A DNA stretch of 64,000 bases from a virus (taxonomy: Duplodnaviria > Caudoviricetes): positions 29,158-93,157 of IMG/VR virus record IMGVR_UViG_3300031998_000042; one strand, given 5' to 3'. Positions within the stretch are counted from its first letter, which is position 1. Every line of letters begins with the position of its first letter. Below, piece after piece: positions 1-64,000 of this stretch. The notes below the pieces were generated by a model, which saw only the letters and a list, made by a program, of their open reading frames with translations, was not told where the DNA came from and ran no database searches. Made by a program: the position numbers and the translations under genes.

Positions 1-677
1 TGTACGAAGATACTACAGTTTTAAAAACTTTGGATGCAACTTATTTTGAATCTCATACAAGTGAGGGTAGATATTTGGTTGTAGATAGTGCTGTTTATAG
101 TAATTTTGAGTTTGAAAATAAAAACCATTATAATGGTCTTGTTTCTCTCAAAGAAACTTTGGCGGATTATCTTTTCCTTGTAGATTTTTCTATAGATTAT
201 GTAGATGCTGCTACTGGTCTTGGTACTACTATTGAATATTTGAACAATTTTAAGTCTAATTTGTTCCCTATTCGTCTTATAGATGATGCTTATTTAGCAG
301 ATACTTTGAACGATTTTATTCTTCGACCTAGACTTCGTAGTCCTATTGCCATTATTGTAAATAACAATTTACAAATTTACTTAGGTAAACTTAATGGTAA
401 TGAAACTACTGGTTATTTCTTAGATAATAATCTTGTACCAAATGTAGTTCGTATATCTTATATTGCTAAACCAGCAGTTGTTAAGTATAGCGAAGATATT
501 AATGGTCAAAATGTAGATTGTGACTTACCTGATTATATGCACGTTGATATTCTTAAACATGCTGTTGACTTGTATCGAGCAGCAGTTAGTGGAGGTATTG
601 CTGCATCACAGGCTAGTGAACAAGCTCAACAAAGAGAAGATGTAAGAAATAATTATAGGAACGAAGGTTATCAATAA
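1..677 (+). CDS. Tail/neck ring (connector-type) protein, 5'-truncated by window edge
   Basis: Frame is open from position 3. C-terminal 'ISYIAKP...DCDLPDYMHVDILKHAVDLY' resembles P22 gp4-like adaptor/ring proteins; lies just before the auxiliary capsid gene as in crAss-like synteny. Confidence 0.6.
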   Translation, partial: YEDTTVLKTLDATYFESHTSEGRYLVVDSAVYSNFEFENKNHYNGLVSLKETLADYLFLVDFSIDYVDAATGLGTTIEYLNNFKSNLFPIRLIDDAYLADTLNDFILRPRLRSPIAIIVNNNLQIYLGKLNGNETTGYFLDNNLVPNVVRISYIAKPAVVKYSEDINGQNVDCDLPDYMHVDILKHAVDLYRAAVSGGIAASQASEQAQQREDVRNNYRNEGYQ

Positions 678-700
678 ACAATATTAAATTTATATAAATT

Positions 701-1738
701 ATGAAACAACTTTTAATCGTTAATAGTACTAAAGCACTTAATGCTGGTTCTTCTGTTACCGCTTATGATTTCAGCGGTTTGGATGCTGGTGCTATTTCTT
801 TCTTTGAATGTGGTGGAGATAAAGCAGGTAGTTCATTGCTTGCTGCTGCACCTACAAAGAATTTTGGTATTGTGCTTGGTCGTGGTGCTGGTAAGGCTCC
901 ATTTATGATTCCTGAGGTAGATATTTCTACTCTTGAAATCACTCATACCCTTCCATATGCGGGTGCTACATTTGCAACTACATTTGTGTTCCCAACTCCT
1001 GTTAAAGGTAAGGAATATACTGTAGTTCTTATTAAGAAGGGTACTGTTCTTAATGAACGTTCTACTTGGCGTACAAGTATTGTAGCAGGTTCTACTACAA
1101 CCAATACAGAAGCTGCAGCAATGCGTTCTGCAATTAATGCTAAGACAAATGATTTATTCCCATTTGTAGCTACAGGTTCTGGTGCTAATGTTACTATTAC
1201 TTGTCAGAATCCTGGTGAAGATTGGGAAATTAAGTTTGCAGATGAGCTTACAGGTACATCTACTTCTTCTCTTACACATGGTAAGAAAGCTATAGGTGAT
1301 AAGGCTTATATCCAAGATCTTGCATCTCGTTGTGCAGCAGGTAAAGGATTTAATCTTCTTGCAGAGGATGGAAAGGAGCTTTATCCTGGTTATCCAGAGG
1401 CTGTTGAAGATGACCTTGAAATGAATACTGCTGGTAGTGGTAGCTCTAGTACTAAGGGGTACAAGATTTTCAATCTTCATTTTGCTACTAAGCGTGATGC
1501 TGGAAAGCAGCTTAATGAGCGTGTTTGGCAGTATGTTCATATTGCTATTCCACTTACAAAAGCTGATGGTTCTACAGCATCTAGTGCTCTTTCTGGCTTG
1601 AATGCTATTCTTCCTGAAGGTAAGTTTAGTGACAATGCTACTAAGAATGCTGTTGCTGCTGCAGGTGCTACTACTACCGAACCTGGCACTGGTTTCCTTA
1701 CTAAAGAAGTAGCAGATACACTTTATGACCCACTTTAA
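701..1738 (+). CDS. Auxiliary capsid (decoration) protein
   Basis: 345 aa, Ala/Gly/Thr-rich, strongly biased (highly expressed-type) codons; position in crAss-like head module. Confidence 0.55.
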   Translation: MKQLLIVNSTKALNAGSSVTAYDFSGLDAGAISFFECGGDKAGSSLLAAAPTKNFGIVLGRGAGKAPFMIPEVDISTLEITHTLPYAGATFATTFVFPTPVKGKEYTVVLIKKGTVLNERSTWRTSIVAGSTTTNTEAAAMRSAINAKTNDLFPFVATGSGANVTITCQNPGEDWEIKFADELTGTSTSSLTHGKKAIGDKAYIQDLASRCAAGKGFNLLAEDGKELYPGYPEAVEDDLEMNTAGSGSSSTKGYKIFNLHFATKRDAGKQLNERVWQYVHIAIPLTKADGSTASSALSGLNAILPEGKFSDNATKNAVAAAGATTTEPGTGFLTKEVADTLYDPL

Positions 1739-1762
1739 TAAATAATTAATCTTCAACATTCT

Positions 1763-1772
1763 TCTACGGGGG
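1763..1772 (-). repeat. CCCCCGTAGA motif copy 1 (intergenic; inverted doublet with copy 2)
   Basis: ttcttctacgggggagc. Confidence 0.95.
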
Positions 1773-1791
1773 AGCTAATTTAAATAGTGCT

Positions 1792-1801
1792 TCCCCGTAG
1801 A
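1792..1801 (+). repeat. CCCCCGTAGA motif copy 2 (1 mismatch, TCCCCGTAGA)
   Basis: gcttccccgtagagaag. Confidence 0.85.
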
Positions 1802-1813
1802 GAAGTTAATAAT

Positions 1814-2437
1814 ATGAATGACTTTCAAGCAATTAATCAAATTATTGATGAGAGTATTCGTAATTCTTCTTATATAACTGTAGCAATATCAAGTGGAGTT
1901 TTTATATGTTATACTTTGATTGTTCAACTTATTAGTTTTTTCAAACAGAGGGATAAAAATAAACCTCTTATTGAAATGGCTACAGCTATAAAAGAAAATA
2001 CTGCAAACATTGTAAAGCTTAATGCAGTTTTAGATAAAATTTTTAAAGATGCTGAAAGAAAAGAAGCACATAAGTGTAAGAATACTATTGATTTAGGATT
2101 TAAAGCACTTGGTGCTAATATATCTCAAGAAATTGAATTAATTATAATTCATAATAATATTGAGAAAAATAGACAACTTATTCTAGATAATATAACTAAG
2201 TTAGTTTCTACAGAATATTATAAGTTGTATGCCATTCTTTCAGATTATGAAATAAACGAAACAAATGTTGCAAGAAGATTAAAAGAAGAATGGATTGATG
2301 AACTTACCAAAGCTATTATTGATATAGTATATGATGGACAAGATTCTATATCCCGAATTACTCAAATTAATAATAGAGTTGGAATATACATAAGTAAATA
2401 TTCTACTTATGTTTCAAATAAGACCTTTAACACATAA
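1814..2437 (+). CDS. Conserved crAss-like membrane-anchored protein (one N-terminal TM helix plus helical domain)
   Basis: ATG at 1814 after an AT-rich leader is preferred over the GTG at 1787; hydrophobic segment YITVAISSGVFICYTLIVQLISFF. Confidence 0.7.
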   Translation: MNDFQAINQIIDESIRNSSYITVAISSGVFICYTLIVQLISFFKQRDKNKPLIEMATAIKENTANIVKLNAVLDKIFKDAERKEAHKCKNTIDLGFKALGANISQEIELIIIHNNIEKNRQLILDNITKLVSTEYYKLYAILSDYEINETNVARRLKEEWIDELTKAIIDIVYDGQDSISRITQINNRVGIYISKYSTYVSNKTFNT

Positions 2438-2442
2438 CGTTT

Positions 2443-2679
2443 ATGTTGTATAAGTCAATAAATAAGTCAGCAATGCTTGACATTCTAGATGATAGAATGT
2501 TGGGCATTGCTGATTGTATTACAGTTCTATTTGAAGAAGGTTATATTCCAAACAAAAACAAAATAACTATTTTGGATTATACTTCTATTCTTATAGATGC
2601 TTACGAGAATATAGATGTTCTTTCTAAGGAACAACAAGATAAGTTAGATAGTCTGTATAATAAAGTTTTAAAACTATGA
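2443..2679 (+). CDS. Small structural protein (tail hub-like)
   Basis: 78-aa ORF packed tightly between neighbours; function from synteny only. Confidence 0.5.
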   Translation: MLYKSINKSAMLDILDDRMLGIADCITVLFEEGYIPNKNKITILDYTSILIDAYENIDVLSKEQQDKLDSLYNKVLKL

Positions 2680-3413
2680 GCAAACTTAAAGAAGTAGAAC
2701 TAGAATATGTATATGTTACAATTCCTGCTGACTATATTTGTGTATATCATCGTATTTTAGCAATGCTTGCTGATTATGGTGAAGAAATGCTCAAAGATTG
2801 TAAAGCATCTTGTACAGACAGAAATTCTAGTGTCATTGAATGTTATAATATGTTTAATGCTGCAGTTGCTGCTAGGAAACTTGGAAAAGAAAAACTTGCA
2901 GAAACTCTTATTAGGTATATTAAAGCTAAGATTAATCAAATATATCAAGGTCACGATAATTCAACTTCATTTATATTTCCTGTTGATGAAGATGGTCATA
3001 TTCAGGCACTTGTTTCTTGTGGTGAAAGACCTAAGTTTGAAATTGACCCTGATAATGGTGAATTATTTGAGCATAAATTTAATAATGGTTTTGATGAACA
3101 TTTCAGGTTAGGTCCAGAAGATAATAGTGCTCCAGATGGCACCCCCGTAGAAGAAAGTGGATTGGAAGTCCTCATTATTCCTACATATCATTATGGATTA
3201 CCTTGTGCTGATATTTATGCCAAATATAATGGAATTGAGATAGATATTAAAGAAACTACTTGTAGTCTTTATTTTGACGATGAACCTATTAATAGTTTTA
3301 CAGAAATAGATGATTTACAGGTTGGTGATCATAAATTTACAGTAGTTATTCAATATAATGGGGAAACTGCTGTTGATACAAAAGAATTATATTATGGAGG
3401 CAGTCAAGACTAA
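2676..3413 (+). CDS. Putative tail hub / fibre-attachment protein
   Basis: 245 aa; helical Cys-containing N-terminus (CKASC) and acidic Ig-like C-terminus; overlaps previous stop (ATGA). Confidence 0.5.
   Translation: MSKLKEVELEYVYVTIPADYICVYHRILAMLADYGEEMLKDCKASCTDRNSSVIECYNMFNAAVAARKLGKEKLAETLIRYIKAKINQIYQGHDNSTSFIFPVDEDGHIQALVSCGERPKFEIDPDNGELFEHKFNNGFDEHFRLGPEDNSAPDGTPVEESGLEVLIIPTYHYGLPCADIYAKYNGIEIDIKETTCSLYFDDEPINSFTEIDDLQVGDHKFTVVIQYNGETAVDTKELYYGGSQD
3142..3151 (+). repeat. CCCCCGTAGA motif copy 3 (in CDS, encodes TPVEE)
   Basis: ggcacccccgtagaagaaag. Confidence 0.95.
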
Positions 3414-3915
3414 TTTAGGTAAAGTTTCCATTAGTGTTGAAAAAGACTATTGGAATATCGATAAAGAATATGATAGATTGGTTATTACCGAACGTGCAAC
3501 AGATGGTAATGTATATTTAAGTAGAAAACCAGTACCTGCTGGAACACCTATTACAAATCGAGAATATTGGATTTGCTTTGGTAGACCTACTAATTCTGTT
3601 GTAACAGTAGTAAATGAACTTGGTAATAATCCAGAAGTAGCAATTGCTCAACAAGTTGTAACTAAGCAATTAAAAGATATTAAAAAACGTATCGATAAAT
3701 CCCTTGAAGATTTATATGATGCGATTTCAATGCTTAATCCTGAACAACAAGAAGCAATTGGTATTGCGCAAGAAGTTGTTAATTTAAGAAATCAATTACA
3801 TGGATATTCTCTTCTTAGCTGTACAGAAGCTGAGTATAATCAAATGATTCTAGATGAGGAAATTGATGAAAATACTCTTTACTTCATTGAAGAGGAAGAA
3901 GAAGAGCCTGTATAA
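3394..3915 (+). CDS. Tail-fibre-associated protein
   Basis: ATG 3394 (MEAVKTNLGKV). 'YLSRKPVPAG..ITNREYW' fibre N-terminal module and C-terminal 'TEAEY....IDENTLYFI' motif typical of Bacteroidetes phage fibres. Confidence 0.65.
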   Translation: MEAVKTNLGKVSISVEKDYWNIDKEYDRLVITERATDGNVYLSRKPVPAGTPITNREYWICFGRPTNSVVTVVNELGNNPEVAIAQQVVTKQLKDIKKRIDKSLEDLYDAISMLNPEQQEAIGIAQEVVNLRNQLHGYSLLSCTEAEYNQMILDEEIDENTLYFIEEEEEEPV

Positions 3916-3927
3916 AAAGTAAGTATT

Positions 3928-4071
3928 ATGACAGGATTAAAAGATTGGTCTGCGGTTAAACTTGGTAGTAAGACTATATCTGCTGTTTATAGAGGACTTA
4001 CTTTAGTTTGGATTGCAGTTTCTAAATATTGGAGAAGAAAAGATATTTGGAAAAGAAAAGAATTATGGTAA
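3928..4071 (+). CDS. Small Trp-rich fibre-associated protein (47 aa, not in ORF track)
   Basis: MTGLKDWSAVKLGSKTISAVYRGLTLVWIAVSKYWRRKDIWKRKELW; fills the gap between genes. Confidence 0.65.
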   Translation: MTGLKDWSAVKLGSKTISAVYRGLTLVWIAVSKYWRRKDIWKRKELW

Positions 4072-4090
4072 TAATTAAAATTAAATAATT

Positions 4091-7000
4091 ATGGCTGAGA
4101 TTGTTGATGTTATCAATGAACCTTGGGAAGGTCATACCAAAGGTGAAGTGGAAGATGCTCTTAAAGAAAAACTTAAAGAGATTGGAACTACTGATGTATT
4201 TAATGTGGCTTTGAATGTGGTTGCACCTCCTGCTATATCGAAAGATAATAATGTACAAATACCTGTAAAAGGTACAAGTATTGTTATTCATCCTGGAGGT
4301 ATAGAAGAAGAAGTTGCCGAACCACTTACTATAGAAATTCAAACTAGGACATCTCTTGATAATCCTTGGATTACAAGACCTGTAACTAATATAACGGCTA
4401 ATGCGTCTACTTATAAAAATATAGATATTTCTTCTTATCTCTCAGAAGGAGAAAACTATGTAAGATTGAGAGGCGTAGGTGCTAATGCTAGTAGTATGTG
4501 GTATACATATACTATTCAAGTTGTTAATATGCAATTGTACTTTAATGATAATTTTGAAATTCCAGAAACTGGAAGTTATCTTACTCTTAATTATCTTATA
4601 GGTGGTGCTATTGCAAAAACCTTGTATATTGAAATTGGTACAGGTAAAGGTACACAATTCATATCTCAATATAGTACCGCTATTCAGTTAGGAGATTATG
4701 TTAATCTTACAACTGGTAGAGATTTTACATTTGATGCGGCTCCTGCTTCTGTTATGACTCCTGGTAGACATACTGTAAGAGCATATATGCAAGCAGATGG
4801 GGATAGTACAGTTAAAACAGATGTTGTTGAATCTCAATATATGGTTGCAGGTTCTTCTGACATGGTTATTATTAACAATGTCAATTCTGTTCTTGATAAC
4901 TATACAGATGTTAAATTCTTCGATTATGCTGTATTTACAACAGGAGAAACACTTGGTGTAATATTTAAACTTAAGGATAGTACATCTAATGAGGTTCTTA
5001 ATGCTTGGGAGTTTACTGCTAGAAATAATATTAAGTACAGTTTAACAACAGATTTATCTCTTGAGATTGAAGAAGATGTTAAATATGCTTATATGATTGC
5101 AGAAGATGAAAATGGTAATCAGTTGTCTGATAGAATTTATTTTACTATTAATAATGATGCTCAATTTGCACCTGTAAAAGGAGCAGAATTTATTCTTTCT
5201 CCTGCTAATAGAAGTAACGATGAAGAAAATCCTCAGACCATTATAAACGAAGCAAATGATGCTATAGTACCATCTACTTGGGTTAATTTTGATATGCAAA
5301 GTGATGGTTATATGGCTGTCAATAAAAATGTAGATGATACATCTGCTAGTGCAGAAAAAGTTAGAGCTTTACATATTCCTGCTAATAGGAAATTGACAAT
5401 TCAATATAATCCTCTTTCTCAATTTATCAATCCTAGTGGTTCTCCTACAGGTCTTACAGGTAAAAATATGACTCTTGAAATTGATTTTAGAGCATATAAT
5501 GTACTTGATGAAGAAGAAACTGTTATTAAATTGGGTACTACTCATCCTATCGATGGTGATATTTATGGCTTTGAGATGAAAGCTCTTGAAGCTGCTATGC
5601 TTACTAAAAATTCTAGAGTTAGAGATGATCAAAATGTTAGTTGGGCAGAAGGAGAAAGAACAAGAATTACTCTTAATATTCTTTATGGTCTTAATCCAGC
5701 ACATGACCCAGATAGACCTGTTAATTATAACTTTGTTCGTTTGTTTATTAATGATAAGATTGAAAGAGAATTTTTCTATGAAGCTAATGATAGTTTCCTT
5801 GCAGAAAGTGTAAATCTTGTTCTTGGTGCAGTTGGGTCAGACTTAGATATATTTAGTATTAGATGTTATCAAAAAGCTCTTTCTACAAATGAAGTAATGC
5901 AAGATTATGTATCTGGTCTTTCATCTTCAAATGAAAAAATTGCTTGGAAAAGAATAAATGACATTCTTGGAGATAATGATGTTATTTCTTTTGAAAAAGC
6001 AAAGAATGCTGGATATAATGTTATAGGTCATACAGGACATTTGCCAAAATATGGTGATCAAAACAAAGGTAAAACTAAAGGTATTAACGTCTACATTGGA
6101 ATAGCTGGTGATCCTAAGAGAAGTGGTACTCTTGTAAATGTTGAAGGTAGTGGTCAGGGTACAACTGCTATGACATATTATGATTGGAATCAACAGTATA
6201 AAATTGGTGATAGTACTACTTGGGTTCCAGATTCTCCACCAGAGCCAGGCGATGGTAGTAATTATAATTTTGGTGCAAACGGTTATGCTATTGCAATGGG
6301 TGAACCATTTGCAAAGAAACTTGTAGGTAAGATTAATTTTGCATCTTCTCAACAAGGTCATAAACTTGGTCTTACTTGGATTTATACAGACCTTTTCAAA
6401 GAACTTGTACGTAGAGGTAATATTAGTAATCCAGGTCAAATTGCAGCTCAATCAAATGCAAGAATTTCTGTATATGAAAAACCATTCCTTTTCTTCCATA
6501 GAGAAACTGAGAATGACCCTTGGGTATTTAGTTATCTTATGACATTTGGAGCAGGTAAAGGTGATAAACCTACTTTTGGCTTTAACAAAAATACTACTCC
6601 AAATATGCTTATGGTTGAAGGTGCAGATAACGATGTACCATTAGCATTATTTGCTACTCCTTGGGATAATAGTGTAACATATGATGCAGACAAAGAGGCT
6701 TGGATGTATGGTAATAGAAAGAATATCAATTTTGGTTTTGGTAAAACAACAGAAATTGATGGTGCCGAATATCCTGCTGAAACTGATGGATTAGATGCTA
6801 TTAAAGCATTTTGGAATTATGTTTATTTACACAATATATCTATCATTAAATTCTATGATGGTACATTAGAACAACTTCAAAATAATGTAGCTAGACCACA
6901 GCAAGATATTCAAGGTAATGCTGAACCTTCTACAGATTATGTTTATTGGCTAACAGATAGTGCTAATAGATATAATATGTATAAGTATAATGCTAATACT

Positions 7001-8470
7001 GCTCAATGGATTAATGCTGGATTAAATGGTGCAGAATTAAATATTAGAACATTATATGAAACCTATTGTGAAGAATTAGTTACAAGTCCTGCTACTTGGG
7101 TTGTTGGTCAATGGAATGAAATTGCAGAACTTATAAAGAGTATATTTACTGCACATTTTAGAGCAACAGCTTCTACAAAATTAGAAATAAATGATGCTTT
7201 ATATCATTCTTGTTTTGTTAAGCTTTTTGCAGGTACAGATAATAGAGCTAAAAATACTTATTACTATACTGATCCTGTTTCTCTTAAAATTAGATTTGAA
7301 CAAGATGACCTAGATACAACTATTAAAACTAATAACGTAGGTCAAAACAGAAAGCCTTATTATGTAGAGGAACACGATAAAGATGCAGCAGGTGCTTATT
7401 ATTGGCAAGGTGAAAATAATGGTTTCTATAATCTTATGGAAACTGCATTTAGTTCTGAGATGACAGAAATGATGAGGAGTATGTTTACTGCTATGGCTGC
7501 TATGAGTGGTAATGCTATGCAATTTATGATTGATTATGTTCTGTTTGCTCAAGATTATTTCCCTGCTGTAGCATTTAACGAAATGGCTAGAACTGTTTAT
7601 GAAACAGCTGCTGTTGCTCAGAATGATGGTATCTATGTAAACAATAATGCAAGAGCTATTACACAATGTAATGGTAGTCAAAGATGGAGTGAATATCAAT
7701 GGCTTCTTGATAGAATTATGTATCTTAGTTCTTGGTGTGAGTTTGGTGAATTTGCTGGTACAAGTGATGCTCCAAATGCTCTTGGATTTAGAGGTGCTGG
7801 TGCCACTCCAGGTAATCCAAATACATATGTGTTTGTTCTTACTCCTGCTAAATGGTTGTATCCTAGAATTAGTCAAGGTGAATCGAATCTTGATGCTTCT
7901 GCAAGTGCTAGACGTGTAAGAGTTCAAGCTGGTCAAACCTTCAATTATAAAAGTTTCCAATTAGCTAGTGATTCAGCTGTAGCAATAAAAGGTATTAATT
8001 ATTATCTTGAAATAGGTGATATGAATGTACCTCTTTCTGCTAGTCAAACAGAATTTGCATTTACTGGTAAGAAGCTTCAAAAAGTTACAATTAATCCAAC
8101 AGGAGAAGAAGATAATTTGTTTATAACCCAAAAGATAACAATAGATAATGCTATAAACATTAAAGAATTTATTGTTAGGGGTGTAAATACAATTAATAGT
8201 GCTGTAAATCTTTTTAAGTGCGTAAGACTTGAAAAAATTGATATTAGAGAAGGTAGTATTCCTTCTATTGATTTACCAAATTCTGCTGCACTTACGGAAA
8301 TTAGGTATCCTGCAAGAATTACAGATATTAACATTGTAGATAAGCCAAAACTTCAAACAGTTACTATTGATGGAACAGATTATCTACAAAATGTAACATC
8401 TAGAAGAACTTCTGATGCTGTATCTAAAGTAATTGTTAATATACTTCCAGATAGTTATAATAATAATTAG
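4091..8470 (+). CDS. Large virion protein with Ig-like, LamG/concanavalin-like, CotH-kinase-like and C-terminal LRR-like regions
   Basis: 'TLEIDFRAYNV' LamG-like strand; 'GTDNRAKNTYYY...RFEQDDLDT' CotH-like catalytic motifs; 'LFKCVRLEKIDI...IDLPNSAALTEI' LRR-like. Confidence 0.65.
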   Translation: MAEIVDVINEPWEGHTKGEVEDALKEKLKEIGTTDVFNVALNVVAPPAISKDNNVQIPVKGTSIVIHPGGIEEEVAEPLTIEIQTRTSLDNPWITRPVTNITANASTYKNIDISSYLSEGENYVRLRGVGANASSMWYTYTIQVVNMQLYFNDNFEIPETGSYLTLNYLIGGAIAKTLYIEIGTGKGTQFISQYSTAIQLGDYVNLTTGRDFTFDAAPASVMTPGRHTVRAYMQADGDSTVKTDVVESQYMVAGSSDMVIINNVNSVLDNYTDVKFFDYAVFTTGETLGVIFKLKDSTSNEVLNAWEFTARNNIKYSLTTDLSLEIEEDVKYAYMIAEDENGNQLSDRIYFTINNDAQFAPVKGAEFILSPANRSNDEENPQTIINEANDAIVPSTWVNFDMQSDGYMAVNKNVDDTSASAEKVRALHIPANRKLTIQYNPLSQFINPSGSPTGLTGKNMTLEIDFRAYNVLDEEETVIKLGTTHPIDGDIYGFEMKALEAAMLTKNSRVRDDQNVSWAEGERTRITLNILYGLNPAHDPDRPVNYNFVRLFINDKIEREFFYEANDSFLAESVNLVLGAVGSDLDIFSIRCYQKALSTNEVMQDYVSGLSSSNEKIAWKRINDILGDNDVISFEKAKNAGYNVIGHTGHLPKYGDQNKGKTKGINVYIGIAGDPKRSGTLVNVEGSGQGTTAMTYYDWNQQYKIGDSTTWVPDSPPEPGDGSNYNFGANGYAIAMGEPFAKKLVGKINFASSQQGHKLGLTWIYTDLFKELVRRGNISNPGQIAAQSNARISVYEKPFLFFHRETENDPWVFSYLMTFGAGKGDKPTFGFNKNTTPNMLMVEGADNDVPLALFATPWDNSVTYDADKEAWMYGNRKNINFGFGKTTEIDGAEYPAETDGLDAIKAFWNYVYLHNISIIKFYDGTLEQLQNNVARPQQDIQGNAEPSTDYVYWLTDSANRYNMYKYNANTAQWINAGLNGAELNIRTLYETYCEELVTSPATWVVGQWNEIAELIKSIFTAHFRATASTKLEINDALYHSCFVKLFAGTDNRAKNTYYYTDPVSLKIRFEQDDLDTTIKTNNVGQNRKPYYVEEHDKDAAGAYYWQGENNGFYNLMETAFSSEMTEMMRSMFTAMAAMSGNAMQFMIDYVLFAQDYFPAVAFNEMARTVYETAAVAQNDGIYVNNNARAITQCNGSQRWSEYQWLLDRIMYLSSWCEFGEFAGTSDAPNALGFRGAGATPGNPNTYVFVLTPAKWLYPRISQGESNLDASASARRVRVQAGQTFNYKSFQLASDSAVAIKGINYYLEIGDMNVPLSASQTEFAFTGKKLQKVTINPTGEEDNLFITQKITIDNAINIKEFIVRGVNTINSAVNLFKCVRLEKIDIREGSIPSIDLPNSAALTEIRYPARITDINIVDKPKLQTVTIDGTDYLQNVTSRRTSDAVSKVIVNILPDSYNNN

Positions 8471-8476
8471 TGAATT

Positions 8477-10309
8477 ATGAGCGTTAATAATCTTAGAAAT
8501 TATAATTGGGAACAGGGCACTCAGGCTAGCCCTGTTCTCCTTACTGGAGCAGAGTTTAATAAACTTACTGCTCTTATAGAGGAATCAAATAGAGTAGGTA
8601 GTAATATAAATGCTGATATTAGAGGTTGGGTACAAGTAGGACAAAGCATTACTAGTTATCAGAAATATCTTGCTGAATTAGCAAAGGATGGTCAAGGTAA
8701 TCCTCTGCTTCATGTTGTTAATACACAAGTAGACCCAGTTTCATATACTGTTATTCCACAATCGAATAGCATTAAAGAAGGTGATAGTACTAAACTTAAC
8801 ATTAATGGTATTTCTTTATCAGCATTAAAGTTTAGAATTACTAATCATACAGTTCAAAGTTTAGATTATCAAGCTAGAACTACAATTGATACACAATTAG
8901 GATATGTTAGAGTTGCTCCTGCACAAGAAAATGTTACTTGGACAGATGTTGTAACTATTCAATGTTGTCCGCTTTGGGAAGAATGGACTGACCCTAATGC
9001 TTCTATTGTAGAATTTGATATTACAGTAAATGCTGTAGCAGTTACTTCTGTTACAATTACAGCATCACAATATGTTAGACCTACAGAAACATTTTATCCT
9101 ATTGTTAATTTTCTTCCTGTAAATCATACCAAGCCTATAGTAAACACATTAGAAGATGCTGGAGCTAAAAGAGGTATTTGTTTTGTACCTACTAGCGATG
9201 ATTTTGCAGTAGGTAAAACAACAGACCCAACTAAAATGTCTGCTATTGCACCAAGTACTGAAACACCAGTTGGTGATACTTGGAGTTTAGGTTGTGGAGT
9301 TTATGCTTTCACTAGTGAACAAACTATGGCTACTCCTAGTGTAAATGTAACAGTTAAATATGCATATATCCAATTTAATGTTACAACAGATGGTACATTA
9401 AGTGACATTAGTAGTGCAAAACCTTCAATTACTCTTCAGAAAGTAGATAGTGAAGAACATGATATTGGTAATCCAATTGTATTGGATTACGATACTTATG
9501 CTGTGGTATCAGGTTCTACTATAATTTATACTTATGGAGGAGGAGCAGTTGCAGGCGATGGAACAGAAACTTATAAATGTACATTTGGTGTAGCTCCAGC
9601 AGGATATAGGAATATAGATGATATTATAATAATTCCAAATCAAGTAGTTACTGAAGTATCTGTTCAATATGCTGTTGATAGACCTGATATATATCAAGTA
9701 TATTCAGATAGTTACGAGCCATTACAAAATGTTATAGATAGAGGCGGCTTTATTCAAGGAAAAACAAGAATAGGCATTGCAATAATTACTCCAGATGTTC
9801 GTTTTATTTTAGCAATTAGAGATGGAGAAAATGTTCAAGGTACTATTGCTAATGATGGAACTGAAAGAACTACAACTTCAAGAACTATTACATCATCTCA
9901 ATTGGAGGCAATAGAAGATTTAGAGGGAAATACTAATAGTCAAGCATATTTAACAGATTTTACTAATAATCCAGGCACTGGCGCCACTCCTGCTTTTGTT
10001 ACACTTATGGGTAAAACAATAACCTATAAAGGTACAACCTATAATGGACATTTATTATCTCTTGGTGAACTTAAAATTTTATATGATAATTTTACACTAA
10101 TAGATAATGTTATAAAAAATTATTATGGAATGCCTAATAATTATTGGTATACAGGAGGTAATACAGGTAATAAAACAATTTCATCAACAGGTTATAATTC
10201 TACTAAATTTTGGGTTGTTAAAGTTAATGGAAACTGGACAGAAATTGGTAATCTTTCTCAAAATACTACGAATTTCCTATATACAGCGTATAAAATAACA
10301 TCATTATGA
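8477..10309 (+). CDS. Receptor-binding fibre protein with Ig-like repeats and C-terminal C-type-lectin-like domain
   Basis: Thr/Val-rich beta repeats; C-terminal 'GHLLSLGELKILY...NYWY...SST....FWVV' resembles DUF1566/Lcl CLec domains. Confidence 0.55.
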   Translation: MSVNNLRNYNWEQGTQASPVLLTGAEFNKLTALIEESNRVGSNINADIRGWVQVGQSITSYQKYLAELAKDGQGNPLLHVVNTQVDPVSYTVIPQSNSIKEGDSTKLNINGISLSALKFRITNHTVQSLDYQARTTIDTQLGYVRVAPAQENVTWTDVVTIQCCPLWEEWTDPNASIVEFDITVNAVAVTSVTITASQYVRPTETFYPIVNFLPVNHTKPIVNTLEDAGAKRGICFVPTSDDFAVGKTTDPTKMSAIAPSTETPVGDTWSLGCGVYAFTSEQTMATPSVNVTVKYAYIQFNVTTDGTLSDISSAKPSITLQKVDSEEHDIGNPIVLDYDTYAVVSGSTIIYTYGGGAVAGDGTETYKCTFGVAPAGYRNIDDIIIIPNQVVTEVSVQYAVDRPDIYQVYSDSYEPLQNVIDRGGFIQGKTRIGIAIITPDVRFILAIRDGENVQGTIANDGTERTTTSRTITSSQLEAIEDLEGNTNSQAYLTDFTNNPGTGATPAFVTLMGKTITYKGTTYNGHLLSLGELKILYDNFTLIDNVIKNYYGMPNNYWYTGGNTGNKTISSTGYNSTKFWVVKVNGNWTEIGNLSQNTTNFLYTAYKITSL

Positions 10310-10650
10310 TTAAAGTAACAATAAATAAACAAAAGTTCCAAAAGTTCAGAATTTTTGGAAATAAAGTTCTTGTTCACATCAATGAGCAAGAAGATGAAGA
10401 TTTTATAACTTGTGATGAACTTATGATTCCTTGTTATGATAGGGATATAATTATTAGTTCACTAATCAAAGCAAATTATCCAGCAGATAGAATGGATGCC
10501 ATTCGTAATAATTACGAATTAGTCAAAGATGGTACTGCTGGAGATAAAGCAGAAGAATATACTCAAGAATATCTTGCTATGCAAGATTGGAGAGCTTATT
10601 CAAAAGAACTTGCAAAGGAAATTATTGATAGTAAAGAAAATGTCATATGA
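10306..10650 (+). CDS. Fibre-associated small protein (chaperone-like)
   Basis: 'IISSLIKANYP.D...AI..N...EY.AMQDWR...KELA' pattern that follows fibre genes in Bacteroidetes phages. Confidence 0.55.
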   Translation: MIKVTINKQKFQKFRIFGNKVLVHINEQEDEDFITCDELMIPCYDRDIIISSLIKANYPADRMDAIRNNYELVKDGTAGDKAEEYTQEYLAMQDWRAYSKELAKEIIDSKENVI

Positions 10651-10828
10651 AGAAGAACAAGAACTTTTAACTCTTACTAGAGATAATAATCGTATGCTTA
10701 GAGAAATAATAAGTTATATTAATCTTAAAGATTCTCAAGCAAATAGTGAAAATTTAAATGATTTTCTTAGAAATATTCTTGCTAATATGATTAGTACAAA
10801 TATGGATTTAAGAAATTTTGTTAAATAA
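10640..10828 (+). CDS. Hypothetical protein (62 aa)
   Basis: ATG 10640 (MSYEEEQELL) overlapping the previous gene end. Confidence 0.6.
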   Translation: MSYEEEQELLTLTRDNNRMLREIISYINLKDSQANSENLNDFLRNILANMISTNMDLRNFVK

Positions 10829-10838
10829 TCTAAAATAG

Positions 10839-10870
10839 TTTGTAGGTGTGATTATATTTATATATCTTTG
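10839..10870 (+). promoter_or_regulatory. Bacteroidetes sigma-A-type promoter upstream of holin-like gene
   Basis: TTTG (10839-42), N20, TATCTTTG (10863-70); matches TTTG-N19-21-TAnnTTTG. Confidence 0.7.
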
Positions 10871-10891
10871 CACCTACAAACGTTTACTATT

Positions 10892-11209
10892 ATGGAAATA
10901 CTTAATAATATTATAGAAACTACACTTAATAGTTTTGATTTTACATTTTGTATTGTAGTTAATCTTCTCACTTATGTAATTATTAAACTTGTAGATGAAG
11001 CAAGAAAGAGTAAAACTAATATTTGGATTAAGAGAGCAATTCTACTCTTTGTCATTTCTTCTACGGGGGTGGTATATTATCTAGTTAATGAAGATGTAAA
11101 ACTTATCCTTAACAGTGCTATTCTTGCACCTGTATTTTGGTCTTGGCTTATGAAACCTTTATGTAAAAAGTTTAAGATTGATTATAAGGATATTGATTAT
11201 ATTAATTAA
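10892..11209 (+). CDS. Holin-like membrane protein
   Basis: 105 aa, about 3 hydrophobic segments, charged C-terminal tail. Confidence 0.55.
   Translation: MEILNNIIETTLNSFDFTFCIVVNLLTYVIIKLVDEARKSKTNIWIKRAILLFVISSTGVVYYLVNEDVKLILNSAILAPVFWSWLMKPLCKKFKIDYKDIDYIN
11060..11069 (-). repeat. CCCCCGTAGA motif copy 4 (in CDS, encodes SSTG)
   Basis: catttcttctacgggggtggt. Confidence 0.95.
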
Positions 11210-11221
11210 AATATAAAGTTA

Positions 11222-11331
11222 TACAATAATTTAAATTTCGATTTAAGACGCTTTCTTTTAAGGTACGGACAAATTATCATCTTTGAACCTTTATTTCAAT
11301 AGTGAGCGAATTTGAGGGCAAATTTGACCTA
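11222..11331 (+). repeat. ~110-bp intergenic element copy A (ends in a 24-bp exact repeat)
   Basis: GAATTTGAGGGCAAATTTGACCTA at 11308-11331 is identical to 47604-47627; upstream blocks are co-linear. Confidence 0.75.
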
Positions 11332-11373
11332 ATAATAGCAAACTTTATAAAGTGAAACTTTGACAAATGACCT

Positions 11374-11383
11374 CCCCCGTAGA
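11374..11383 (+). repeat. CCCCCGTAGA motif copy 5 (intergenic)
   Basis: gacctcccccgtagaagaaag. Confidence 0.95.
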
Positions 11384-11426
11384 AGAAAGTAATAAAGATT
11401 TTAATAATAAACTAAATAATAAACTT

Positions 11427-11558
11427 ATGGCTAAAACTGGTACTAATTCAAGTAGAAATACTTCTTATAGAAGTGATAATCGTGCAAAGCCTTTTGTTCC
11501 AAAATCAGGTTTTACTAGAACAAGACGTGAATACGGAAATGGAGGTCGTGCCAAATAA
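11427..11558 (+). CDS. Small basic protein (43 aa) ending YGNGGRAK
   Basis: ATG 11427 after A-rich leader; Arg/Lys/Ser-rich. Confidence 0.55.
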   Translation: MAKTGTNSSRNTSYRSDNRAKPFVPKSGFTRTRREYGNGGRAK

Positions 11559-11958
11559 AGTACTATACAAGATTGAATTGTATTTGCTGAAGATAATACC
11601 GATGGTCTTAGCGGCATTTAATTTGGCGAATACGATTCTTTCTTATTATGGTATAGATATTAAATTATTTACTTATATGTGTGGAATTGGTATTTTACCA
11701 ATTACATTTCTTTATATTTCTTCTTATGTCTTTAAATTCTGTTCTTATCATAGAATGTTCCTGCATTATATTGTTGTTAATAATGTACTTTGCTATATTG
11801 ATTATGAGTATAGAATTGATATTTCCGATAAAGATTATCTTTCAATACATTTGATTATTGTTGGAATATTTCTATTTATAATATTATATCTTAAATTAAA
11901 CTATGGCAAAATGGATAAATTCGTTTATTGCAAAAATGCTGAGGGATATTGCAAATAA
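11539..11958 (+). CDS. Multi-pass membrane protein
   Basis: About 4 hydrophobic segments; start uncertain (11473 or 11539). Confidence 0.6.
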   Translation: MEVVPNKVLYKIELYLLKIIPMVLAAFNLANTILSYYGIDIKLFTYMCGIGILPITFLYISSYVFKFCSYHRMFLHYIVVNNVLCYIDYEYRIDISDKDYLSIHLIIVGIFLFIILYLKLNYGKMDKFVYCKNAEGYCK

Positions 11959-12199
11959 ACTTGATAATGATACCTGTGAAATTACAGAAGATGAGGCAAT
12001 GGACATTGTACATGTTCTTGCTCATGAAGCTCTTAGTAAAGAAGAAGCTTGTATTTATATGAATTTAAAGACTAGTAGATTTGATGATTTAGTTCGAGAT
12101 GGTATTATTCCAAAAGGTGTAAAACGTAAAGGTTGGAAAGAACTTCGTTGGTATAAAGATGATTTGATTAAAGTTATTAAAGAACGAAATAGTCTTTAA
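11903..12199 (+). CDS. Excisionase/AlpA-like HTH DNA-binding protein
   Basis: 'LSKEEACIYMNLKTSRFDDLVRDGIIPKG...LRWYKDDL' winged-HTH pattern. Confidence 0.7.
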   Translation: MAKWINSFIAKMLRDIANKLDNDTCEITEDEAMDIVHVLAHEALSKEEACIYMNLKTSRFDDLVRDGIIPKGVKRKGWKELRWYKDDLIKVIKERNSL

Positions 12200-12238
12200 G
12201 ATAATATAATTAGTTAATATATAATCGGTATTATGTTT

Positions 12239-12277
12239 AGCCTCTAACTTGTTGAAAGTTAGGGGCTTATTTTATTT
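12239..12277 (+). terminator. Rho-independent terminator
   Basis: agcctctaactt / aagttaggggct stem followed by T-rich tract. Confidence 0.7.
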
Positions 12278-12288
12278 GTCGGCATTGT

Positions 12289-12319
12289 TTTGTTTTACTT
12301 AATGTTTGTAGTAATTTTG
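12289..12319 (+). promoter_or_regulatory. Bacteroidetes sigma-A-type promoter of CCC operon
   Basis: TTTG (12289-92), N19, TAATTTTG (12312-19). Confidence 0.65.
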
Positions 12320-12387
12320 CAATATCTTCTAATGACGTCAAAGAAGGTAATTAATCTTTTTACAAACTTAATTAAATTAAAACAATT

Positions 12388-13338
12388 ATGGCACAAAATG
12401 ATGGTGTTTATGTTTTCCAAGACCCTAATTCCAATAAAGGAATGAGTGACTTGGCTACTATTGCTGCACTTAGTGGTAATGGTTTTGGTGGTGGTATGAA
12501 TAATCCATTTTGGATGATGTTTATGCTTCCTTTCTTATATCCTTTCTTCAATATGTTTGGAGGTTGGGGTAATGGTAATTGGGGAGGTTTTGGTGGTGTT
12601 AATGGTGGCACTGGTTTCCTCGCTAATCAACTTAATAATGACGCAGGTCGTGACCTTATCCTTCAGGCTATTAATGGTCGTGCAGATGCTCTTGGTCAGT
12701 TAGCACAGATTCTTAATACTAGTGTTGAAACAGTTAAGAATGGTATTAATTCTCTTGCAACTTCTATCATTACTATGGATGGTGATGTTAAACTTACTGG
12801 TGCACAGATTATTAATTCTATTCAGTCTGGTAATACCGCTCTTGCTCAACAGCTTGCTCAGTGTTGTTGTGAAAATCGTCTTGCTATTTGTCAGCAGACT
12901 AATGCTCTTCAGAGTGAAGCTGCTCGTAATCATGCAGATCTTATTCTTCAGATGGCTAAGAATGAAGGTGCAGACCAACTTGCAGTATGTCAGCAGACTA
13001 ATCAGCTCGGTAGTCAAGCAGATAGAAATGCAAATACTATTCTTACTGCTATTGCTCAGCAAAATGCTATGCTTGAACAAAAATTCTGTGAGATTAAAGA
13101 ACGTGAGATGCAATCTAAGATTGATACTCAGGGTGATATTATTACTCAGCTTCGCAATCAAATCTCTAATGATAAACAAACTGAAACATTTAATGCTGCC
13201 ATTAATGCTTTGAATGAAAAGATTGCTACTCTTGCTGCTAAACAGCCTAATACGGTTCCTGTTCAGTATCCAAATCTTGTAGCAGTTAATGCTACTCCTT
13301 ATGGATACGGTTATGGTCAGACTAGTTTCTTTAATTAA
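12388..13338 (+). CDS. Gly-rich/coiled-coil 'CCC' protein of unknown function
   Basis: Hydrophobic plus Gly-rich N-terminus, QLAQCCCENRL, Gln/Asn-rich coiled coil; highly expressed-type codon bias. Confidence 0.8.
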   Translation: MAQNDGVYVFQDPNSNKGMSDLATIAALSGNGFGGGMNNPFWMMFMLPFLYPFFNMFGGWGNGNWGGFGGVNGGTGFLANQLNNDAGRDLILQAINGRADALGQLAQILNTSVETVKNGINSLATSIITMDGDVKLTGAQIINSIQSGNTALAQQLAQCCCENRLAICQQTNALQSEAARNHADLILQMAKNEGADQLAVCQQTNQLGSQADRNANTILTAIAQQNAMLEQKFCEIKEREMQSKIDTQGDIITQLRNQISNDKQTETFNAAINALNEKIATLAAKQPNTVPVQYPNLVAVNATPYGYGYGQTSFFN

Positions 13339-13356
13339 TTTATAGGAGATAAGAAT

Positions 13357-13719
13357 ATGTTTGGTGCAACTACTAATTATCCTTTCAATTTTGCAAATAG
13401 GAATGGTATTCCTTTGATTGAAAGTACAAATATTACTGTTAATACTGACAATGTAGTTATTGGTATTCCAAAACGTGCATTTAGATTTCTTAATGGTAAT
13501 GGTGTAATTCTATTTAGGTTAAATACTGCTCTTCCTGAAGCAGCAGGTACTCTTCCCATTCTATTCGCTTCTAATGAATTTACTCAGCCTTTAACATTAG
13601 TTGGTGGCGATGCCGCTACTGCTAGTCAATTAAGTGGTACAGGTGTTTATCTTATTTATTATGATAAGATGGCTAATATACTTCAATTAATGACTATGGG
13701 TGTAGCTCCTACAACTTAA
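13357..13719 (+). CDS. Hypothetical beta-sandwich protein (CCC operon)
   Basis: 120-aa ORF, co-oriented, tight spacing. Confidence 0.75.
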   Translation: MFGATTNYPFNFANRNGIPLIESTNITVNTDNVVIGIPKRAFRFLNGNGVILFRLNTALPEAAGTLPILFASNEFTQPLTLVGGDAATASQLSGTGVYLIYYDKMANILQLMTMGVAPTT

Positions 13720-13752
13720 GTTAATATTATTAATCTTTAAAATTTTACAACT

Positions 13753-14241
13753 ATGTTCTCGACTTTAAGTAAAGGTAATATTCTGTATGGACTCGATAGA
13801 CGTGATAAAATAAGTTGGTTTACTGCTTCTATCGAAAGTATAACTCCAGTATATGGTAAAGCCAATCCAAATATGTTTGGTCAATTACCTGAATTAAGAC
13901 TAGATATTGTTGCTAATGTAAATGGTGAAAGACGTGAATTCAAACAAGTGCCCAGTAATAATGCTATTGCTGATTTTGGAGAAACATCTTTTGTTATTGC
14001 AGACAATAAAGATTCATTATTTAATTATATAAAAACATTACGTCAAAATAGTAAAGCTATAGTTGATAGTGCTCCTTATCATAATTCATTAATTCCCCAA
14101 TATGATACTGTTCTAAATGAACTTGTACCAAGTAGTGCAAATAATGAAGAAGTTAAAGCACTTAAAGATGAAGTAAGTAGTCTTAAATCTCAACTTGCAG
14201 AAGCAATATCTTTACTTAAATCTGGAACAAATAAAACTTAA
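13753..14241 (+). CDS. Hypothetical protein with C-terminal coiled coil (CCC operon)
   Basis: 162 aa, 'EEVKALKDEVSSLKSQLAEAISLL' heptads. Confidence 0.75.
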   Translation: MFSTLSKGNILYGLDRRDKISWFTASIESITPVYGKANPNMFGQLPELRLDIVANVNGERREFKQVPSNNAIADFGETSFVIADNKDSLFNYIKTLRQNSKAIVDSAPYHNSLIPQYDTVLNELVPSSANNEEVKALKDEVSSLKSQLAEAISLLKSGTNKT

Positions 14242-14247
14242 ACAATT

Positions 14248-14493
14248 ATGATAGTAGTTAGATATAGAAGTTCAGAAGATTCTGAACGTACTCTTCGTAA
14301 ATTGAAGAAGATGAAGAAGTTTGTCAAGGAACTTATTGAATGTATGGAAAATGAACATTCAAAGAGTGAATATGATGACGAAGATGATTATGATGAAGAT
14401 TATCGTGAAATGGATGAAATGGAACGAGATATGAATCGTAGTCAATATCGTGGCGGTGGTCGATATGGTTATCGTCGTGGTGGTAGAATGTAA
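14248..14493 (+). CDS. Small acidic protein with RGG/YRG tail
   Basis: DDEDDYDED tract then YRGGGRYGYRRGGRM. Confidence 0.7.
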   Translation: MIVVRYRSSEDSERTLRKLKKMKKFVKELIECMENEHSKSEYDDEDDYDEDYREMDEMERDMNRSQYRGGGRYGYRRGGRM

Positions 14494-14534
14494 GATAATG
14501 TAATTGAGAGTGAGTGATAACCTATGACATTCCT

Positions 14535-14544
14535 TCTACGGGGG
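14535..14544 (-). repeat. CCCCCGTAGA motif copy 6 (intergenic, inside a hairpin)
   Basis: cattccttctacgggggtgcc, enclosed by gagtgataac/gttatcactc inverted repeat. Confidence 0.95.
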
Positions 14545-14584
14545 TGCCTAAGTTATCACTCTTCTTATTAAAAAGACAAGAGAT

Positions 14585-15007
14585 ATGTATAACAAAAGTG
14601 CAGGTAGTTATGACGAAATTCCTGATGGAATGAAAGTCTATATAAATAATTATGGTTGTCATTTTAATAAAAAGCTTTGTAAAGAGGCTGTTAGTAGAAT
14701 GACAACAAGGAATAAACAAACTGGTAAAGAAGAACATATACAACCATATACAAGACAAGAAGTAGAAAATATGCTTAATGTTTATGGAGTTCGTATAGAA
14801 CGTAATAAACTATATGATGCTGTTTATGTAGCTAATATGTGTAAAGCAGATTTTCTTGGAAGTTCTATTACATCAGAAGAACATCTTTGTAAATATGTAA
14901 AAGATTTACTCGATGATGTTGATGCAGAAGAAGGATTTGTATTTAATCGTTTTTATGCAGATACTATGTTTATGAATTGTCCTATTGAATGGGATGATAT
15001 GATATGA
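14585..15007 (+). CDS. Conserved Bacteroidetes phage protein (CCC operon)
   Basis: 'Y...YGCHFNKKLC..AVS.M...YDAVYVANMCKADFLGSSI...PIEWDDMI' family pattern. Confidence 0.75.
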   Translation: MYNKSAGSYDEIPDGMKVYINNYGCHFNKKLCKEAVSRMTTRNKQTGKEEHIQPYTRQEVENMLNVYGVRIERNKLYDAVYVANMCKADFLGSSITSEEHLCKYVKDLLDDVDAEEGFVFNRFYADTMFMNCPIEWDDMI

Positions 15008-15405
15008 TTAAACAAGTAATAGATGTAAATGGTTATTGGGAGATTATAGTTTATTATAATGTAAACTATAATCTTTTTGATATTATTGTAGATGATATGG
15101 CTCAATCTAGCACCCCCGTAGAAGGAATGGATAGAGTCAAATATAACCTTTTTATTAAAGGTGCTAAAGCTGTTACTATAACTTTTAAAGATAGATATAT
15201 AAGTTATATTATCTTTAGAAATCATAAAACTAAAGAAGATTATATATCTTCTATTGTACATGAAGCAGAACACGTTAAAGAATCTATGCTAGAAAAATAT
15301 AATATTCTTAATTCAGGTGAACCTCCAGCATACACTATAGGATATATTGTTAAAGAACTTTATAGTGTTTTTAACAAATATGTAAGAGTGGATGCAGATT
15401 TATAA
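15004..15405 (+). CDS. Small HExxH zincin-like protein
   Basis: SIVHEAEHV plus downstream 'GEPPAY' glutamate. Confidence 0.6.
   Translation: MIKQVIDVNGYWEIIVYYNVNYNLFDIIVDDMAQSSTPVEGMDRVKYNLFIKGAKAVTITFKDRYISYIIFRNHKTKEDYISSIVHEAEHVKESMLEKYNILNSGEPPAYTIGYIVKELYSVFNKYVRVDADL
15113..15122 (+). repeat. CCCCCGTAGA motif copy 7 (in CDS, encodes TPVEG)
   Basis: agcacccccgtagaaggaatg. Confidence 0.95.
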
Positions 15406-15474
15406 ATTTTTATATAGCATACATAACTTACTGATTTTTAGCAATATAAGGTCAAAATTTAGATATTATTGCTA

Positions 15475-15548
15475 ATATTGTATTTGCATATATAATATTT
15501 ATATTATTACTTTGTAATAATATATATTATATATGCAAATAACAATAT
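15475..15548. repeat. Long AT-rich near-perfect palindrome
   Basis: tatttgcatatataatat[tt]atattattac-ttt-gtaataatatatattatatatgcaaata; 28-bp arms, extendable by about 6 bp. Confidence 0.85.
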
Positions 15549-15565
15549 AAATTAATGTATAAATT

Positions 15566-16249
15566 ATGGCTTCTATTGCTCAACTTGTAAGTGAGTTTGC
15601 TCATTCACTTAAACAACCAAACAACAAAGCTCTTCGAGAGAATCTTAAACTTCTTATTATTCATACTCGAAATGAAGTTGTTCGTCGTAGTTATGAAAAT
15701 CATGGCTATGTAGATAAAGTTTTAACTCAACGTTTTAATGTAACTTTAACAGATGTTAATGATGGAGATATTAAACTTCCTCCAGAGTTAGATGGTGAAG
15801 TTATAAAGATTAAAAGAACATTACAAAAAGTACCAAGACCTGTTAGACTTACAAATAATCTTCCGTTTGATAGAGTAAGTACTGCTGGTTATCAGACTAA
15901 CAAAGAAATTCCATTTGTAAAAGAAACAACTGCTAGATTTAATTACGCTTTAGTAGGTATGTGTAGTTTACCTTCTTATGATTATATAAATGGTTATATT
16001 TATTTGTTCCCTCCTAAAAATAAATCTATTGATTTTAATAAAATTGTTATTGAAGGTGCATTTGAACATCCTAATTTTATTGAAAAAGAAAATAAAGAAG
16101 TTGATAAATATGATTTGATGTTAGATGAAAATGAGTGGCTTTTATCAGAAGATATGATAGGTCAAATAAAAGAAATTATATATAAAAGAGATTTACTCAA
16201 CACAGTGAGAGAAACTAACGAAATTCCTGAACAAATTAAATATAGTTAA
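15566..16249 (+). CDS. Tail ring protein
   Basis: 227 aa; 'YDYINGYIYL...IEGAFEHP' ring-protein pattern; crAss-like synteny. Confidence 0.6.
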   Translation: MASIAQLVSEFAHSLKQPNNKALRENLKLLIIHTRNEVVRRSYENHGYVDKVLTQRFNVTLTDVNDGDIKLPPELDGEVIKIKRTLQKVPRPVRLTNNLPFDRVSTAGYQTNKEIPFVKETTARFNYALVGMCSLPSYDYINGYIYLFPPKNKSIDFNKIVIEGAFEHPNFIEKENKEVDKYDLMLDENEWLLSEDMIGQIKEIIYKRDLLNTVRETNEIPEQIKYS

Positions 16250-16255
16250 TAAGTT

Positions 16256-17209
16256 ATGGCTATTCAAGAAAAACCTATCGGTTTAAAAGATTATCATAAA
16301 AGCATGCAAGCTTATTATACAGAACAGATTGAAAAAGCAGAAGATGAAATTGCCAATCTGACTACTGAAATGAATGTATTATACGATGAAATAAAGGAGA
16401 ATAAAGAAGTATATGCTAATGATTATAAAATTTATATCTTTAAATATAAAGAAATAGCTCAAAACAGATATATTGATGGTAGTTTGATAAGGTTTGCTAA
16501 AACTGCATATCTAAATAAAAAAGAAGAATATAAACTTACAGTTGAATTGTATCATCTTTTAAGATATGCTAAATTACAAGAAAAAATTTATAAACTTGAA
16601 AAAGATATAGTTTTCTATAACAAACTTGTTTCTTTAAATACAAAAGAATATACTGAGATACTTAGAGAATATTATAAACAATTACATAAATTTATGATTC
16701 TTAATGGTTATGGATATTCTTTAGGAGAAATTGGTTGGATTTGTATTAATAGATGTCATGTTAAGAAAACATTTAGAAGACTTATAGATTTCAAGGCTAC
16801 AAAAGAAAGAGAAAAGCAATTACTTGCAGAAGGTAAAAAAATATATAATAAAGATGAAGCCGAATGGTGTTTGAGAAATGGAATTGAATATCATGCCGAA
16901 GATAAAAGAGTATTTAAAGAAGATGAATATGTATATGAAGTTCCATTAATTGATTCTAAAATTCCAGGAGGTTCAGATTTTAAATTAGAGTTAATAAACT
17001 ATCGAGGTGGAGATACAAAAGGTAAGTTGCATGATGAATTGTTACAAGAAACAAATAATGATACAACAAAAATATGTGAACTTGACATAGACCTTAGAAC
17101 CAAGATAGTTTTATGTAATAGAGCTGATAAATTAATATATAATAATTTTATTAGAAATGAACATCAAACGTCAATTAACGCTAGCAAGGCTACTCGCGAA
17201 GGTAAGTAA
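16256..17209 (+). CDS. Conserved protein, probable IHF/HU-like DNA-binding domain with N-terminal coiled coil
   Basis: Position between ring genes as in crAss-like phages; 'LNGYGYSLGEIGWICI' resembles the HU beta arm. Confidence 0.45.
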   Translation: MAIQEKPIGLKDYHKSMQAYYTEQIEKAEDEIANLTTEMNVLYDEIKENKEVYANDYKIYIFKYKEIAQNRYIDGSLIRFAKTAYLNKKEEYKLTVELYHLLRYAKLQEKIYKLEKDIVFYNKLVSLNTKEYTEILREYYKQLHKFMILNGYGYSLGEIGWICINRCHVKKTFRRLIDFKATKEREKQLLAEGKKIYNKDEAEWCLRNGIEYHAEDKRVFKEDEYVYEVPLIDSKIPGGSDFKLELINYRGGDTKGKLHDELLQETNNDTTKICELDIDLRTKIVLCNRADKLIYNNFIRNEHQTSINASKATREGK

Positions 17210-17903
17210 TGATTTTAACTTATCTGAAAGTGATTGGATACCAAGAGTTGGTGCTTGGACTATAGATGCACTTTCTCAAATGAAAGTTCTTCCTATGGAA
17301 CGTAAGAGAAGAACTTTAGAAGTTTCTGATAGAATTGCACAATTTCCTTGTGAGATTAATGCAAAGGAACTTAGAGTGTTTGATTCTAATGGTTGTGAAA
17401 TACAAGAATATAAAACTAAATGTGATTGTTCAGGACGTAGTGCTCAAAACACTGGTTCTGAAATTGCTGTTATTGATGATACCAACAAAACTGGCGTAAA
17501 CTTTATGAAAGTTGGTAATATTGTTGATGGAAGTAGAGAAAGGTATTTTGTATTAGATGGAAATAATATCGAACTTAGTTTTGAAATAGATAGCATAGAA
17601 GTTGAAACTTTTGAAGTTGCAACTTATTACGATGAATATTATGAATGTGATTGTCCTTACATTATTGATGATGGACTTTTATTAGAAGCTCTTGCTTGGT
17701 ATGTATTATTTAAATATCTTAGCAGAGGTAGTAAACATCCTGTTTATGATTTGAAATCTAATAGTCCTGTTACCAATCCCTGGATGCAATGGAATACTCT
17801 TAGACCTAAAGCAGCTGCATCTGCAAAAATGGCTCTTTCAAGAGGTGCAAATGATGGTTGGAATAACTTTTTCTATAATTCTACATTTTTACCTAGAGGT
17901 TAA
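17157..17903 (+). CDS. Tail tubular/ring protein (P22 gp4-like)
   Basis: 248 aa immediately before muzzle gene; 'PYIID...LLEALAWYV' pattern. Confidence 0.65.
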   Translation: MNIKRQLTLARLLAKVSNDFNLSESDWIPRVGAWTIDALSQMKVLPMERKRRTLEVSDRIAQFPCEINAKELRVFDSNGCEIQEYKTKCDCSGRSAQNTGSEIAVIDDTNKTGVNFMKVGNIVDGSRERYFVLDGNNIELSFEIDSIEVETFEVATYYDEYYECDCPYIIDDGLLLEALAWYVLFKYLSRGSKHPVYDLKSNSPVTNPWMQWNTLRPKAAASAKMALSRGANDGWNNFFYNSTFLPRG

Positions 17904-17906
17904 GTT

Positions 17907-20900
17907 ATGGAAATTATTAAAGAATTAAATCTTAATGGTAATCCTCAAATTACCAAAAACGGTAGTCTTACATTTGCCAAAAATATAAGACTTAGTTTGG
18001 ATGGTAGTTTTATTACAAATGATGAGGGTTTTAAGATTGGTGTAATTGCATCATATAGTGGTGCACCAACTTTGAAAGTAGCTGGTGTTAGTGCCCCATT
18101 AACTGTTCAGACAATAGAAGGTAATATTGTAGGATATATTAATTGCCCAAATGAAATTGTAATTTTAACTTCTGCTCATCAAATTTATAGATTAATAGAA
18201 TGTGAAAATTATGATGAGCTTTGTGTTGTTCCTGTAGATACTGCTTGGAGTTATCGTGGAGGCAAAATAGTTGGTACATATATTTATAATGTAAATAATG
18301 AACTTATTATTTCCATAGGTGAAAGTGATACAGTATATGATATTCCATTATATACTATAAATCTTAATAAATCGTCAGTATACGACGATATTGATGATTA
18401 TTCTGGAATGCCTAATGTACCTATTGCCAATATAATAAATTTTAGTAAAATATTAGGCACTCCTATTCCTAATGGAACATATCAATTTTTTATACGATAT
18501 TTAATTAAAGATGATATTTATACTAAGTGGTTTCCTATAGGAAGTAATCAATATGCATTACATTTAGAAAATAAATTAGGTATCAATCATAAATATGATA
18601 AATCCCCTGGAACATATAATAGCACACAAGTATATCTAGGGGCTATAAATGTTGAAAAAGATAGTAATTATAATTTGAAATTTTCAGTAAGTTTAGATAC
18701 TGAATATAATTTATCTAAGTTTCAGCTTGGCTATATACTTCAAACAGATAATGCTATTGTTGGTCGTATTTGGAAAGAATTTAAATTAAATGGTAGTTGT
18801 CTATATGATATTCAATTCGATGCCGTAAACATTTCAGAAGTTTCTATAGACGAACTTATAGAAACAGGTTTTAATATATATAATGTTAAAGCTATTACAA
18901 ATTTTGATAATAAGTTATATATTGCTAATATTAAAGAAACTAATTATAATGAAGATTTACGGCAAGTTGTATCAAATATAAAAGCAGTACAAGTAAGAAA
19001 ACAGGTTAAACCTAATTCTGTAAGCAATAATGCAACACAGCATAAAATTGTAAAATTTAAAGCTAGAACTGGTGCTGGAACTTATGATAGTGGTGATAGT
19101 ACATCAATTGAAGTATCGTATGCTGCAACGGCTGTTCGTATTTCTACATTATCTCCTAGTATACAAGATGTAATTTTTGCTGGAGTTAGTGGAAGTGGTA
19201 AAAAAAGTAGTTTAATAGAAACTTTTGGAGATGCCACAATAGGTATCACAATGAACTATTTACCAAATAGTAGTAGTTATTATCGTATGTTAATTAGTCA
19301 GCGTTCTTTATTTTTATTACAAGGTGGAAATATAAAAAATGTTGCTAATGGATATTCTGAAGAGAGTGATACTTATTTTGAATGTCCTACAATTACATTA
19401 AATGATAATACAACAGTAACAGTAGATAGTAAATATTTTAAAATACTTTCTATAGCTATCAGTGATACAGTTGTTAATTATAATGTAGATAATACAATAA
19501 AATCACTAATGCCTAATGAAGTGTATTCTTTTTATATTCATTTTGTTAGAAAAGATGGTACATATACTAATGGTTATAGAATAGAAAATAAATATAAAAG
19601 AAAAATAGTTGAAGTTCAAGGAGAATATGAAGAAACATTTGTAGAATGGGATTCAGCAAGTGATTATACAGGTTATACGTATACTCAATTAGCTAATATG
19701 ACATTACATGAATTATTTGCTATAGACGACGCTGAACTTAGAGCAGATATAGCAAATGAATTTGGTTTAAGTACAAGTGATAGTTGGATGAGTGATGATA
19801 CGTTCGCCAATGTTAAACTTTGTGAATTGAGTTATATTAGTAGTGTTATTTTGAGTGCAAAAAGTGGTACACTTTTAGATGATGATCAATATGAAGGATT
19901 TGAACTTTATGTAAATTCTAATGGTGATAAATTATTTAAAACTGGACCTGCTGCTAAAATGTTTATAGATGACCAAAGTTCATATCCTAATCAATACCTT
20001 GACCAAATTGGAGTACAATTTAGAAATATTGTAGTTCCAGAAGGATATGTTGGTTATTTTATTTCATATGAAAAACCAGAATCTTTAGCATTATATAATG
20101 CTGTAGTAGATGGTTATCAGCTTGTTGGACAAACTACACCAACTTTTTGTCATTTATTAAAAGGTATAGAACCTGAAATAGGAAGTATTAATTATAAAGG
20201 ATTATTTTTTATAACTCAATATTGTATAGATAAAACAACATTACGTGATAATATATATGGTATAACTTATGGTTCTAATTCAAGTAATATTCATACTAGT
20301 GAAATAGTTCCTATAAATTATTGTGATATAGTATTATCAAATGCTTCTGTTTCTATTCCAATTGGAGACAGCTATGCAACTGTAGATAGAGAAGGTTTAC
20401 ATGGTTGTATCATATGTAAATTCACGTCAAATGATGTATTTATAGATTATAACGATAATAATAAAAAAGTAGTTGGAACTGTTATAAAATTAAATAATTC
20501 CATTTATACTAACGAATCTAAAATACTTATACCTTTAGGTTATGTTAATATAGCTGAAGATAGTATATATGGCGAAAAATATCAAGAATTTAATTTTGAC
20601 TATAATTATCCATCGTTTATAGCCAAAGAAATATATTTGCGATATAATTATGCAATACAAATAGATGAAGCTACTGGTGAAGTACATGATTTAAGTTTAA
20701 TTTATGGTAGTTCATCGGATACAAAATTAAATCAAAATGATTATGCTTCTATTGTAAGATGTTATAAACATTCTAATTTTAATTTGGCTGCTATTTCTAT
20801 TAAGAAAGAACCTGAAAATATAATATCTATTTATAAAGATGATTACGATGTTACTACTAGAACAAAGGCTACAATAATAAATCCTATAAATTGTTCCGAT

Positions 20901-22244
20901 TTATTTCAATTAAAATCTTCATATATTAATAATCAACATAAACAATATAGTGCTTATGATGAAACTTTAAATTATGAAAATGTTACACCAAATATGATTC
21001 GTAGTTCTTATCCTATTAGAACAGAATCTAATGAAAATAGTTGGAGAATATTTGATGCAGATGACTATTATCTTATAGATAAAAAGGCGGGAGAAATAAC
21101 AAATATTTTTGCTATTGGTAAATATTTCTTTATTCATACAAGAAACACTTTACTTATTGCTTCTTCTGACGCTAAGTTGACTGCCGATAATACTACAATT
21201 AGTGTAACAAATCACAAATTATTTGATGTAGCACCTTCTGAATTATTTACCTCTGACTTAGGTTTTGGTGGTCTTAAATATAGAGAATGTCAAATACTTA
21301 GTCAGCATGGTTATATTTGGTATGATAGTGATCATCATAAGATATTTAGATATGATAATAGCAAATTAGAAGATTTAACTGCTGCAGTTGAGGAATTTAT
21401 AAGTACTTATGAACCTACTCATTGTTATTTTAATATAGATAGTAGAACTAATAGAATATTTATGTGTTTTATGAAGAATGGTTATAGTGGAGGATTTACT
21501 TTTGCTTATAGTACTCTTACAAATAAATTCATATCTTTTATGGATTTTGGATTTGATAAAAATCTTCATACTACAAACAAAGTATTCTTTAGTAGAACTG
21601 GTATAGCATCTATTTATAAATATGATAATACTAATTTTGGTTTATATGGTATGCTAGGTCCATTAGATACAGATCTTCAACCTGTAACAGAAAGTGAAGC
21701 TATATTTGATATTCTTATAAATGTTGGTCCTGAAATTCCAAAAACTCTTGAAAGTATTAGATGGATTCATAATTATCTTGATGCTAATAACATTGACAAT
21801 AATAATTATGCGGAATTACTTCCAGCATATCCTATGAGTAAACATTCTGATCGTAAATATCCAGAGGATAAAATTTATGATTTAGCAAATGTTTATCTTA
21901 GAATATTTAATAATAATGTAGATACTGAAGAATTATCATTATTTAATGATAAACTTAATAGGGCTTCTATAAAAGGTCAAGGTGGTTCTAATTATGACGA
22001 TTCTTATAAATATCCGCATTATGAAAAAGGAGTATGGCAATTTAATTACTTTAGAGATGTAATTAATAAGATTAATGATATGTATTATTCTGCTGATGGT
22101 AGAGATAAATCTGATATAAAATCTCTTATATATGGGACATATTTTGTTATTAGATTTAAATTTAAAAATAGTAGCAACGGTGGAACTACATATAATAAAC
22201 GACTTAAATTTGATTCAATTTCATTTAAAGTAAATAATTATTAA
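17907..22244 (+). CDS. Tail muzzle/stabilisation protein (P22 gp10-like beta-propeller)
   Basis: 1445 aa; 'IRSS...ESNENSWRIF....Y...DKKAGEITNI' and 'GYIWYD' motifs; synteny. Confidence 0.75.
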   Translation: MEIIKELNLNGNPQITKNGSLTFAKNIRLSLDGSFITNDEGFKIGVIASYSGAPTLKVAGVSAPLTVQTIEGNIVGYINCPNEIVILTSAHQIYRLIECENYDELCVVPVDTAWSYRGGKIVGTYIYNVNNELIISIGESDTVYDIPLYTINLNKSSVYDDIDDYSGMPNVPIANIINFSKILGTPIPNGTYQFFIRYLIKDDIYTKWFPIGSNQYALHLENKLGINHKYDKSPGTYNSTQVYLGAINVEKDSNYNLKFSVSLDTEYNLSKFQLGYILQTDNAIVGRIWKEFKLNGSCLYDIQFDAVNISEVSIDELIETGFNIYNVKAITNFDNKLYIANIKETNYNEDLRQVVSNIKAVQVRKQVKPNSVSNNATQHKIVKFKARTGAGTYDSGDSTSIEVSYAATAVRISTLSPSIQDVIFAGVSGSGKKSSLIETFGDATIGITMNYLPNSSSYYRMLISQRSLFLLQGGNIKNVANGYSEESDTYFECPTITLNDNTTVTVDSKYFKILSIAISDTVVNYNVDNTIKSLMPNEVYSFYIHFVRKDGTYTNGYRIENKYKRKIVEVQGEYEETFVEWDSASDYTGYTYTQLANMTLHELFAIDDAELRADIANEFGLSTSDSWMSDDTFANVKLCELSYISSVILSAKSGTLLDDDQYEGFELYVNSNGDKLFKTGPAAKMFIDDQSSYPNQYLDQIGVQFRNIVVPEGYVGYFISYEKPESLALYNAVVDGYQLVGQTTPTFCHLLKGIEPEIGSINYKGLFFITQYCIDKTTLRDNIYGITYGSNSSNIHTSEIVPINYCDIVLSNASVSIPIGDSYATVDREGLHGCIICKFTSNDVFIDYNDNNKKVVGTVIKLNNSIYTNESKILIPLGYVNIAEDSIYGEKYQEFNFDYNYPSFIAKEIYLRYNYAIQIDEATGEVHDLSLIYGSSSDTKLNQNDYASIVRCYKHSNFNLAAISIKKEPENIISIYKDDYDVTTRTKATIINPINCSDLFQLKSSYINNQHKQYSAYDETLNYENVTPNMIRSSYPIRTESNENSWRIFDADDYYLIDKKAGEITNIFAIGKYFFIHTRNTLLIASSDAKLTADNTTISVTNHKLFDVAPSELFTSDLGFGGLKYRECQILSQHGYIWYDSDHHKIFRYDNSKLEDLTAAVEEFISTYEPTHCYFNIDSRTNRIFMCFMKNGYSGGFTFAYSTLTNKFISFMDFGFDKNLHTTNKVFFSRTGIASIYKYDNTNFGLYGMLGPLDTDLQPVTESEAIFDILINVGPEIPKTLESIRWIHNYLDANNIDNNNYAELLPAYPMSKHSDRKYPEDKIYDLANVYLRIFNNNVDTEELSLFNDKLNRASIKGQGGSNYDDSYKYPHYEKGVWQFNYFRDVINKINDMYYSADGRDKSDIKSLIYGTYFVIRFKFKNSSNGGTTYNKRLKFDSISFKVNNY

Positions 22245-22247
22245 GTT

Positions 22248-23759
22248 ATGGCTAGATGTTTAAGAACAGCAGGTGGCAGACCTAAAGCTTGGATTGGTGC
22301 TGCCATCGGATTAGGTACACAAATTATTGGTGGACTTATAAATAAAAATGCACAAGAAGAACAAGCTCGTGCTGCACAAAGAGCACAAGAACAACAAGAT
22401 GCAATAAATTTAGCATTAAATAAAGCTCAACAAATGAAACTTACCCAAAATGCTCAAAAAGCATATGAAGAACAATTTAGAGTTCCTTATGCTAAAGGTG
22501 GTCGTAAAAGACTTAGAAGTGCAATAGGTATTACAGATGGAGGAGTAGCAACACCTGTGGGAGATAGCACATTCCTTCTACGGGGGAGCACTCATAATCA
22601 AGTTAATGAAAGTGGGAAAACTGGTATTGGTATAAATGTGGGAGGTAAAGAAATTGAAGCAGAAAATGGTGAATTGGTTGATGTTAATAACGGCAATCTT
22701 AGAGTGTTTAGTAACAGCTTATCTATTCCTGTTATGACTAGAGATGGAGTTATGTATATGACTCCGTCTGATGCTGTTCTTGCTGGATATAATAAAAATA
22801 GAATTTTTAATGAACAGCAAAGAATGAATGGAAATAGTCATGGAGAAGGAGGAAGAGCAAAAGCTGCACTTGGTGCAAGTTTTGGTACGGCTGATTATAT
22901 AGGATTAGGTACTAATATTTTAGGTTCTATTCTTTCACAAACTATTAATCGTAAAGGTCTTTCTGGTCTTAGTAAATATGCACCTAGTAGACCTATTCCA
23001 TATGTTGCTGGTAAATTAATTACTAATTATAATATCAATCCTCAACTTTCTAATCTCGAAAGAAGTAGACTTCAGGCTTATAGAAGTATTGATAGAGATA
23101 CTGCAAGTTCGGTTGCTGCTAATGAAAAAAGAAATGCAATTAATGTTAATACAACATTAGCAGAAAATGAACTTTATAATAAGAAATATCAAACTGAAGC
23201 AGAAATGCTTAATAAAGATACTCTTAATCAGCAAGAAGTTGCAAATAAATCTATTGCTGCTTATAATGATTGGAGAGATAAATATAATAACTATATGGCA
23301 GCACTTGCGGGTGCTAAATCTGAGTCTAATGTTGCAATGATACAAGGTATCGGTAATTCTATTGGTAATTTCTTGCAACAAGGAATTGATAGACATCAAA
23401 TGGAACTTAATAGAAGAGCATATCTTGCAACAGCAGATAAAGGCAATGATGAAATTATGGCGGCTTATGGACTATTCAATAATAAAGAACTTAGATTTCT
23501 TTATGAAAAAGCTCTTAAAGATGGAAATGATGATAAAGCTAAATATTATTACGACCTTTTACCAAAAAGAATTCAAAGAAAATATACTCCACTTACTCCA
23601 ATTCCTATGGAAAGTGTAAATTTTCCATCAATATCATTAAAAGAAATTGAACCTTTAAACGTTGGATTTAATATTCCATCTTTAAGTTATGAAAATGATT
23701 TAGCTAGTGGAATTTATAAAAATTCTTATGGTTGGAGAAAAAGAAATGGTTTAATTTAA
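22248..23759 (+). CDS. Ejected cargo protein 1 (C1-like)
   Basis: N-terminal 'WIGAAIGLGTQIIGGL' Gly-rich helix, AQ-rich coil, 'EIEAENGE' motif; follows muzzle. Confidence 0.65.
   Translation: MARCLRTAGGRPKAWIGAAIGLGTQIIGGLINKNAQEEQARAAQRAQEQQDAINLALNKAQQMKLTQNAQKAYEEQFRVPYAKGGRKRLRSAIGITDGGVATPVGDSTFLLRGSTHNQVNESGKTGIGINVGGKEIEAENGELVDVNNGNLRVFSNSLSIPVMTRDGVMYMTPSDAVLAGYNKNRIFNEQQRMNGNSHGEGGRAKAALGASFGTADYIGLGTNILGSILSQTINRKGLSGLSKYAPSRPIPYVAGKLITNYNINPQLSNLERSRLQAYRSIDRDTASSVAANEKRNAINVNTTLAENELYNKKYQTEAEMLNKDTLNQQEVANKSIAAYNDWRDKYNNYMAALAGAKSESNVAMIQGIGNSIGNFLQQGIDRHQMELNRRAYLATADKGNDEIMAAYGLFNNKELRFLYEKALKDGNDDKAKYYYDLLPKRIQRKYTPLTPIPMESVNFPSISLKEIEPLNVGFNIPSLSYENDLASGIYKNSYGWRKRNGLI
22577..22586 (-). 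repeat. CCCCCGTAGA motif copy 8 (in CDS, encodes LLRGS)
   Basis: cattccttctacgggggagca. Confidence 0.95.
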
Positions 23760-23771
23760 TTTGTAAGTATT

Positions 23772-26477
23772 ATGCCTAGAAAATATAATGCAACACAAGA
23801 AAGTGTTATTAGAGGTGGATATGTTCCATTTCTTTTACAACGAGATATTGACCAAGCTTCTCTTAAAGGTGCCGTTCAAGAATTAAATAATGCTAATAGA
23901 GCTGCTATTCAACAGAAAAATGTTATTATGGAAGCTCTTGCTAAAGCAGATTTAAATCCTGTTGATGCAGCTTGGAGAGATGCTTATGCTCAACAAATAG
24001 AAAGTGAATTAGCAAAAGAAGTTATTGGTGGTAGCTATGCAAAAGCACTTCCTACTGCTATGGAACTTGCTGGTAAGGTTGCTAGTAATCCAGAACTTAT
24101 GGCTCGCCAAAAAGCCAATAAAGAATATCAAGCTCATAAAGGAGTTGTTGATAATATGGTTGCTGCTGGTAAGCTTCCACAAAGAATTGCTGACCAATGG
24201 CTAGAAGAAAATCCATATACTTTTAAACCTGTAGTCGATAAGGCTACAGGTCGAGTTATTGGTGGAGAAGAATGGCGTCCTAATTGGAGAGTTGTTGAAC
24301 CTGTAGATATGACTCAAGTGTATGCTAAGGTTGGACAACTTGCAGCAGAAGAGGCAGGTGGTGGACAAAACGTTCGTTTTGTAGATGAAGAAGGAAATCC
24401 TGTAAGTAATCCATCTAGTGGTATGTATAGTATGGAAATTAAAACAGGTTCTAAATGGACAAGACTTCCTGCTGAAAAACTTAAAAGAATATTTAAAGCT
24501 GCTCTTGATCAAATTCCTGGTGCTAGAGAAACATTTGAACAAGATTATAATAATAAACTTTGGCAATATGGTAAAGCTGATGCTGAAGGTAAAAAGGCTT
24601 TTTATGATTCTGATATAATGGATAATCAAGGAGTTAAAAGAAGTCTTGATGAATACATCAATTATAAAGCAAATCCAATTCTTGAAGGAATGGCTTATAA
24701 TAGAGTACATTCTACCGTTGATTATTCTCCTAATAGTACTTATCTTAATGCTAGAATGCAACAAGCTGCCGATGCTGCAATTGGTAGACAAATGTTAGAA
24801 AATTCTAAACAACCTAGTCCTGGAATGGAAATTCCAATGACAGATGTTCTTTTAGAAAATTATAATACTGTTACAGGTACAGCAAACAAAGTATTGAGTA
24901 TGTATGAAAATACTTCTTTGTTTAAAAACAATAAAGGTATTATAAATGGGTATATAAATAGAGGAGATTATTCAGGACTTGCTAATTTTTTAAGTGCTAG
25001 ACAAAGATTTATCACAAATCCAGATGATAAAGCAAAACTTAATGGACTTTTAAGATTACTTAAATCTGAAGGAGATTCTTATGCTAGTCTTACATCTGGC
25101 CTTAAAAAAGAAGATATAGATGATTTAAATGCCTATGCTGCTATTAAAAGTGGAAATTATATAAATAATCCTACAAGTATCACAGCAAGAGGCATTGCTG
25201 ATAGAAAAAATACACTATTTAGTTACATGGATAGTAAAGGTAAACAAAGACCTGCTGAGAAATTCTTTATAGATATATTGAATGAAAATACATTTAATAA
25301 ACTTCTTAGTAATATGAATATTACTAAAAATGAATTAAAATCTCACGGTCTTGAATATCGTAATGAAAATGGTAAAATACGATTAGATGTACATAAAGAT
25401 ACAGATTTACTTCCAGAATTAGCTTCTGCTATTGAAAAAACTAAAGGTCTTACTAATAAGAATTGGAGTTTTGAATCAGGTATTTCTAATTGGGGTAATG
25501 ATTTAATAACTATTGGTGGCTATAATACTGGTAATAATCCAAAGAAAGGTGTTAGTTATAGTGGTTCTCCAAGATGGCAAGCATTGATGGATTTTGCACC
25601 AAATAGCAATTATATGCAAGACCTTGAAGGAAGAGTAAATAATATTTTAAGAAATGGTGGTAAAAATATGGTTGCTACCAATGTTATTACTTCTTGGAAT
25701 AGTGCTGTTCCTTTTGGTATGGAATCAAGTGTAAGAAATGGTTCTATGAAATATTCTGAACTCAAATCTGTAAACGATATGGTAACAGACCAAGAACGTC
25801 AACTTATTAAAACAGGTCTTAGTCATATTGGAGATTTTAGAGTTTGGAAACTTAATGAAGATACTGGCAATTTGGAACTTGTAACACCAGATAAAAGAGC
25901 TGATATTCAAAAAGAATTAAATGCTGCTGTCGATGATGATAAATTTACAGCATTATTTACAAGTAGTTATACACCTAAAGGGTATGGTTATACAATAAAT
26001 GTTCCTGTAAAATATGACGATGATGGTAATACAAAAGGTAGTAAAAAACCAACAATGTATTACATTGAAGGTATAAATGATAATGCTGTAGCAGATGCGG
26101 TTGCTAGAAACCCAGAAATGGTTTATAATAAAGAATATGGTAGAGCTAGAGCATTAAATAGACCTGTTTATGATATAAGTGGTAGACGTATAACATATGA
26201 TGCAGGTAATGAAGAATTAGAACGTGCTAAATTTTATGGTGCTAAAAAGTTAGAAGAAGCTTATAATATTGTAGATAATTATGCTGCACAATTTGCTGAA
26301 AATAGAAGGACTACCAAATCTAACGTTTTAATACCAGAAGAAGATTATAATGCCATTGTAAATGACATTATGAGTACAAGTGGTTATGATCCAAATGCTA
26401 AGGCAAATTCTGCATTAAAAAATAAACTTATTACAGATCTAAAAACTGAATTCTTTAGAATTTATAATAGTAAATAA
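23772..26477 (+). CDS. Ejected cargo protein 2
   Basis: 901 aa, helical; first of three large genes ending in the RNAP. Confidence 0.6.
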   Translation: MPRKYNATQESVIRGGYVPFLLQRDIDQASLKGAVQELNNANRAAIQQKNVIMEALAKADLNPVDAAWRDAYAQQIESELAKEVIGGSYAKALPTAMELAGKVASNPELMARQKANKEYQAHKGVVDNMVAAGKLPQRIADQWLEENPYTFKPVVDKATGRVIGGEEWRPNWRVVEPVDMTQVYAKVGQLAAEEAGGGQNVRFVDEEGNPVSNPSSGMYSMEIKTGSKWTRLPAEKLKRIFKAALDQIPGARETFEQDYNNKLWQYGKADAEGKKAFYDSDIMDNQGVKRSLDEYINYKANPILEGMAYNRVHSTVDYSPNSTYLNARMQQAADAAIGRQMLENSKQPSPGMEIPMTDVLLENYNTVTGTANKVLSMYENTSLFKNNKGIINGYINRGDYSGLANFLSARQRFITNPDDKAKLNGLLRLLKSEGDSYASLTSGLKKEDIDDLNAYAAIKSGNYINNPTSITARGIADRKNTLFSYMDSKGKQRPAEKFFIDILNENTFNKLLSNMNITKNELKSHGLEYRNENGKIRLDVHKDTDLLPELASAIEKTKGLTNKNWSFESGISNWGNDLITIGGYNTGNNPKKGVSYSGSPRWQALMDFAPNSNYMQDLEGRVNNILRNGGKNMVATNVITSWNSAVPFGMESSVRNGSMKYSELKSVNDMVTDQERQLIKTGLSHIGDFRVWKLNEDTGNLELVTPDKRADIQKELNAAVDDDKFTALFTSSYTPKGYGYTINVPVKYDDDGNTKGSKKPTMYYIEGINDNAVADAVARNPEMVYNKEYGRARALNRPVYDISGRRITYDAGNEELERAKFYGAKKLEEAYNIVDNYAAQFAENRRTTKSNVLIPEEDYNAIVNDIMSTSGYDPNAKANSALKNKLITDLKTEFFRIYNSK

Positions 26478-26483
26478 AGTATT

Positions 26484-29400
26484 ATGGGAGTTTTTGATAG
26501 TATTATATATGGAGTTAAAACATATACTCCTGGTACTGTATTCTCAGATGCTCAATCTGTTCCAACAGAACAAGATAAAATCTTAGATATTGCAGTTTCA
26601 GAATCTGCTAAAAGATTAGCAGAAAGTCCAACTTCTATCGGATACGAACTTAATAGATTAGGAGATGCTGATAAATATTCAAAGGTTGGATTACAAAGAA
26701 ATATAGAACTTCTTCGTGCACAACGAGAAGGTAATCTTGAAAAAATTCTTGCTGATAGTCAAAGTAATTTTCAAAAAACAAGAAATGCTCTTGCTCAAAC
26801 TTTAGTTAGTGAGGTAGGTCTTGGAACTCTTAAAGGTTTTAGTGATTTATTTGATTTAACTATAGGTAATGTTATTAATTTATCTCAAGGTGTAGAACAG
26901 GATTATGAAAATCCTGTTTCTGCATTTCTTGCTGAAAAACAAAAAGAGTTTGAAGAATATATGCCAATATATTCTGACCCAACTAGAAATACTATGTGGG
27001 ATGGAGGTCTTGGTAATTGGGGTTGGTGGATGCAAAATGTACCTTCAATTATGAGTTCCCTTACTCTTATGATACCAGGTGAAGGAATTGTTGCTGGTTT
27101 AAGTAAAGTTGGAAAACTTGCTAAATTAGGTAAACTTGGTAAAGGTATACGTAGAGCAACTACTCTTGGTAGAAGAGCTATGGGTATCGAAAGAGCAGAA
27201 AAAGCAGAACAAATGGCTAAGCTTGGTATTAGTGCTGGTACAAGTCGTCTTATTGAGAATTATCAAGAGGCTAATCAAGTTTATCAAGATATGTATGAAG
27301 ATGCTGCTGCTAGATTTAAAGAAATGAGTCAACCTGAATATGAAGCTTGGGTTGAAAGGCATAGAGATGATTTTGATGAAAACTTTGATTTTTCTGATAA
27401 AGATGCAGTAGCTAAAAATATTGCTAAGCAATCTGCAAACGAAACATTTGTGGATGACCTTTGGAATGGTGTATTTGATGTTTATCAATTATATGCTCTT
27501 AAAAATGTTACTCGTATTATGAATGCTCCTCTTAGAGCGTCTGTACGTAGAAAACATTTAGATTCTATGAAATACATAGATAAGATGGATAAAATTGATG
27601 AAATTAAAGCCGCTAGAAAATGGTATCAAAAACTTGGAGAGAAAGTTGGAGATTATGCTTATGGTTCTGCTACAGCAATAGGTGCTGAACTTAGTGAAGG
27701 TATTGAGGAAGCAGTTAACTATATTGCTCAACAAGAAGGTATGCATTTTGGTAAAGTCCTTCTTGAACAAGAAGCTCCTTCTCCTACTACTCGTAGGTTA
27801 CTTCAAGAATATATGATGGCACCTGAACTTTACGATAGTGCTTTTTGGGGAGTTTTAGGTGGTGTTGTATTCCAAGGTCTTGGTAGTGCTGTTAAACGTG
27901 CAGAAAATGTTATTGCTACCCAAACAGATGACAGGTATAAAACTAACGAAAAAACAGGTGAACAAATTAAGAAACCTACTCTTCTTGAAAGTTGGACTTT
28001 ACCTGAAATTAAAATGCGTACTGCTAATATCGAAGCAAGAACTAAAACTGTTAATGATGCTTTAAATGCGATTCAGCAAATTAAAGATGGTACTTACAAA
28101 GATAGTAATGGTAATACACCAACAACAGAATCTGAGAAAGAAGTAGCACGTCGTGAGGTATTTAATAATATGGTCACAGAAGTTCTTCTTCAATCTCAAG
28201 ATGCTGGTAACTATGATTTGGCTAAAGAATTTCTTACAAACGATAATGTAATTAAATTCTTAGTTGATAACGGTATTACTACAGAAGAAAGTGCTGCTGA
28301 AACTAAAGCTTCTATTGAAAGTAAAGTTGAACAACTCGATGCTCTGTATGATAAACATTTTAGAGCCATTGATAACGCTTTAAGAGGTAGAGATAGAATA
28401 TCTGGTGTAGATTTAGAAGATATGCCTATTGAATATTTTAAAATTGTTGCTAGACAAAATATTAAACACGAACTTAAAAGTCAAGATTATAACGAAAAAG
28501 CAGATAAGATTGAAGAAGAGATTAAACATTTAGAAGAACAAAATGCTGACAATCTTGAAGGTAAAAATTATCGTCAGCAGATTGAACATGTTGTTGTTGT
28601 TGTAAATTATGTTGAGGCTCTTAAATCTCTTGATGCTTTAGAGAATGATACTAAAAATAGAGGTACTCTTCTTAATCAACATCTTATCAAAGAACAAAAG
28701 AAAAAGATTAAAACTCTTGAAGATTATATTGTAAGAACTTCATCTCCTACAGATACTTCTATTGATAAAATGGCTAGATTTCTTTCTGCTTATCAGCAAG
28801 GAAGAAATAGTTTGCTTTCTAATACAACTGACCCCGCCCGTAGAAGAGAGATTGCAGAAAAATATAAGGCTTTTGATGAGGCTATTCTTCGTAAAGATAT
28901 AAACTTCTTCAAGAAACTTAGTGATGTTTTTGGTTCTCTTGATACTGAAACAGAACCTATGCAAACTCTAGAGTCTGCTGTTCATCAAGCTACTATTCTC
29001 AATCAAGATATAGAACGTAATCTTAAAGATAAGAATAAATTCTATTCTGAAGTTGCTGAATTTAGTCAAGATTTAGCTAATGATTATGCTAGAGTTACAG
29101 ACTTACGTCTTGCTTCTATTATGGAAAATGCTATGGTTAGTACAAAGAAATCTGACATTATAGATACTATTGATGCTCTCCATAATACTTTCTTTAATGA
29201 AACGGGTACTCTTTCAATGCGCGCTATAGCAATAGAAAATGCTAATGACCATTTACTTCGTTTAGCTAAAGAGTATGGTTCTGAAAATGTACTTGCTTAT
29301 ATCAATGCTAAACTTAAAGCAAATAAAGGTCAAGGATTTGAAGAATTAGGAACTACTAACGAAATTGAAGGTATGTCTGCACAACATAAACGTACTTTAG

Positions 29401-32400
29401 ATGAAGCATTAGAAGTTCTTAATCTTACCGCAGCACCCAATATAAATATTGTTGAACAAATTCAAAGAAATCTTGAAGAAAGTGCTGCAAGGGATTATGC
29501 AGAAATTGGAGATATAGATGATATTTATAAGAGTGAAACAAAAGAATCTTCTACAGCATTACAAAATCCCGCAGAAGGCACGAAAACTGAAAAGGTGGAT
29601 AATTCATCAGTCATACCACCAAATACCGATGATGACGACGTATCGTCTAAATTCGGTACGTTTGCAGTAGATAAAGCAAACAAACCTTTGCCAAAACCAA
29701 TGGCACGAATTACTGCAAATGATGATGGTTCTTTTACTTTTAGTCAAATTGATTTGAATAATCCTCTTGATAGTGATGTTCCTGTTATTGAAGGAGAAAA
29801 TGGAGAAATTGAAATAGACCTTAAAACTCTGTTTGAAGAAAATCCTGCTCATCCTATTTTTACAAATGAGGATGTTGTGAACCTTGATGGTAATACAACT
29901 TTGGATGATAATATTGAAGTTGTAGCAAATCCACAATTTGTTATAGATGATGACAATAAAGCAAAACTTGCTAATAAAGGACAAATAAGAAAACAAGGTG
30001 AAGAGGAATTAGAAGTTTCTAATACTGAATTTATTAATGCTCTTGAAACAGAAGAAGCATCTCCTGAACTCATTAAAAATGTTAAAGAAGAATTAAATAA
30101 TGCTACAGTAGAAGAATATCTAAATAGTCTTCCTGATGATAGTGCTGCACAATATCTTAGAGATTTATATGATAGACTTAAAAAAGGCGAGAAACCTATT
30201 AAGCCTGCTCCCTCTTCTACGGGGGGGCCTATAATTGTAGGTGGAAATATTGATAGAGCAGCAGAACCTGCTTATGATCCTACTAGTCTTAAAGGAGATG
30301 TTCAAATGATTATTATGAAATATCTTCGTGATAATTCTGCTTATGATGAATCTGCTATTTTAGATATTGCTAAACAACAACTAGAAGGTGTTCCAGAAGA
30401 AGATATTAAAGCACAAATTGAAGGTCTTAGAAATTGGCTTAGACGTAAATCCGAAGCTAAAGGTTATGATAAAGTAATTGCCGCTCTTGATGAATTAGAG
30501 ATGGCTTCTGAAATTCTTGATGAACAAATTAAAAATGATGGAGATACAAATAGTGCTAGAGAACTTCTTAACGGTGCTTTTAAAACAATTCTTGATGAAT
30601 ACGCAAAGCATTGTGCATTGGATGTTTACAAAGGAATTACTTATATCAATCTCACTAATTTACTTTCATATCTCAATAGTGCTACTGACAATGAATATAC
30701 CGCTGAAGTCGTATTTCAAAACATTCTTAAAGTAATTAATGCTAAGGATAGTGGATATAAGATTACAGATGGTAATTATACAGAAAATGAATATATTGCC
30801 AGAGCTAAGATGAATACTGAAGAATTATCAGAAGTAGTATCTAATGGTAGTATTCAAAAAATTAATCTTGCATCATTCTTAGATTATATCAAGCAAACAT
30901 CAGAAAGTGATGAAGAATATGAAGCACGTAGAAATGAAATACTAGATGCTGTAGAAAATGCACAAATTGGTGATAAATTGGAATATAATACTACAGATAA
31001 AGGTCGTGTAGAAATTAAATATAATGGCACTGTTATTGGTAGTATGCCTATACCTAATGTTAATAAAGAAGGTACTCATTATGTAATGATTAATGAAGGA
31101 TGGAAAACAGATGTTCCAATAAATGATGGAGATAGTGCATTTTATAAAATGCTTGAAGAAATTTTTGTAAGTGGTAAATATGATAGTATTGTATCACTTA
31201 TAAGAAATGCAACATATACTCCTGTAACTAAAAAAGTTGATGGAAAATATGTTCTCAATGAAGATTTTATAAAAGCTGCAGATATAATTATAGACAAAAT
31301 ACGAGAAATTGAAGGTATTAATATAGATGAACTTATATCTGATAAAAATAATGCTGGAAATATACAATATTCTAATGTAGATAGAGTAAAGCACCTTATA
31401 AAACTTTATAGTTATGTAAAAAGTATTAGTGAAAAACAAGCTGTTGCTAGTAAAGAGAATCTTGATTCTAATCCTCTTATGGGTGAACTTCAAAGATTAT
31501 CTCTTAATGGATGGATGTCTAAACTTAAAAATAGTTATGATGCTCTTCGTGCTTTAGCTACAGATGATAATCTTGATATTGAAATTGCTAGTATTACAGA
31601 AGGCGGTCCAATTACTACAGATGAATTACATCCCATTAACGAAGCTATTGGTGATAAACATAAAGGTAAGATTCAATTAGCTGTAAGTAGTGTTACACAA
31701 CCTGGTGTTCTTCACGTTTCTGGAAGTGATACTGTTAGTGATCCAGGTATTATGGCTGGTAGAAGTCGTATTGTCATTAATAGTAAACAATCTTGGAATG
31801 TGAAAGCTATTCCTGCTAAATTTGATTCTATTAATTTTAAAGGAAATGAAGCTGGTGAAATTATTAAGGAAATTATCGATGAATTTGATAAAATTCTTAA
31901 TAGATGGGGAGAAAAGCCTACAAAAACAGATTTAAGTGAATTAGAAAAGTTTATTAAAACACTTACTTCAAGAAATGCTGGTAATCAACCTTTCGTTCAA
32001 GGTATACGTATTACTAATAAAAGTGATGAAAATCATATTAATCTTGAATGTACTACAGAAAATGGTATATATTATATAAACTTTTGGAATAAAAGTTCTA
32101 AAGAGAAAACTGCTTCTAATGTAGAAATAATAGAAAGAGATACAAATAAGAAAACTCTTGAGCCACAATCTTATTTAAAGAGTACAACTAAGGCTCCAGC
32201 TCGTGATGCAGTTCTTGATTTATTGAAGAAATCTATGGGATTTAATATGAATCCTAATTATGTTATTTCTGACAATAATAGAACATATCCTTTACAAGGT
32301 ATAGCAAAACGTAATAAAGAAGGTAAATTTGTTATCAAAATTGGTGAAAACAAAGAACATGTTTTTGACAGTTATGCAGATTTTGTTATAGGTCAGAATG

Positions 32401-33581
32401 TTGTTAATGTTAACACTATGCATGATGATGAAGGTAGTAATGTTGTTTCTATAGTTGATGGTGGTAATATTACATTTAAGATAAATTCTAAAACTAGCTC
32501 CCCCGTAGAAGAAAGAAAGACAGGTACACCTATTAGAAATCTTGGTGAAGAAACTCTTAAAATTCTTGAAAGAGGTGGAGATAATGTAGGTTTAGATATA
32601 TTCAAATTAGTATTAAATGATACCCAGTTAAAGAATCTTAAAAATAGTAAGATTTTAGAGCATATTACACCAAAAAATATTATCTTTGTATCAGGATTTG
32701 AACATATTGCTGCTTTTGAACCTGTTGCTAAAGATATTAATGGTGTTCATGTTCCTGCTGGATATGTTGTTATAGGACAGAAATTTATTGACTTACTCAA
32801 TAGTAAATCTGAAAATGCTGCTGCTGATCACCTTGAAGCTATAAGACATCTTATTCATGAAGGTCTTCATAGTATTCTCTCTAATCCAGAGAATAAAAAA
32901 GCAGTTGATGCTATTAGAGAAATATTTGATAAATTTGTAGAAGCTAATCAATCTCTTCCTGAAAATGAAGGAATAAGATTATTTGAATATACTTTCTCAG
33001 AAGATGCTAAAAAGAGGTATTATACAGATGGTAAAATTAATCTTAAAGGACTTGAAGAATTTCTTGTAGAAAGTCTTACTAGACCTGTTCTTATGAAACG
33101 ACTTAACGAAATTAGTCAAAATAATAGAAAAGTTGGTTCAGAAAGAGATATTAAATATACTAGAGGTAATTTATTCCAAAGACTTCTTTCAGCACTTGCA
33201 GATTTATTAGGTATTAAGATTAATAAAAATAGTCTTCTTAGTAGAGAATATGAAATCTTTAGAGATTTGTTTAAAACTGCTAAAGAAACAACTCCAAAAG
33301 TAAGTGAAAATGGTCAGTTAGAATTAGAATTTAAAGAAGAAACAGAAGAAACTAAACCTGCTGAAGAAAAAGTTGAAGAGGAAGTTGAAGAAGAAGTTGA
33401 AGAAAAACCAGCAGAAGAAAGGTATAATTTTGATGATACAGAAGGAGTATTTAGTGAAATATCTGATGAATTTGTTTCTAGTAAAGCTATTTCAGATAAA
33501 CTTGCAGAACATAGTGTAGATGATTCAAGAAAATTCGAGAAAATGTTAAATGAAGGTTTAATTAATATAACTTGTAAATAA
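26484..33581 (+). CDS. Large ejected cargo protein with C-terminal zincin (HExxH) domain
   Basis: 2365 aa; HLIHEGLHSIL at about 32856-32870 plus 'LEEFLVE'; N-terminal Gly-rich membrane-like helices. Confidence 0.75.
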   Translation: MGVFDSIIYGVKTYTPGTVFSDAQSVPTEQDKILDIAVSESAKRLAESPTSIGYELNRLGDADKYSKVGLQRNIELLRAQREGNLEKILADSQSNFQKTRNALAQTLVSEVGLGTLKGFSDLFDLTIGNVINLSQGVEQDYENPVSAFLAEKQKEFEEYMPIYSDPTRNTMWDGGLGNWGWWMQNVPSIMSSLTLMIPGEGIVAGLSKVGKLAKLGKLGKGIRRATTLGRRAMGIERAEKAEQMAKLGISAGTSRLIENYQEANQVYQDMYEDAAARFKEMSQPEYEAWVERHRDDFDENFDFSDKDAVAKNIAKQSANETFVDDLWNGVFDVYQLYALKNVTRIMNAPLRASVRRKHLDSMKYIDKMDKIDEIKAARKWYQKLGEKVGDYAYGSATAIGAELSEGIEEAVNYIAQQEGMHFGKVLLEQEAPSPTTRRLLQEYMMAPELYDSAFWGVLGGVVFQGLGSAVKRAENVIATQTDDRYKTNEKTGEQIKKPTLLESWTLPEIKMRTANIEARTKTVNDALNAIQQIKDGTYKDSNGNTPTTESEKEVARREVFNNMVTEVLLQSQDAGNYDLAKEFLTNDNVIKFLVDNGITTEESAAETKASIESKVEQLDALYDKHFRAIDNALRGRDRISGVDLEDMPIEYFKIVARQNIKHELKSQDYNEKADKIEEEIKHLEEQNADNLEGKNYRQQIEHVVVVVNYVEALKSLDALENDTKNRGTLLNQHLIKEQKKKIKTLEDYIVRTSSPTDTSIDKMARFLSAYQQGRNSLLSNTTDPARRREIAEKYKAFDEAILRKDINFFKKLSDVFGSLDTETEPMQTLESAVHQATILNQDIERNLKDKNKFYSEVAEFSQDLANDYARVTDLRLASIMENAMVSTKKSDIIDTIDALHNTFFNETGTLSMRAIAIENANDHLLRLAKEYGSENVLAYINAKLKANKGQGFEELGTTNEIEGMSAQHKRTLDEALEVLNLTAAPNINIVEQIQRNLEESAARDYAEIGDIDDIYKSETKESSTALQNPAEGTKTEKVDNSSVIPPNTDDDDVSSKFGTFAVDKANKPLPKPMARITANDDGSFTFSQIDLNNPLDSDVPVIEGENGEIEIDLKTLFEENPAHPIFTNEDVVNLDGNTTLDDNIEVVANPQFVIDDDNKAKLANKGQIRKQGEEELEVSNTEFINALETEEASPELIKNVKEELNNATVEEYLNSLPDDSAAQYLRDLYDRLKKGEKPIKPAPSSTGGPIIVGGNIDRAAEPAYDPTSLKGDVQMIIMKYLRDNSAYDESAILDIAKQQLEGVPEEDIKAQIEGLRNWLRRKSEAKGYDKVIAALDELEMASEILDEQIKNDGDTNSARELLNGAFKTILDEYAKHCALDVYKGITYINLTNLLSYLNSATDNEYTAEVVFQNILKVINAKDSGYKITDGNYTENEYIARAKMNTEELSEVVSNGSIQKINLASFLDYIKQTSESDEEYEARRNEILDAVENAQIGDKLEYNTTDKGRVEIKYNGTVIGSMPIPNVNKEGTHYVMINEGWKTDVPINDGDSAFYKMLEEIFVSGKYDSIVSLIRNATYTPVTKKVDGKYVLNEDFIKAADIIIDKIREIEGINIDELISDKNNAGNIQYSNVDRVKHLIKLYSYVKSISEKQAVASKENLDSNPLMGELQRLSLNGWMSKLKNSYDALRALATDDNLDIEIASITEGGPITTDELHPINEAIGDKHKGKIQLAVSSVTQPGVLHVSGSDTVSDPGIMAGRSRIVINSKQSWNVKAIPAKFDSINFKGNEAGEIIKEIIDEFDKILNRWGEKPTKTDLSELEKFIKTLTSRNAGNQPFVQGIRITNKSDENHINLECTTENGIYYINFWNKSSKEKTASNVEIIERDTNKKTLEPQSYLKSTTKAPARDAVLDLLKKSMGFNMNPNYVISDNNRTYPLQGIAKRNKEGKFVIKIGENKEHVFDSYADFVIGQNVVNVNTMHDDEGSNVVSIVDGGNITFKINSKTSSPVEERKTGTPIRNLGEETLKILERGGDNVGLDIFKLVLNDTQLKNLKNSKILEHITPKNIIFVSGFEHIAAFEPVAKDINGVHVPAGYVVIGQKFIDLLNSKSENAAADHLEAIRHLIHEGLHSILSNPENKKAVDAIREIFDKFVEANQSLPENEGIRLFEYTFSEDAKKRYYTDGKINLKGLEEFLVESLTRPVLMKRLNEISQNNRKVGSERDIKYTRGNLFQRLLSALADLLGIKINKNSLLSREYEIFRDLFKTAKETTPKVSENGQLELEFKEETEETKPAEEKVEEEVEEEVEEKPAEERYNFDDTEGVFSEISDEFVSSKAISDKLAEHSVDDSRKFEKMLNEGLINITCK
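28835..28844 (+). repeat. CCCCCGTAGA motif copy 9 (1 mismatch; in CDS, encodes PARRR)
   Basis: gaccccgcccgtagaagag. Confidence 0.8.
30216..30225 (-). repeat. CCCCCGTAGA motif copy 10 (in CDS, encodes SSTGG)
   Basis: cctcttctacgggggggcc. Confidence 0.95.
32500..32509 (+). repeat. CCCCCGTAGA motif copy 11 (in CDS, encodes SPVEE)
   Basis: agctcccccgtagaagaaag. Confidence 0.95.
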
Positions 33582-33583
33582 TT

Positions 33584-36500
33584 ATGGCTTGTACTATTAA
33601 AGTTGATTTTACAAGAGCCGCATCTCTTAAAAATCTTAGTGATTATTGTGGTACAAATTGTACTATGTTTTATTCATATTTAACATCTGTTTTTAAAGAT
33701 GTTACATCTGATGGTAATCTTCAATTCACTGATGATTTCAAAAAGTTTGTTGGTGATATAGAATTAGATGTAAATAATATGAATGGTGAAACTCTTAAAA
33801 ATAAGATTATAGAGTTTTACAATAACAAGTATGCTAGTGTATATTCTGCTGCCAGAGAAACTCGTGCCTATGATAAGGTACGAGTTTATGGCTATAGTAG
33901 TATTGCTGCTAGAGAAGATAGTAAGAAATATGGAGCAGAAGTTGTAATATCTTATTTTCATAAAAACGAAAATCAAGGTTTGAATGAAAAACTTAAAGAT
34001 AAAAGAGATTTTTACAAAGCTGCTGTTAAACATGAACTTGAAAAGTTTTTATATGCTCGTTTAGGTTTTGCTGCTAAAAAGAGTGCAGATGAAATTAAAA
34101 AAGAACTTGAAACAGAGTCTATTGGAAATCTTCTTGATAAATATAATGCTGGAGTTCAATTAAGAAATCTTGCTGCATTTTATGTAGAATTTACAGGTAG
34201 TGAAGATTTATTTAATGAAATTCTGTATGATAGTCGTTTAAGTGGCATTAAGTTTGATAAGAAAAGTGAAGATGATGAACAAACTGATACTGCTGGTGAT
34301 GAAACATTCCAAGATGAAGATTTTAATGCAGAAGATACAAGTGATGAGACAGAATATGATGTAACAATCAGAGTTCTTGATAATAAGCTTGGAGCATATA
34401 CTGATTATATGACTCATATCGGAGCTAATATTAAAGCTCTTCTTGGTTCTATTAAGAAACTTAATGATGGTAGTCCTGATGGAAGACTTGGTAAAAGATG
34501 GGATTATGACCTTGATAATAATCTTGGTCTTCCAATGGCTATGAATGCCAATGAATGTGCTACTGTACTCTATCACTATGGAGATTATACAAGTCCTGAG
34601 CTTATGATGGAAAGTATCAAGCGTATTGCTACTACTCTTCCAGGTTTTGCTGGATTCCATATGCTGTATGATACTCTTAAAGGTAATTTAGATTTACAAG
34701 CTGATTTTTATAGAACATTTGGTAAAACTGTTATTGGTAAGTTAGAAACTGTTGTTAAAGACGGTAAAACTACTAACAGGATTTCTAACAATACTTCTAG
34801 TAAAATAGATGCTTTAAGATTTGAATATCTTAATAGTGTTAAAGTATCTTCTACACAAATGAATGTAGAATTTGCTAAATCTGAACTTGAAAATCTTAAA
34901 GTAAAGTTTAAAGGTTTTAAAGCATTTCCTACAGATAAGAAGTATAGACAAGAGTTAGAAGATATGCTTTATAAGCAACTTAAGAGATATTATACTAATA
35001 TTGATCCAATCACTATTAGAAATTATCTTAGAATGCATAATCAGAGTGATGTTGAAAATATCAATACTACTCAACAAAATGCTCAGTTGCTTATTACTAT
35101 TCTTGAACAAACTGTAAATGCCTCTGCAAATACACAACAAAATTATAGAGATAGACAAGCTGCTATTTCTGTTGCATTTGCTAAGAATAAAAGACGTGAA
35201 CAATTACAAGAAGAAACAGGAGAATATATTGGTGGTTTTGAAGATTTAAATGCACTTTATTCTAAGCCTTTTGTTGATGAAGGTTTTAATAAAGTTGTTG
35301 TTGATTTAGCAACTCTTCTTTCTCCTTATAGCCTTGTAAAAGTTGATTTGAACTCTGTCAATATTCATGGTAATCAATCTTCAGATGTTATCAATAGTAG
35401 TATGATTACTAACATTATGAAGACTCTTACTAGTGCTCTTAATACTCCAACAATGGATGGTAAATATCCAGACCATTGTCCTCTTGTAAATCTTGGAGAA
35501 TATAGATTTAAGAGTCAGCAATATGATTTTAGTAATATAATGTTAGAACATAGGACTGAAAATGGTGATGTTATTTATGGTTTGTTTAGAGAAACAGAAG
35601 ATGGTAAGAGAGTTCCTACTGAATATGCTACAGAATTATTAAGATTTAATCTTTTTAATGGTTCTTCTAATTTAGAAGATGATAATTCTGTATTATATGC
35701 AGAAATGAGTAAAGGTGATTATATTGGTACCGCTTGGATTAATTTCTTTACTGAAAGTAAAAATTCAAGTGGTATTAATACTGCTGATTATTTCCTTCGT
35801 ATTCCTTCAGATGCACCTAAAACTTTTACTTGTCGTGCTCCTAAATATTCTGTTAAAGGTTTATTCCAAATAACTAATCAAAAAGAAATCAATGATAAAA
35901 TTAGTGCAAAGATACAAGAAATTGATGATAAGACTATTAAGAATTTAGATGATATTAAAGATGTAGTTTTTGAAGGTAGACCTGTTGTAATAAGTAAGAA
36001 TGGTAAAGGTTTAAATAAGAAAGATTTTATTAAACAAGTTACTTCTGACGAACCTATTAATATTAGAATTCCTTCTTCTAAAAAGAGTAAGAAATTTGTT
36101 AATGGTAGTACTGTATCTGTTATGTTTGCCTATAAGTCATCTCCAAATGATGAACTTACAGATAACAATTATGTAATGGAAGGTACTATTAAAATAGATG
36201 ATGAAGGTAAAGTTTCTTTAACAAATGCTACTTTTAAAGGTTTTGTTGAAACTGAAAAGACTAAAACAGAACCTGCTAGAAGTTTTAATCCTGAACTTTG
36301 GTCTGAAATTAGAGAATCTTTATTTAAGAGATTAGATGATGCTGGAGAAGTACAACGTAGTGCTAATACAAAACATGTTATTTTCCAAGCATTTAGAAAT
36401 GCTTTCTTACAAGAACTTACTGATGCTGCTACAGCAGTAGATGTAATCTTTGATACAAAAGTAGAAGAAGATGGTTCTAAAATATTAGGTCTTAAGAAAG

Positions 36501-39500
36501 GTAAACCTGCTATTAAGAAAGAATATTCTAAGAGTACTAAAGGTCTTAGTGAAAACTATCATCATAAGAAAGGCAAAATTGTAGAAACTTCTAATGGTAA
36601 ACATAAACTTGTAGGTAATGTTTTCCATAGTGATAGATTTATTATTTATGATAGAGAAGGAAATGAAACTACAAATTATGGTGAAAAGATATTAGAAGAA
36701 GCATTTGATTTCTTCTACGGGGGTGCCCCAAGACATAATTTTGCTTTCAGGTATAAGACAAATGATAATGGTAAATTAGAAGTTGTACTTTCTGCTGAAC
36801 AAGAAGAAGTTATTGAGAAATATCTTAATCAATTTATCTCTGATTATATTGAAAATATTAGAGGTAGATTATCACCATTTAATGGATTTATTAAGGGTAC
36901 TGCAATAAATACAGATAATATTGCAGAATTTATCCTTAATCATCATCTTATGTATATCAACTTTAATGATTTACTTGAAGGTGATAGTAAATATTATAAA
37001 GGTGCTCAAGATTTTCTCAAACGTGCAAAAGAATCTCAAGGTTCTGGTGTACCTTATGGTATTGTAGATTTCACAGAAAGATTAGATGCTCCAAGACATC
37101 AAGTTCCTAGTGCTCTTGAAAGTCTTACTTTTGGTCCAAAAGGATATAAAGTAGAACAATTTAATAGATTTAGAGCAGTTACTGTTAAAAATACAGTTAA
37201 AACTGATACTCCTATGCTTGAACAAATGGTTAAAATTCTTACTGATAAAAATTATATGGGTGAGAATGTTTTAACCGAAGATATAGCTAGAGATTTGATG
37301 TACGGTCCAATTGATGAAAAAGATGGCAAACGTAAAGGTGGTTATCAACAAGTTATTGTAAACGATGCTCAATCTTATATTACTTTTGATGAGTGGGTTA
37401 GACGTATTGCTGCTAGAGGTCAAATTAATAAGTATAAACCACTTATTGATAAGATTCTTAATGAAGACGAGCCTTTAACAGTTAATGATATTGAACAATT
37501 TGTACAAGTTCAAAAGAACTTTTACTATGACCAATATTATAATCCTGAAACAAGAACTGTAATGCCTCGTCAGATTAAAAATGCAGAGTTTGTTCTTGTT
37601 CCTAGATTGATTAAAGGTACTCAACTTGAAATTGTTGAGAAACTTATGCAAAAATATGGTATTGACCAACTTAATACAGCTGAAACTTCTAAGGCAGGTA
37701 AGTCTTATATTCTTGAAGTGTTTGATGAAAAGACTGGTGATGTTAAACAAGATATAATTGATGAATTTGCTGAGAATAGTGAATCTACAAGCGAATTTGG
37801 TCTTGTTGCTAAAGATGCTACAGAATTGTATAATTATAATTATCTTTATACACAACAAGAAACTCCTCAACATATCAATGCTAAAAATAAAGCAGGTATT
37901 CAAGTTGTAAAGAAATTATTTGATAATATTCCTGAAGATAGTCCTCTTGCTAAATATAAGCATGATTTCTTTGAACAATATTCTAATAATATTATTGATT
38001 CTTTCCAAACTCTTATGGAAGAATTTGATATTGAATTGGATGACAATGGTAATATCAAATTAAATAAAGTTGGAGAAATTAATAAAATTAATTATGAAAA
38101 GTTCTATGAAAGGCTTAGAGAAGAACTTGCAAGACTAGGTATGGATAGCAATATGATTGATTATTGTACTCAATCTGGAGAAGTACTTAATCGTGATACT
38201 GTTATGCCTAATTATATGAGTCTTGTTGCGGTAAAACTTGAAAATATTGCACAATCTCTATTTAATTCTAGAATTACTCGTCAAACTCTTCCTGGTTTCC
38301 ATGCTGCACAAGTAACAGGAGTAGGTTTCCAACCTCTTTCTGCACAAGTAGATAATGTTCTTCAATCTGGTGATTTAAAATATCACCCTAATGGTGAACC
38401 TTATATTGAAGTTATGTTACCTGCTGCAAATTTTGGTTTTGATAGAAGTAATCCAGCATATAAAGGTTTATCTAAAGAAGATCAAGATAGAACGTTCTTA
38501 AGTCAACTTAGAGCAAAAGGTCTTGATATGATTATAGGCTATCGTATTCCAACAGAAGGTAAACAATCTGCTTGTAATATGAAAGTTGTAGGATTTACCG
38601 ATGATGCTTTAGGTTCCACAATTGTTGTTCCAGATGCTTGGGTTGCTCAAACAGGTTCTGACTTCGATATTGACTCGGTTTATGGTATTCAATATAATAC
38701 ATATATTGATAAAGATGGTTCTATTCATAAGGTACAATATTACGATAGTTATGAAAAACCTTACTTTGATTATGTAAGACGTAATGTATCTAAAGAGGAA
38801 TGGAATAGAATATTTGAATACGCTAAACTTGAAGATGATGAAATAAAAGAAATTAAACAATATGTAAATTATTGGAAACGTAAAGACCCAGATGCAGGTA
38901 TTGATTATAATACTTTCATAGATGAATTAAAAGCGTCTAGTAGAAAAATTTTAGCAGAAGAAATTGAACGTCTTGTAAAAGAACATAATCTTATGTCCTT
39001 TAAAGACTTTTCTAAACAATCTATTTCTAAGGCTAATTCTAGACAAGCAAGAGAGAATAAGATTCTTGATGATATGATTTCTATTCTTTCTAGTCCTGAA
39101 GCTCTTGAAGAAAACCTTTCTCGTTCTAATTTTGATGATGTTCTTGCAGCATTTGATAAATGTATGACTGAATCTTTTGCTAAAGAAAGAGCAAGTCGTA
39201 GTCCTTATAATTTCTTTGACCAAGCAGAATATCAAGAAGATGCAATGAGTGGTGCTAAACTTAAAGCGTTTAGTGTTACTCGTGATACTATGGTATCTGT
39301 ATGTAATACAGTAAGACCTACACTTTCTAATAGTGCAAAAGTATCTGTTGTATATTCTGGTGAAAAATATTCAGAAGATGAACTTGTAAAGAGATTTGGT
39401 AAAGATAATGTAGAAAAAATTGGTAAGAATTTTAAAGTTACTCATACAATGTTTGGATGGTCATTAGATAATAAGAACATTGATGGTAAAATTCTTACTG

Positions 39501-42500
39501 CTTATTCTTCACAAACTACTGCACATATTCTTGATGCCATTAAGTCTGGTAATATTCCCAATGTTAATGATTTAACATTCCAAGTTTATAAGACTATTGT
39601 CGATGTTGGTTCTAATTATGATACTGCTGTTTCATTTATGATGCAGCCTGGTGTTCGTCGTATCGTTGAGGCATATAACTCTTCTAAGTCTATTTATGCT
39701 AAAGACAATAATAGAAATTATATTGGAACAGCAATTAGAGAAATAGCTACAGAACTTGGTATCGATGTTGGTAAAAATGCTAAAATTGATGACATTCTTG
39801 CAGAAATTAATTCTGAATATGAGGATATTATTAATGCAATATTTGGTGTAGAAAAGACAGATTTAGCATTAAATGATGATGATATTGGTAATCTTGCTTT
39901 AAATCCTGAACTTCAACTTTCTCGTCTACAAGGTGTTGAATCTTTTGCTGAAGGCACCCCCGTAGAAGAAATGGATGAAAACAGAGATGCTGATACTATT
40001 GCACTTATTTATGACTTATGTGTTATTCTTCAATATAACAGACTTAATAATCTTGCTAGAAAAGTTGGTGATTTAGCACGAGTATGTAATCCTGATAAAT
40101 TTGGTGCAAAGCAAACAATATTTGCAACTAATGATATTTTTGATCAAATTGCTACATTTGATGAACAAGGTAATATTGAAGGTGGTTTATTAGCAGATGA
40201 AAATTTCCCATTACTTGTTAATGGTAAACATTTTATTGACGCTATTTATCCTGGTGTAAGAGATGGTTTGGATGCTTTCATACAATCTGATACTACTCCA
40301 GAGGCTAGTGCTTATCCTCCATTATTTACATTCCTTAAATATGCTACAGCAAGTTCTATTAAAGTAAATAAGAAATTATTTGTTACTCAAGAAACTAACT
40401 TTGTAGAACATATTAGAAGTTTGCAAAGTCTTCTTGCAGGTGGTCAAAGAATAGATGAAAAGACTTATAAAGCATTTCAAAATTACTTTATTTCTTATTT
40501 ATCTAAACGTGCTAGATTTATTAATCAACCTCTTCATTTTAGTATAGAACCTGGTGGTAAGTATGGTTTTGATTATCTTAGTAAAGATAATGGAACCAAA
40601 AATGAAGATGAATTTGAAAGAGTCTATGGCTATGGTTGTAGACCTGATATGAAGATTGAAATTGAAGAGGATTATTATGATGAAGAAGAATCTAAGAAAC
40701 AAGGTAAAGCCGTTTATACTAAAGGAACTCGTCTTGTAGAATTTACTGTTAAGGATATTAATAATCCTACTCAAGAAGAAATTAATTTGTTTGAAAAATT
40801 CTCTCCTGCTCAGAAAGTTTATTGGTTGCAACAGAATCTTAGAGAAGGTGAAAAGGGAATACTTGAACATATTAGAACAAGTCTTTTTAATGATAGGATG
40901 AGTCGTAAGAGTAAGTATGGTGCTCAAACTATGGAATTTGCAGAAACTACTCAAGATAAAGAAACTCTTTATGCAGAATTTGAACTTGGTTTTTCTAGCA
41001 AAAATCCTCTTATTGCTCTTACTCATGCAGATATTCTTAAATATGCCTTTATTATAGAAGGTTATAAAATAGGTAGAAATAATGTTTCTAAACTTATTAA
41101 GAATTCTGTACTTGTTAATGGTGGCAAAATTTACGGTACTAATATTGTTAATGATATGAACCGTGAAATGGCACTTCGTGATGAAACTCTTGCAGGAAAA
41201 GAATTTGATGCTCTTAAAGAAGATTTCTTACGTAGTCATCCAAACATTAAAGGACTTAATAGAAGATATGTTAAATGGACTAAGAATGGTTATGACCTTA
41301 TTCGTAGAGCTTCAGGTATTATTCAAATAGGTAATACTAAAGAAGGAGAAGAGATTCTTGAAAAGTATGGATTTGGTTATAGAACTACTCGTGGGGATTT
41401 TAAAACTAATAAGTACGGTAATCTTACTTTTGGTAATAAAACAACTCTCTATAAACTTATTAATGATAAAAATGGTTCTTATTTCTTAATTCCTCTTAAT
41501 AAACTTGAAGAAAATGAGAATGGAGAATGGTCTTCTAATCCTGCAAATAATGTATATCCTGCACAAGATTATTATCTGAATGTTATAGACAATTGGATTA
41601 GAGATAAAGAAAAAGACCAAGTATTTACTGCTGATAAGTTTAAAGAATCTGCTGCTAAAGTAAATGTTGAAGAATATAAGGCACCTAAACAAAAAGAACT
41701 TAGTACAAAGATGCCTATTCCTCTTACCAAAGCAGATAAAGATGCTGGTTTTTATGATCATCTTGGTAAAGAAGTTGCTAATTGGCTGAAGAATGATAAA
41801 TCTCGTAAACTCATTATAGTTAATGGCGGTTTAGATTCTCATATTAAAGCTAATGGTGAGGAATATGGATTAACTGATGGTATTGTTGTTACTGAAAAAG
41901 ATAATAATGGTAACGATGTTAAACGTGCTCTTGGTACATTTAAGATTTATCGCCATAAAGATACAAAATGGCTTATCAAGACTTATGTATTAGGAGATAA
42001 TGCTAAACGTGATATATCTAAACTTCCTCAAGATAAACAAGATATTGTTACTAAATGTCGTGAAATGGGTATTCAAAGTACTTCATTTAAAGACATTTAT
42101 GTGGTTGAACCTACGAATAATGAATCTATGACTGAAGGTGAACAAGAAGACCAAGAAATGTTGAGTGCTATTCTTGATAAAGCCCTGTCACAACAAGTTA
42201 AAGGTGTAAATAGGCGTAGTGCAACATCCGATGAAAGAGCAAGATTTGTTAGAAAGACATTTAATGATAAAGGTGTTACATCTAAATTAGATAGTGTTAC
42301 AAAACATAACACCGATATTGTTATGGAAATGGCTAAATATCTTAGTGAAACTTGTGGAGAAATTCTTAGTGATTTAAATCATTTCTGTCAAGATGCTGAA
42401 GGTAAATGGCATAGTGTCTTAGATAAAGAAAGTTTAGAATTAATTAAGAAAGATAAGAATGAACGTAAACGTTATGGAGAACTTATTCTTAATGCAAAAG

Positions 42501-45500
42501 CTATTGAAAAAGAATTTGGTCTTATTAAAGATGTGGATGTTCAATCTGAAGATCCTAATATTCAAGGTTATCTCAATAAAATTAAATCTTCTATAGATTC
42601 TATTAGAAATTCAACACTTGTTAATCAGGCATTTGATTTATATGCTGAAAATTATCTTGGTGAACTTTCTAAAAATCCACTTATTCAACAACATATGATT
42701 AGTATTCTTGATGGTTTCTGGAAGAGTAACTGGGCTGAGTCTGTATTTAATGATATACAAGAAGCTCCAAATCCAATTATTCAGGTTACTATGAAAGAAT
42801 TTATGAAGGATATGCGTTCTGCACAAATGAATGCAAGAAAACGTATAGACGAATTTGGTAAATTTATGAGTGACCTTAGAGCAGAAGCTGCTAAGAATGG
42901 TCAATCTATTGATTTCAGTCATATAATCGATGAATATGGTAGATTTATTCAAGAATATACTGATAAGTTCTTAGAGGATAGAGATAGATTGCAAGAAGAT
43001 GTTAGAAAAGCAAAAGAAGAATTTGGTGAAAATTCTGTTGAACATCTTAGAGCTAGACTTATTTATAATGAGTGGAAAGCAGAAAATCTTGAACAACCTC
43101 TTGTAAAAGAATATTACGATGAAGTAAATGCTCTTGAGAGAAAGATTCTCTTTGGTACTCCTACAGAAGATGAAGTAACACATAGAATTATTAATGTTGG
43201 TGCAAGCCCTCATTTGTTCGCTTATTATGAAAAATTAAGAAGAGAACGTAATAATATCTTACATAGTCTTTCTGATGATACTCCAAATGCAGAATTGGAT
43301 AATCGTCTTGATGAAATCAATAAAGAACTTGATTTAATTCTTGGTGATTTTTATTATAACGAAAAAACTGGTACTCTTGAAGAGAAAACTGAAACATACG
43401 GTAATACTCTTGAAGATGCTATGAAGAGTTATTTCCATACTGATATTATAAATGAATATGTTGAAAAACGTAGAGAAATTGAAAACAAATATTATGGAAG
43501 AAAAGCTAAATTTGGATTTGAAGAAGAAGTAGAACGTAATGCCAAAATTGTACAGGCTTTTGAATCTACTTATCCTGAAGCTGTACTTCAAAATAAGCCA
43601 GATTATATTAAAGCTAAAACATGGTTAAGAAGAAATGCTATTCGTAAACCTTCTGTAAAAGGAGAATGGGCTAAAGAATTAAGAGATGCTTATGAAACTT
43701 TAGGTCGTAAAGATGACACAGATACAACTAGTACAAGAAATGTTCTTTGGGATAAAACTAAAACTCATGGAAGAATTGATGAATTTGGTGTATTTGATGC
43801 CACTTATATGACTGATGAGGAAATAGACCAACTTAAAGCTAAAGAAACTCAACAATTTAGAAATCATGATGATAATCCTTTATCTGATAGAACATTAATT
43901 AGTAATGGTGCCCCAGATAAGACTGTATATTCTAGAGAATTTTATAAAGGATTTACTGGAGGTACAGGTAAAGATAATGCAGAATGGTTTAAAGTTGTAA
44001 CTGAAATTAATGATTTACTTGCCCCATATTATGATAGTGCAAATGAACGTGTAAATCTTCAACTTATTAAAAACGATAAAGAAGGAATTGAAATACTTCG
44101 CAAACTTACTAAACTTTATGATCGTCTTGCAAATATTAATAAAACTGAAAGTAAAGATGATAAGAAAAAACGTTATAAATGGATTGAAGAAAATGTAGAA
44201 TTTGCTATAAATGAAGCTCTTTATGAAGCAGATAGAATTTGGGCTGAAGGATTACCTAAAGACCAATTTAGAACTGCTATTCTTGGTTTAATTAAAACTG
44301 TAGATGCTAATTGGAATGTTGGTCCTAATAGTTTCTTATATGGTTATATTAAACCTAAAGGAGAAACATTTAAAGAGTATGGTACAGGTAAAGAAATTAA
44401 ATCTGTAGATGAAAAGAAAACTAAAGCTCTTGCAACTATTGCTAAATACACAGAACGAGTTCCTACTAAATATTATAGTGAAAAGTTCTATGAGATGAGT
44501 CAAAAAGGTGAAGAAGAGTTTCAAAAATGGTTTATTGCAAATCATATTTATAATCCTTATACTCATGGTTATCAACCTCTTCGCTGTTGGACTAGTGTAA
44601 GATATGGTAGTGATTTGTCTTATGACTATTATCCATCTTATGCTCAAAAAGAACGTTATATTAGGGATGGTAAATATGATGAAAATGATCCTACTCAAAT
44701 AGGTGTAACTGTTAATTTAACAAAAGAAGAACAAGAGAAATATGAAGCTAAAAAGAAAGAAGGTGAAGACAAATCTGCTTATATTAAGCGTCTTAGAGAT
44801 ACAGCAGATAGTGTAGAAGCTGAAGGCAAGCATAAAGCAGCTGAAGAACTTAGACATCTTGCAGAAGTAGCAGAAACTGGTTATGATAGTAAAACTGACT
44901 TTGTAAACAAAAATTATAAAGAAGGTGGACACAGTATTAATTATAGAAGAGAAGGTCATAACTATGATAGAACTATAAATGCAAATGAATATGAACTTCG
45001 TGCTAGAGACTACATGAGAGAAGTTCTTATGAGTCTTGCTCATACTAAAGAATCTCGTAACTATCTCGAAAAAGGTTGGTTACCCTCTCGTTCTTCTACG
45101 GGGGAGCATGATTTAAAATATTGGGCTAAACAACTTGCAGGACTTGTTGGTTTTGAAACTTTACATAATGGTAAAGAAGATTTCTATGAGGATATAGAAT
45201 ATTATAAGGATAGACCTATTCCAATGCCTATGCTTAATCAAGTTAAAGGTAAAGGTGTGGTTACAAACGATATGAGTTATCCAAAACGAGAAGATTATGA
45301 TACAGAAGAAGAATTTATTAGAAAGAAAGAAGAATATGCTGCTAAACAAAAAGAAGTAGATAAACAAAATCTTGAAATTCATAAAGCTCTTCATGATAAA
45401 GATTATGAGTCTGTGATTAAAGAATTTATTCTTAAAGCCGCACAATATAATGCTGTACAAGATAATAAGTATAAACTTTTCCTTGCACAACAACTTATTA

Positions 45501-47389
45501 GAACTCATGGAACTTATATTCAAAAATATAAATTAAGTGGTCCTTTTAAGAAAGATTATGCTGCTTCTAATGAAGAAGATTCTGAGTACTTACGTCAAGC
45601 AGATGAAAACCTTATTAAGCAATTTGATAAGACTATTAATAGAATGGTTTATGACCAATGGAAAGAACCAAATAATGGTCTTACTAGACTCTTTAGTGTT
45701 ATGCAAAGTTATACTTCGGCTTCATTTATGATGCTTAACTTTAAAGGCGGTATTGCTAACGTAACACTTGGAGAAACTCAAATTCTTGCTGAGGCTTTTG
45801 CTAAAGAATATTTCAATATGGGAGAATATGCTAAAGGTAAAGCTACTTACATACAAGGTATTCCTGACTATATTGCAAATATGTATAACGAAAATGCTAG
45901 TACAATACAAGGTGCAATTATTAAGTTCTTTGACATTGTTGATTATGATGAACATAATGGTGAAGTAGATAGAAAGACTGATAGTGCTGAAATCATTAAG
46001 AGGGTTAAAGCAATGGGTTATGCTCCTCAAAGTTCAGGTGAACATGCAATGCAAAATGCAGCTCTGTTTAGTATGATGTATAGTCATAGACTATTTGAAA
46101 ATGAAAGAGCACAAGAACTTGGTCAACCTAGTCTTACGTTTATGAGTTTTGAAGAGTTTACTAATAAGAAACACGAAGAAGCATTAAAAACTATTCTTAC
46201 TACTGACCAAATAAAACAATATGAAGAATATAAGAAAAAGGTTGCTGGAGATGCTAATCTTATGAAAGATTTTGCTTGGTTTAAGAAAGATGTTACAAGT
46301 GAATTTGCTCTTACTTATCTTAATGATGAACAACAGAGAGCATTTGGTAATAAAAAACAAGAACTTCTTAAAGATGCAAAGAAAGAATTTGAAGATGATG
46401 AAAAGCATCCTACTATTTATAGTCAAATGGAACTTAGAGATGGTAAGATGGGATTCAAATCTGGTAGTAAACTTAGTTATCTCGATGTAGCAAAACCTGA
46501 TGGTTCTCCAAGTGACGCTATTGAACTTATGGCTGAATTTAAAGGTAGAGTTATCTCAGTTAATAAAAAGATTCATGGTGTATATGATAAGTCAGGTAGA
46601 GCAGCATTAGAAACAACATTCTGGGGAAGTCTTCTTATGCAATATCATAAACATATTCCAATGGCAATTGCTAAACGTTATCGCCGTCAAGGTATGTTTA
46701 ATGAAGAAAGAGGTAGTGTTGAAAAAGGTTTCTATGGTTCACTTTATGATTATCTCGCTATTCCTTTCAAAAAACATAAAGATGTACTCAATCTTAATGA
46801 TGATCAAGTTCAAGCTGCTTTAGGTGTTCAAAACATTATTAAAGAAACACTTAATCTTTTATTTACAAGTAAGTATTATAATATGCTTCCTGAATATGAT
46901 AGAGCAAATTTAAGAAGAGGTCTTGCAAATACTTGTGCAGTATTAAGTAGTTTATTTGCTGCTATTGCAATTCAATGTATTGCTGACGATGATGATGAAG
47001 ATACTTGGCTTTATAATATGGCAGTTTATCAAGCGGATAGACTTGCAACTGAAAGTACTCAATTTAGTGTATTTGGATATGCAGAACTTAAAAAGCAATT
47101 ACAAAATCCATTTGCTGCTAATACTATTTTCCAAGATGTACTTTCTAGTGCTAGTATGCTTTGCCAAATGATGATTCAAGGTGATGAATTTGACCCAACT
47201 TATAAGAGTGGTCAATTTGCTGGAGATAATAAACTTACAGTATATTTATCACGTCGTATTCCAATTTGGAGAGGTATTAAGAGTTCGTTTATTGATATTT
47301 ATGATAATAACCATTATTATAAAGTAGGTAAGAATATTCTTGGATTTGTCAATGCTGATAATATTGCTGACGAAATTATGGGAGATTAA
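33584..47389 (+). CDS. Virion-packaged two-barrel DNA-dependent RNA polymerase polyprotein
   Basis: 4601 aa; GYRIPTEGKQS and GSDFDIDS (DFDID at 38660-38674), the catalytic motif of crAss-like virion RNAPs (phi14:2 gp66 family). Confidence 0.9.
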   Translation: MACTIKVDFTRAASLKNLSDYCGTNCTMFYSYLTSVFKDVTSDGNLQFTDDFKKFVGDIELDVNNMNGETLKNKIIEFYNNKYASVYSAARETRAYDKVRVYGYSSIAAREDSKKYGAEVVISYFHKNENQGLNEKLKDKRDFYKAAVKHELEKFLYARLGFAAKKSADEIKKELETESIGNLLDKYNAGVQLRNLAAFYVEFTGSEDLFNEILYDSRLSGIKFDKKSEDDEQTDTAGDETFQDEDFNAEDTSDETEYDVTIRVLDNKLGAYTDYMTHIGANIKALLGSIKKLNDGSPDGRLGKRWDYDLDNNLGLPMAMNANECATVLYHYGDYTSPELMMESIKRIATTLPGFAGFHMLYDTLKGNLDLQADFYRTFGKTVIGKLETVVKDGKTTNRISNNTSSKIDALRFEYLNSVKVSSTQMNVEFAKSELENLKVKFKGFKAFPTDKKYRQELEDMLYKQLKRYYTNIDPITIRNYLRMHNQSDVENINTTQQNAQLLITILEQTVNASANTQQNYRDRQAAISVAFAKNKRREQLQEETGEYIGGFEDLNALYSKPFVDEGFNKVVVDLATLLSPYSLVKVDLNSVNIHGNQSSDVINSSMITNIMKTLTSALNTPTMDGKYPDHCPLVNLGEYRFKSQQYDFSNIMLEHRTENGDVIYGLFRETEDGKRVPTEYATELLRFNLFNGSSNLEDDNSVLYAEMSKGDYIGTAWINFFTESKNSSGINTADYFLRIPSDAPKTFTCRAPKYSVKGLFQITNQKEINDKISAKIQEIDDKTIKNLDDIKDVVFEGRPVVISKNGKGLNKKDFIKQVTSDEPINIRIPSSKKSKKFVNGSTVSVMFAYKSSPNDELTDNNYVMEGTIKIDDEGKVSLTNATFKGFVETEKTKTEPARSFNPELWSEIRESLFKRLDDAGEVQRSANTKHVIFQAFRNAFLQELTDAATAVDVIFDTKVEEDGSKILGLKKGKPAIKKEYSKSTKGLSENYHHKKGKIVETSNGKHKLVGNVFHSDRFIIYDREGNETTNYGEKILEEAFDFFYGGAPRHNFAFRYKTNDNGKLEVVLSAEQEEVIEKYLNQFISDYIENIRGRLSPFNGFIKGTAINTDNIAEFILNHHLMYINFNDLLEGDSKYYKGAQDFLKRAKESQGSGVPYGIVDFTERLDAPRHQVPSALESLTFGPKGYKVEQFNRFRAVTVKNTVKTDTPMLEQMVKILTDKNYMGENVLTEDIARDLMYGPIDEKDGKRKGGYQQVIVNDAQSYITFDEWVRRIAARGQINKYKPLIDKILNEDEPLTVNDIEQFVQVQKNFYYDQYYNPETRTVMPRQIKNAEFVLVPRLIKGTQLEIVEKLMQKYGIDQLNTAETSKAGKSYILEVFDEKTGDVKQDIIDEFAENSESTSEFGLVAKDATELYNYNYLYTQQETPQHINAKNKAGIQVVKKLFDNIPEDSPLAKYKHDFFEQYSNNIIDSFQTLMEEFDIELDDNGNIKLNKVGEINKINYEKFYERLREELARLGMDSNMIDYCTQSGEVLNRDTVMPNYMSLVAVKLENIAQSLFNSRITRQTLPGFHAAQVTGVGFQPLSAQVDNVLQSGDLKYHPNGEPYIEVMLPAANFGFDRSNPAYKGLSKEDQDRTFLSQLRAKGLDMIIGYRIPTEGKQSACNMKVVGFTDDALGSTIVVPDAWVAQTGSDFDIDSVYGIQYNTYIDKDGSIHKVQYYDSYEKPYFDYVRRNVSKEEWNRIFEYAKLEDDEIKEIKQYVNYWKRKDPDAGIDYNTFIDELKASSRKILAEEIERLVKEHNLMSFKDFSKQSISKANSRQARENKILDDMISILSSPEALEENLSRSNFDDVLAAFDKCMTESFAKERASRSPYNFFDQAEYQEDAMSGAKLKAFSVTRDTMVSVCNTVRPTLSNSAKVSVVYSGEKYSEDELVKRFGKDNVEKIGKNFKVTHTMFGWSLDNKNIDGKILTAYSSQTTAHILDAIKSGNIPNVNDLTFQVYKTIVDVGSNYDTAVSFMMQPGVRRIVEAYNSSKSIYAKDNNRNYIGTAIREIATELGIDVGKNAKIDDILAEINSEYEDIINAIFGVEKTDLALNDDDIGNLALNPELQLSRLQGVESFAEGTPVEEMDENRDADTIALIYDLCVILQYNRLNNLARKVGDLARVCNPDKFGAKQTIFATNDIFDQIATFDEQGNIEGGLLADENFPLLVNGKHFIDAIYPGVRDGLDAFIQSDTTPEASAYPPLFTFLKYATASSIKVNKKLFVTQETNFVEHIRSLQSLLAGGQRIDEKTYKAFQNYFISYLSKRARFINQPLHFSIEPGGKYGFDYLSKDNGTKNEDEFERVYGYGCRPDMKIEIEEDYYDEEESKKQGKAVYTKGTRLVEFTVKDINNPTQEEINLFEKFSPAQKVYWLQQNLREGEKGILEHIRTSLFNDRMSRKSKYGAQTMEFAETTQDKETLYAEFELGFSSKNPLIALTHADILKYAFIIEGYKIGRNNVSKLIKNSVLVNGGKIYGTNIVNDMNREMALRDETLAGKEFDALKEDFLRSHPNIKGLNRRYVKWTKNGYDLIRRASGIIQIGNTKEGEEILEKYGFGYRTTRGDFKTNKYGNLTFGNKTTLYKLINDKNGSYFLIPLNKLEENENGEWSSNPANNVYPAQDYYLNVIDNWIRDKEKDQVFTADKFKESAAKVNVEEYKAPKQKELSTKMPIPLTKADKDAGFYDHLGKEVANWLKNDKSRKLIIVNGGLDSHIKANGEEYGLTDGIVVTEKDNNGNDVKRALGTFKIYRHKDTKWLIKTYVLGDNAKRDISKLPQDKQDIVTKCREMGIQSTSFKDIYVVEPTNNESMTEGEQEDQEMLSAILDKALSQQVKGVNRRSATSDERARFVRKTFNDKGVTSKLDSVTKHNTDIVMEMAKYLSETCGEILSDLNHFCQDAEGKWHSVLDKESLELIKKDKNERKRYGELILNAKAIEKEFGLIKDVDVQSEDPNIQGYLNKIKSSIDSIRNSTLVNQAFDLYAENYLGELSKNPLIQQHMISILDGFWKSNWAESVFNDIQEAPNPIIQVTMKEFMKDMRSAQMNARKRIDEFGKFMSDLRAEAAKNGQSIDFSHIIDEYGRFIQEYTDKFLEDRDRLQEDVRKAKEEFGENSVEHLRARLIYNEWKAENLEQPLVKEYYDEVNALERKILFGTPTEDEVTHRIINVGASPHLFAYYEKLRRERNNILHSLSDDTPNAELDNRLDEINKELDLILGDFYYNEKTGTLEEKTETYGNTLEDAMKSYFHTDIINEYVEKRREIENKYYGRKAKFGFEEEVERNAKIVQAFESTYPEAVLQNKPDYIKAKTWLRRNAIRKPSVKGEWAKELRDAYETLGRKDDTDTTSTRNVLWDKTKTHGRIDEFGVFDATYMTDEEIDQLKAKETQQFRNHDDNPLSDRTLISNGAPDKTVYSREFYKGFTGGTGKDNAEWFKVVTEINDLLAPYYDSANERVNLQLIKNDKEGIEILRKLTKLYDRLANINKTESKDDKKKRYKWIEENVEFAINEALYEADRIWAEGLPKDQFRTAILGLIKTVDANWNVGPNSFLYGYIKPKGETFKEYGTGKEIKSVDEKKTKALATIAKYTERVPTKYYSEKFYEMSQKGEEEFQKWFIANHIYNPYTHGYQPLRCWTSVRYGSDLSYDYYPSYAQKERYIRDGKYDENDPTQIGVTVNLTKEEQEKYEAKKKEGEDKSAYIKRLRDTADSVEAEGKHKAAEELRHLAEVAETGYDSKTDFVNKNYKEGGHSINYRREGHNYDRTINANEYELRARDYMREVLMSLAHTKESRNYLEKGWLPSRSSTGEHDLKYWAKQLAGLVGFETLHNGKEDFYEDIEYYKDRPIPMPMLNQVKGKGVVTNDMSYPKREDYDTEEEFIRKKEEYAAKQKEVDKQNLEIHKALHDKDYESVIKEFILKAAQYNAVQDNKYKLFLAQQLIRTHGTYIQKYKLSGPFKKDYAASNEEDSEYLRQADENLIKQFDKTINRMVYDQWKEPNNGLTRLFSVMQSYTSASFMMLNFKGGIANVTLGETQILAEAFAKEYFNMGEYAKGKATYIQGIPDYIANMYNENASTIQGAIIKFFDIVDYDEHNGEVDRKTDSAEIIKRVKAMGYAPQSSGEHAMQNAALFSMMYSHRLFENERAQELGQPSLTFMSFEEFTNKKHEEALKTILTTDQIKQYEEYKKKVAGDANLMKDFAWFKKDVTSEFALTYLNDEQQRAFGNKKQELLKDAKKEFEDDEKHPTIYSQMELRDGKMGFKSGSKLSYLDVAKPDGSPSDAIELMAEFKGRVISVNKKIHGVYDKSGRAALETTFWGSLLMQYHKHIPMAIAKRYRRQGMFNEERGSVEKGFYGSLYDYLAIPFKKHKDVLNLNDDQVQAALGVQNIIKETLNLLFTSKYYNMLPEYDRANLRRGLANTCAVLSSLFAAIAIQCIADDDDEDTWLYNMAVYQADRLATESTQFSVFGYAELKKQLQNPFAANTIFQDVLSSASMLCQMMIQGDEFDPTYKSGQFAGDNKLTVYLSRRIPIWRGIKSSFIDIYDNNHYYKVGKNILGFVNADNIADEIMGD
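36714..36723 (-). repeat. CCCCCGTAGA motif copy 12 (in RNAP CDS, encodes FFYGG)
   Basis: atttcttctacgggggtgcc. Confidence 0.95.
39957..39966 (+). repeat. CCCCCGTAGA motif copy 13 (in RNAP CDS, encodes TPVEE)
   Basis: ggcacccccgtagaagaaatg. Confidence 0.95.
45095..45104 (-). repeat. CCCCCGTAGA motif copy 14 (in RNAP CDS, encodes SSTGE)
   Basis: gttcttctacgggggagca. Confidence 0.95.
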
Positions 47390-47403
47390 GTTCTAAACTA
47401 GCT

Positions 47404-47413
47404 CCCCCGTAGA
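47404..47413 (+). repeat. CCCCCGTAGA motif copy 15 (intergenic, overlapping terminator base)
   Basis: agctcccccgtagagaag. Confidence 0.95.
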
Positions 47414-47450
47414 GAAGATGTAGGGAAACTTACATCTTCTCTTTTTGTTT
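47411..47450 (+). terminator. Rho-independent terminator after RNAP gene
   Basis: agagaagatgtagg-GAAA-cttacatcttctct followed by ttttgttt. Confidence 0.85.
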
Positions 47451-47518
47451 GTACCGTATGTGTTCCAACTAATATTTTAAAAAAAGGTATAATACATCCT
47501 GATGGATGTACAATTTAT

Positions 47519-47627
47519 TACAAGAATTTAATTTCTCATATACGGCATGAATTTTGAAGGTAATACATTTATACCTGTCCATATAGAAAATGCAATACAT
47601 AAAGAATTTGAGGGCAAATTTGACCTA
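47519..47627 (+). repeat. ~110-bp intergenic element copy B
   Basis: Co-linear with 11222-11331; 24-bp identical end. Confidence 0.75.
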
Positions 47628-47674
47628 TTTTGTGTGACGTATGCCAAAGGTCGAGCGAGTTAAAATAATATTAT

Positions 47675-47712
47675 AAAAAATTGTACTACCATCTTCACAG
47701 ATAGCAGTACAA
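47675..47712 (-). terminator. GUGA-tetraloop hairpin plus U tract ending the minus-strand transcript
   Basis: Minus strand: ttgtactgctatct-GTGA-agatggtagtacaa-tttttt. Confidence 0.75.
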
Positions 47713-47861
47713 CGTACAATCATTCATTAACTAATAAATTTATAACCTTTATGGAATCTTATTTCCAGAGATTAAATGCCACTACTTTCACAAGCAATGG
47801 CATTTTGAGGAAAACGAATGTGATTTACACATGATTTATTTTTATTTTGTCAGTAAGGAAG

Positions 47862-48140
47862 TTATGTATCAATATAATGTTTATGTATCCATTGAAGGAT
47901 AACAATAGCAGGATAATTTCCAACAAATTTAAATATTAAATCAGTATCTTTATAAAATAAAACTGTAGGAAAATCAGTAATCCTCATCATTTTAAGATAA
48001 CTAGGTTTAACTTTTTCCCTTTCTTTTACTTCAAAAGAAACTTCAAGTTTCTTGCAAGAAGCTATAGCATCTCTGAGTTTTTTCTCAACAATGCTACAGC
48101 TCTCACAATCATTCATACCTACAAGAACAATTCTATTCAT
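47862..48140 (-). CDS. Thioredoxin/glutaredoxin-like protein
   Basis: CESC (CxxC) and cis-Pro 'DFPTV'; ATG at 48140 overlaps previous gene's stop. Confidence 0.8.
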   Translation of the reverse strand: MNRIVLVGMNDCESCSIVEKKLRDAIASCKKLEVSFEVKEREKVKPSYLKMMRITDFPTVLFYKDTDLIFKFVGNYPAIVILQWIHKHYIDT

Positions 48141-48426
48141 CTTTCTTCTCGTTTTGCTCTTGTTCAGCAGGAGGTTCTTGATCATTACTATCAATCTTCT
48201 GATAATAATTACCAGTATCTGTAACTACAACATCTTCATTAGCAAGTAATGCTTCCATTGCATCATTTACAAGACGGAAACCTGTAAGAGCAGTACAAAG
48301 ATTACCAAAATTGATTCTATCTTTTTCGGTTTCAAACTTACCATTTGCAATAGTTTCTTGCAAGGCTTGAATTTCATTATTAACAAACTTATTAACATTA
48401 ATAAGTCTTTGTACAAACATTTTCAT
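48133..48426 (-). CDS. Hypothetical protein (97 aa)
   Basis: ORF with genome-typical codon usage. Confidence 0.7.
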   Translation of the reverse strand: MKMFVQRLINVNKFVNNEIQALQETIANGKFETEKDRINFGNLCTALTGFRLVNDAMEALLANEDVVVTDTGNYYQKIDSNDQEPPAEQEQNEKKDE

Positions 48427-48538
48427 AGTTGTAATATTTTAATGTTCTTTTAAATAATTTTCATCAAATTTATTAAGCTTAGGATTTTTATTAGATAAAC
48501 ATCTTATATCACATTTATCACAATTAAATCCATTACAA

Positions 48539-48976
48539 TTAGACACCTGTATGCCCGAATCCACCTTCACCTCTTTCTGTTTCATCAAGAAATTCAACTA
48601 ATTCAAATTCAGCACGTTCAACTTTATTGATAATCATTTGTGCAATTCTATCACCTGGATTAACAACAAAATCTTCTTGCGAAATGTTTGCCAAAATAAC
48701 ACCTACATCACCACGATAATCTGAATCAATAGTACCTGGTGTATTAAGACAAGTAATACCTTTCTTAAGAGCTAAACCACTACGAGGTCTAATTTGTGCT
48801 TCATATCCTTCAGGAAGAGCAATATGAAGACCTGTTGGAATAAGTGCTCTATCAAGAGGTCTAATAACAACACCTTCAGTAATGTTAGCTCTTAAATCCA
48901 TACCAACACTATTCTTTGTTTCATACTTTGGAAGTTCTTGACTACCTTTGTTTACAACCTTAATTTTAATACTCAT
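48539..48976 (-). CDS. dut: Trimeric dUTPase
   Basis: [34 protein letters not shown] motifs; ATG at 48976. Confidence 0.97.
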
Positions 48977-49003
48977 AACTTTGTTATCTTTAAAAATACG
49001 ATG

Positions 49004-49034
49004 CAAATATACATAAAATATTTGATATATCAAA
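49004..49034 (-). promoter_or_regulatory. Bacteroidetes sigma-A-type promoter of dut
   Basis: Minus strand TTTG, N19, TATATTTG; GTATATTTGCATCGT is shared exactly with 61661-61675. Confidence 0.75.
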
Positions 49035-49090
49035 CATATTTATAGATATTTAACATAAAAATTTCATCACTAATACTACCATCCATTTCT

Positions 49091-49100
49091 TCTACGGGGG
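49091..49100 (-). repeat. CCCCCGTAGA motif copy 16 (intergenic; inverted doublet with copy 17)
   Basis: ccatttcttctacgggggtggtc. Confidence 0.95.
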
Positions 49101-49146
49101 TGGTCGTTTGAGCACTATTAAACTCGTTAATAGGTTCAAAACAGCT

Positions 49147-49156
49147 CCCCCGTAGA
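49147..49156 (+). repeat. CCCCCGTAGA motif copy 17 (intergenic)
   Basis: agctcccccgtagaagagtgg. Confidence 0.95.
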
Positions 49157-49176
49157 AGAGTGGAACACTCATCTCA

Positions 49177-49311
49177 TTACCTAGCACTACAATATTGAAT
49201 TACTCCACAGACAATAGCAACGATAACAATGAGAAATAGTAAATCTACAAAGTTAAATCTATTATGGTCTGGTGGAATAATATTATTAGCAGAATCTAAC
49301 ATAACTGGCAT
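49177..49311 (-). CDS. Small single-TM protein (44 aa, not in ORF track)
   Basis: MPVMLDSANNIIPPDHNRFNFVDLLFLIVIVAIVCGVIQYCSAR. Confidence 0.55.
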   Translation of the reverse strand: MPVMLDSANNIIPPDHNRFNFVDLLFLIVIVAIVCGVIQYCSAR

Positions 49312-49323
49312 AATATAATAATT

Positions 49324-50409
49324 TTAAGCAGCATCTGCAAATTCATTAGTCAATACTAATGCTCTATTCATATTCCTATTAGCATTACCGTAAAGAAGAG
49401 AATCCATACGTTTTTCTCCTTCAAGATTTGCTACATTAGAATAAAAACCAGTAATAGCATTGTATGCACCCCAAGCAGTACCTGTGATATTTTGCTGACC
49501 TATACCATCAAGATAATATTCAAAAATTTGTTTAAGTTGATTTGCTTTTCTAGTAGAAATCTTTGCTCTTTCCATAGTAAGAAAATCAACAGCAAACAAT
49601 CTTCTATAAATCTTGTCAAGTTCATCTGTTTGACGACCAGCAAGTTCAAACAAAGTATCTTGTTCAGTATCAGTAAGAACTAACTTTGCAATATATTGCA
49701 TAACAGCATCATCATTCATCTTAATTGTAGTAAGAGATTGATAAAGTTGTTCTGCTGTTTTAGCATGTTCACAAGCAATTCTAAGAATACGAGAACCTTC
49801 TTGAATACGTTCATTTACATTCTTAGTATGTTTAAGTCTTATATGACTACTAGAAGAGTCAAATGCACTATTAAGCATGTTAGTACAAATAACTCGAATT
49901 GGAGAGAATAGAATATCTACAGATGAAGTACCATCGTGAGAATTACTAAATACAAGATAATTATCTATCTTATCTCCATTTACTGTAGTTTCAATAGGAA
50001 GTTTAGCAGTAAGGAATATTTTATGTCCAAGACCAAAATATCCTGCTCTAGTCCAAATAGCCTTATTCTCTCCAATAGCATCATCAAAGAAAGTAAAAGC
50101 ATCCATATTTTGAACAACTTCATATTTTTGTTTAACAAGACCTAATGGAACATCCATATCTGTTCTATAAGTAGCATAAGCATTTGGAAGATCACGATAA
50201 ATATGACCTTTATATGCAAAATCACCATCCTCTTCATTAAGGGAATTATTGCCATTTATACTAAATGGCATTTTTGCTACAAGTTCACATTTCTTAACTA
50301 TAAAGTTAAGACCTGCTTCTTCCATTGCTTCTCTAGATGTTTTAACACCTTCTATATTTTCACCAAGTCCACTTGCCCAAGGTAAACCATTTCTATTATA
50401 TCGGCTCAT
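49324..50409 (-). CDS. DUF932/DUF945 family phage/plasmid-like protein
   Basis: 'YEVVQN..AF.FFD', 'NSHDGTSS', 'PIRVICTN', 'GTAWGAYNAIT'. Confidence 0.85.
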   Translation of the reverse strand: MSRYNRNGLPWASGLGENIEGVKTSREAMEEAGLNFIVKKCELVAKMPFSINGNNSLNEEDGDFAYKGHIYRDLPNAYATYRTDMDVPLGLVKQKYEVVQNMDAFTFFDDAIGENKAIWTRAGYFGLGHKIFLTAKLPIETTVNGDKIDNYLVFSNSHDGTSSVDILFSPIRVICTNMLNSAFDSSSSHIRLKHTKNVNERIQEGSRILRIACEHAKTAEQLYQSLTTIKMNDDAVMQYIAKLVLTDTEQDTLFELAGRQTDELDKIYRRLFAVDFLTMERAKISTRKANQLKQIFEYYLDGIGQQNITGTAWGAYNAITGFYSNVANLEGEKRMDSLLYGNANRNMNRALVLTNEFADAA

Positions 50410-50575
50410 AGTCTAATATCATTTTATATCTGTTACCATCAAAGTTTCTAACACCAGTTACAACTCCAATAGGATGATTTTTAAGATGTATATTTCTAAC
50501 TTCTACTTGAGCAGAAGGAGAAAGATATGTATCTCTTGCATATGTAAGAGCATCAATTAATTCATCTACAGTCAT
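50396..50575 (-). CDS. Hypothetical protein (59 aa, not in ORF track)
   Basis: MTVDELIDAL... fills the gap between Gp157 and DUF932 genes. Confidence 0.6.
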   Translation of the reverse strand: MTVDELIDALTYARDTYLSPSAQVEVRNIHLKNHPIGVVTGVRNFDGNRYKMILDYEPI

Positions 50576-50577
50576 AA

Positions 50578-51312
50578 TTATTTAATACTTAAAGATTCAT
50601 TATAATCAAGTCGTGCAATATTTGGTGCACAAGAACCATTTTCTTTAAGTTTAGCTTTCAAATCAGTCTTAGATACTTTACTTCCTAATTTGAAATTTGG
50701 AGAAATATTCATACATTCTTTAATATAATCAAACCCTTCATTATTTACAATATCATTAAGATTTACATCAAGAGAAATTGTAAACTTGATATTCTCCAAA
50801 TCATCTTGAGTAAGTTGTGGATACTCATTTTCCAAATTAGAAATAATATCTTCTTTGGTAATTGGACCAAGAACATCTAATTGGTTACGTTCTTTTCTAA
50901 TGAGAAGTTCATTAAAGAAAGTACCACCAATAAATTTGATAAGGTCATCATTAGTATTAACAACTTGTGTCTTTCTAATACTAACTTTGCCTGTACCATA
51001 ATCAAAGAACTTAGCACCAGATTTAGAAACATCTCCAAACTTATTTACAGCATCAAGAATAATCTTTTGCAATTTAAGTTGAAGTCGAGTTTTAGAATCT
51101 GCTAATTTTTCCAATCTATCAATCTCTTTAGAAATAGTATTAAGTTCTCCTTCTTTAATCTTAATAAGATTAATATAAGATTCAATTTTATTTCTAAAGT
51201 TTTCTTGTGTTACTTCTAACTTTTCTTCAAGTTCAGGAGTAAGTTCGCCTTCATTTTCTTCTATTTCATCAAATACAGAGAGAAGGTCTTGTTGAATTTC
51301 AAAAATATTCAT
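50578..51312 (-). CDS. Siphovirus Gp157 family protein
   Basis: 'MNIFEI..D...EGELTPE...KIESY', coiled coil, 'KTDLKAKLK....NESLSIK' end. Confidence 0.8.
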   Translation of the reverse strand: MNIFEIQQDLLSVFDEIEENEGELTPELEEKLEVTQENFRNKIESYINLIKIKEGELNTISKEIDRLEKLADSKTRLQLKLQKIILDAVNKFGDVSKSGAKFFDYGTGKVSIRKTQVVNTNDDLIKFIGGTFFNELLIRKERNQLDVLGPITKEDIISNLENEYPQLTQDDLENIKFTISLDVNLNDIVNNEGFDYIKECMNISPNFKLGSKVSKTDLKAKLKENGSCAPNIARLDYNESLSIK

Positions 51313-51315
51313 AAT

Positions 51316-51489
51316 TTAATGTAAATATTTACTGTCAGTATAAACTACTTTTTCTTTAATTTTTCCACAATAAATACATTGTAGAACATAAACAACACCT
51401 ATAGTAATACTATAAGCATTTTTTAATTCTTTGGTTTCAACAGTTTTATAATGATGATGTCCAAAGAAACATTGTAAATCTGGTTTCAT
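51316..51489 (-). CDS. Small zinc-ribbon protein (57 aa, not in ORF track)
   Basis: C-FFG-HH ... CIYCGK (DUF1660-like pattern). Confidence 0.65.
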   Translation of the reverse strand: MKPDLQCFFGHHHYKTVETKELKNAYSITIGVVYVLQCIYCGKIKEKVVYTDSKYLH

Positions 51490-51498
51490 AATATAACT

Positions 51499-52428
51499 TT
51501 AATCAAGTTCTGTAATATAATTTTTAAGTTCTTTAAGTAAAGGATGTGCTAATAATTTAGCGTTGGGATGAGGAGGACCACTAACACCTACAGCTCTAAG
51601 ATTAAGAAAATGTTTCCAATCATCTGTAAAGGCTGTATGAATTAATTGAGATTTAGTTGCAAGAGGAAGAACTTCTCTAGCTTGTTGAGGCTTCCAACCT
51701 TTTCTAATAAGCATATTATAACACCATTGAGAAAAAGTAAGAGCACAAAGATAAAAATCCATATCACACCAAGTGTTTACAATTTCATTATCTTCTTGTG
51801 AAATAATACCAGAAGCATAATCTCCAATTCCATCAAAAGCGTGTCCTTCAAGATAAGGAAGATGTTCATCATCAAGTAACCAAGCGGGAAGTCCAATCTT
51901 TAATTGACCATCATTCTTTTTAGAATAATTACAATATCTTGTACTTTCCTCTGCAATAGAATTTACTCTATGACGATTAAATTCTCTTGTTACTCCAATG
52001 TTAGTAGTAAATGATACTGTAAATCGTTTAATGTGATATTCAGTAGGATTACAGATATATTTCAAATCGTAAAGATAATCATTTTCATATATAACTCTAA
52101 GATTAGTTGTTATATAATCATATTTTCCACCAGTTTCTTGAACAACTTTAGAATAGTTATTCCAACCATAATGATAAGCCTCTTCATTATCTTTTGGTAT
52201 AGTAAGATAAACCGTACCATGTTCAAGCATAGCACCATGAAGTTTTTCAAAATTTTCTATAGTACCATTACGAAGAATAACACGTTTTACAAATTCTTCA
52301 TCTGTTTCTCCATCATTTTTAGGAGTGGATTGATAACAAACTCTTGTACAACGAGCAATATGATACCAAATATCTTCAAGTTTATATCCTTGTTCCCATA
52401 TTTCAAAAGAAGGTTTAATTAGTTCCAT
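51499..52428 (-). CDS. thyX: FAD-dependent thymidylate synthase
   Basis: RHRxxSxxxxSxR (RHRVNSIAEESTR), 'AREVLP', 'WKHFLNLR'. Confidence 0.93.
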   Translation of the reverse strand: MELIKPSFEIWEQGYKLEDIWYHIARCTRVCYQSTPKNDGETDEEFVKRVILRNGTIENFEKLHGAMLEHGTVYLTIPKDNEEAYHYGWNNYSKVVQETGGKYDYITTNLRVIYENDYLYDLKYICNPTEYHIKRFTVSFTTNIGVTREFNRHRVNSIAEESTRYCNYSKKNDGQLKIGLPAWLLDDEHLPYLEGHAFDGIGDYASGIISQEDNEIVNTWCDMDFYLCALTFSQWCYNMLIRKGWKPQQAREVLPLATKSQLIHTAFTDDWKHFLNLRAVGVSGPPHPNAKLLAHPLLKELKNYITELD

Positions 52429-52579
52429 TTAGAATATCAAAATTAAGTTCCCAAAATAACCAACCAATACTAATATTAGCTTTAACTTCGCGTTTTCTAG
52501 TATCATCATCCCAATCTATATTAATATATGGGATAATATCTAAACTTTTATAGTCATGTATAAAATTAACTAAAATCAT
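52415..52579 (-). CDS. Small aromatic beta-hairpin protein (54 aa, not in ORF track)
   Basis: MILVNFIHDYKSLDIIPYINIDW...ISIGWLFWELNFDILNGTN. Confidence 0.55.
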   Translation of the reverse strand: MILVNFIHDYKSLDIIPYINIDWDDDTRKREVKANISIGWLFWELNFDILNGTN

Positions 52580-52584
52580 AATAT

Positions 52585-52749
52585 TTAATCTAATTCTTGA
52601 ATTTCTAATTCTTCAGTACTTACTAAATTAAAGCAATTATCTCCCTTTAGATTATGTCTTTCATAAAAATCTTCAGGATCTTCATCTTCTCTAATCATAC
52701 CATGATAAATTGCATTTGCGCTATAATCAAAAATATAAATATGTTCCAT
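52585..52749 (-). CDS. MEHIYI mini-paralogue B (acidic, 54 aa)
   Basis: Translated by hand; aligns with 52751-52921. Confidence 0.7.
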   Translation of the reverse strand: MEHIYIFDYSANAIYHGMIREDEDPEDFYERHNLKGDNCFNLVSTEELEIQELD

Positions 52750-52750
52750 A

Positions 52751-52921
52751 CTATTCTGTAATTTCTACAAGTTCTACTGCTTGACTAAGAACCATAATTC
52801 TACAAAGATTAGGTTCAAAACCATGTTGTTTACAATAAGTTGTAGCCTTTTTCTTTTTACTATCTATAATACCATGAAACATTTTATCACTACCATATGG
52901 ATGAATATAAATATGTTCCAT
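52751..52921 (-). CDS. MEHIYI mini-paralogue A (Lys-rich, 56 aa)
   Basis: Translated by hand; same first 18 nt as paralogue B. Confidence 0.7.
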   Translation of the reverse strand: MEHIYIHPYGSDKMFHGIIDSKKKKATTYCKQHGFEPNLCRIMVLSQAVELVEITE

Positions 52922-52924
52922 AAT

Positions 52925-53143
52925 TTATTCAGTATAAAAATGTTCTGTAACAAGTATTGGATTATTTACAGATTCATCAGGTATAAGTAAATTTAATTCT
53001 TCACAATTACTTAAATCAGTTTGTTCAAGATTATATGTATTTGCATTTGCCAATACACCTAATGCTTCCATAGGAGAATTTGCTATAACTATGGCACATC
53101 CTCCAGCATATCCATTTTTATTAGTAAAACAATATACTTTCAT
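52925..53143 (-). CDS. Hypothetical protein (72 aa)
   Basis: 'YAGGCAIVIANSPMEA' small phage protein pattern. Confidence 0.7.
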   Translation of the reverse strand: MKVYCFTNKNGYAGGCAIVIANSPMEALGVLANANTYNLEQTDLSNCEELNLLIPDESVNNPILVTEHFYTE

Positions 53144-53146
53144 ATA

Positions 53147-53257
53147 TTATTTCTTTTGACTACCAGGCTTTTTATAAGCAGGTTTATCACTATTAGAAAG
53201 TTTATCCCAACCACTAATACGTGCAGCAAGTGTTTTAAGTCTATTCTTGTACTTCAT
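53147..53257 (-). CDS. Small basic protein (36 aa, not in ORF track)
   Basis: MKYKNRLKTLAARISGWDKLSNSDKPAYKKPGSQKK; fills the gap. Confidence 0.55.
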   Translation of the reverse strand: MKYKNRLKTLAARISGWDKLSNSDKPAYKKPGSQKK

Positions 53258-53561
53258 TGTTTCTTTTTATTTCTTGTTCAACAGCAATTTGTCTAAGTCT
53301 TTCTTTACAAATATGAATTATTTTAGTATAATCCAATTCACGAGTTTCACCTTCTTTAGTACGAAGAATACGTTTGATAATATCTCCATCCCAATAATTA
53401 AGGTTATACTCTTTGATAATACTCCAAGGTTGAATAACGTGTTTAGAATAATCACTCTTTCCAGCATTAACACTTCTTACATCAGTATCATCAATAATAC
53501 CAATAAGCACTAATTTATTATATAGCGTTCTTGGTATTGTTACTTTAATACTATCTGTCAT
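53241..53561 (-). CDS. DUF3310-like protein
   Basis: 'DYSKHVIQPW..I....LNYWDGDIIK..LR.K'; ATG 53561. Confidence 0.65.
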   Translation of the reverse strand: MTDSIKVTIPRTLYNKLVLIGIIDDTDVRSVNAGKSDYSKHVIQPWSIIKEYNLNYWDGDIIKRILRTKEGETRELDYTKIIHICKERLRQIAVEQEIKRNNEVQE

Positions 53562-53745
53562 CTCTAAGATTAATAGTTTGATATTGTTTAATAACTTTAA
53601 AATTAAAAAAAAGAGGAAAAGGTTTATGTAAATCAATACAACAAGTAAGTTCAGTTTTTGTATTATAGATTTTTAAACCATGATGCAAAATATCATTGTT
53701 ATCTATATCTTTAGTTACAAAATCTACTTCTCTAACATCTACCAT
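53551..53745 (-). CDS. Hypothetical protein (64 aa)
   Basis: Overlaps neighbours on both sides in an operon-like manner. Confidence 0.55.
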   Translation of the reverse strand: MVDVREVDFVTKDIDNNDILHHGLKIYNTKTELTCCIDLHKPFPLFFNFKVIKQYQTINLRDDR

Positions 53746-53927
53746 AACATATTATTTTGTATATATTCTTTTACTTTTTCTACTTGTTGTTGAGATGTAA
53801 TAGTATATACTGTACCATTAGTCATAGTAACAGTATCGTTTATTACATCGAATTCTACAACATTATCCAAATTAATATAACTCGAAATAATATTATCTTG
53901 ATTATGTAATTTAATAAATTTACTCAT
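53739..53927 (-). CDS. Hypothetical protein (62 aa)
   Basis: 'FIKL...YINLDNV...VTMTNG' small beta-rich phage protein. Confidence 0.65.
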   Translation of the reverse strand: MSKFIKLHNQDNIISSYINLDNVVEFDVINDTVTMTNGTVYTITSQQQVEKVKEYIQNNMLW

Positions 53928-54250
53928 ATCTTATAGAAGTATTTAAAGAATTTCCATTTTTCTTTATCAGTTTTGCCAGTAAGTCTTTGAATATCACCAT
54001 AAGGATTTTCAAAGAGAGCATCAATAGAAGAATAACGAATAAAAATAATTTTATCCATTAAGTCAAGCATAGTAGAGTTACCATCAAGAAACATTTTATT
54101 AATAATTTTTGCTTCTTCAAGGTTTCTACACAATTTACAATCAACATAGAACTGTTTTGGTCTAGTTCTATCAGCTTTAATTTGATTATCAACAAAATAC
54201 TTAATCAAAGCACTTTTAATTTCTAAATAAGTTTTATATCTAAGTAACAT
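53924..54250 (-). CDS. Hypothetical protein (108 aa)
   Basis: First gene downstream of the promoter at 54271-54302. Confidence 0.65.
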   Translation of the reverse strand: MLLRYKTYLEIKSALIKYFVDNQIKADRTRPKQFYVDCKLCRNLEEAKIINKMFLDGNSTMLDLMDKIIFIRYSSIDALFENPYGDIQRLTGKTDKEKWKFFKYFYKI

Positions 54251-54270
54251 AGTTAATAAGTTTTAGACTG

Positions 54271-54302
54271 CAAATATAGTAAATATTTTGTTTATAACCA
54301 AA
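54271..54302 (-). promoter_or_regulatory. Bacteroidetes sigma-A-type promoter
   Basis: Minus strand TTTG (54302-54299), N20, TATATTTG (54278-54271). Confidence 0.75.
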
Positions 54303-54365
54303 CTTTTTGTAAATTTTTTATTTGCTTATTTTGGACATATTTTCAACAGGTGGGCAAATATACCT

Positions 54366-54375
54366 CCCCCGTAGA
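54366..54375 (+). repeat. CCCCCGTAGA motif copy 18 (intergenic)
   Basis: tacctcccccgtagaagaatgg. Confidence 0.95.
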
Positions 54376-54489
54376 AGAATGGCGAGAAGAGCCACTTATG
54401 AGCCAAATATGGGCTATTATAGGGCATATCATCTCACTTTTGAACAAGAAAACACCCTACCGACACATTCTATCAGATAGGGTATTAAC

Positions 54490-54846
54490 TTAAATATCAA
54501 GTTGATAAATATCGCCATCATCTGCACCTTCTATATGAGTTATATTTATATTTTGTTCTTTTGTAATACATTTTAGTGTACTGTCTTCCCAAATAGCATT
54601 TAATCTTATTTTCATTCTACCATAATTATCAATTCTGGTATGAGAATAAGCTTGCGTATTAGGTATATCATCAAGAACAATTATAAAATAATCATTACAA
54701 TGTAGATTTTGATTATATTTTTTACTTATACAAACATATTTTCTTCTATTTATTTCTCGACTAAGTAACATCTTATTATCAGGAGTTACCCAAGTCTTAT
54801 CTTTATTAATCTTTTCAGGAATAATATCATAAGCACTTAAATTCAT
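54490..54846 (-). CDS. Hypothetical protein (118 aa)
   Basis: ORF overlapping upstream stop. Confidence 0.7.
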   Translation of the reverse strand: MNLSAYDIIPEKINKDKTWVTPDNKMLLSREINRRKYVCISKKYNQNLHCNDYFIIVLDDIPNTQAYSHTRIDNYGRMKIRLNAIWEDSTLKCITKEQNINITHIEGADDGDIYQLDI

Positions 54847-55040
54847 AAATCATCTTCATGTTTACTAAAACTAGCATACAAATAAAATGTAAGAAAATCA
54901 AATTCTATTTCATAATATTTATTTGTTTTCATACCTTTTATTGTAGGTATAAAATAAAACCAATCGTTAGAAAAAAGTTCACTAACTATTTCAATGTCTA
55001 TATCAATAGTACATTTTTCTTTAATTTGTTTCCAAGTCAT
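54843..55040 (-). CDS. Small aromatic beta-hairpin protein (65 aa)
   Basis: 'FYFIPTI...IEFDFLTFYL'; resembles 52415-52579. Confidence 0.6.
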   Translation of the reverse strand: MTWKQIKEKCTIDIDIEIVSELFSNDWFYFIPTIKGMKTNKYYEIEFDFLTFYLYASFSKHEDDL

Positions 55041-56296
55041 TATATAAATATTTTTATAAGTTTAGCATGGAAAGGAACTTGTTTAACTCCACTTCTTTCT
55101 CTAAATTCAACAAGACCTTTCTTACCTATAAGAAGATGTTTAATATTAAGATGTTCTCTTTGTTTATCTTGTGAAATATTAATTGTACATTCAAAAAGTT
55201 CATCATTAATATCGTTTCTTAAAGTATAGATAGGAAGACCACGTTTATCAGATTTAATATCAACAATTTCAAACATACCATCATCTATTTTCTTATATTT
55301 GAACATAGCTTGATTACGTTTTCCAAATTGATATTCAGAACCTTCATTTCTTACAATAAGACCTTCAAATCCTAATTCAATAAACTTATCTCTATGTTCC
55401 ATTGCATTATTTATATTTGTAATACAAAAATCTGGCAATAAAACAAATTGTTGTTTATTATTAAGATGTTCTTCTTTAGTTTTAAATCTTTTTATAAGAA
55501 TAGAATTATTACTAAGAATAAATCCACTACGTCTAATGGCAGACATATTTTCTGCAGCAATATCATACCACCAATATTGAAGTTTATAATGTTGAGGAAG
55601 AGATGGATTTTTAACAAATGAATTAATATCGTTTACAGAATATCCTGGAAGATATAATTCACCATCAAGCATAGCACCTTCTTCTATCATTATATCAATA
55701 AGAGGTTGCTTAATTTTTTGAAGAATAATATCATCCATCCAAGACATTTTAGTAGTCCAATCTTGACCTTCACGAGAATGATAAGTAAGTTTAATAGGTT
55801 TAAACATATCACCTTCATTCTTTTCAGCACCAATTAGACATCTAAGACCATTGATTTTCCATTGACCAAGAAATGTACCAAATTTCTCAAAAGGTTTATT
55901 GTCTTCAAGAACTTTGGCAAGCATAGGAAGGACAAAGCCTTCCGAAGTAGTAGAATATTTTGGAAGATAAGTATTTAAATAATAAATTAAATTCTTTTCT
56001 GCATTACTACCTGGATTTCCATTTTCCATAGCTTTAGCATCAAAAGAATCTAACCCATCTTTAAGTTCAGAAAGTTCTTTATAACCTTCCTTACGTTTAG
56101 CATTAATTCTACTTTGAAGTTCGTTAACATTCTTTTTAGTAATAGAAATAGTTTCTTTATGAAGATGTCCTCCAACAACTCCATATGATATATCTATATA
56201 CTTGACAGTACCAAAAGGACTATCTGATGCTATAACTTCATTAGCAGACCATACAAGTGGTCTACCTTGAGCATTACGTTTATATAAATTAATCAT
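55040..56296 (-). CDS. ATP-dependent DNA ligase
   Basis: Motif I QWKINGLRC, III LDGELY, IV GFEGLIVR, V MFKYK; ATG at 56296. Confidence 0.92.
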   Translation of the reverse strand: MINLYKRNAQGRPLVWSANEVIASDSPFGTVKYIDISYGVVGGHLHKETISITKKNVNELQSRINAKRKEGYKELSELKDGLDSFDAKAMENGNPGSNAEKNLIYYLNTYLPKYSTTSEGFVLPMLAKVLEDNKPFEKFGTFLGQWKINGLRCLIGAEKNEGDMFKPIKLTYHSREGQDWTTKMSWMDDIILQKIKQPLIDIMIEEGAMLDGELYLPGYSVNDINSFVKNPSLPQHYKLQYWWYDIAAENMSAIRRSGFILSNNSILIKRFKTKEEHLNNKQQFVLLPDFCITNINNAMEHRDKFIELGFEGLIVRNEGSEYQFGKRNQAMFKYKKIDDGMFEIVDIKSDKRGLPIYTLRNDINDELFECTINISQDKQREHLNIKHLLIGKKGLVEFRERSGVKQVPFHAKLIKIFI

Positions 56297-56525
56297 TATT
56301 TTTCTCTTTAATTTGTTTTTTATGATACTTAACACCAGAAACAAAACCTTTAGTAAAAGCATAATCACAAACTTCGATCATATCTTCATAACAACAAATA
56401 TGACCTTTACGTTTGTATACAGGACAATCTGTACAACGTGACCTACCACTATACGCTTTAGCAATTAATTTTATAGATAGTTGTTTTGTTGTTTTATTTT
56501 TTGCAATACGTTCTTTTAGAGCCAT
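56289..56525 (-). CDS. Small Cys-rich protein (78 aa)
   Basis: CxxC...CC...C pattern. Confidence 0.65.
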   Translation of the reverse strand: MALKERIAKNKTTKQLSIKLIAKAYSGRSRCTDCPVYKRKGHICCYEDMIEVCDYAFTKGFVSGVKYHKKQIKEKNND

Positions 56526-56637
56526 TTGTAATACAAAATCTTATAAAATTCTTTTGACTTTCTGTAAGTTTAATTTTAGATGTTTTATTATTATGTTTTA
56601 TAACACAATATTTTTCAATAAAATTTATAATATCCAT
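56494..56637 (-). CDS. Hypothetical protein (47 aa, not in ORF track)
   Basis: MDIINFIEKYCVIK...; ATG abuts the upstream stop. Confidence 0.45.
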   Translation of the reverse strand: MDIINFIEKYCVIKHNNKTSKIKLTESQKNFIRFCITNGSKRTYCKK

Positions 56638-57129
56638 TTAATTTACAGGTTTAAAATTAACAGTTAAAAGACTAAGTTTAACTTTCTTTTCTCTAATCTT
56701 ACGTTCAATAGCAGTTTCACGTTTAGGCTTACCATCAACATTCTTTCTACGGGGGAGCTTTTGTTTGAGTCCTTGCTCAAACTTCTTTTTGCCCTTTTCA
56801 CCGTCATACCAAATAGGAGGATTAAGTTTCTCATATTCAATATTACGTTGATGTAGTTCAATAAGTTCAAGTAAAAGTTGTTCTTTTAGAGTTTCCTCCA
56901 TTTGTTCTGCAATATAAATTGCAGCACTCATCTCTCTACGATACGGATAACCAATAGTTTGCATTGGTCGCATACCATTATCATATACTCTTGAACAATC
57001 TAAATAAAAAAGCTGCTTTCTAAAAGCAGCCTCTAAACTTCCATTCTCTTTAATGGAATTTTCTACCATTCTTAAAGCAATGTCGTCAAGTTCAATCATA
57101 TATTGATTTATACTACTTAAATCTACCAT
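56638..57129 (-). CDS. Hypothetical protein with basic C-terminus (163 aa)
   Basis: ORF in replication operon. Confidence 0.7.
   Translation of the reverse strand: MVDLSSINQYMIELDDIALRMVENSIKENGSLEAAFRKQLFYLDCSRVYDNGMRPMQTIGYPYRREMSAAIYIAEQMEETLKEQLLLELIELHQRNIEYEKLNPPIWYDGEKGKKKFEQGLKQKLPRRKNVDGKPKRETAIERKIREKKVKLSLLTVNFKPVN
56746..56755 (-). repeat. CCCCCGTAGA motif copy 19 (in CDS, encodes LPRRK)
   Basis: cattctttctacgggggagct. Confidence 0.95.
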
Positions 57130-57563
57130 ATTGTTCTCTTAAAAATAACGCATCTTTTAGGTTTTCCTAAAAGACCATGAAAATATTGTACAATAAGTTC
57201 AGGTCTAAATGTTTCCCAAACTTTAAAATTACCATCATAACTACAACTATGATTAGCATAATTATAATTTGCAGGAATAATTGATGAATTACCAGCAAAT
57301 AAATCATCATTATATTTTATAGTTTCATAATCTTCACCACCCGTTTTGAAATCCATTTCACCATAAAAACAAATACTGGTTTTAGGAATCTTTATAACTT
57401 TTTCATTAATAGATAGTGAAATTATATCAACGTGTTTATCTTCTATAAGTTCTTCAACACTTTCATCAATCTCTGCAATATAGAATGCTTTACGAGCTTT
57501 ACCATCACTAAAATGGCACATTACTCGAGGTGAGGAAATCGTCGTCAAAATAACTGTCTTCAT
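57123..57563 (-). CDS. Hypothetical protein (146 aa)
   Basis: ORF overlapping primase end. Confidence 0.7.
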   Translation of the reverse strand: MKTVILTTISSPRVMCHFSDGKARKAFYIAEIDESVEELIEDKHVDIISLSINEKVIKIPKTSICFYGEMDFKTGGEDYETIKYNDDLFAGNSSIIPANYNYANHSCSYDGNFKVWETFRPELIVQYFHGLLGKPKRCVIFKRTIW

Positions 57564-58737
57564 TGTCTTGTTTGAATTTAAGTTCTACATACTTTAGAGT
57601 ATCTTTAATAAATACATTAATTTCTTCCTTTGTAAACTTTTCGTGAAGGTCTGCAAAATCCTTACATTTAAGATTAGGTAGACCTAATTCACCTCTAGTA
57701 ATAAATAAATATGGTATGTTATATACTTCTTCTAGATATTTAGCACATTTTCTACCAGTCCTATCAAAATCCATAAGACTTAATATCATACCAGTACTTT
57801 TAAGTTTACCAGCTAAATAATTATATTCATTTTGTTTAAGATTATAACTTTCACTCGGTAAATTAATAATACCAATATTCAGTTTTTCATTGCTAGCCCC
57901 CCCGTAGAGAGGATATGCAAAGAGATGACTACCTATGCTTAATCTATCTTTACTAGACTTAGTAATAAGTATATAATCATAATTATCAAGTTCAAGATTT
58001 AAAAGACCTTCTAGAACATTAGAATTAGTAATAAATTTTAACTGTTTTTCTCTATTTCTAAGAGGAAAATAAAGTTTAAAAAGATATATACCATGTTTAT
58101 CTTGTCCTATTGTATAAGCATAACAAGGGTCTTTTTTAGAATAATAATATTTAGGAACAGTATCAACACCACGGTTGATATAATATTGGTCAACAGGAAT
58201 TACAAAGTGTGTATTAAGATAATTCAAATTAATATTCCATTTACCCCACACTTCTTTATCTTGTTGATTCCAACTTCTAGGTACTATTTCAATAATAGCT
58301 CTTCTAGATTTTCCTTTAACAATAGCATTTTGAATAGTTATTTGAACATTCGGGTCAGTTTCCTTTCCATCAATAATGTCAGAAAATGTATAAGCTATAT
58401 GTTTAAGAATAAAGTAAAAGTCTTGTTTATTATTAGGTTCAATCTTACGTTCATATACAATACTTAATACATAACCAACACAATCGTAGCAATCACCAAA
58501 AAACCCAAAACCACCAAAATCCCTAACCTTTAATCTACCTTTGATATTATATTGAATACCCATACTTTTATTAAAATCATCGTCTCTAAATACAGAGGTG
58601 ATAAGAGCATTGTTTTTAATACAATATTCAACTGTTTCCATAGGTATATCTAAATATTTAGAAACTATAAGTTCTTGACTTATTTTAGATTCTATATATT
58701 CTTTAGTAAGAGTATTAGTAAGTATTGTACGTTTCAT
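57508..58737 (-). CDS. DnaG-like primase
   Basis: N-terminal 'SVFRDD....DFGG..GDC' module; TOPRIM 'ITKSSKD' and 'DFDRTG'; 'KDFAD'. Confidence 0.8.
   Translation of the reverse strand: MKRTILTNTLTKEYIESKISQELIVSKYLDIPMETVEYCIKNNALITSVFRDDDFNKSMGIQYNIKGRLKVRDFGGFGFFGDCYDCVGYVLSIVYERKIEPNNKQDFYFILKHIAYTFSDIIDGKETDPNVQITIQNAIVKGKSRRAIIEIVPRSWNQQDKEVWGKWNINLNYLNTHFVIPVDQYYINRGVDTVPKYYYSKKDPCYAYTIGQDKHGIYLFKLYFPLRNREKQLKFITNSNVLEGLLNLELDNYDYILITKSSKDRLSIGSHLFAYPLYGGASNEKLNIGIINLPSESYNLKQNEYNYLAGKLKSTGMILSLMDFDRTGRKCAKYLEEVYNIPYLFITRGELGLPNLKCKDFADLHEKFTKEEINVFIKDTLKYVELKFKQDNEDSYFDDDFLTSSNVPF
57899..57908 (+). repeat. CCCCCGTAGA motif copy 20 (in primase CDS, encodes LYGG)
   Basis: agcccccccgtagagagg. 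Confidence 0.95.
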
Positions 58738-58744
58738 AAGATAT

Positions 58745-58789
58745 AAAAAAAATAGAGGGATAAGCCTTATTTAAGAACTTATCCCTCTA
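58745..58789 (-). terminator. Rho-independent terminator after SSB gene
   Basis: tagagggataag / cttatccctcta stem with A8 on + strand. Confidence 0.8.
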
Positions 58790-58812
58790 CGTTTTTCAGG
58801 AGTTCTTATATA

Positions 58813-59754
58813 TTAAAATGGCATATCTCCTTGACCTGCTTCAGCAAAGGCTCCATTAGGACCTGCAGCTGCTACACCACCAGTTGCAACTACATTACCA
58901 AACTGAGGCATACCTGGAACACCAGGACCACCAATAGTAGGTTCTTTAGCTACTTCCTTTGGTGTAATACTTTCTTTAGACAAATCAAGACGAAGAACTG
59001 TTGGAGGATTGTTACCTTTTTGAAGTTCTACTGCACCTGCACCAATAAAGTCAAATGAAAGGTCACCTGCTGCATTACCAGAAGCAACATTCTTCCAAGC
59101 ATTCTTAACTTTCTTAGCACGAAGAAGTTTCATCCAACAAGGAACAAACTTACCATCAGCAGTCTTGAAACAAGGCTTTGCAGTTTCACCATCAGCAAGA
59201 TTAAAGGTACCATTAAGCATTGCTGCTGCATTATCAAATAATGAACGATAACCATTAACTACTTCTTGTGAATCAATAACTACAAAATTACCTTCATCAT
59301 CATAATCAACAAATGGCAATTCAAGAGCATCTTCTTCTTGTTCAGTCAGTTTACGACCTTTAAGATAGAATACATCAAGAATGTGCTTAATCCAAGCAAA
59401 TACGTTATTAACACGCCATTCACTCTGACCTCCAGGAATAGTATCAACACTAGACTCAACAGGGAAAAGAGTTTGATAAACGTGACGCATTTCTGCTTCA
59501 TTTGCATGATTAGATGCAAAATGGAATTGAAGACGTGGAACTTTAATACCATTAAATGAAGAACTATCACCACCCTCACTCCATTCTACAGTAACTGCGT
59601 GAAGATGACCGATAAACAAACCATTTTGTGCGGCATCTTTCTCATGAAATTTAAGCTGACTAACGGCTCTAGTTTCATTACTAATACCTCTCCTAACTTT
59701 CTTTGCAGCAGGTTGTGCACTTCCTGCTACATTTTCTTTCGCATCTGTTGCCAT
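58813..59754 (-). CDS. Single-stranded DNA-binding protein (putative)
   Basis: Gly/Ala/Pro-rich tail ending DMPF; next to primase. Confidence 0.65.
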   Translation of the reverse strand: MATDAKENVAGSAQPAAKKVRRGISNETRAVSQLKFHEKDAAQNGLFIGHLHAVTVEWSEGGDSSSFNGIKVPRLQFHFASNHANEAEMRHVYQTLFPVESSVDTIPGGQSEWRVNNVFAWIKHILDVFYLKGRKLTEQEEDALELPFVDYDDEGNFVVIDSQEVVNGYRSLFDNAAAMLNGTFNLADGETAKPCFKTADGKFVPCWMKLLRAKKVKNAWKNVASGNAAGDLSFDFIGAGAVELQKGNNPPTVLRLDLSKESITPKEVAKEPTIGGPGVPGMPQFGNVVATGGVAAAGPNGAFAEAGQGDMPF

Positions 59755-59782
59755 AACTTAATTAAGTTTTTAAATGATTATA

Positions 59783-59817
59783 AAACAATAAAGGGGATGA
59801 GTTATTCACTCATCCCC
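59783..59817 (-). terminator. Hairpin/terminator
   Basis: ggggatgagt / actcatcccc stem with A-rich flank. Confidence 0.7.
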
Positions 59818-59849
59818 GACAGTTTTAAGAAAACGTGATTGATACTAAA

Positions 59850-60635
59850 TTATTCACTCTTCTCGCCACGAACGATAGGGTCATTATCTTCAACAAACTC
59901 AATAGGATAAGCTACATAAGCTTCACCACGATACTCACACTGGATTGGAGTGTCAAGAAGAACGTTAAATACACGATTCTTCTTAGTCTTGTTCTCACCA
60001 AGGTCAGCCTTAAGTTTGTTCCAAATAGCAGTATCAGTAAAGTTCAGAGGACAACCAATACCTGTAGCAGTACCTGTAGTAGCAGTCTTAGAACCTTCTG
60101 CATCATGATACTTAGGAGATTCAACATCATCAACTGAGATGAGAGCAATCAGAGTATCATCATCTGCGTCTACACCACCATTACGCTCAATAAGAGCATC
60201 ACGATTAGCATCGAGAATTTCCTTACCATGTTCAGCAATAAAATTCTCCTTATCTTCCTTAGTGAAACGAACAGAAGCCATGATAGGATTACCCTTATCA
60301 TCATATTTCTTAAGACCCTTTGCAATAGCATATACAGTAAGGTCTTCAAGAAGCTGACGCTGACCCTCTACAGAGTTAATATCAATATTGTTTTCAGCAG
60401 CATAAGCAACAATATCATCAGCCTTATTCTGAATCAGTTGCTCAATAGTCTGAGCATTATTGATAAACATAACATTCTCACCTACTGCAATACCAAGAGC
60501 CTTAGAAACTGCAGAAGTAATCATAAACTTACCCTGAGTACTATTTGCAATCAGCTGTGGGAGAGCATTAATAGTAGATGATTTTTGACCTGCGTTCATT
60601 ACACTAAATCCACCGAATTTAATACCAGTTTTCAT
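59850..60635 (-). CDS. Conserved hypothetical protein, highly expressed-type codon bias
   Basis: 261 aa in replication module. Confidence 0.75.
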   Translation of the reverse strand: MKTGIKFGGFSVMNAGQKSSTINALPQLIANSTQGKFMITSAVSKALGIAVGENVMFINNAQTIEQLIQNKADDIVAYAAENNIDINSVEGQRQLLEDLTVYAIAKGLKKYDDKGNPIMASVRFTKEDKENFIAEHGKEILDANRDALIERNGGVDADDDTLIALISVDDVESPKYHDAEGSKTATTGTATGIGCPLNFTDTAIWNKLKADLGENKTKKNRVFNVLLDTPIQCEYRGEAYVAYPIEFVEDNDPIVRGEKSE

Positions 60636-60713
60636 AACTTTAATTGGTTTTAAAAATTAATAAATAAGAAAATTAATAATATGTTGTTTAGAACAACGAA
60701 TTTCATTTTTACC

Positions 60714-61634
60714 TTAATTTTGAGTTTCCTCAATAATTTCATAGTCAGAAGGAGCAAGGTCAACCCCTTCAACTATTTTAAGTTCTCCACTTTCCATACA
60801 ACCCATCAGAACATCATCACCAATATCTCTTGCACCTAAAGTGAAGGCACGATGACCAATCAATATGCGAGCATATTTTTTATAAGTATCTTTAGTAAAT
60901 AAATCAGCAGTTTGTGCTTCAGTATAACTAAAATGACTTATAACTTGCATTACTCGTTCTTTACCATTCCCCAAATTGAAATATCTTGTAAACTTATATT
61001 CAGTAACAAAATCTATAGGCTGAGCAGGTATTCTTATAACAGGAAATTTACCTTCAGCAGCAAGCTTTTGTGCATGAATACGATTAATAGCTTTTTCACA
61101 TTTATCAGATACTTCAAATTCGTTATAAATTCTATTACTTAGGTCTGTAAACCATTGCACTGGATAAATACCAACAGTATCATCTTTTGTAGCCTCTAAA
61201 GCTTCTTTAGCAGTACGACACTTAACACAATATTGTGGAATCTGTGTTTCTAGATAAATCGTATTGCCATCAGTATACTGATACTGAGGAACATAATCTT
61301 TAGTGCATTCCCAAGTTATTCCTGCCCTTAGCAATAACGATTTAACTATATGAATATCAACACCAGTTTTGCCATTAATAACATGGATATGTTCGGTACA
61401 ACTTGAAAAAGGAAGATTTAAATCTTGAGCACGTGCAAGAATAGCTAAACCATCTTGAACAGATTTAATACCACTTTTATCACTTTGTATATATCTCTTT
61501 AGAAAAGTTTCAGCACTTGCTAATTGCTTTTCATCAAGAAGATTAAGAACACCAAAACCAGAATTAAATTCATTGTGTCTTGTAGTCAATGCACGACTAC
61601 CACCACCATTATTAGGTTTTGTATTATCGTTCAT
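60714..61634 (-). CDS. RecT/Redbeta-like single-strand annealing protein (putative)
   Basis: 'AQDLNLPF....HIHVINGK' and 'YKKYAR.LI.HRA....AR'. Confidence 0.6.
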   Translation of the reverse strand: MNDNTKPNNGGGSRALTTRHNEFNSGFGVLNLLDEKQLASAETFLKRYIQSDKSGIKSVQDGLAILARAQDLNLPFSSCTEHIHVINGKTGVDIHIVKSLLLRAGITWECTKDYVPQYQYTDGNTIYLETQIPQYCVKCRTAKEALEATKDDTVGIYPVQWFTDLSNRIYNEFEVSDKCEKAINRIHAQKLAAEGKFPVIRIPAQPIDFVTEYKFTRYFNLGNGKERVMQVISHFSYTEAQTADLFTKDTYKKYARILIGHRAFTLGARDIGDDVLMGCMESGELKIVEGVDLAPSDYEIIEETQN

Positions 61635-61660
61635 TAAGTCAAAGAGCGTTTAATTGTTTT

Positions 61661-61697
61661 ACGATGCAAATATACGACATTTATTTCAATCTACAAT
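61661..61697 (-). promoter_or_regulatory. Bacteroidetes sigma-A-type promoter
   Basis: TATATTTG -7 box with ATTG 19 nt upstream; 15-bp identity with the dut promoter. Confidence 0.65.
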
Positions 61698-63101
61698 AAT
61701 AAAATCGGAATTATTTTCACTTATTATCTGATTTTCAAATTTCTTAACTATTTTGTGCGTTTCAGTTTCCAATCTTTCCTCCAATTTCTTTTCCTCTAAT
61801 GAGTTTTTAACAAATAGTGTATATACTTTCAGGGGAGAAGAAACATCAAGTTTAGATAATCTATAAAGATAATTTTCAACATTTTCACACTGGGAAGAAG
61901 TAATTATAATAATATCTACTTTAATATTAAGTGTTTTATCTGGAGCATTATTTGTACTAAGCACTCTTATATTATCATTGTTAAATAGACTTTCAAATAA
62001 TGTCTTTTGTGCTTGAGCACCAAGCTCTCTAGGTTGTCCTTTCTTAACACCACTTTTATAAAGTATAGGCTTACCTCTCATATCTAAAGCAGGAATGTTT
62101 TCAACTTTATCATGATAATTTCCACAAATATCAGCTTCAGAACAATTATTTAAATATTGTGTAACTTTATTTGCAAAATCAGCACGTTTATTGATAACAA
62201 GAACTTTAGCATCAGGATTAGCAGTTATTATTTCTAATACTTTTTCTAGTTTATCATCAAAATCAGATAAGAAATTACATCTATTCCTAATTATATCATA
62301 AGTTTGTTTTGCTCTATCATGTAGATGATTAGGATTATACAATTCATCTACTTGTCTATTATATTCAAAAGACATATCAAGAGCGTCAGACCAACCATTA
62401 TTTTGTGCAATTTGATAACAGACTTCTATTGCAGAAATATTCAAAGAAGTATTACCAACTCGACATTGATCCATAATACCAAAATTACCAAATATGTTAA
62501 GTGAAGTTTCAATATATTTGTTATAATACTTTAAAAGTTTTAATTGTTCACTATCTTCTTTAATGGTAATTGGCACAAACTCCTCTTCTACAGGGGAGCT
62601 AAGTCGAAGTTGTTCAATATCTTCTTGTTTAAAATCTTCAAGAATAGTACAATATTTATATAATGTACCCATATCTTGAACAGAAAGTCTATTATTAATT
62701 ACAACAAGTTTAAATTTAGAACGAAGAAATTTTTGAAATATATCTTCATCAAGTTTCTTTGAATGATAAAGAACACATAACATTGGTGGATAATAATTAT
62801 CCATCTTAGTAACAAAAGATTCTGTAAGAACTTTAATATTCTTACTATCTAATAATTTTACAAATTCTTCATCATTTTCATCACCCTGATGTGTGATAAA
62901 ATCAACAATTTGTGCTCGTTCAACAAAATCACTAGTAATTATATTTACTTTTGTCGAAGGACTTTTATTATAAATTCCTTGTAGAATGCCAAGAATTAAA
63001 TATCTATCATCGACAGTTGAAGGTATAATTGCAGTACCAACACCTTTATTAACTCGCCAATGTTCAATAGCATTTACAAAAAGATTTTCAATAGTTTTCA
63101 T
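61686..63101 (-). CDS. SF2 helicase-like protein with degenerate ATPase motifs
   Basis: Helicase C-domain layout (KVLVI...; IRVLSTN...VDIIII), but no Walker A GKT/S or DExx seen. Confidence 0.6.
   Translation of the reverse strand: MKTIENLFVNAIEHWRVNKGVGTAIIPSTVDDRYLILGILQGIYNKSPSTKVNIITSDFVERAQIVDFITHQGDENDEEFVKLLDSKNIKVLTESFVTKMDNYYPPMLCVLYHSKKLDEDIFQKFLRSKFKLVVINNRLSVQDMGTLYKYCTILEDFKQEDIEQLRLSSPVEEEFVPITIKEDSEQLKLLKYYNKYIETSLNIFGNFGIMDQCRVGNTSLNISAIEVCYQIAQNNGWSDALDMSFEYNRQVDELYNPNHLHDRAKQTYDIIRNRCNFLSDFDDKLEKVLEIITANPDAKVLVINKRADFANKVTQYLNNCSEADICGNYHDKVENIPALDMRGKPILYKSGVKKGQPRELGAQAQKTLFESLFNNDNIRVLSTNNAPDKTLNIKVDIIIITSSQCENVENYLYRLSKLDVSSPLKVYTLFVKNSLEEKKLEERLETETHKIVKKFENQIISENNSDFIIVD
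62587..62596 (-). repeat. CCCCCGTAGA motif copy 21 (1 mismatch; in CDS, encodes SPVEE)
   Basis: cctcttctacaggggagct. Confidence 0.8.
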
Positions 63102-64000
63102 TCTTCATCATTATCGAATAAAGTTAAATAATCGTGAGCATATTTCTTTAGAAGAACTTTACCACTCACAGTTTTTCTTGTAGCATTTGGTTTAAGTGCT
63201 TGACTTATACCAAGTTTAATTGGATTAATTAGTTTATATGCTTCTTCATAATAATACTTATAATTAATATTTCTTTCTTCAATAGGTTTATCATCAAGAG
63301 AGTTAAGAATAATTACTGGTAAACCAGAAGCAAGTTTAGACCTAGCCTCAGTCATTTGATGCTGTTTTTGTATTATAACTCCTTTTGTAGAAACATAAAA
63401 TCTAACATGTCTTTGACTTTTAACAGTGATAACTTTATTGTTTTCAACTTTGTCATAAACAACATCAAATTGTTTTCCTACATTTTGAGTCTTACAAAAA
63501 TCAAGTATATCTTTATGATTCATAAGAGTTTCCATAACAGGAATATTATGAATGAAATAATTATATACTGCTTTTGCTACAATAGGCATATCATAACCTT
63601 TTTGCAAATCTTTAATATATTGCTTAGGGTTCATAGCACCCTTAAATTCTTCTTTACCATCTTTATGAAGAACCATATAATTATTCACATCTCTACTAAC
63701 AAGAGTATCATATATTTCATAGTCAGCACCCATTTTATTTGACTCGCACCAAGCATCAGTTATTTTATGGAATAAATCAAATTTATCATTAGGGATTTTG
63801 ACAATAATACCATCTGTATTAGCAGAAATGACATGAATACCATTAAGTTCAAGTTCTTCAATAACCATAAGAATCATTAATTGACCATTTAAGGTAGTTT
63901 GAAGTAGACACATTCTATCATACAACATAAATTTATCACTTCCAAACTTTCCAAAAATAGCATTAATAACAATCTTTAAGGCTTCAGCGGCAATCTTATT
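63098..64000 (-). CDS. Family B DNA polymerase, C-terminal part (5'-truncated by window edge)
   Basis: Frame is open to the window edge: LKIVINAIFGKFG (motif B) and SANTDG (motif C). Confidence 0.9.
   Translation of the reverse strand, partial: NKIAAEALKIVINAIFGKFGSDKFMLYDRMCLLQTTLNGQLMILMVIEELELNGIHVISANTDGIIVKIPNDKFDLFHKITDAWCESNKMGADYEIYDTLVSRDVNNYMVLHKDGKEEFKGAMNPKQYIKDLQKGYDMPIVAKAVYNYFIHNIPVMETLMNHKDILDFCKTQNVGKQFDVVYDKVENNKVITVKSQRHVRFYVSTKGVIIQKQHQMTEARSKLASGLPVIILNSLDDKPIEERNINYKYYYEEAYKLINPIKLGISQALKPNATRKTVSGKVLLKKYAHDYLTLFDNDEE

Follow-up and report, generated by a model that had tools for sequence, protein, structure and literature searches.

The window analysed here is a stretch of 64,000 nucleotides, positions 29158-93157 of the 93,157-bp genome of a crAss-like gut phage. 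It encodes a 2365-aa protein (ORF 26484-33581), a 4601-aa protein (ORF 33584-47389) carrying DFDID, a motif known from virion RNA polymerases of crAss phages, an ATP-dependent DNA ligase (55040..56362, minus strand; Pfam DNA_ligase_A_M, E 2.3e-13) and a DnaG-family primase (57508..58737, minus strand; PHROG 12622 ‘DNA primase’, E 2.6e-66). Within and between genes of this AT-rich genome a GC-rich word recurs. An earlier note, made from the letters of the window, listed 21 copies of the core CCCCCGTAGA, and all of them, 18 exact and three with one mismatch, are found at the coordinates and on the strands it gave, against 0.26 expected from dinucleotide shuffles (maximum 1). It had also been noticed that these copies account for every C5/G5 run, and indeed 18 of the 18 runs in the window lie inside them. 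The extended consensus, in contrast, had to be corrected to TAGCW-CCCCCGTAGA-RGRR, and the full 18-nt word can be written TAGCW-CCCCCGT|AGARGRR. The whole genome holds 31 copies (26 exact, five with one mismatch). In a position-weight scan 31 sites scored 16-35 bits, and the range of 8-16 bits was empty; decayed or intermediate copies do not exist.

At the left end of the window, an exact core at 1763-1772 (copy 1759..1776, minus strand, 34.7 bits) and a core with one mismatch, TCCCCGTAGA, at 1792-1801 (copy 1788..1805, plus strand, 21.4 bits) are the left and right arms of an intergenic tight inverted pair, which can form a hairpin of -13.2 kcal/mol. The plus-strand copy 3138..3155 lies in ORF 2676-3413 and reads PVE. 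The copy 11056..11073 (minus; STG in ORF 10892-11209) is present also in the related genome G004; G003, G006, and G007 carry unrelated sequence in its place, of equal length in G003 and G006, which indicates that this site was gained by substitution. The copy 11370..11387 (plus) is intergenic or within a doubtful 63-aa ORF, and 14531..14548 (minus) is intergenic, with an orthologous site in G004. ORF 15004-15405 contains 15109..15126 (plus; PVE; orthologous sites in G003 and G004) and ORF 22248-23759 contains 22573..22590 (minus; LRG; orthologous sites in G002, G003, and G006). Two giant essential ORFs hold three copies each: 28831..28848 (plus; CGCCCGTAGA, one mismatch; ARR; 29 bits), 30212..30229 (minus; STG), and 32496..32513 (plus; PVE) in the 2365-aa ORF, and 36710..36727 (minus; YGG; orthologous sites in G001 and G003), 39953..39970 (plus; PVE; orthologous site in G003), and 45091..45108 (minus; STG) in the polymerase ORF, where the earlier note had likewise counted three. 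The copy 47400..47417 (plus) is located 15 nt past the polymerase stop and is followed by a separate terminator-like hairpin. In the intergenic DNA flanked by dUTPase and DUF932 genes, 49087..49104 (minus) and 49143..49160 (plus) are the left and right arms of another tight inverted pair, able to form a hairpin of -22.9 kcal/mol. Further on, 54362..54379 (plus) is intergenic, 56742..56759 (minus) reads PRR in ORF 56638-57129 and has an orthologous site in G004, and 57895..57912 (plus), antisense to the primase gene in which it lies and reading YGG, is the most conserved site. The last copy, 62583..62600 (minus; CCCCTGTAGA, one mismatch), reads PVE in the helicase ORF 61686-63101 and has exact orthologous sites in six relatives.

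The enrichment also stands against the codon-shuffled null proposed in the earlier note. In 300 synonymous-codon shuffles, which preserved every protein and the codon usage, the called coding sequence contained 0.0 exact copies (maximum 0), against 16 observed. Copies inside genes use five reading frames, as PVE, PRR, STG, LRG, and YGG, and the TAG frame is never used, in agreement with the first reading of the sequence; the independence of orientation from transcription stated there extends to nine genomes (65 sense and 89 antisense sites). Two thirds of the sites are intragenic, yet sites are enriched four-fold in non-coding DNA, which makes up 8% of the genome and carries 33% of them. In pairs of genomes only ~70% identical, 229 of 292 alignable sites (78%) are shared, whereas the flanks within 20 nt of shared sites are just 50-65% identical; comparison with relatives shows that new sites originate by substitution. 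The primase-gene site is found in the same codons in 8/8 relatives and in 48 of 50 full-length primase loci among those listed, and primase-gene sites occur also in p-crAssphage, crAss002, Rudgehvirus, and cr11_1. Their spelling follows each lineage’s version of the word, and the orthologous site is respelled even at an amino-acid cost (YGGA to YGAD).

The word is present in related genomes, with a spelling of its own in every Intestiviridae genome checked, p-crAssphage and crAss002 included. In crAss001, a phage of the Steigviridae, the word is shorter, CTCCAGAAG, and has 29 copies, and no comparable word was found in cr108_1, cr273_1, and cr130_1, which are Crassvirales with detectable primase homologues. 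In prokaryote genomes the 17-mer was met solely on misbinned phage contigs of ~80-94 kb. Each of 81 Bacteroidales-order genomes contains 0-7 copies of the 10-mer, not above a control word, and the density of the word is ~1000 times greater in the phage than in the sampled Bacteroidales genomes.

The copies are arranged strand by strand. Neighbouring copies share a strand in 66 of 222 cases, so that the strands alternate, and both strands are used evenly. Same-strand gaps have a CV of 0.33-0.5 (11 of the 18 strand sets reach p<0.01), with a mode of 7-8 kb and a minimum of 858 bp; it is the spacing per strand that is even, not the overall one. Copies up to 400 bp apart form no direct pairs (12.4 expected) but 33 inverted ones (13.2 expected). 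The arms of the tight inverted pairs lie 27-60 bp apart, and the intergenic pairs give strong hairpins (z -5 to -7.6). Oriented sites show no clear step in GC/AT skew; that in GC skew measures 0.017-0.019 (t 2.3-2.8), from genomes that are not independent. The strand-by-strand reading and the even per-strand spacing are easier to reconcile with a nick or a polar start site than with an organiser that simply binds duplex DNA.

The ~31 copies, their even per-strand spacing, presence in essential genes, and family-wide spellings argue for a real signal read in DNA. The proposal of a cis-acting site selected at the DNA level is upheld by the codon null, by the positions that sites keep in relatives, by spellings specific to lineages, and by the word's absence from host-type genomes. 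It is thus very probable that the 18-nt word is a phage-private cis-acting signal, kept by DNA-level selection at ~31 fixed places and read strand by strand, by a reader whose specificity drifts with lineage. The word has no match in Rfam. In the literature searched the motif is not described, and the signal is apparently new.

Each spelling consists of a pyrimidine block with T as its last base (C in crAss001) and, after it, a tract of 6-7 purines, usually with A first. T6 and A7 are the mismatched base in 0 of 47 single-mismatch copies, against 9.4 expected. Since R at +2 is variable, the complement reads CTA or TTA, and in crAss001 the corresponding trinucleotide is CTG; CTA, TTA, and CTG are trinucleotides used by DnaG primases. 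The opposite strand thereby presents a DnaG-type start trinucleotide with a ~10-base G-rich flank. From this architecture it is tentatively proposed that the copies may be strand-specific primer start sites on single-stranded DNA. The template would be the G-rich complementary strand 5'-YYTYCTA-CGGGGGAGCTA-3', and initiation would occur at CTA/TTA (CTG in crAss001), the 3' base of which would be cryptic, that is, read and not copied. The ~10-nt flank after the trinucleotide would hold the enzyme. Synthesis would use ATP and GTP alone and yield pppA-G-A-R-G-R-R, a primer of purines throughout. T7 primase is known to need ~10 nt of 3' flank, and the T7 genome contains ~26 of its strong sites (PMC12839067).

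The candidate reader under this primer-start model is the phage DnaG-family primase. Its homologues carry the annotation DnaG family primase, and its fold, from a poor model (pLDDT 64), weakly matches the cores of DnaG and of T7 primase, with no Pfam and no PDB sequence match. The segment SVFRDDD...SMG, the by-eye counterpart of the DnaG zinc-binding motif CPFHxEKTPSF, is missing the Cys and His ligands. Less likely, the reader would be the virion RNA polymerase; the crAss enzyme transcribes single-stranded DNA well and duplex poorly (10.1101/2020.03.07.982082). The ligase, encoded in 13 of the 13 genomes compared and hence part of the Intestiviridae core, would seal nicks or join fragments under a primer or a nick model alike. 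An SSB-like protein, an SF1 helicase, homologues of the annotated RecT and helicase of cr271_1, and a Sipho_Gp157 protein (Pfam) whose cr271_1 homologue is annotated Gam are also encoded. Several points speak against priming. A match of three bases to primase trinucleotides carries little weight on its own; an 18-nt word is far more specific than known primase sites, and a per-strand spacing of 6-8 kb is several times the usual Okazaki fragment length. The 2.5-fold excess of tight inverted pairs is not predicted by simple lagging-strand priming, the word-less cr108_1, cr273_1, and cr130_1 have primase homologues, and the oriented sites lack a skew step of clear size.

Programmed single-strand nicks are nearly as likely as primer start sites, although in themselves still rather improbable. 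It is assumed here that a phage nickase cuts the T|A junction in packaged or replicating DNA and that the nicks, serving as 3'-OH ends or swivel points, are sealed by the phage ligase, as in T5, phiKMV-like phages, and tf/Rembedalsseter. Phage tf is nicked at a T|R junction within its motif TACT/RTGMC, a junction matched by CCCCGT|AG here. The architecture therefore suits nicking no less than priming, and the strand-by-strand reading of the word and the core ligase gene agree with it. However, T5 nicks are confined to one strand, whereas the word occurs evenly on both, and the inverted pairs would place opposite-strand nicks close together, at the risk of a duplex break. A nickase candidate was not found, the HNH gene of cr271_1 having no counterpart at the matching position. 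Nick-associated motifs are nevertheless the only described phage motifs of the same look: short words that stay conserved between relatives whose nucleotide sequences have little in common, present at ~1 per 3.5 kb (13 in 45 kb), 88% of them at least partly coding, on either coding strand; the Rembedalsseter-group motif, on the other hand, is uneven along the genome (PMC11780129).

A private Chi-like polar signal appears unlikely. A phage or host helicase-nuclease or translocase would change its behaviour at a correctly oriented word, so that phage DNA is protected or loaded with recombinase and word-less host DNA is degraded. The word is polar and needed in both orientations, the same-strand gap has an upper limit, and the ~1000-fold density difference could mark self; the SF1 helicase and the proteins with RecT- and Gam-annotated homologues would suit such a system. 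Known Chi sites, however, have 5-8 nt and are recognised by the RecBCD or AddAB of the host, in whose genome they are frequent and biased by replication direction, whereas the word here has 18 nt, alternates between strands, and is missing from host-type genomes. No RecB- or AddA-type nuclease was seen, and in 23 related loci the boundaries of recent recombination tracts show no enrichment near the sites (8 vs 6.4 expected within 100 bp, p 0.3). An array of duplex-binding sites for a phage protein is also doubtful. The protein would organise the genome in the capsid or the replication factory, help packaging or ejection, or regulate from dispersed sites like the L5 stoperators or P1 C1 operators. 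The sites are asymmetric, ~18 bp, dispersed in ~30 copies, and lineage-specific in spelling, and the asymmetric dispersed stoperators of cluster A mycobacteriophages behave likewise; the non-coding enrichment points the same way. Such an array leaves unexplained the repulsion of same-strand and attraction of opposite-strand copies and the even spacing per strand rather than overall, and it is at odds with the intragenic majority of sites and an orientation that ignores transcription. The readers suggested in the earlier note, an IHF-like protein (16256-17209) and an HTH protein (11903-12199), received no Pfam support at E<=0.01, with no DNA-binding domain in either.

A transcription signal for the phage RNA polymerase is quite unlikely. 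As a T7-like promoter it would have a conserved -12 to -1 region and a start rich in purines; alternatively, it would terminate or pause transcription in a sequence-specific way. Sense and antisense RNAs would be made or stopped there. A purine-rich initial transcript follows the promoters of single-subunit polymerases, which the word resembles in architecture, and the intergenic hairpins and the copy just past the polymerase gene are also compatible with this reading. Against it, half of the sites oppose genes, the two giant essential ORFs contain three each, Rfam gave no match, and in phi14:2 the early transcripts of the virion polymerase have no common upstream motif, while middle and late promoters are host-type (10.1101/2020.03.07.982082). 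Molecular drive, in which the word would accumulate like a DUS through a DNA transaction favouring the molecules with it, or a linker of shared microhomology for module exchange between relatives is highly improbable. The word does resemble DUS/USS in occurring in both orientations, in coding and non-coding DNA, in inverted pairs, and in lineage-specific spellings. These are features of DUS and USS, and USS are evenly spaced too. The tract boundaries are not enriched at sites, though, flanks of neighbouring copies are no more shared than those of random pairs, and positions held since the family’s ancestor require direct selection. A miniature mobile element (REPIN/RAYT or MITE type) or its footprints, suggested by a GC-rich word in an AT-rich genome and REPIN-like tight inverted doublets, can practically be dismissed: sites are orthologous across deep divergence, arise by substitution, and leave no decayed copies, where relatives lack a site its place is mostly taken by unrelated sequence of the same length, so that no insertion occurred, the unit is not palindromic, and no transposase was found among the proteins scanned.

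If, as tentatively preferred, the copies are primer start sites, one site per ~6-8 kb per strand would offer regular entry points for DNA synthesis to forks of either direction, and the tight inverted pairs would act as bidirectional start points. Such regular entry points would suit this genome, in which RecT and a Gam-like protein are encoded and replication may proceed by recombination.

The 10-nt core CCCCCGTAGA is present in the window in 18 exact and three one-mismatch copies, and the positions and strands at which the earlier note had placed these 21 copies were matched exactly. Dinucleotide shuffles of the window contain on average 0.26 core copies and never more than one. The copies also hold all 18 runs of at least five C or G found in the window, as had been claimed. 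A codon-shuffled null, in which synonymous codons are permuted while each protein and its codon usage are preserved, had been named beforehand as the test that could refute the motif; it gave no exact copy in 300 trials, compared with the 16 observed in called genes. The reading frames ascribed to the intragenic copies (PVE, PRR, STG, LRG, and YGG) proved correct. Three copies are located in an ORF of 4601 aa (33584-47389), which contains the catalytic DFDID motif of crAss virion RNA polymerases. A motif copy 3' of this gene is followed at 47414-47445 (+) by an element similar to an intrinsic terminator, a hairpin with a T-run, which is separate from the copy and lies where two gene arms converge. 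In the whole 93,157-bp record, of which the window covers positions 29158-93157, 26 exact and five one-mismatch cores were found, and a weight-matrix scan returned 31 sites at 16-35 bits, with the range of 8-16 bits empty. Pooling of 231 copies from nine genomes gave the full word T-A-G-C-W-CCCCCGTAGA-R-G-R-R. The weakest copy, CCCCCATAGAGAGC (16 bits), is at genome position 23370 (-), 5.8 kb ahead of the window start; no counterpart was found for it among six aligned relatives, and it may match by chance or be in the course of gain or loss.

The word is enriched and conserved among relatives with little nucleotide similarity, and most of its copies are intragenic. A 17-mer scan of viral contigs detected it in about a dozen, mostly of ~90 kb, including cr271_1 (classified in Crassvirales, Intestiviridae, Obtuvirinae); each of these carriers has 13-26 exact cores, and a reversed control word is absent from all of them. 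Eight relatives were compared in full, and they show ~70% identity to the source genome over only the 15-45% that aligns. Copies nevertheless stand in the orthologous place for 31 of the 41 alignable sites of the source genome and for 229 of 292 across all genome pairs. The 20 nt on each side of shared sites are 50-65% identical, which is below their wider surroundings and indicates that the word occupies tolerant, variable stretches of genes. Relatives lacking a site have unrelated sequence in its place, mostly without a change in length, as at window position 11060; sites are therefore gained by substitution, not by insertion. Coding sequence contains 67% of the sites, and non-coding DNA is four-fold enriched, with 33% of the sites within 8% of the sequence. 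The orientation of the word is independent of gene direction (65 sense, 89 antisense). Matching contigs were found in 24 sequencing runs, most of them from manure or the guts of cattle and other animals, with no RNA run listed among them; the contigs of four runs represent related strains with ~1760 differences.

Loci anchored on the primase gene (window 57508..58737, -) showed that the spelling of the word differs by lineage; the spellings include GCCGCCCCGTA(G/A)AAG and TAGCCGCCCCGTAAAAGGTATG, the latter being that of cr8_1. Of the 50 full-length primase loci shown, 48 have the site within the primase gene at identical codons. This site tracks the local spelling, once at the price of an amino-acid change. 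Whole genomes contain 31 copies of (G/T)AC(C/T)CCCCGT(A/G)GAGGATGGA in p-crAssphage, ~34 of TTCCCCC(G/A)TA(A/G)AGGAG in crAss002, ~26 of C(T/A)CCCCTGTA(A/G)AGGAG in Rudgehvirus jaberico, and ~30 of GACCCCCCGTAGAGGAT in cr11_1. Spacing on each strand is regular in all four (CV 0.31-0.64); strand alternation is clear in the first three but not in cr11_1, where 13 of 30 neighbours share a strand. The record of Rudgehvirus jaberico (OQ198719.1, loci L182-L186) gives its taxonomy as Crudevirinae, although its spelling and primase N-terminal segment are closer to crAss002 (Churivirinae) than to p-crAssphage or cr11_1. Beyond Intestiviridae, crAss001 (Steigviridae; MH675552.1, loci L201-L206) has 29 exact copies of CTCCAGAAG, for which ~1.2 are expected and at most six occurred in 200 simulations. 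These copies alternate between strands (8 of 28 neighbours on the same strand), with even spacing on the + strand, and CTCCAGAAG may be related to the Intestiviridae word as a shorter form. No such word was found in cr108_1, cr273_1, or cr130_1. The nine copies of a ~30-nt GC-rich repeat, TAATGGCCACAAGGGCGAGAGGTGTTCCGA, in cr127_1 (Crevaviridae; MT774393.1, loci L197-L200; for example, at 11355, 11910, 28696, 28870, 42038, and 42231) include several inverted pairs 170-560 bp apart; this repeat is an element of another kind.

The sampled bacterial genomes show no enrichment of the word, whose carrier is a virulent-type phage genome. When one genome per prokaryote species was scanned, the 17-mer occurred more than once only on contigs of ~80-94 kb, which are evidently phage DNA binned into MAGs. 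Across 81 genomes from a Bacteroidales-type order, counts of the 10-mer are 0-7 per genome and do not exceed those of a control word, so that the density of the 10-mer in the phage is ~1000 times higher. Two MAGs, named "Bacilli bacterium" and "Acholeplasmatales bacterium", contain 22 and 8 core copies, all but two on a single contig. The core-bearing contigs, JAFRAK010000011.1 (93,767 bp; loci L129, L147-L149, L152, and L156) and JAGCWW010000084.1 (79,096 bp; locus L135), almost certainly derive from crAss-like phages and were assigned to bacterial genomes by binning.

The copies follow a strand logic. They use both strands equally and evenly, and neighbouring copies are usually on opposite strands (66 of 222 transitions stay on the same strand). 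Gaps between same-strand copies have a CV of 0.33-0.5, and in 11 of 18 strand sets their regularity is significant (p<0.01); their minimum is 858 bp, their mode 7-8 kb, and few exceed 10 kb. Among pairs no more than 400 bp apart, 33 are inverted (13.2 expected under strand independence) and none is direct (12.4 expected). Almost all of the tightest (27-60 bp apart) lie between genes, and they can form hairpins. Both orders of a pair are equally frequent, and no one consistent pair type was found, the - to + and + to - gaps being distributed alike (p 0.80). Neighbouring inverted copies do not share flanks, as adjacent pairs agree at 8.3-9.3 of 20 bases versus 9.0 for all pairs. The step in GC/AT skew at oriented sites is weak, and the genomes are not independent. 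The 55-75-bp "terminal repeats" of the relatives are probably assembly overlaps.

All spellings have a block of pyrimidines with T as its last base (C in crAss001) and, directly after it, 6-7 purines, usually with A first, and the two bases flanking this junction, T6 and A7, have no mismatch in 47 single-mismatch copies, where 9.4 are expected. The complementary strand reads 5'-YYTYCTA-CGGGGGAGCTA-3', so that the junction trinucleotide on it is CTA or TTA (CTG in crAss001), beside which stands the conserved G-rich flank of 10-11 nt, CGGGGGAGCTA, a putative primase-binding element. DnaG-type primases initiate at CTA, TTA, and CTG, trinucleotides whose 3' base they read without copying it. At the level of sequence, the complement of every spelling matches a DnaG/T7-type initiation trinucleotide with a cryptic 3' base and a purine-initiated primer. 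The phage encodes a DnaG-family primase with weak fold matches to DnaG and T7 primase, and a 313-aa neighbour of this primase is SSB-like according to a protein atlas, a further protein of 261 aa being uninformative. Homologues of the annotated RecT and helicase of cr271_1, a DNA ligase (55040..56362, -), and a protein homologous to the one annotated as Gam in cr271_1 are encoded as well, and the virion RNA polymerase family of the source phage transcribes single-stranded DNA. It is this start-site architecture together with the encoded enzymes that leads us to read the copies as strand-specific primer start sites, a reading we offer tentatively. Each copy would be a start site for primer synthesis on one strand, and from the tight inverted pairs synthesis would start in both directions.

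The strong priming sites of DnaG and T7 primases are similar to the word in several respects: they are read on one strand, they consist of a short start element and a flank of ~10 nt, the primer would be built from only two kinds of nucleotide, they number a few dozen per phage genome, and a DnaG-family primase is encoded. Okazaki fragments are usually 1-2 kb long and reach ~6 kb in T7. The mode of same-strand spacing found here, 7-8 kb, exceeds this length, and the word, unlike those sites, is far sparser than Okazaki fragments, even, and strand-alternating. It also contains far more information (~30 bits), and its positions are conserved across a virus family. T7 primase reportedly needs ~10 nt of 3' flank and has ~26 strong sites in its genome (PMC12839067).

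The primase is a member of a divergent family: no Pfam match was found for it, its profile had no match among PDB sequences, and its AlphaFold model is poor (pLDDT 64). Its N-terminal segment (residues ~44-75) contains SVFRDDD..SMG, which corresponds to SPFRED-THPSFG in p-crAssphage. The zinc-binding motif of DnaG is CPFHxEKTPSF, and the segment was likened to it, with Ser/Arg where the Cys/His ligands stand; because of this replacement, the segment may be a zinc-less recognition domain. The putative factor recognising the word was also sought elsewhere. Pfam and PHROGs scans of the replication, early, and tail-region proteins gave no candidate for a sequence-specific DNA-binding protein or nuclease. 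Parallel spelling changes (A versus locus L103, B versus C) were abandoned as a guide, since the "changed" position was only a tolerated R and the contrast was too soft, and gene presence/absence was dropped because tblastn across families is too insensitive. The DNA polymerase gene appears as separate ORFs, at window 63098-63928 (-) and past the window end, and cr271_1 likewise has two adjacent CDS annotated as "DNA polymerase"; this could reflect a split gene, an intron, or stop-codon recoding.

The closest rival to priming is that the copies are programmed nick sites, which we consider unlikely. The T|R junction of the word also matches the nick motif of phage tf. The main difficulty of nicking is the tight inverted pairs, at which opposite-strand nicks would weaken the duplex. 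T5 nicks fall on one strand only, whereas copies of the word are shared equally between the strands, are evenly spaced, and often form tight inverted pairs. The motifs associated with nicks in T5, in phiKMV-like phages, and in the tf/Rembedalsseter group (WACTRTGAC; PMC11780129) resemble the word: they are short, conserved among distant relatives, of similar density, mostly intragenic regardless of frame, and have a T|R junction. Those of the Rembedalsseter group are, in contrast to the word, unevenly placed along the genome (PMC11780129). The known phage nicks likewise have no established function.

Less likely is a private signal similar to Chi. Chi sites (RecBCD/AddAB) are also polar and read by orientation, and the word could likewise tell self DNA from other DNA. 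However, Chi is 5-8 nt long, owned by the host, common in the host genome, and follows replication direction, whereas the word has 18 nt, is private to the phage, and alternates; its 10-mer stays at control level in the Bacteroidales-order genomes. A small comparison of 23 related loci with 7 site columns showed no enrichment of the boundaries of recent recombination tracts within 30-300 bp of the sites. A duplex-binding array is less likely too. Stoperators of cluster A mycobacteriophages and P1 C1 operators are comparable, being asymmetric sites of ~13-17 bp in 20-35 dispersed copies whose spelling co-evolves with the binding protein, but most of them lie between genes and point along transcription, and their temperate phages have a known repressor, whereas the word is mostly coding and is found both sense and antisense. 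Its strand logic is also not expected of a duplex-binding protein blind to orientation. A transcription signal is likewise less likely, as T7-like promoters would stand upstream of genes and co-oriented with them, while most sites are in ORFs and half of them run antisense. The window was also scanned for Rfam families and tRNAs, with no match. Spread by molecular drive, again less likely, is suggested by DUS of Neisseria and USS of Pasteurellaceae, which share with the word both orientations, coding and non-coding placement, inverted pairs, lineage spellings, and gain by point mutation; these are, however, genome-wide words of competent bacteria, present in thousands of copies and serving DNA uptake, and we know of nothing similar for a virulent phage. 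Mobile DNA is the remaining less likely source: REP/REPIN-RAYT elements and MITEs were rejected, since alignments at absent sites are mostly of equal length and no copies scoring 8-16 bits were found, and a protein motif was rejected as the origin of the word as well.

No description of the word was found in the literature searched, by motif strings or by words, only unrelated primers and papers. How crAss phages replicate has yet to be established (review PMC10136315). Their signal occurs in what is, of the virus families known from the human gut, the most abundant, including the prototypical crAssphage, and a conserved lattice of ~30 sites that constrains essential genes implies an unseen central step of DNA handling. 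This step is directly testable because the cultured crAss002, Rudgehvirus jaberico, and crAss001 (with its own word) carry the signal. The lineage spellings are compact markers with which Intestiviridae contigs can be recognised and classified and phage contigs misbinned in bacterial MAGs can be spotted, and the sites are positions to respect in the engineering of Intestiviridae phages and crAss001. In a broader reading, we regard it as possible, though short of probable, that Intestiviridae, and crAss001 with a shorter form, replicate in an undescribed mode from a lattice of private, strand-specific starts of DNA synthesis with which a reader protein co-evolves. These starts would be primer starts or nicks, one per 6-8 kb on each strand, evenly placed even through essential genes. 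If this is true, the lattice would represent both an undescribed mode of phage replication and a way of telling self DNA from host DNA.

Follow-up and report, generated by a model that had tools for sequence, protein, structure and literature searches.

Successive copies of one short DNA word mostly face in opposite directions along this stretch of a crAss-like gut phage genome, which raises the question of whether the alternation is itself selected or follows from something else. The whole stretch analysed, hereafter the window, covers 64 kb of a 93,157-bp contig (genome G000) and leaves 29 kb of the genome outside it; the phage belongs to the family (Crassvirales, Intestiviridae-like) that includes the prototypical crAssphage. 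The word is asymmetric and ~20 nt long, (c)aTTTCT-TCTACGGGGG-WGC, and reads aCATTTCT-TCTACGGGGG-AGCT in G000. Its core TCTACGGGGG, with one mismatch or fewer allowed, was matched 21 times in the window against 0.26 matches expected, at the coordinates implied by the initial annotation, and PWM scans of the window recovered no copies beyond these 21. Together with 10 sites in the other 29 kb, the genome carries 31 (16 plus, 15 minus), or one copy per 3 kb. The PWM scores in G000 were bimodal, with 31 sites at 20 bits or above and 0 between 7 and 20 bits. The copies in the window, with the primase gene that holds one of them, are as follows.

1763 to 1772, plus strand: core with 0 mismatches, first arm of an intergenic hairpin doublet between ORFs of 345 and 207 aa
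1792 to 1801, minus strand: core TCTACGGGGA with 1 mismatch, second arm of this doublet (1755 to 1812 folds as a hairpin, -13.2 kcal/mol, z -5.7)
3142 to 3151, minus strand: antisense in a 245-aa ORF, peptide TPVE; aligned place unoccupied in relative G003
11060 to 11069, plus strand: left partner of an inverted pair 314 bp apart
11374 to 11383, minus strand: right partner of the copy at 11060
14535 to 14544, plus strand: intergenic, 41 nt upstream of a DUF7841 ORF; no local structure
15113 to 15122, minus strand: antisense in a 133-aa ORF
22577 to 22586, plus strand: sense in a 503-aa ORF, peptide LLRGS; aligned place occupied in G003 and G005 (44-47% aa identity)
28835 to 28844, minus strand: TCTACGGGCG, antisense in a 2365-aa ORF
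30216 to 30225, plus strand: sense in the 2365-aa ORF, peptide STGG
32500 to 32509, minus strand: antisense in the 2365-aa ORF, peptide SSPVEE; aligned place occupied in 4/4 relatives at 29-34% aa identity
36714 to 36723, plus strand: sense in a 4601-aa RNAP-like ORF, peptide FYGGA; aligned place occupied in 4/4 relatives
39957 to 39966, minus strand: antisense in the 4601-aa ORF, peptide TPVEE; aligned place occupied in 3/4 relatives
45095 to 45104, plus strand: sense in the 4601-aa ORF, peptide STGE; lineage-specific, as 4/4 relatives align there with neither a copy nor an indel
47404 to 47413, minus strand: 15 nt past the 4601-aa ORF's stop codon, where the convergent arms join; no local structure
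49091 to 49100, plus strand: first arm of a second intergenic hairpin doublet
49147 to 49156, minus strand: second arm of this doublet (49083 to 49165 folds at -22.9 kcal/mol, z -7.9)
54366 to 54375, minus strand: intergenic, sense, 116 nt upstream of a minus-strand 108-aa ORF
56746 to 56755, plus strand: antisense in a minus-strand 163-aa ORF, peptide LPRR; aligned place occupied in G003 and G004
57508 to 58737: phage primase gene
57899 to 57908, minus strand: sense in the primase gene, peptide LYGGA; aligned place occupied in 3 relatives
62587 to 62596, plus strand: TCTACAGGGG, antisense in an SNF2-like ATPase gene, peptide SSPVEE; aligned place occupied in 4/4 relatives

Across G000 the word occurred 17 times in sense and 14 times in antisense orientation and in several reading frames. 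Sixteen of the 31 sites fell within ORFs of 100 aa or more and 15 in the remaining 15% of the genome (P = 9e-6). As the in-gene sites were kept at their aligned positions while the surrounding protein was only 29-50% identical, they represent a selected signal at the DNA level. With genome-specific PWMs, G000 and 13 relatives (14 genomes) each had 18-33 sites, well above the shuffled maxima. The conserved length of the word was 17-23 nt, and prototypical crAssphage carried 30-31 copies of the dialect CCATCCTCYACGGGGRGT and other lineages dialects of their own. Plus and minus copy numbers were balanced in G000 and most relatives. The word is phage-private; a 14-mer scan of bacterial genomes revealed no enrichment, with scattered single matches across unrelated phyla among the matches listed. 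It is thus a family-wide, selected and orientation-specific signal in DNA, and no paper describing it was found.

The order of strands in the window is + - - + - + - + - + - + - + - + - - + - +. The initial annotation had reported opposite orientation in 18 of 20 neighbouring pairs, and our recount gave the same value (binomial 2.0e-4 for p = 0.5). The two exceptions, 1792/3142 and 49147/54366, come right after the tight doublets, and the alternating run passes through the switch in gene direction at 47.4 kb, as had been described. Alternation becomes perfect when each doublet is counted as its first copy, but this rule is post hoc and does not rescue the remaining genome. The exhaustive scan that had been proposed left the window's set of copies intact, yet the 10 further sites break the pattern, with 6/10 alternations outside the window (junction pair included) and 24/30 genome-wide. 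The 13 relatives, prototypical crAssphage included, do not alternate strictly either; their rates were 62-82% over all neighbours and 52-80% over neighbours more than 600 bp apart. These results go part of the way towards the refutation that the initial annotation had itself specified. Alternation is therefore real in the window but statistical, and it did not hold up as a genome-wide rule.

The orientation of the copies could be uninformative, with the window's perfect run reflecting chance added to phylogenetic inertia. The genomes are not independent samples, given that many of their sites are orthologous, and alternation among far neighbours was near 50% in G004 and G013. Such neighbours nevertheless alternated in more than half of the cases in 14/14 genomes, the closest pairs were inverted almost without exception, and same-strand spacing was strongly regular within single genomes that have differing site sets (n = 18 to 33), which makes chance a very unlikely explanation.

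Copies on the same strand avoid each other and are evenly spaced. When same-strand gaps were normalised and pooled over the 14 genomes, their CV was 0.49, only 1.9% of gaps fell below a quarter of the mean (22% expected) and 4% exceeded twice the mean (13.5% expected). The mean same-strand gap was 6-8 kb and the maximum gaps were 7-10 kb against ~13 kb expected. Regularity reached P < 0.01 in 19 of 28 strand classes and P < 0.05 in 21, and the CV for site clusters was 0.40-0.70 compared with 0.80 under the null. P values pooled over the 14 genomes overstate independence, because the genomes are related by descent and some of their sites are orthologous. Copies on opposite strands were placed independently of each other in 7 genomes and attracted in the other 7.

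When two regular arrays, one per strand, interleave, most neighbours must alternate and close ones are always inverted. In the 14 genomes pooled, alternation was 71/72 at distances up to 600 bp, 142/180 (79%) at 0.6-5 kb and 43/98 (44%), at chance level, beyond 5 kb. Simulation of two independent arrays with a CV of 0.5 gave alternation of 0.731 overall and 0.99 for close pairs, and the observed values were 256/350 = 0.731 and 0.99. At this rate the 18/20 of the window has P = 0.065. The model misfits in two respects, namely close doublets (21% observed, 9% predicted under independence) and the 5-7 kb bin (alternation 0.39 observed, 0.61 predicted). Describing the sites as one regular array whose alternation is noisy would be partly equivalent to describing them as two; we favour two because so many inverted pairs lie very close together, alternation depends on distance and the simulated rate agrees exactly.

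The initial annotation had taken neighbouring sites to work as oriented pairs dividing the genome into domains, for example as loop anchors for a directional or looping protein, in which case the alternation itself would be selected. The 18/20 of the window, the excess over one half among far neighbours in every genome and the 79% inversion at 0.6-5 kb agree with such pairing, as does the value of 0.39 in the 5-7 kb bin, which is expected if an alternating lattice had missed its middle site. Against it, alternation fails in the rest of the genome and in all relatives, falls to chance beyond 5 kb and is reproduced exactly by arrays without coupling. Long same-orientation gaps contained no decayed missing sites (none at 7-20 bits), and close pairs were both convergent and divergent (38 and 33 in the 14 genomes), so no fixed pair geometry is kept. 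We consider oriented pairing quite unlikely, though slightly less so than chance or the stems discussed next.

Long-range stems between inverted neighbours, in RNA or single-stranded DNA, had also been put forward. Tight doublets do form strong hairpins (z -5.3 to -7.9), but the single sites tested had no local structure (z +1.0, +1.2 and -0.5). The flanks of adjacent inverted copies were no more alike than those of other pairs (permutation p 0.46-0.99); identity equalled that of non-adjacent copies in 5/5 genomes tested, for instance 21.25 against 21.16 of 38 positions in G000. The passage of the run through the switch in transcription direction, the mixture of sense and antisense copies and the absence of any Rfam family match also speak against stems, which are highly improbable. 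Pairs, loop anchors and long-range stems alike are left unsupported, since there are no common flanks, no single-site structure and no segment inverted between relatives: blastn HSPs between G000 and 8 relatives were collinear and in one orientation, with no motif-linked invertible segment. The one exception in these comparisons was a stretch of ~100 bp unrelated to the motif.

Another explanation invokes no strand-specific function. If close copies in the same orientation were purged because direct repeats cause deletions, the survivors would look alternating; the inversion of 71/72 close pairs and the encoded homologues of RecT and a PD-(D/E)XK nuclease are in line with this. The avoidance, however, reaches several kb, and recombination between 20-bp repeats is expected only over far shorter ranges. 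Long gaps are depleted as well, which purging is unable to explain, and it leaves the retention of the word unaccounted for. We regard purging as unlikely, though it is the strongest of the alternatives to spaced arrays.

The copies might otherwise have originated as inverted pairs, as the footprints or the terminal inverted repeats of a small MITE/REPIN-like mobile element. Inverted pairs do flank short segments of 29-578 bp in G000, and the pair 14535/15113 brackets the small DUF7841 ORF. On the other hand, in-gene sites such as 45095 and 3142 arise without indels in the alignments, positions are conserved across deep divergence, and spacing is regular rather than clustered. The single unit has no palindrome, and no transposase, of the RAYT/IS200 type or other, was found among ~40 proteins scanned (a subset of the ORFs). 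A mobile origin is accordingly as improbable as the stems.

Alternation is thus probably a by-product of evenly spaced, per-strand arrays of a strand-specific cis-acting word. While same-strand copies keep an even distance, those on opposite strands are placed independently or share the same permissive intergenic spots, and such sharing gives the inverted doublets able to fold as hairpins. The word would act as a DNA signal recognised on a single strand and in a single orientation, presumably by a replication or recombination enzyme encoded by the phage that either moves along DNA or works on a single strand. Under such one-strand reading each strand would need its own set at bounded intervals. 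Candidate readers encoded by the phage are a primase, SF1 helicase, PolB, SNF2-like ATPase, RecT, PD-(D/E)XK nuclease and ATP-dependent ligase.

As to function, we tentatively prefer strand-specific priming sites for the phage primase or replisome and programmed single-strand nick sites, each of which is possible but on its own falls well short of probable. Nicks or priming on alternating strands were among the options listed by the initial annotation. Next would come a Chi-like signal at which the phage exonuclease/RecT or the SNF2 translocase stops or is loaded. Known primase signals are 3-8 nt long or structured ssi hairpins, and an unstructured priming word of 17-23 nt would be unusual. 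The RSF1010 sites ssiA and ssiB, used by the primase RepB', are strand-specific, lie inverted on opposite strands and allow each strand to be primed independently, which the separate regular arrays and inverted doublets of the word resemble. The ssi sites are structured, ~40 nt long and confined to a single origin, whereas the word has ~30 sites per genome, with single sites unfolded, flanks not conserved and no conserved stem-loop.

Nick-associated motifs are reported in phages T5, phiKMV-like phages, Pseudomonas phage tf and Rembedalsseter (WACTRTGAC), where they are confined to one strand and spread unevenly (PMC11780129). Like them, the word is asymmetric, phage-private, dispersed, also within coding sequence, and shared by diverged relatives with little nucleotide identity. 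The nick motifs are 9-19 nt long with ~5-15 copies, mostly in coding sequence; unlike them, the word has equal copies on the two strands (16 and 15), each set evenly spaced.

Chi sites of RecBCD/AddAB are likewise orientation-dependent, dispersed and tolerant of coding sequence, and have to be met at bounded intervals by a DNA-tracking enzyme, as may be the case for the word. Chi is, however, a 5-8-nt word of the host genome skewed to one strand per replichore; the crAss word is longer, not over-represented in host chromosomes among the bacterial matches listed, and shows no strand bias tied to replication direction. The initial annotation had rightly set it apart from co-oriented motifs of the Chi/KOPS type, as its strands are balanced and interleaved in both genome arms. 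The SF1 helicase, PD-(D/E)XK nuclease and SNF2-like ATPase are candidate helicase-nuclease partners of the Chi type.

The uptake sequences of Neisseria (DUS) and Pasteurellaceae (USS) resemble the word in their conserved core with weaker flanks, equal orientations, fairly even spacing, in-gene copies in tolerated frames and intergenic inverted pairs forming hairpins. They differ in serving competence in cellular genomes at ~1 per kb, three times the density in this phage, and in being orientation-independent, which would leave separate regular spacing of the two strands unaccounted for. Shufflon sfx sites and BIME/REP elements are also short repeats of alternating orientation, but these are tightly clustered, lie outside genes or at one locus, and depend on a recombinase or consist of palindromic units, whereas the word has non-palindromic single units and sites inside essential genes.

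Taken at its fullest, the reading of the word as a signal of DNA metabolism suggests, as a tentative possibility, that ~15 sequence-specified events on each strand, either programmed nicks or primase starts, take place at a 20-nt word every 6-8 kb as Intestiviridae crAss-like phages replicate or process their DNA. If so, these phages, which include the most abundant human gut phage, would possess a genome-wide, two-strand version of the nicks of the T5/tf type or of plasmid ssi sites, which occur at few places, and a dedicated phage protein would be co-evolving with the lineage-specific dialect of the word.

Reading the two tight inverted doublets of the window (1763/1792 and 49091/49147) recovered the core TCTACGGGGG, which lies within a longer asymmetric word, approximately cATTTCT-TCTACGGGGG-WGC. 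With at most one mismatch, the window holds 21 copies of the core against 0.26 expected from shuffles, in the orientation order + - - + - + - + - + - + - + - + - - + - +. PWM scores were sharply bimodal genome-wide, with 31 sites at 20 bits or more and the range from 7 to 20 bits empty. The PWM scans found no window copies beyond the 21. The window forms the final 64 kb of one contig of 93,157 bp, and ten further copies lie in the other 29 kb, at these genome positions:

404, plus strand
437, minus strand
9098, minus strand
9240, plus strand
13606, plus strand
16868, minus strand
17054, plus strand
23370, plus strand
24329, minus strand
24839, plus strand

Within the long gaps between copies of the same orientation, the PWM detected no decayed sites at 7-20 bits able to restore alternation. 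A match to CTACGGGG at genome position 18979 scored below 7 bits, about chance level.

The phage belongs to Crassvirales by its terminase, which is 78% identical to that of crAssphage ctcc615, 74% to that of cr271_1 and 56% to that of prototypical crAssphage. When IMG/VR was scanned for the exact pattern, many contigs of about 90 kb proved to carry the word; twelve of them were taken whole and compared along with crAssphage ZA, using a separate PWM for each genome. These genome-specific matrices gave 18-33 sites per genome, clearly apart from shuffled controls.

The initial annotation had described copies that alternate in orientation along the whole window, and this was borne out at the same coordinates and orientations: 18 of 20 neighbouring pairs are inverted, both exceptions directly follow the doublets 1763/1792 and 49091/49147, and the run passes the point at 47.4 kb where gene direction switches. 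Recomputed against p=0.5, the binomial tail was correct at 2.0 × 10⁻⁴. Beyond the window, alternation falls to 6/10 in the remaining 29 kb (junction pair included), giving 24/30 genome-wide, and ranges over 62-82% of all neighbours in the relatives; it is therefore a family-wide tendency rather than a rule, and the initial claim is in part refuted on its own terms. Pooled over the 14 genomes, inversion of neighbours depended on distance, being seen in 71 of 72 pairs no more than 600 bp apart, 142 of 180 (79%) at 0.6-5 kb and 43 of 98 (44%) beyond 5 kb. Each of the genomes showed 52-80% alternation for neighbours more than 600 bp apart, and pooling them gave 185/278 (66.5%).

The spacing of copies on each strand accounts for this pattern. 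Same-strand gaps, normalised and pooled, had a CV of 0.49; only 1.9% were below a quarter of the mean against 22% under a random process, and 4% exceeded twice the mean against 13.5% expected. Regularity was significant at P<0.01 in 19 and at P<0.05 in 21 of the 28 strand classes. The genomes have a common ancestry, which makes P values pooled over them optimistic. Copies on one strand lie 6-8 kb apart on average, and the plus-strand gaps of the window have a CV of 0.28. The short-range effect may be due in part to purging of direct repeats that lie close together, but such purging cannot account for the missing long gaps and gives no reason for keeping the word at all. Copies on opposite strands were placed independently in seven genomes; in the other seven, including the genome under study, they lay closer together than chance predicts, as expected of two arrays in competition for a small number of permissive intergenic spots. 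In a simulation, two arrays placed independently of each other, with gaps drawn from a gamma distribution (CV 0.5), gave alternation of 0.731 overall and 0.99 within 600 bp, compared with observed values of 256/350 (0.731) and 0.99; by distance, the simulation misfits in that close doublets are commoner than predicted and a dip occurs at 5-7 kb. At a per-pair rate of 0.731, the 18/20 of the window has P=0.065 and the 24/30 of the genome P=0.27. The fit of independent arrays means that no coupling between neighbours is needed for the alternation, which follows from per-strand spacing, and this simpler model with quantitative predictions replaces the speculative paired-site genome architecture.

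The contig ends split the gene for family-B DNA polymerase (PolB) between window positions 63098-64000 and positions 1-387 of L097, at the start of the same contig; of crAssphage PolB, residues 481-743 align where the contig ends and residues 1-121 where it begins. Either the contig is a circular permutation missing about 1.1 kb in PolB, or PolB carries an insert there; the absence of about 1.1 kb would slightly affect one circular gap. The 404/437 doublet lies just upstream of the PolB start.

The paired readings proposed initially were not supported. Long-range stems were rejected for want of flank covariation, since flanks were no more alike in adjacent inverted pairs than in the remaining pairs (permutation p 0.46-0.99, five genomes). 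Close pairs were convergent in 38 cases and divergent in 33, so that no fixed geometry is kept. No inverted segments between inverted copies were seen in eight relatives, and a shufflon-like system is therefore excluded on evolutionary time. Nothing in the results requires loop anchoring. The only stretch aligning in opposite orientation is about 100 bp long (L097:6257-6365). It does so in two relatives, G005 and G007, away from the syntenic position, and may be a repeat or a small mobile element that has nothing to do with the motif. An inverted pair 578 bp apart (window 14535-15122) brackets a DUF7841 ORF (14585-15007) and extends into the next ORF; it is cassette-like in look, yet agrees with the overall picture, in which the two arrays use permissive spots in common.

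The word is under selection as DNA. On a greedy ORF map, copies fall both between and within ORFs, in several reading frames, 17 in sense and 14 in antisense relative to the gene. Several frames, both orientations and intergenic copies rule out a peptide motif, and 15 of the 31 sites lie outside long ORFs, that is in 15% of the genome (P=9 × 10⁻⁶). In-gene sites keep their aligned position in relatives even where the protein around them is just 29-50% identical, as at these window positions:

22577, in-gene site
32500, in-gene site (SSPVEE)
36714, in-gene site (FYGGA)
39957, in-gene site
57899, in the primase gene (57508-58737; LYGGA)
62587, in the gene of the SNF2-like ATPase (61686-63101; SSPVEE)

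At least one site, 45095, is lineage-specific, and since relatives lacking the copy align there without an indel, its origin was replacement rather than insertion. Single sites showed no local secondary structure, and three tight doublets form strong hairpins (z -5.3 to -7.9). No Rfam family and no tRNA or tRNA fragment matched the word. Among the matches listed, bacterial and archaeal genomes gave just scattered single matches to the 14-mer, so the word is not a host repeat; neither a host-genome repeat nor a host Chi was seen among them. The sole contig labelled bacterial with two exact 14-mer copies among the matches listed was JAFRAK010000011.1 (93,767 bp; Bacilli bacterium MAG, goat duodenum). 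It is as long as a crAss-like genome and probably comes from a crAss-like phage, having been binned with a bacterial MAG. The results show an asymmetric, phage-private word that is subject to strong purifying selection and maintained per strand at bounded intervals.

A main role as mRNA promoter or terminator was rejected on the 17:14 balance of sense and antisense copies, which does not fit a promoter, and on copies within giant ORFs. In the crAss-like phage phi14:2, early transcripts had no common motif, middle and late genes had host-type promoters, and the virion RNA polymerase had no known promoter motif (bioRxiv 10.1101/2020.03.07.982082). The word would be read in one orientation by a factor acting on one strand, or by one tracking DNA from either side, and with such reading each strand would need its own evenly spaced set. 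We favour putative strand-specific priming sites or programmed nicks, neither of them likely when taken singly, and rank a Chi-like signal for phage recombination enzymes next. Candidate readers encoded by the phage are the primase, an SF1 (Dda-like) helicase, PolB, the SNF2-like ATPase, RecT, a PD-(D/E)XK nuclease and an ATP-dependent ligase. Binding by IHF-like phage proteins was weakened as an option: where crAssphage ZA annotates IHF/histone-like genes, the ORF at window 15566-16249 is a match to tail ring protein 2 (Pfam CrAss_Ring_2, E=1 × 10⁻⁵⁰), which makes its older IHF label doubtful, and the neighbouring ORF (16256-17209) has no Pfam match; neither is an obvious motif reader. The HNH endonuclease and RepL of p-crAssphage were rejected as readers, neither having a homologue in the genome under study. 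In crAssphage ZA, a divergent motif doublet lies 170-420 nt upstream of each of two RepL-like genes (L099:28208-29404 and L100:46486-47632, both stretches of that genome), and these doublet copies have a common extended GC-rich tail, AGTATAGCGGAGCGAAGCGG-like.

Phage nick-associated motifs, Chi, uptake sequences and plasmid ssi signals come nearest among the systems already known. The nick-associated motifs of tf-like phages have most formal properties in common with the word but occupy one strand only (PMC11780129); Chi is short, host-owned and strand-skewed, uptake sequences are orientation-independent, and ssi signals are structured and sit at a single origin. As the word fails one defining feature of each family, it was assigned to none. 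Our literature search found no paper that gives the motif strings in connection with phages or describes the word, and nothing relevant on crAss nicks or motifs except the tf-like comparator. What is newly added here is an explicit test of alternation, made up of its distance dependence, the flank comparison with its negative outcome and the quantitative agreement with independent arrays.

Dialects of the word differ by lineage, prototypical crAssphage having 30-31 copies of CCATCCTCYACGGGGRGT. The Bacteroides phage crAss001 (Steigviridae; MH675552.1, first 100 kb) has no ACGGGG hexamer on either strand against about 10 estimated from base composition. It is enriched in the word yCTTCTGGAG, with 38 copies of CTTCTGGA, 18-fold above expectation, evenly spaced on each strand (minus CV 0.46, P=0.0008; plus CV 0.55, P=0.047). 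This Steigviridae CTTCTGGAG word may be an analogous signal in another dialect.

Among the viruses of the human gut, crAss-like phages are dominant, and to our knowledge almost nothing is known of their replication, recombination and DNA packaging. A deeply conserved phage-private word, regular per strand even within giant RNA-polymerase genes, gives a direct way into their DNA machinery. Its positions show where to seek nicks, primer starts and bound proteins and offer a simple mutational test, and with its dialects the word provides a compact signature to recognise and classify Intestiviridae contigs.
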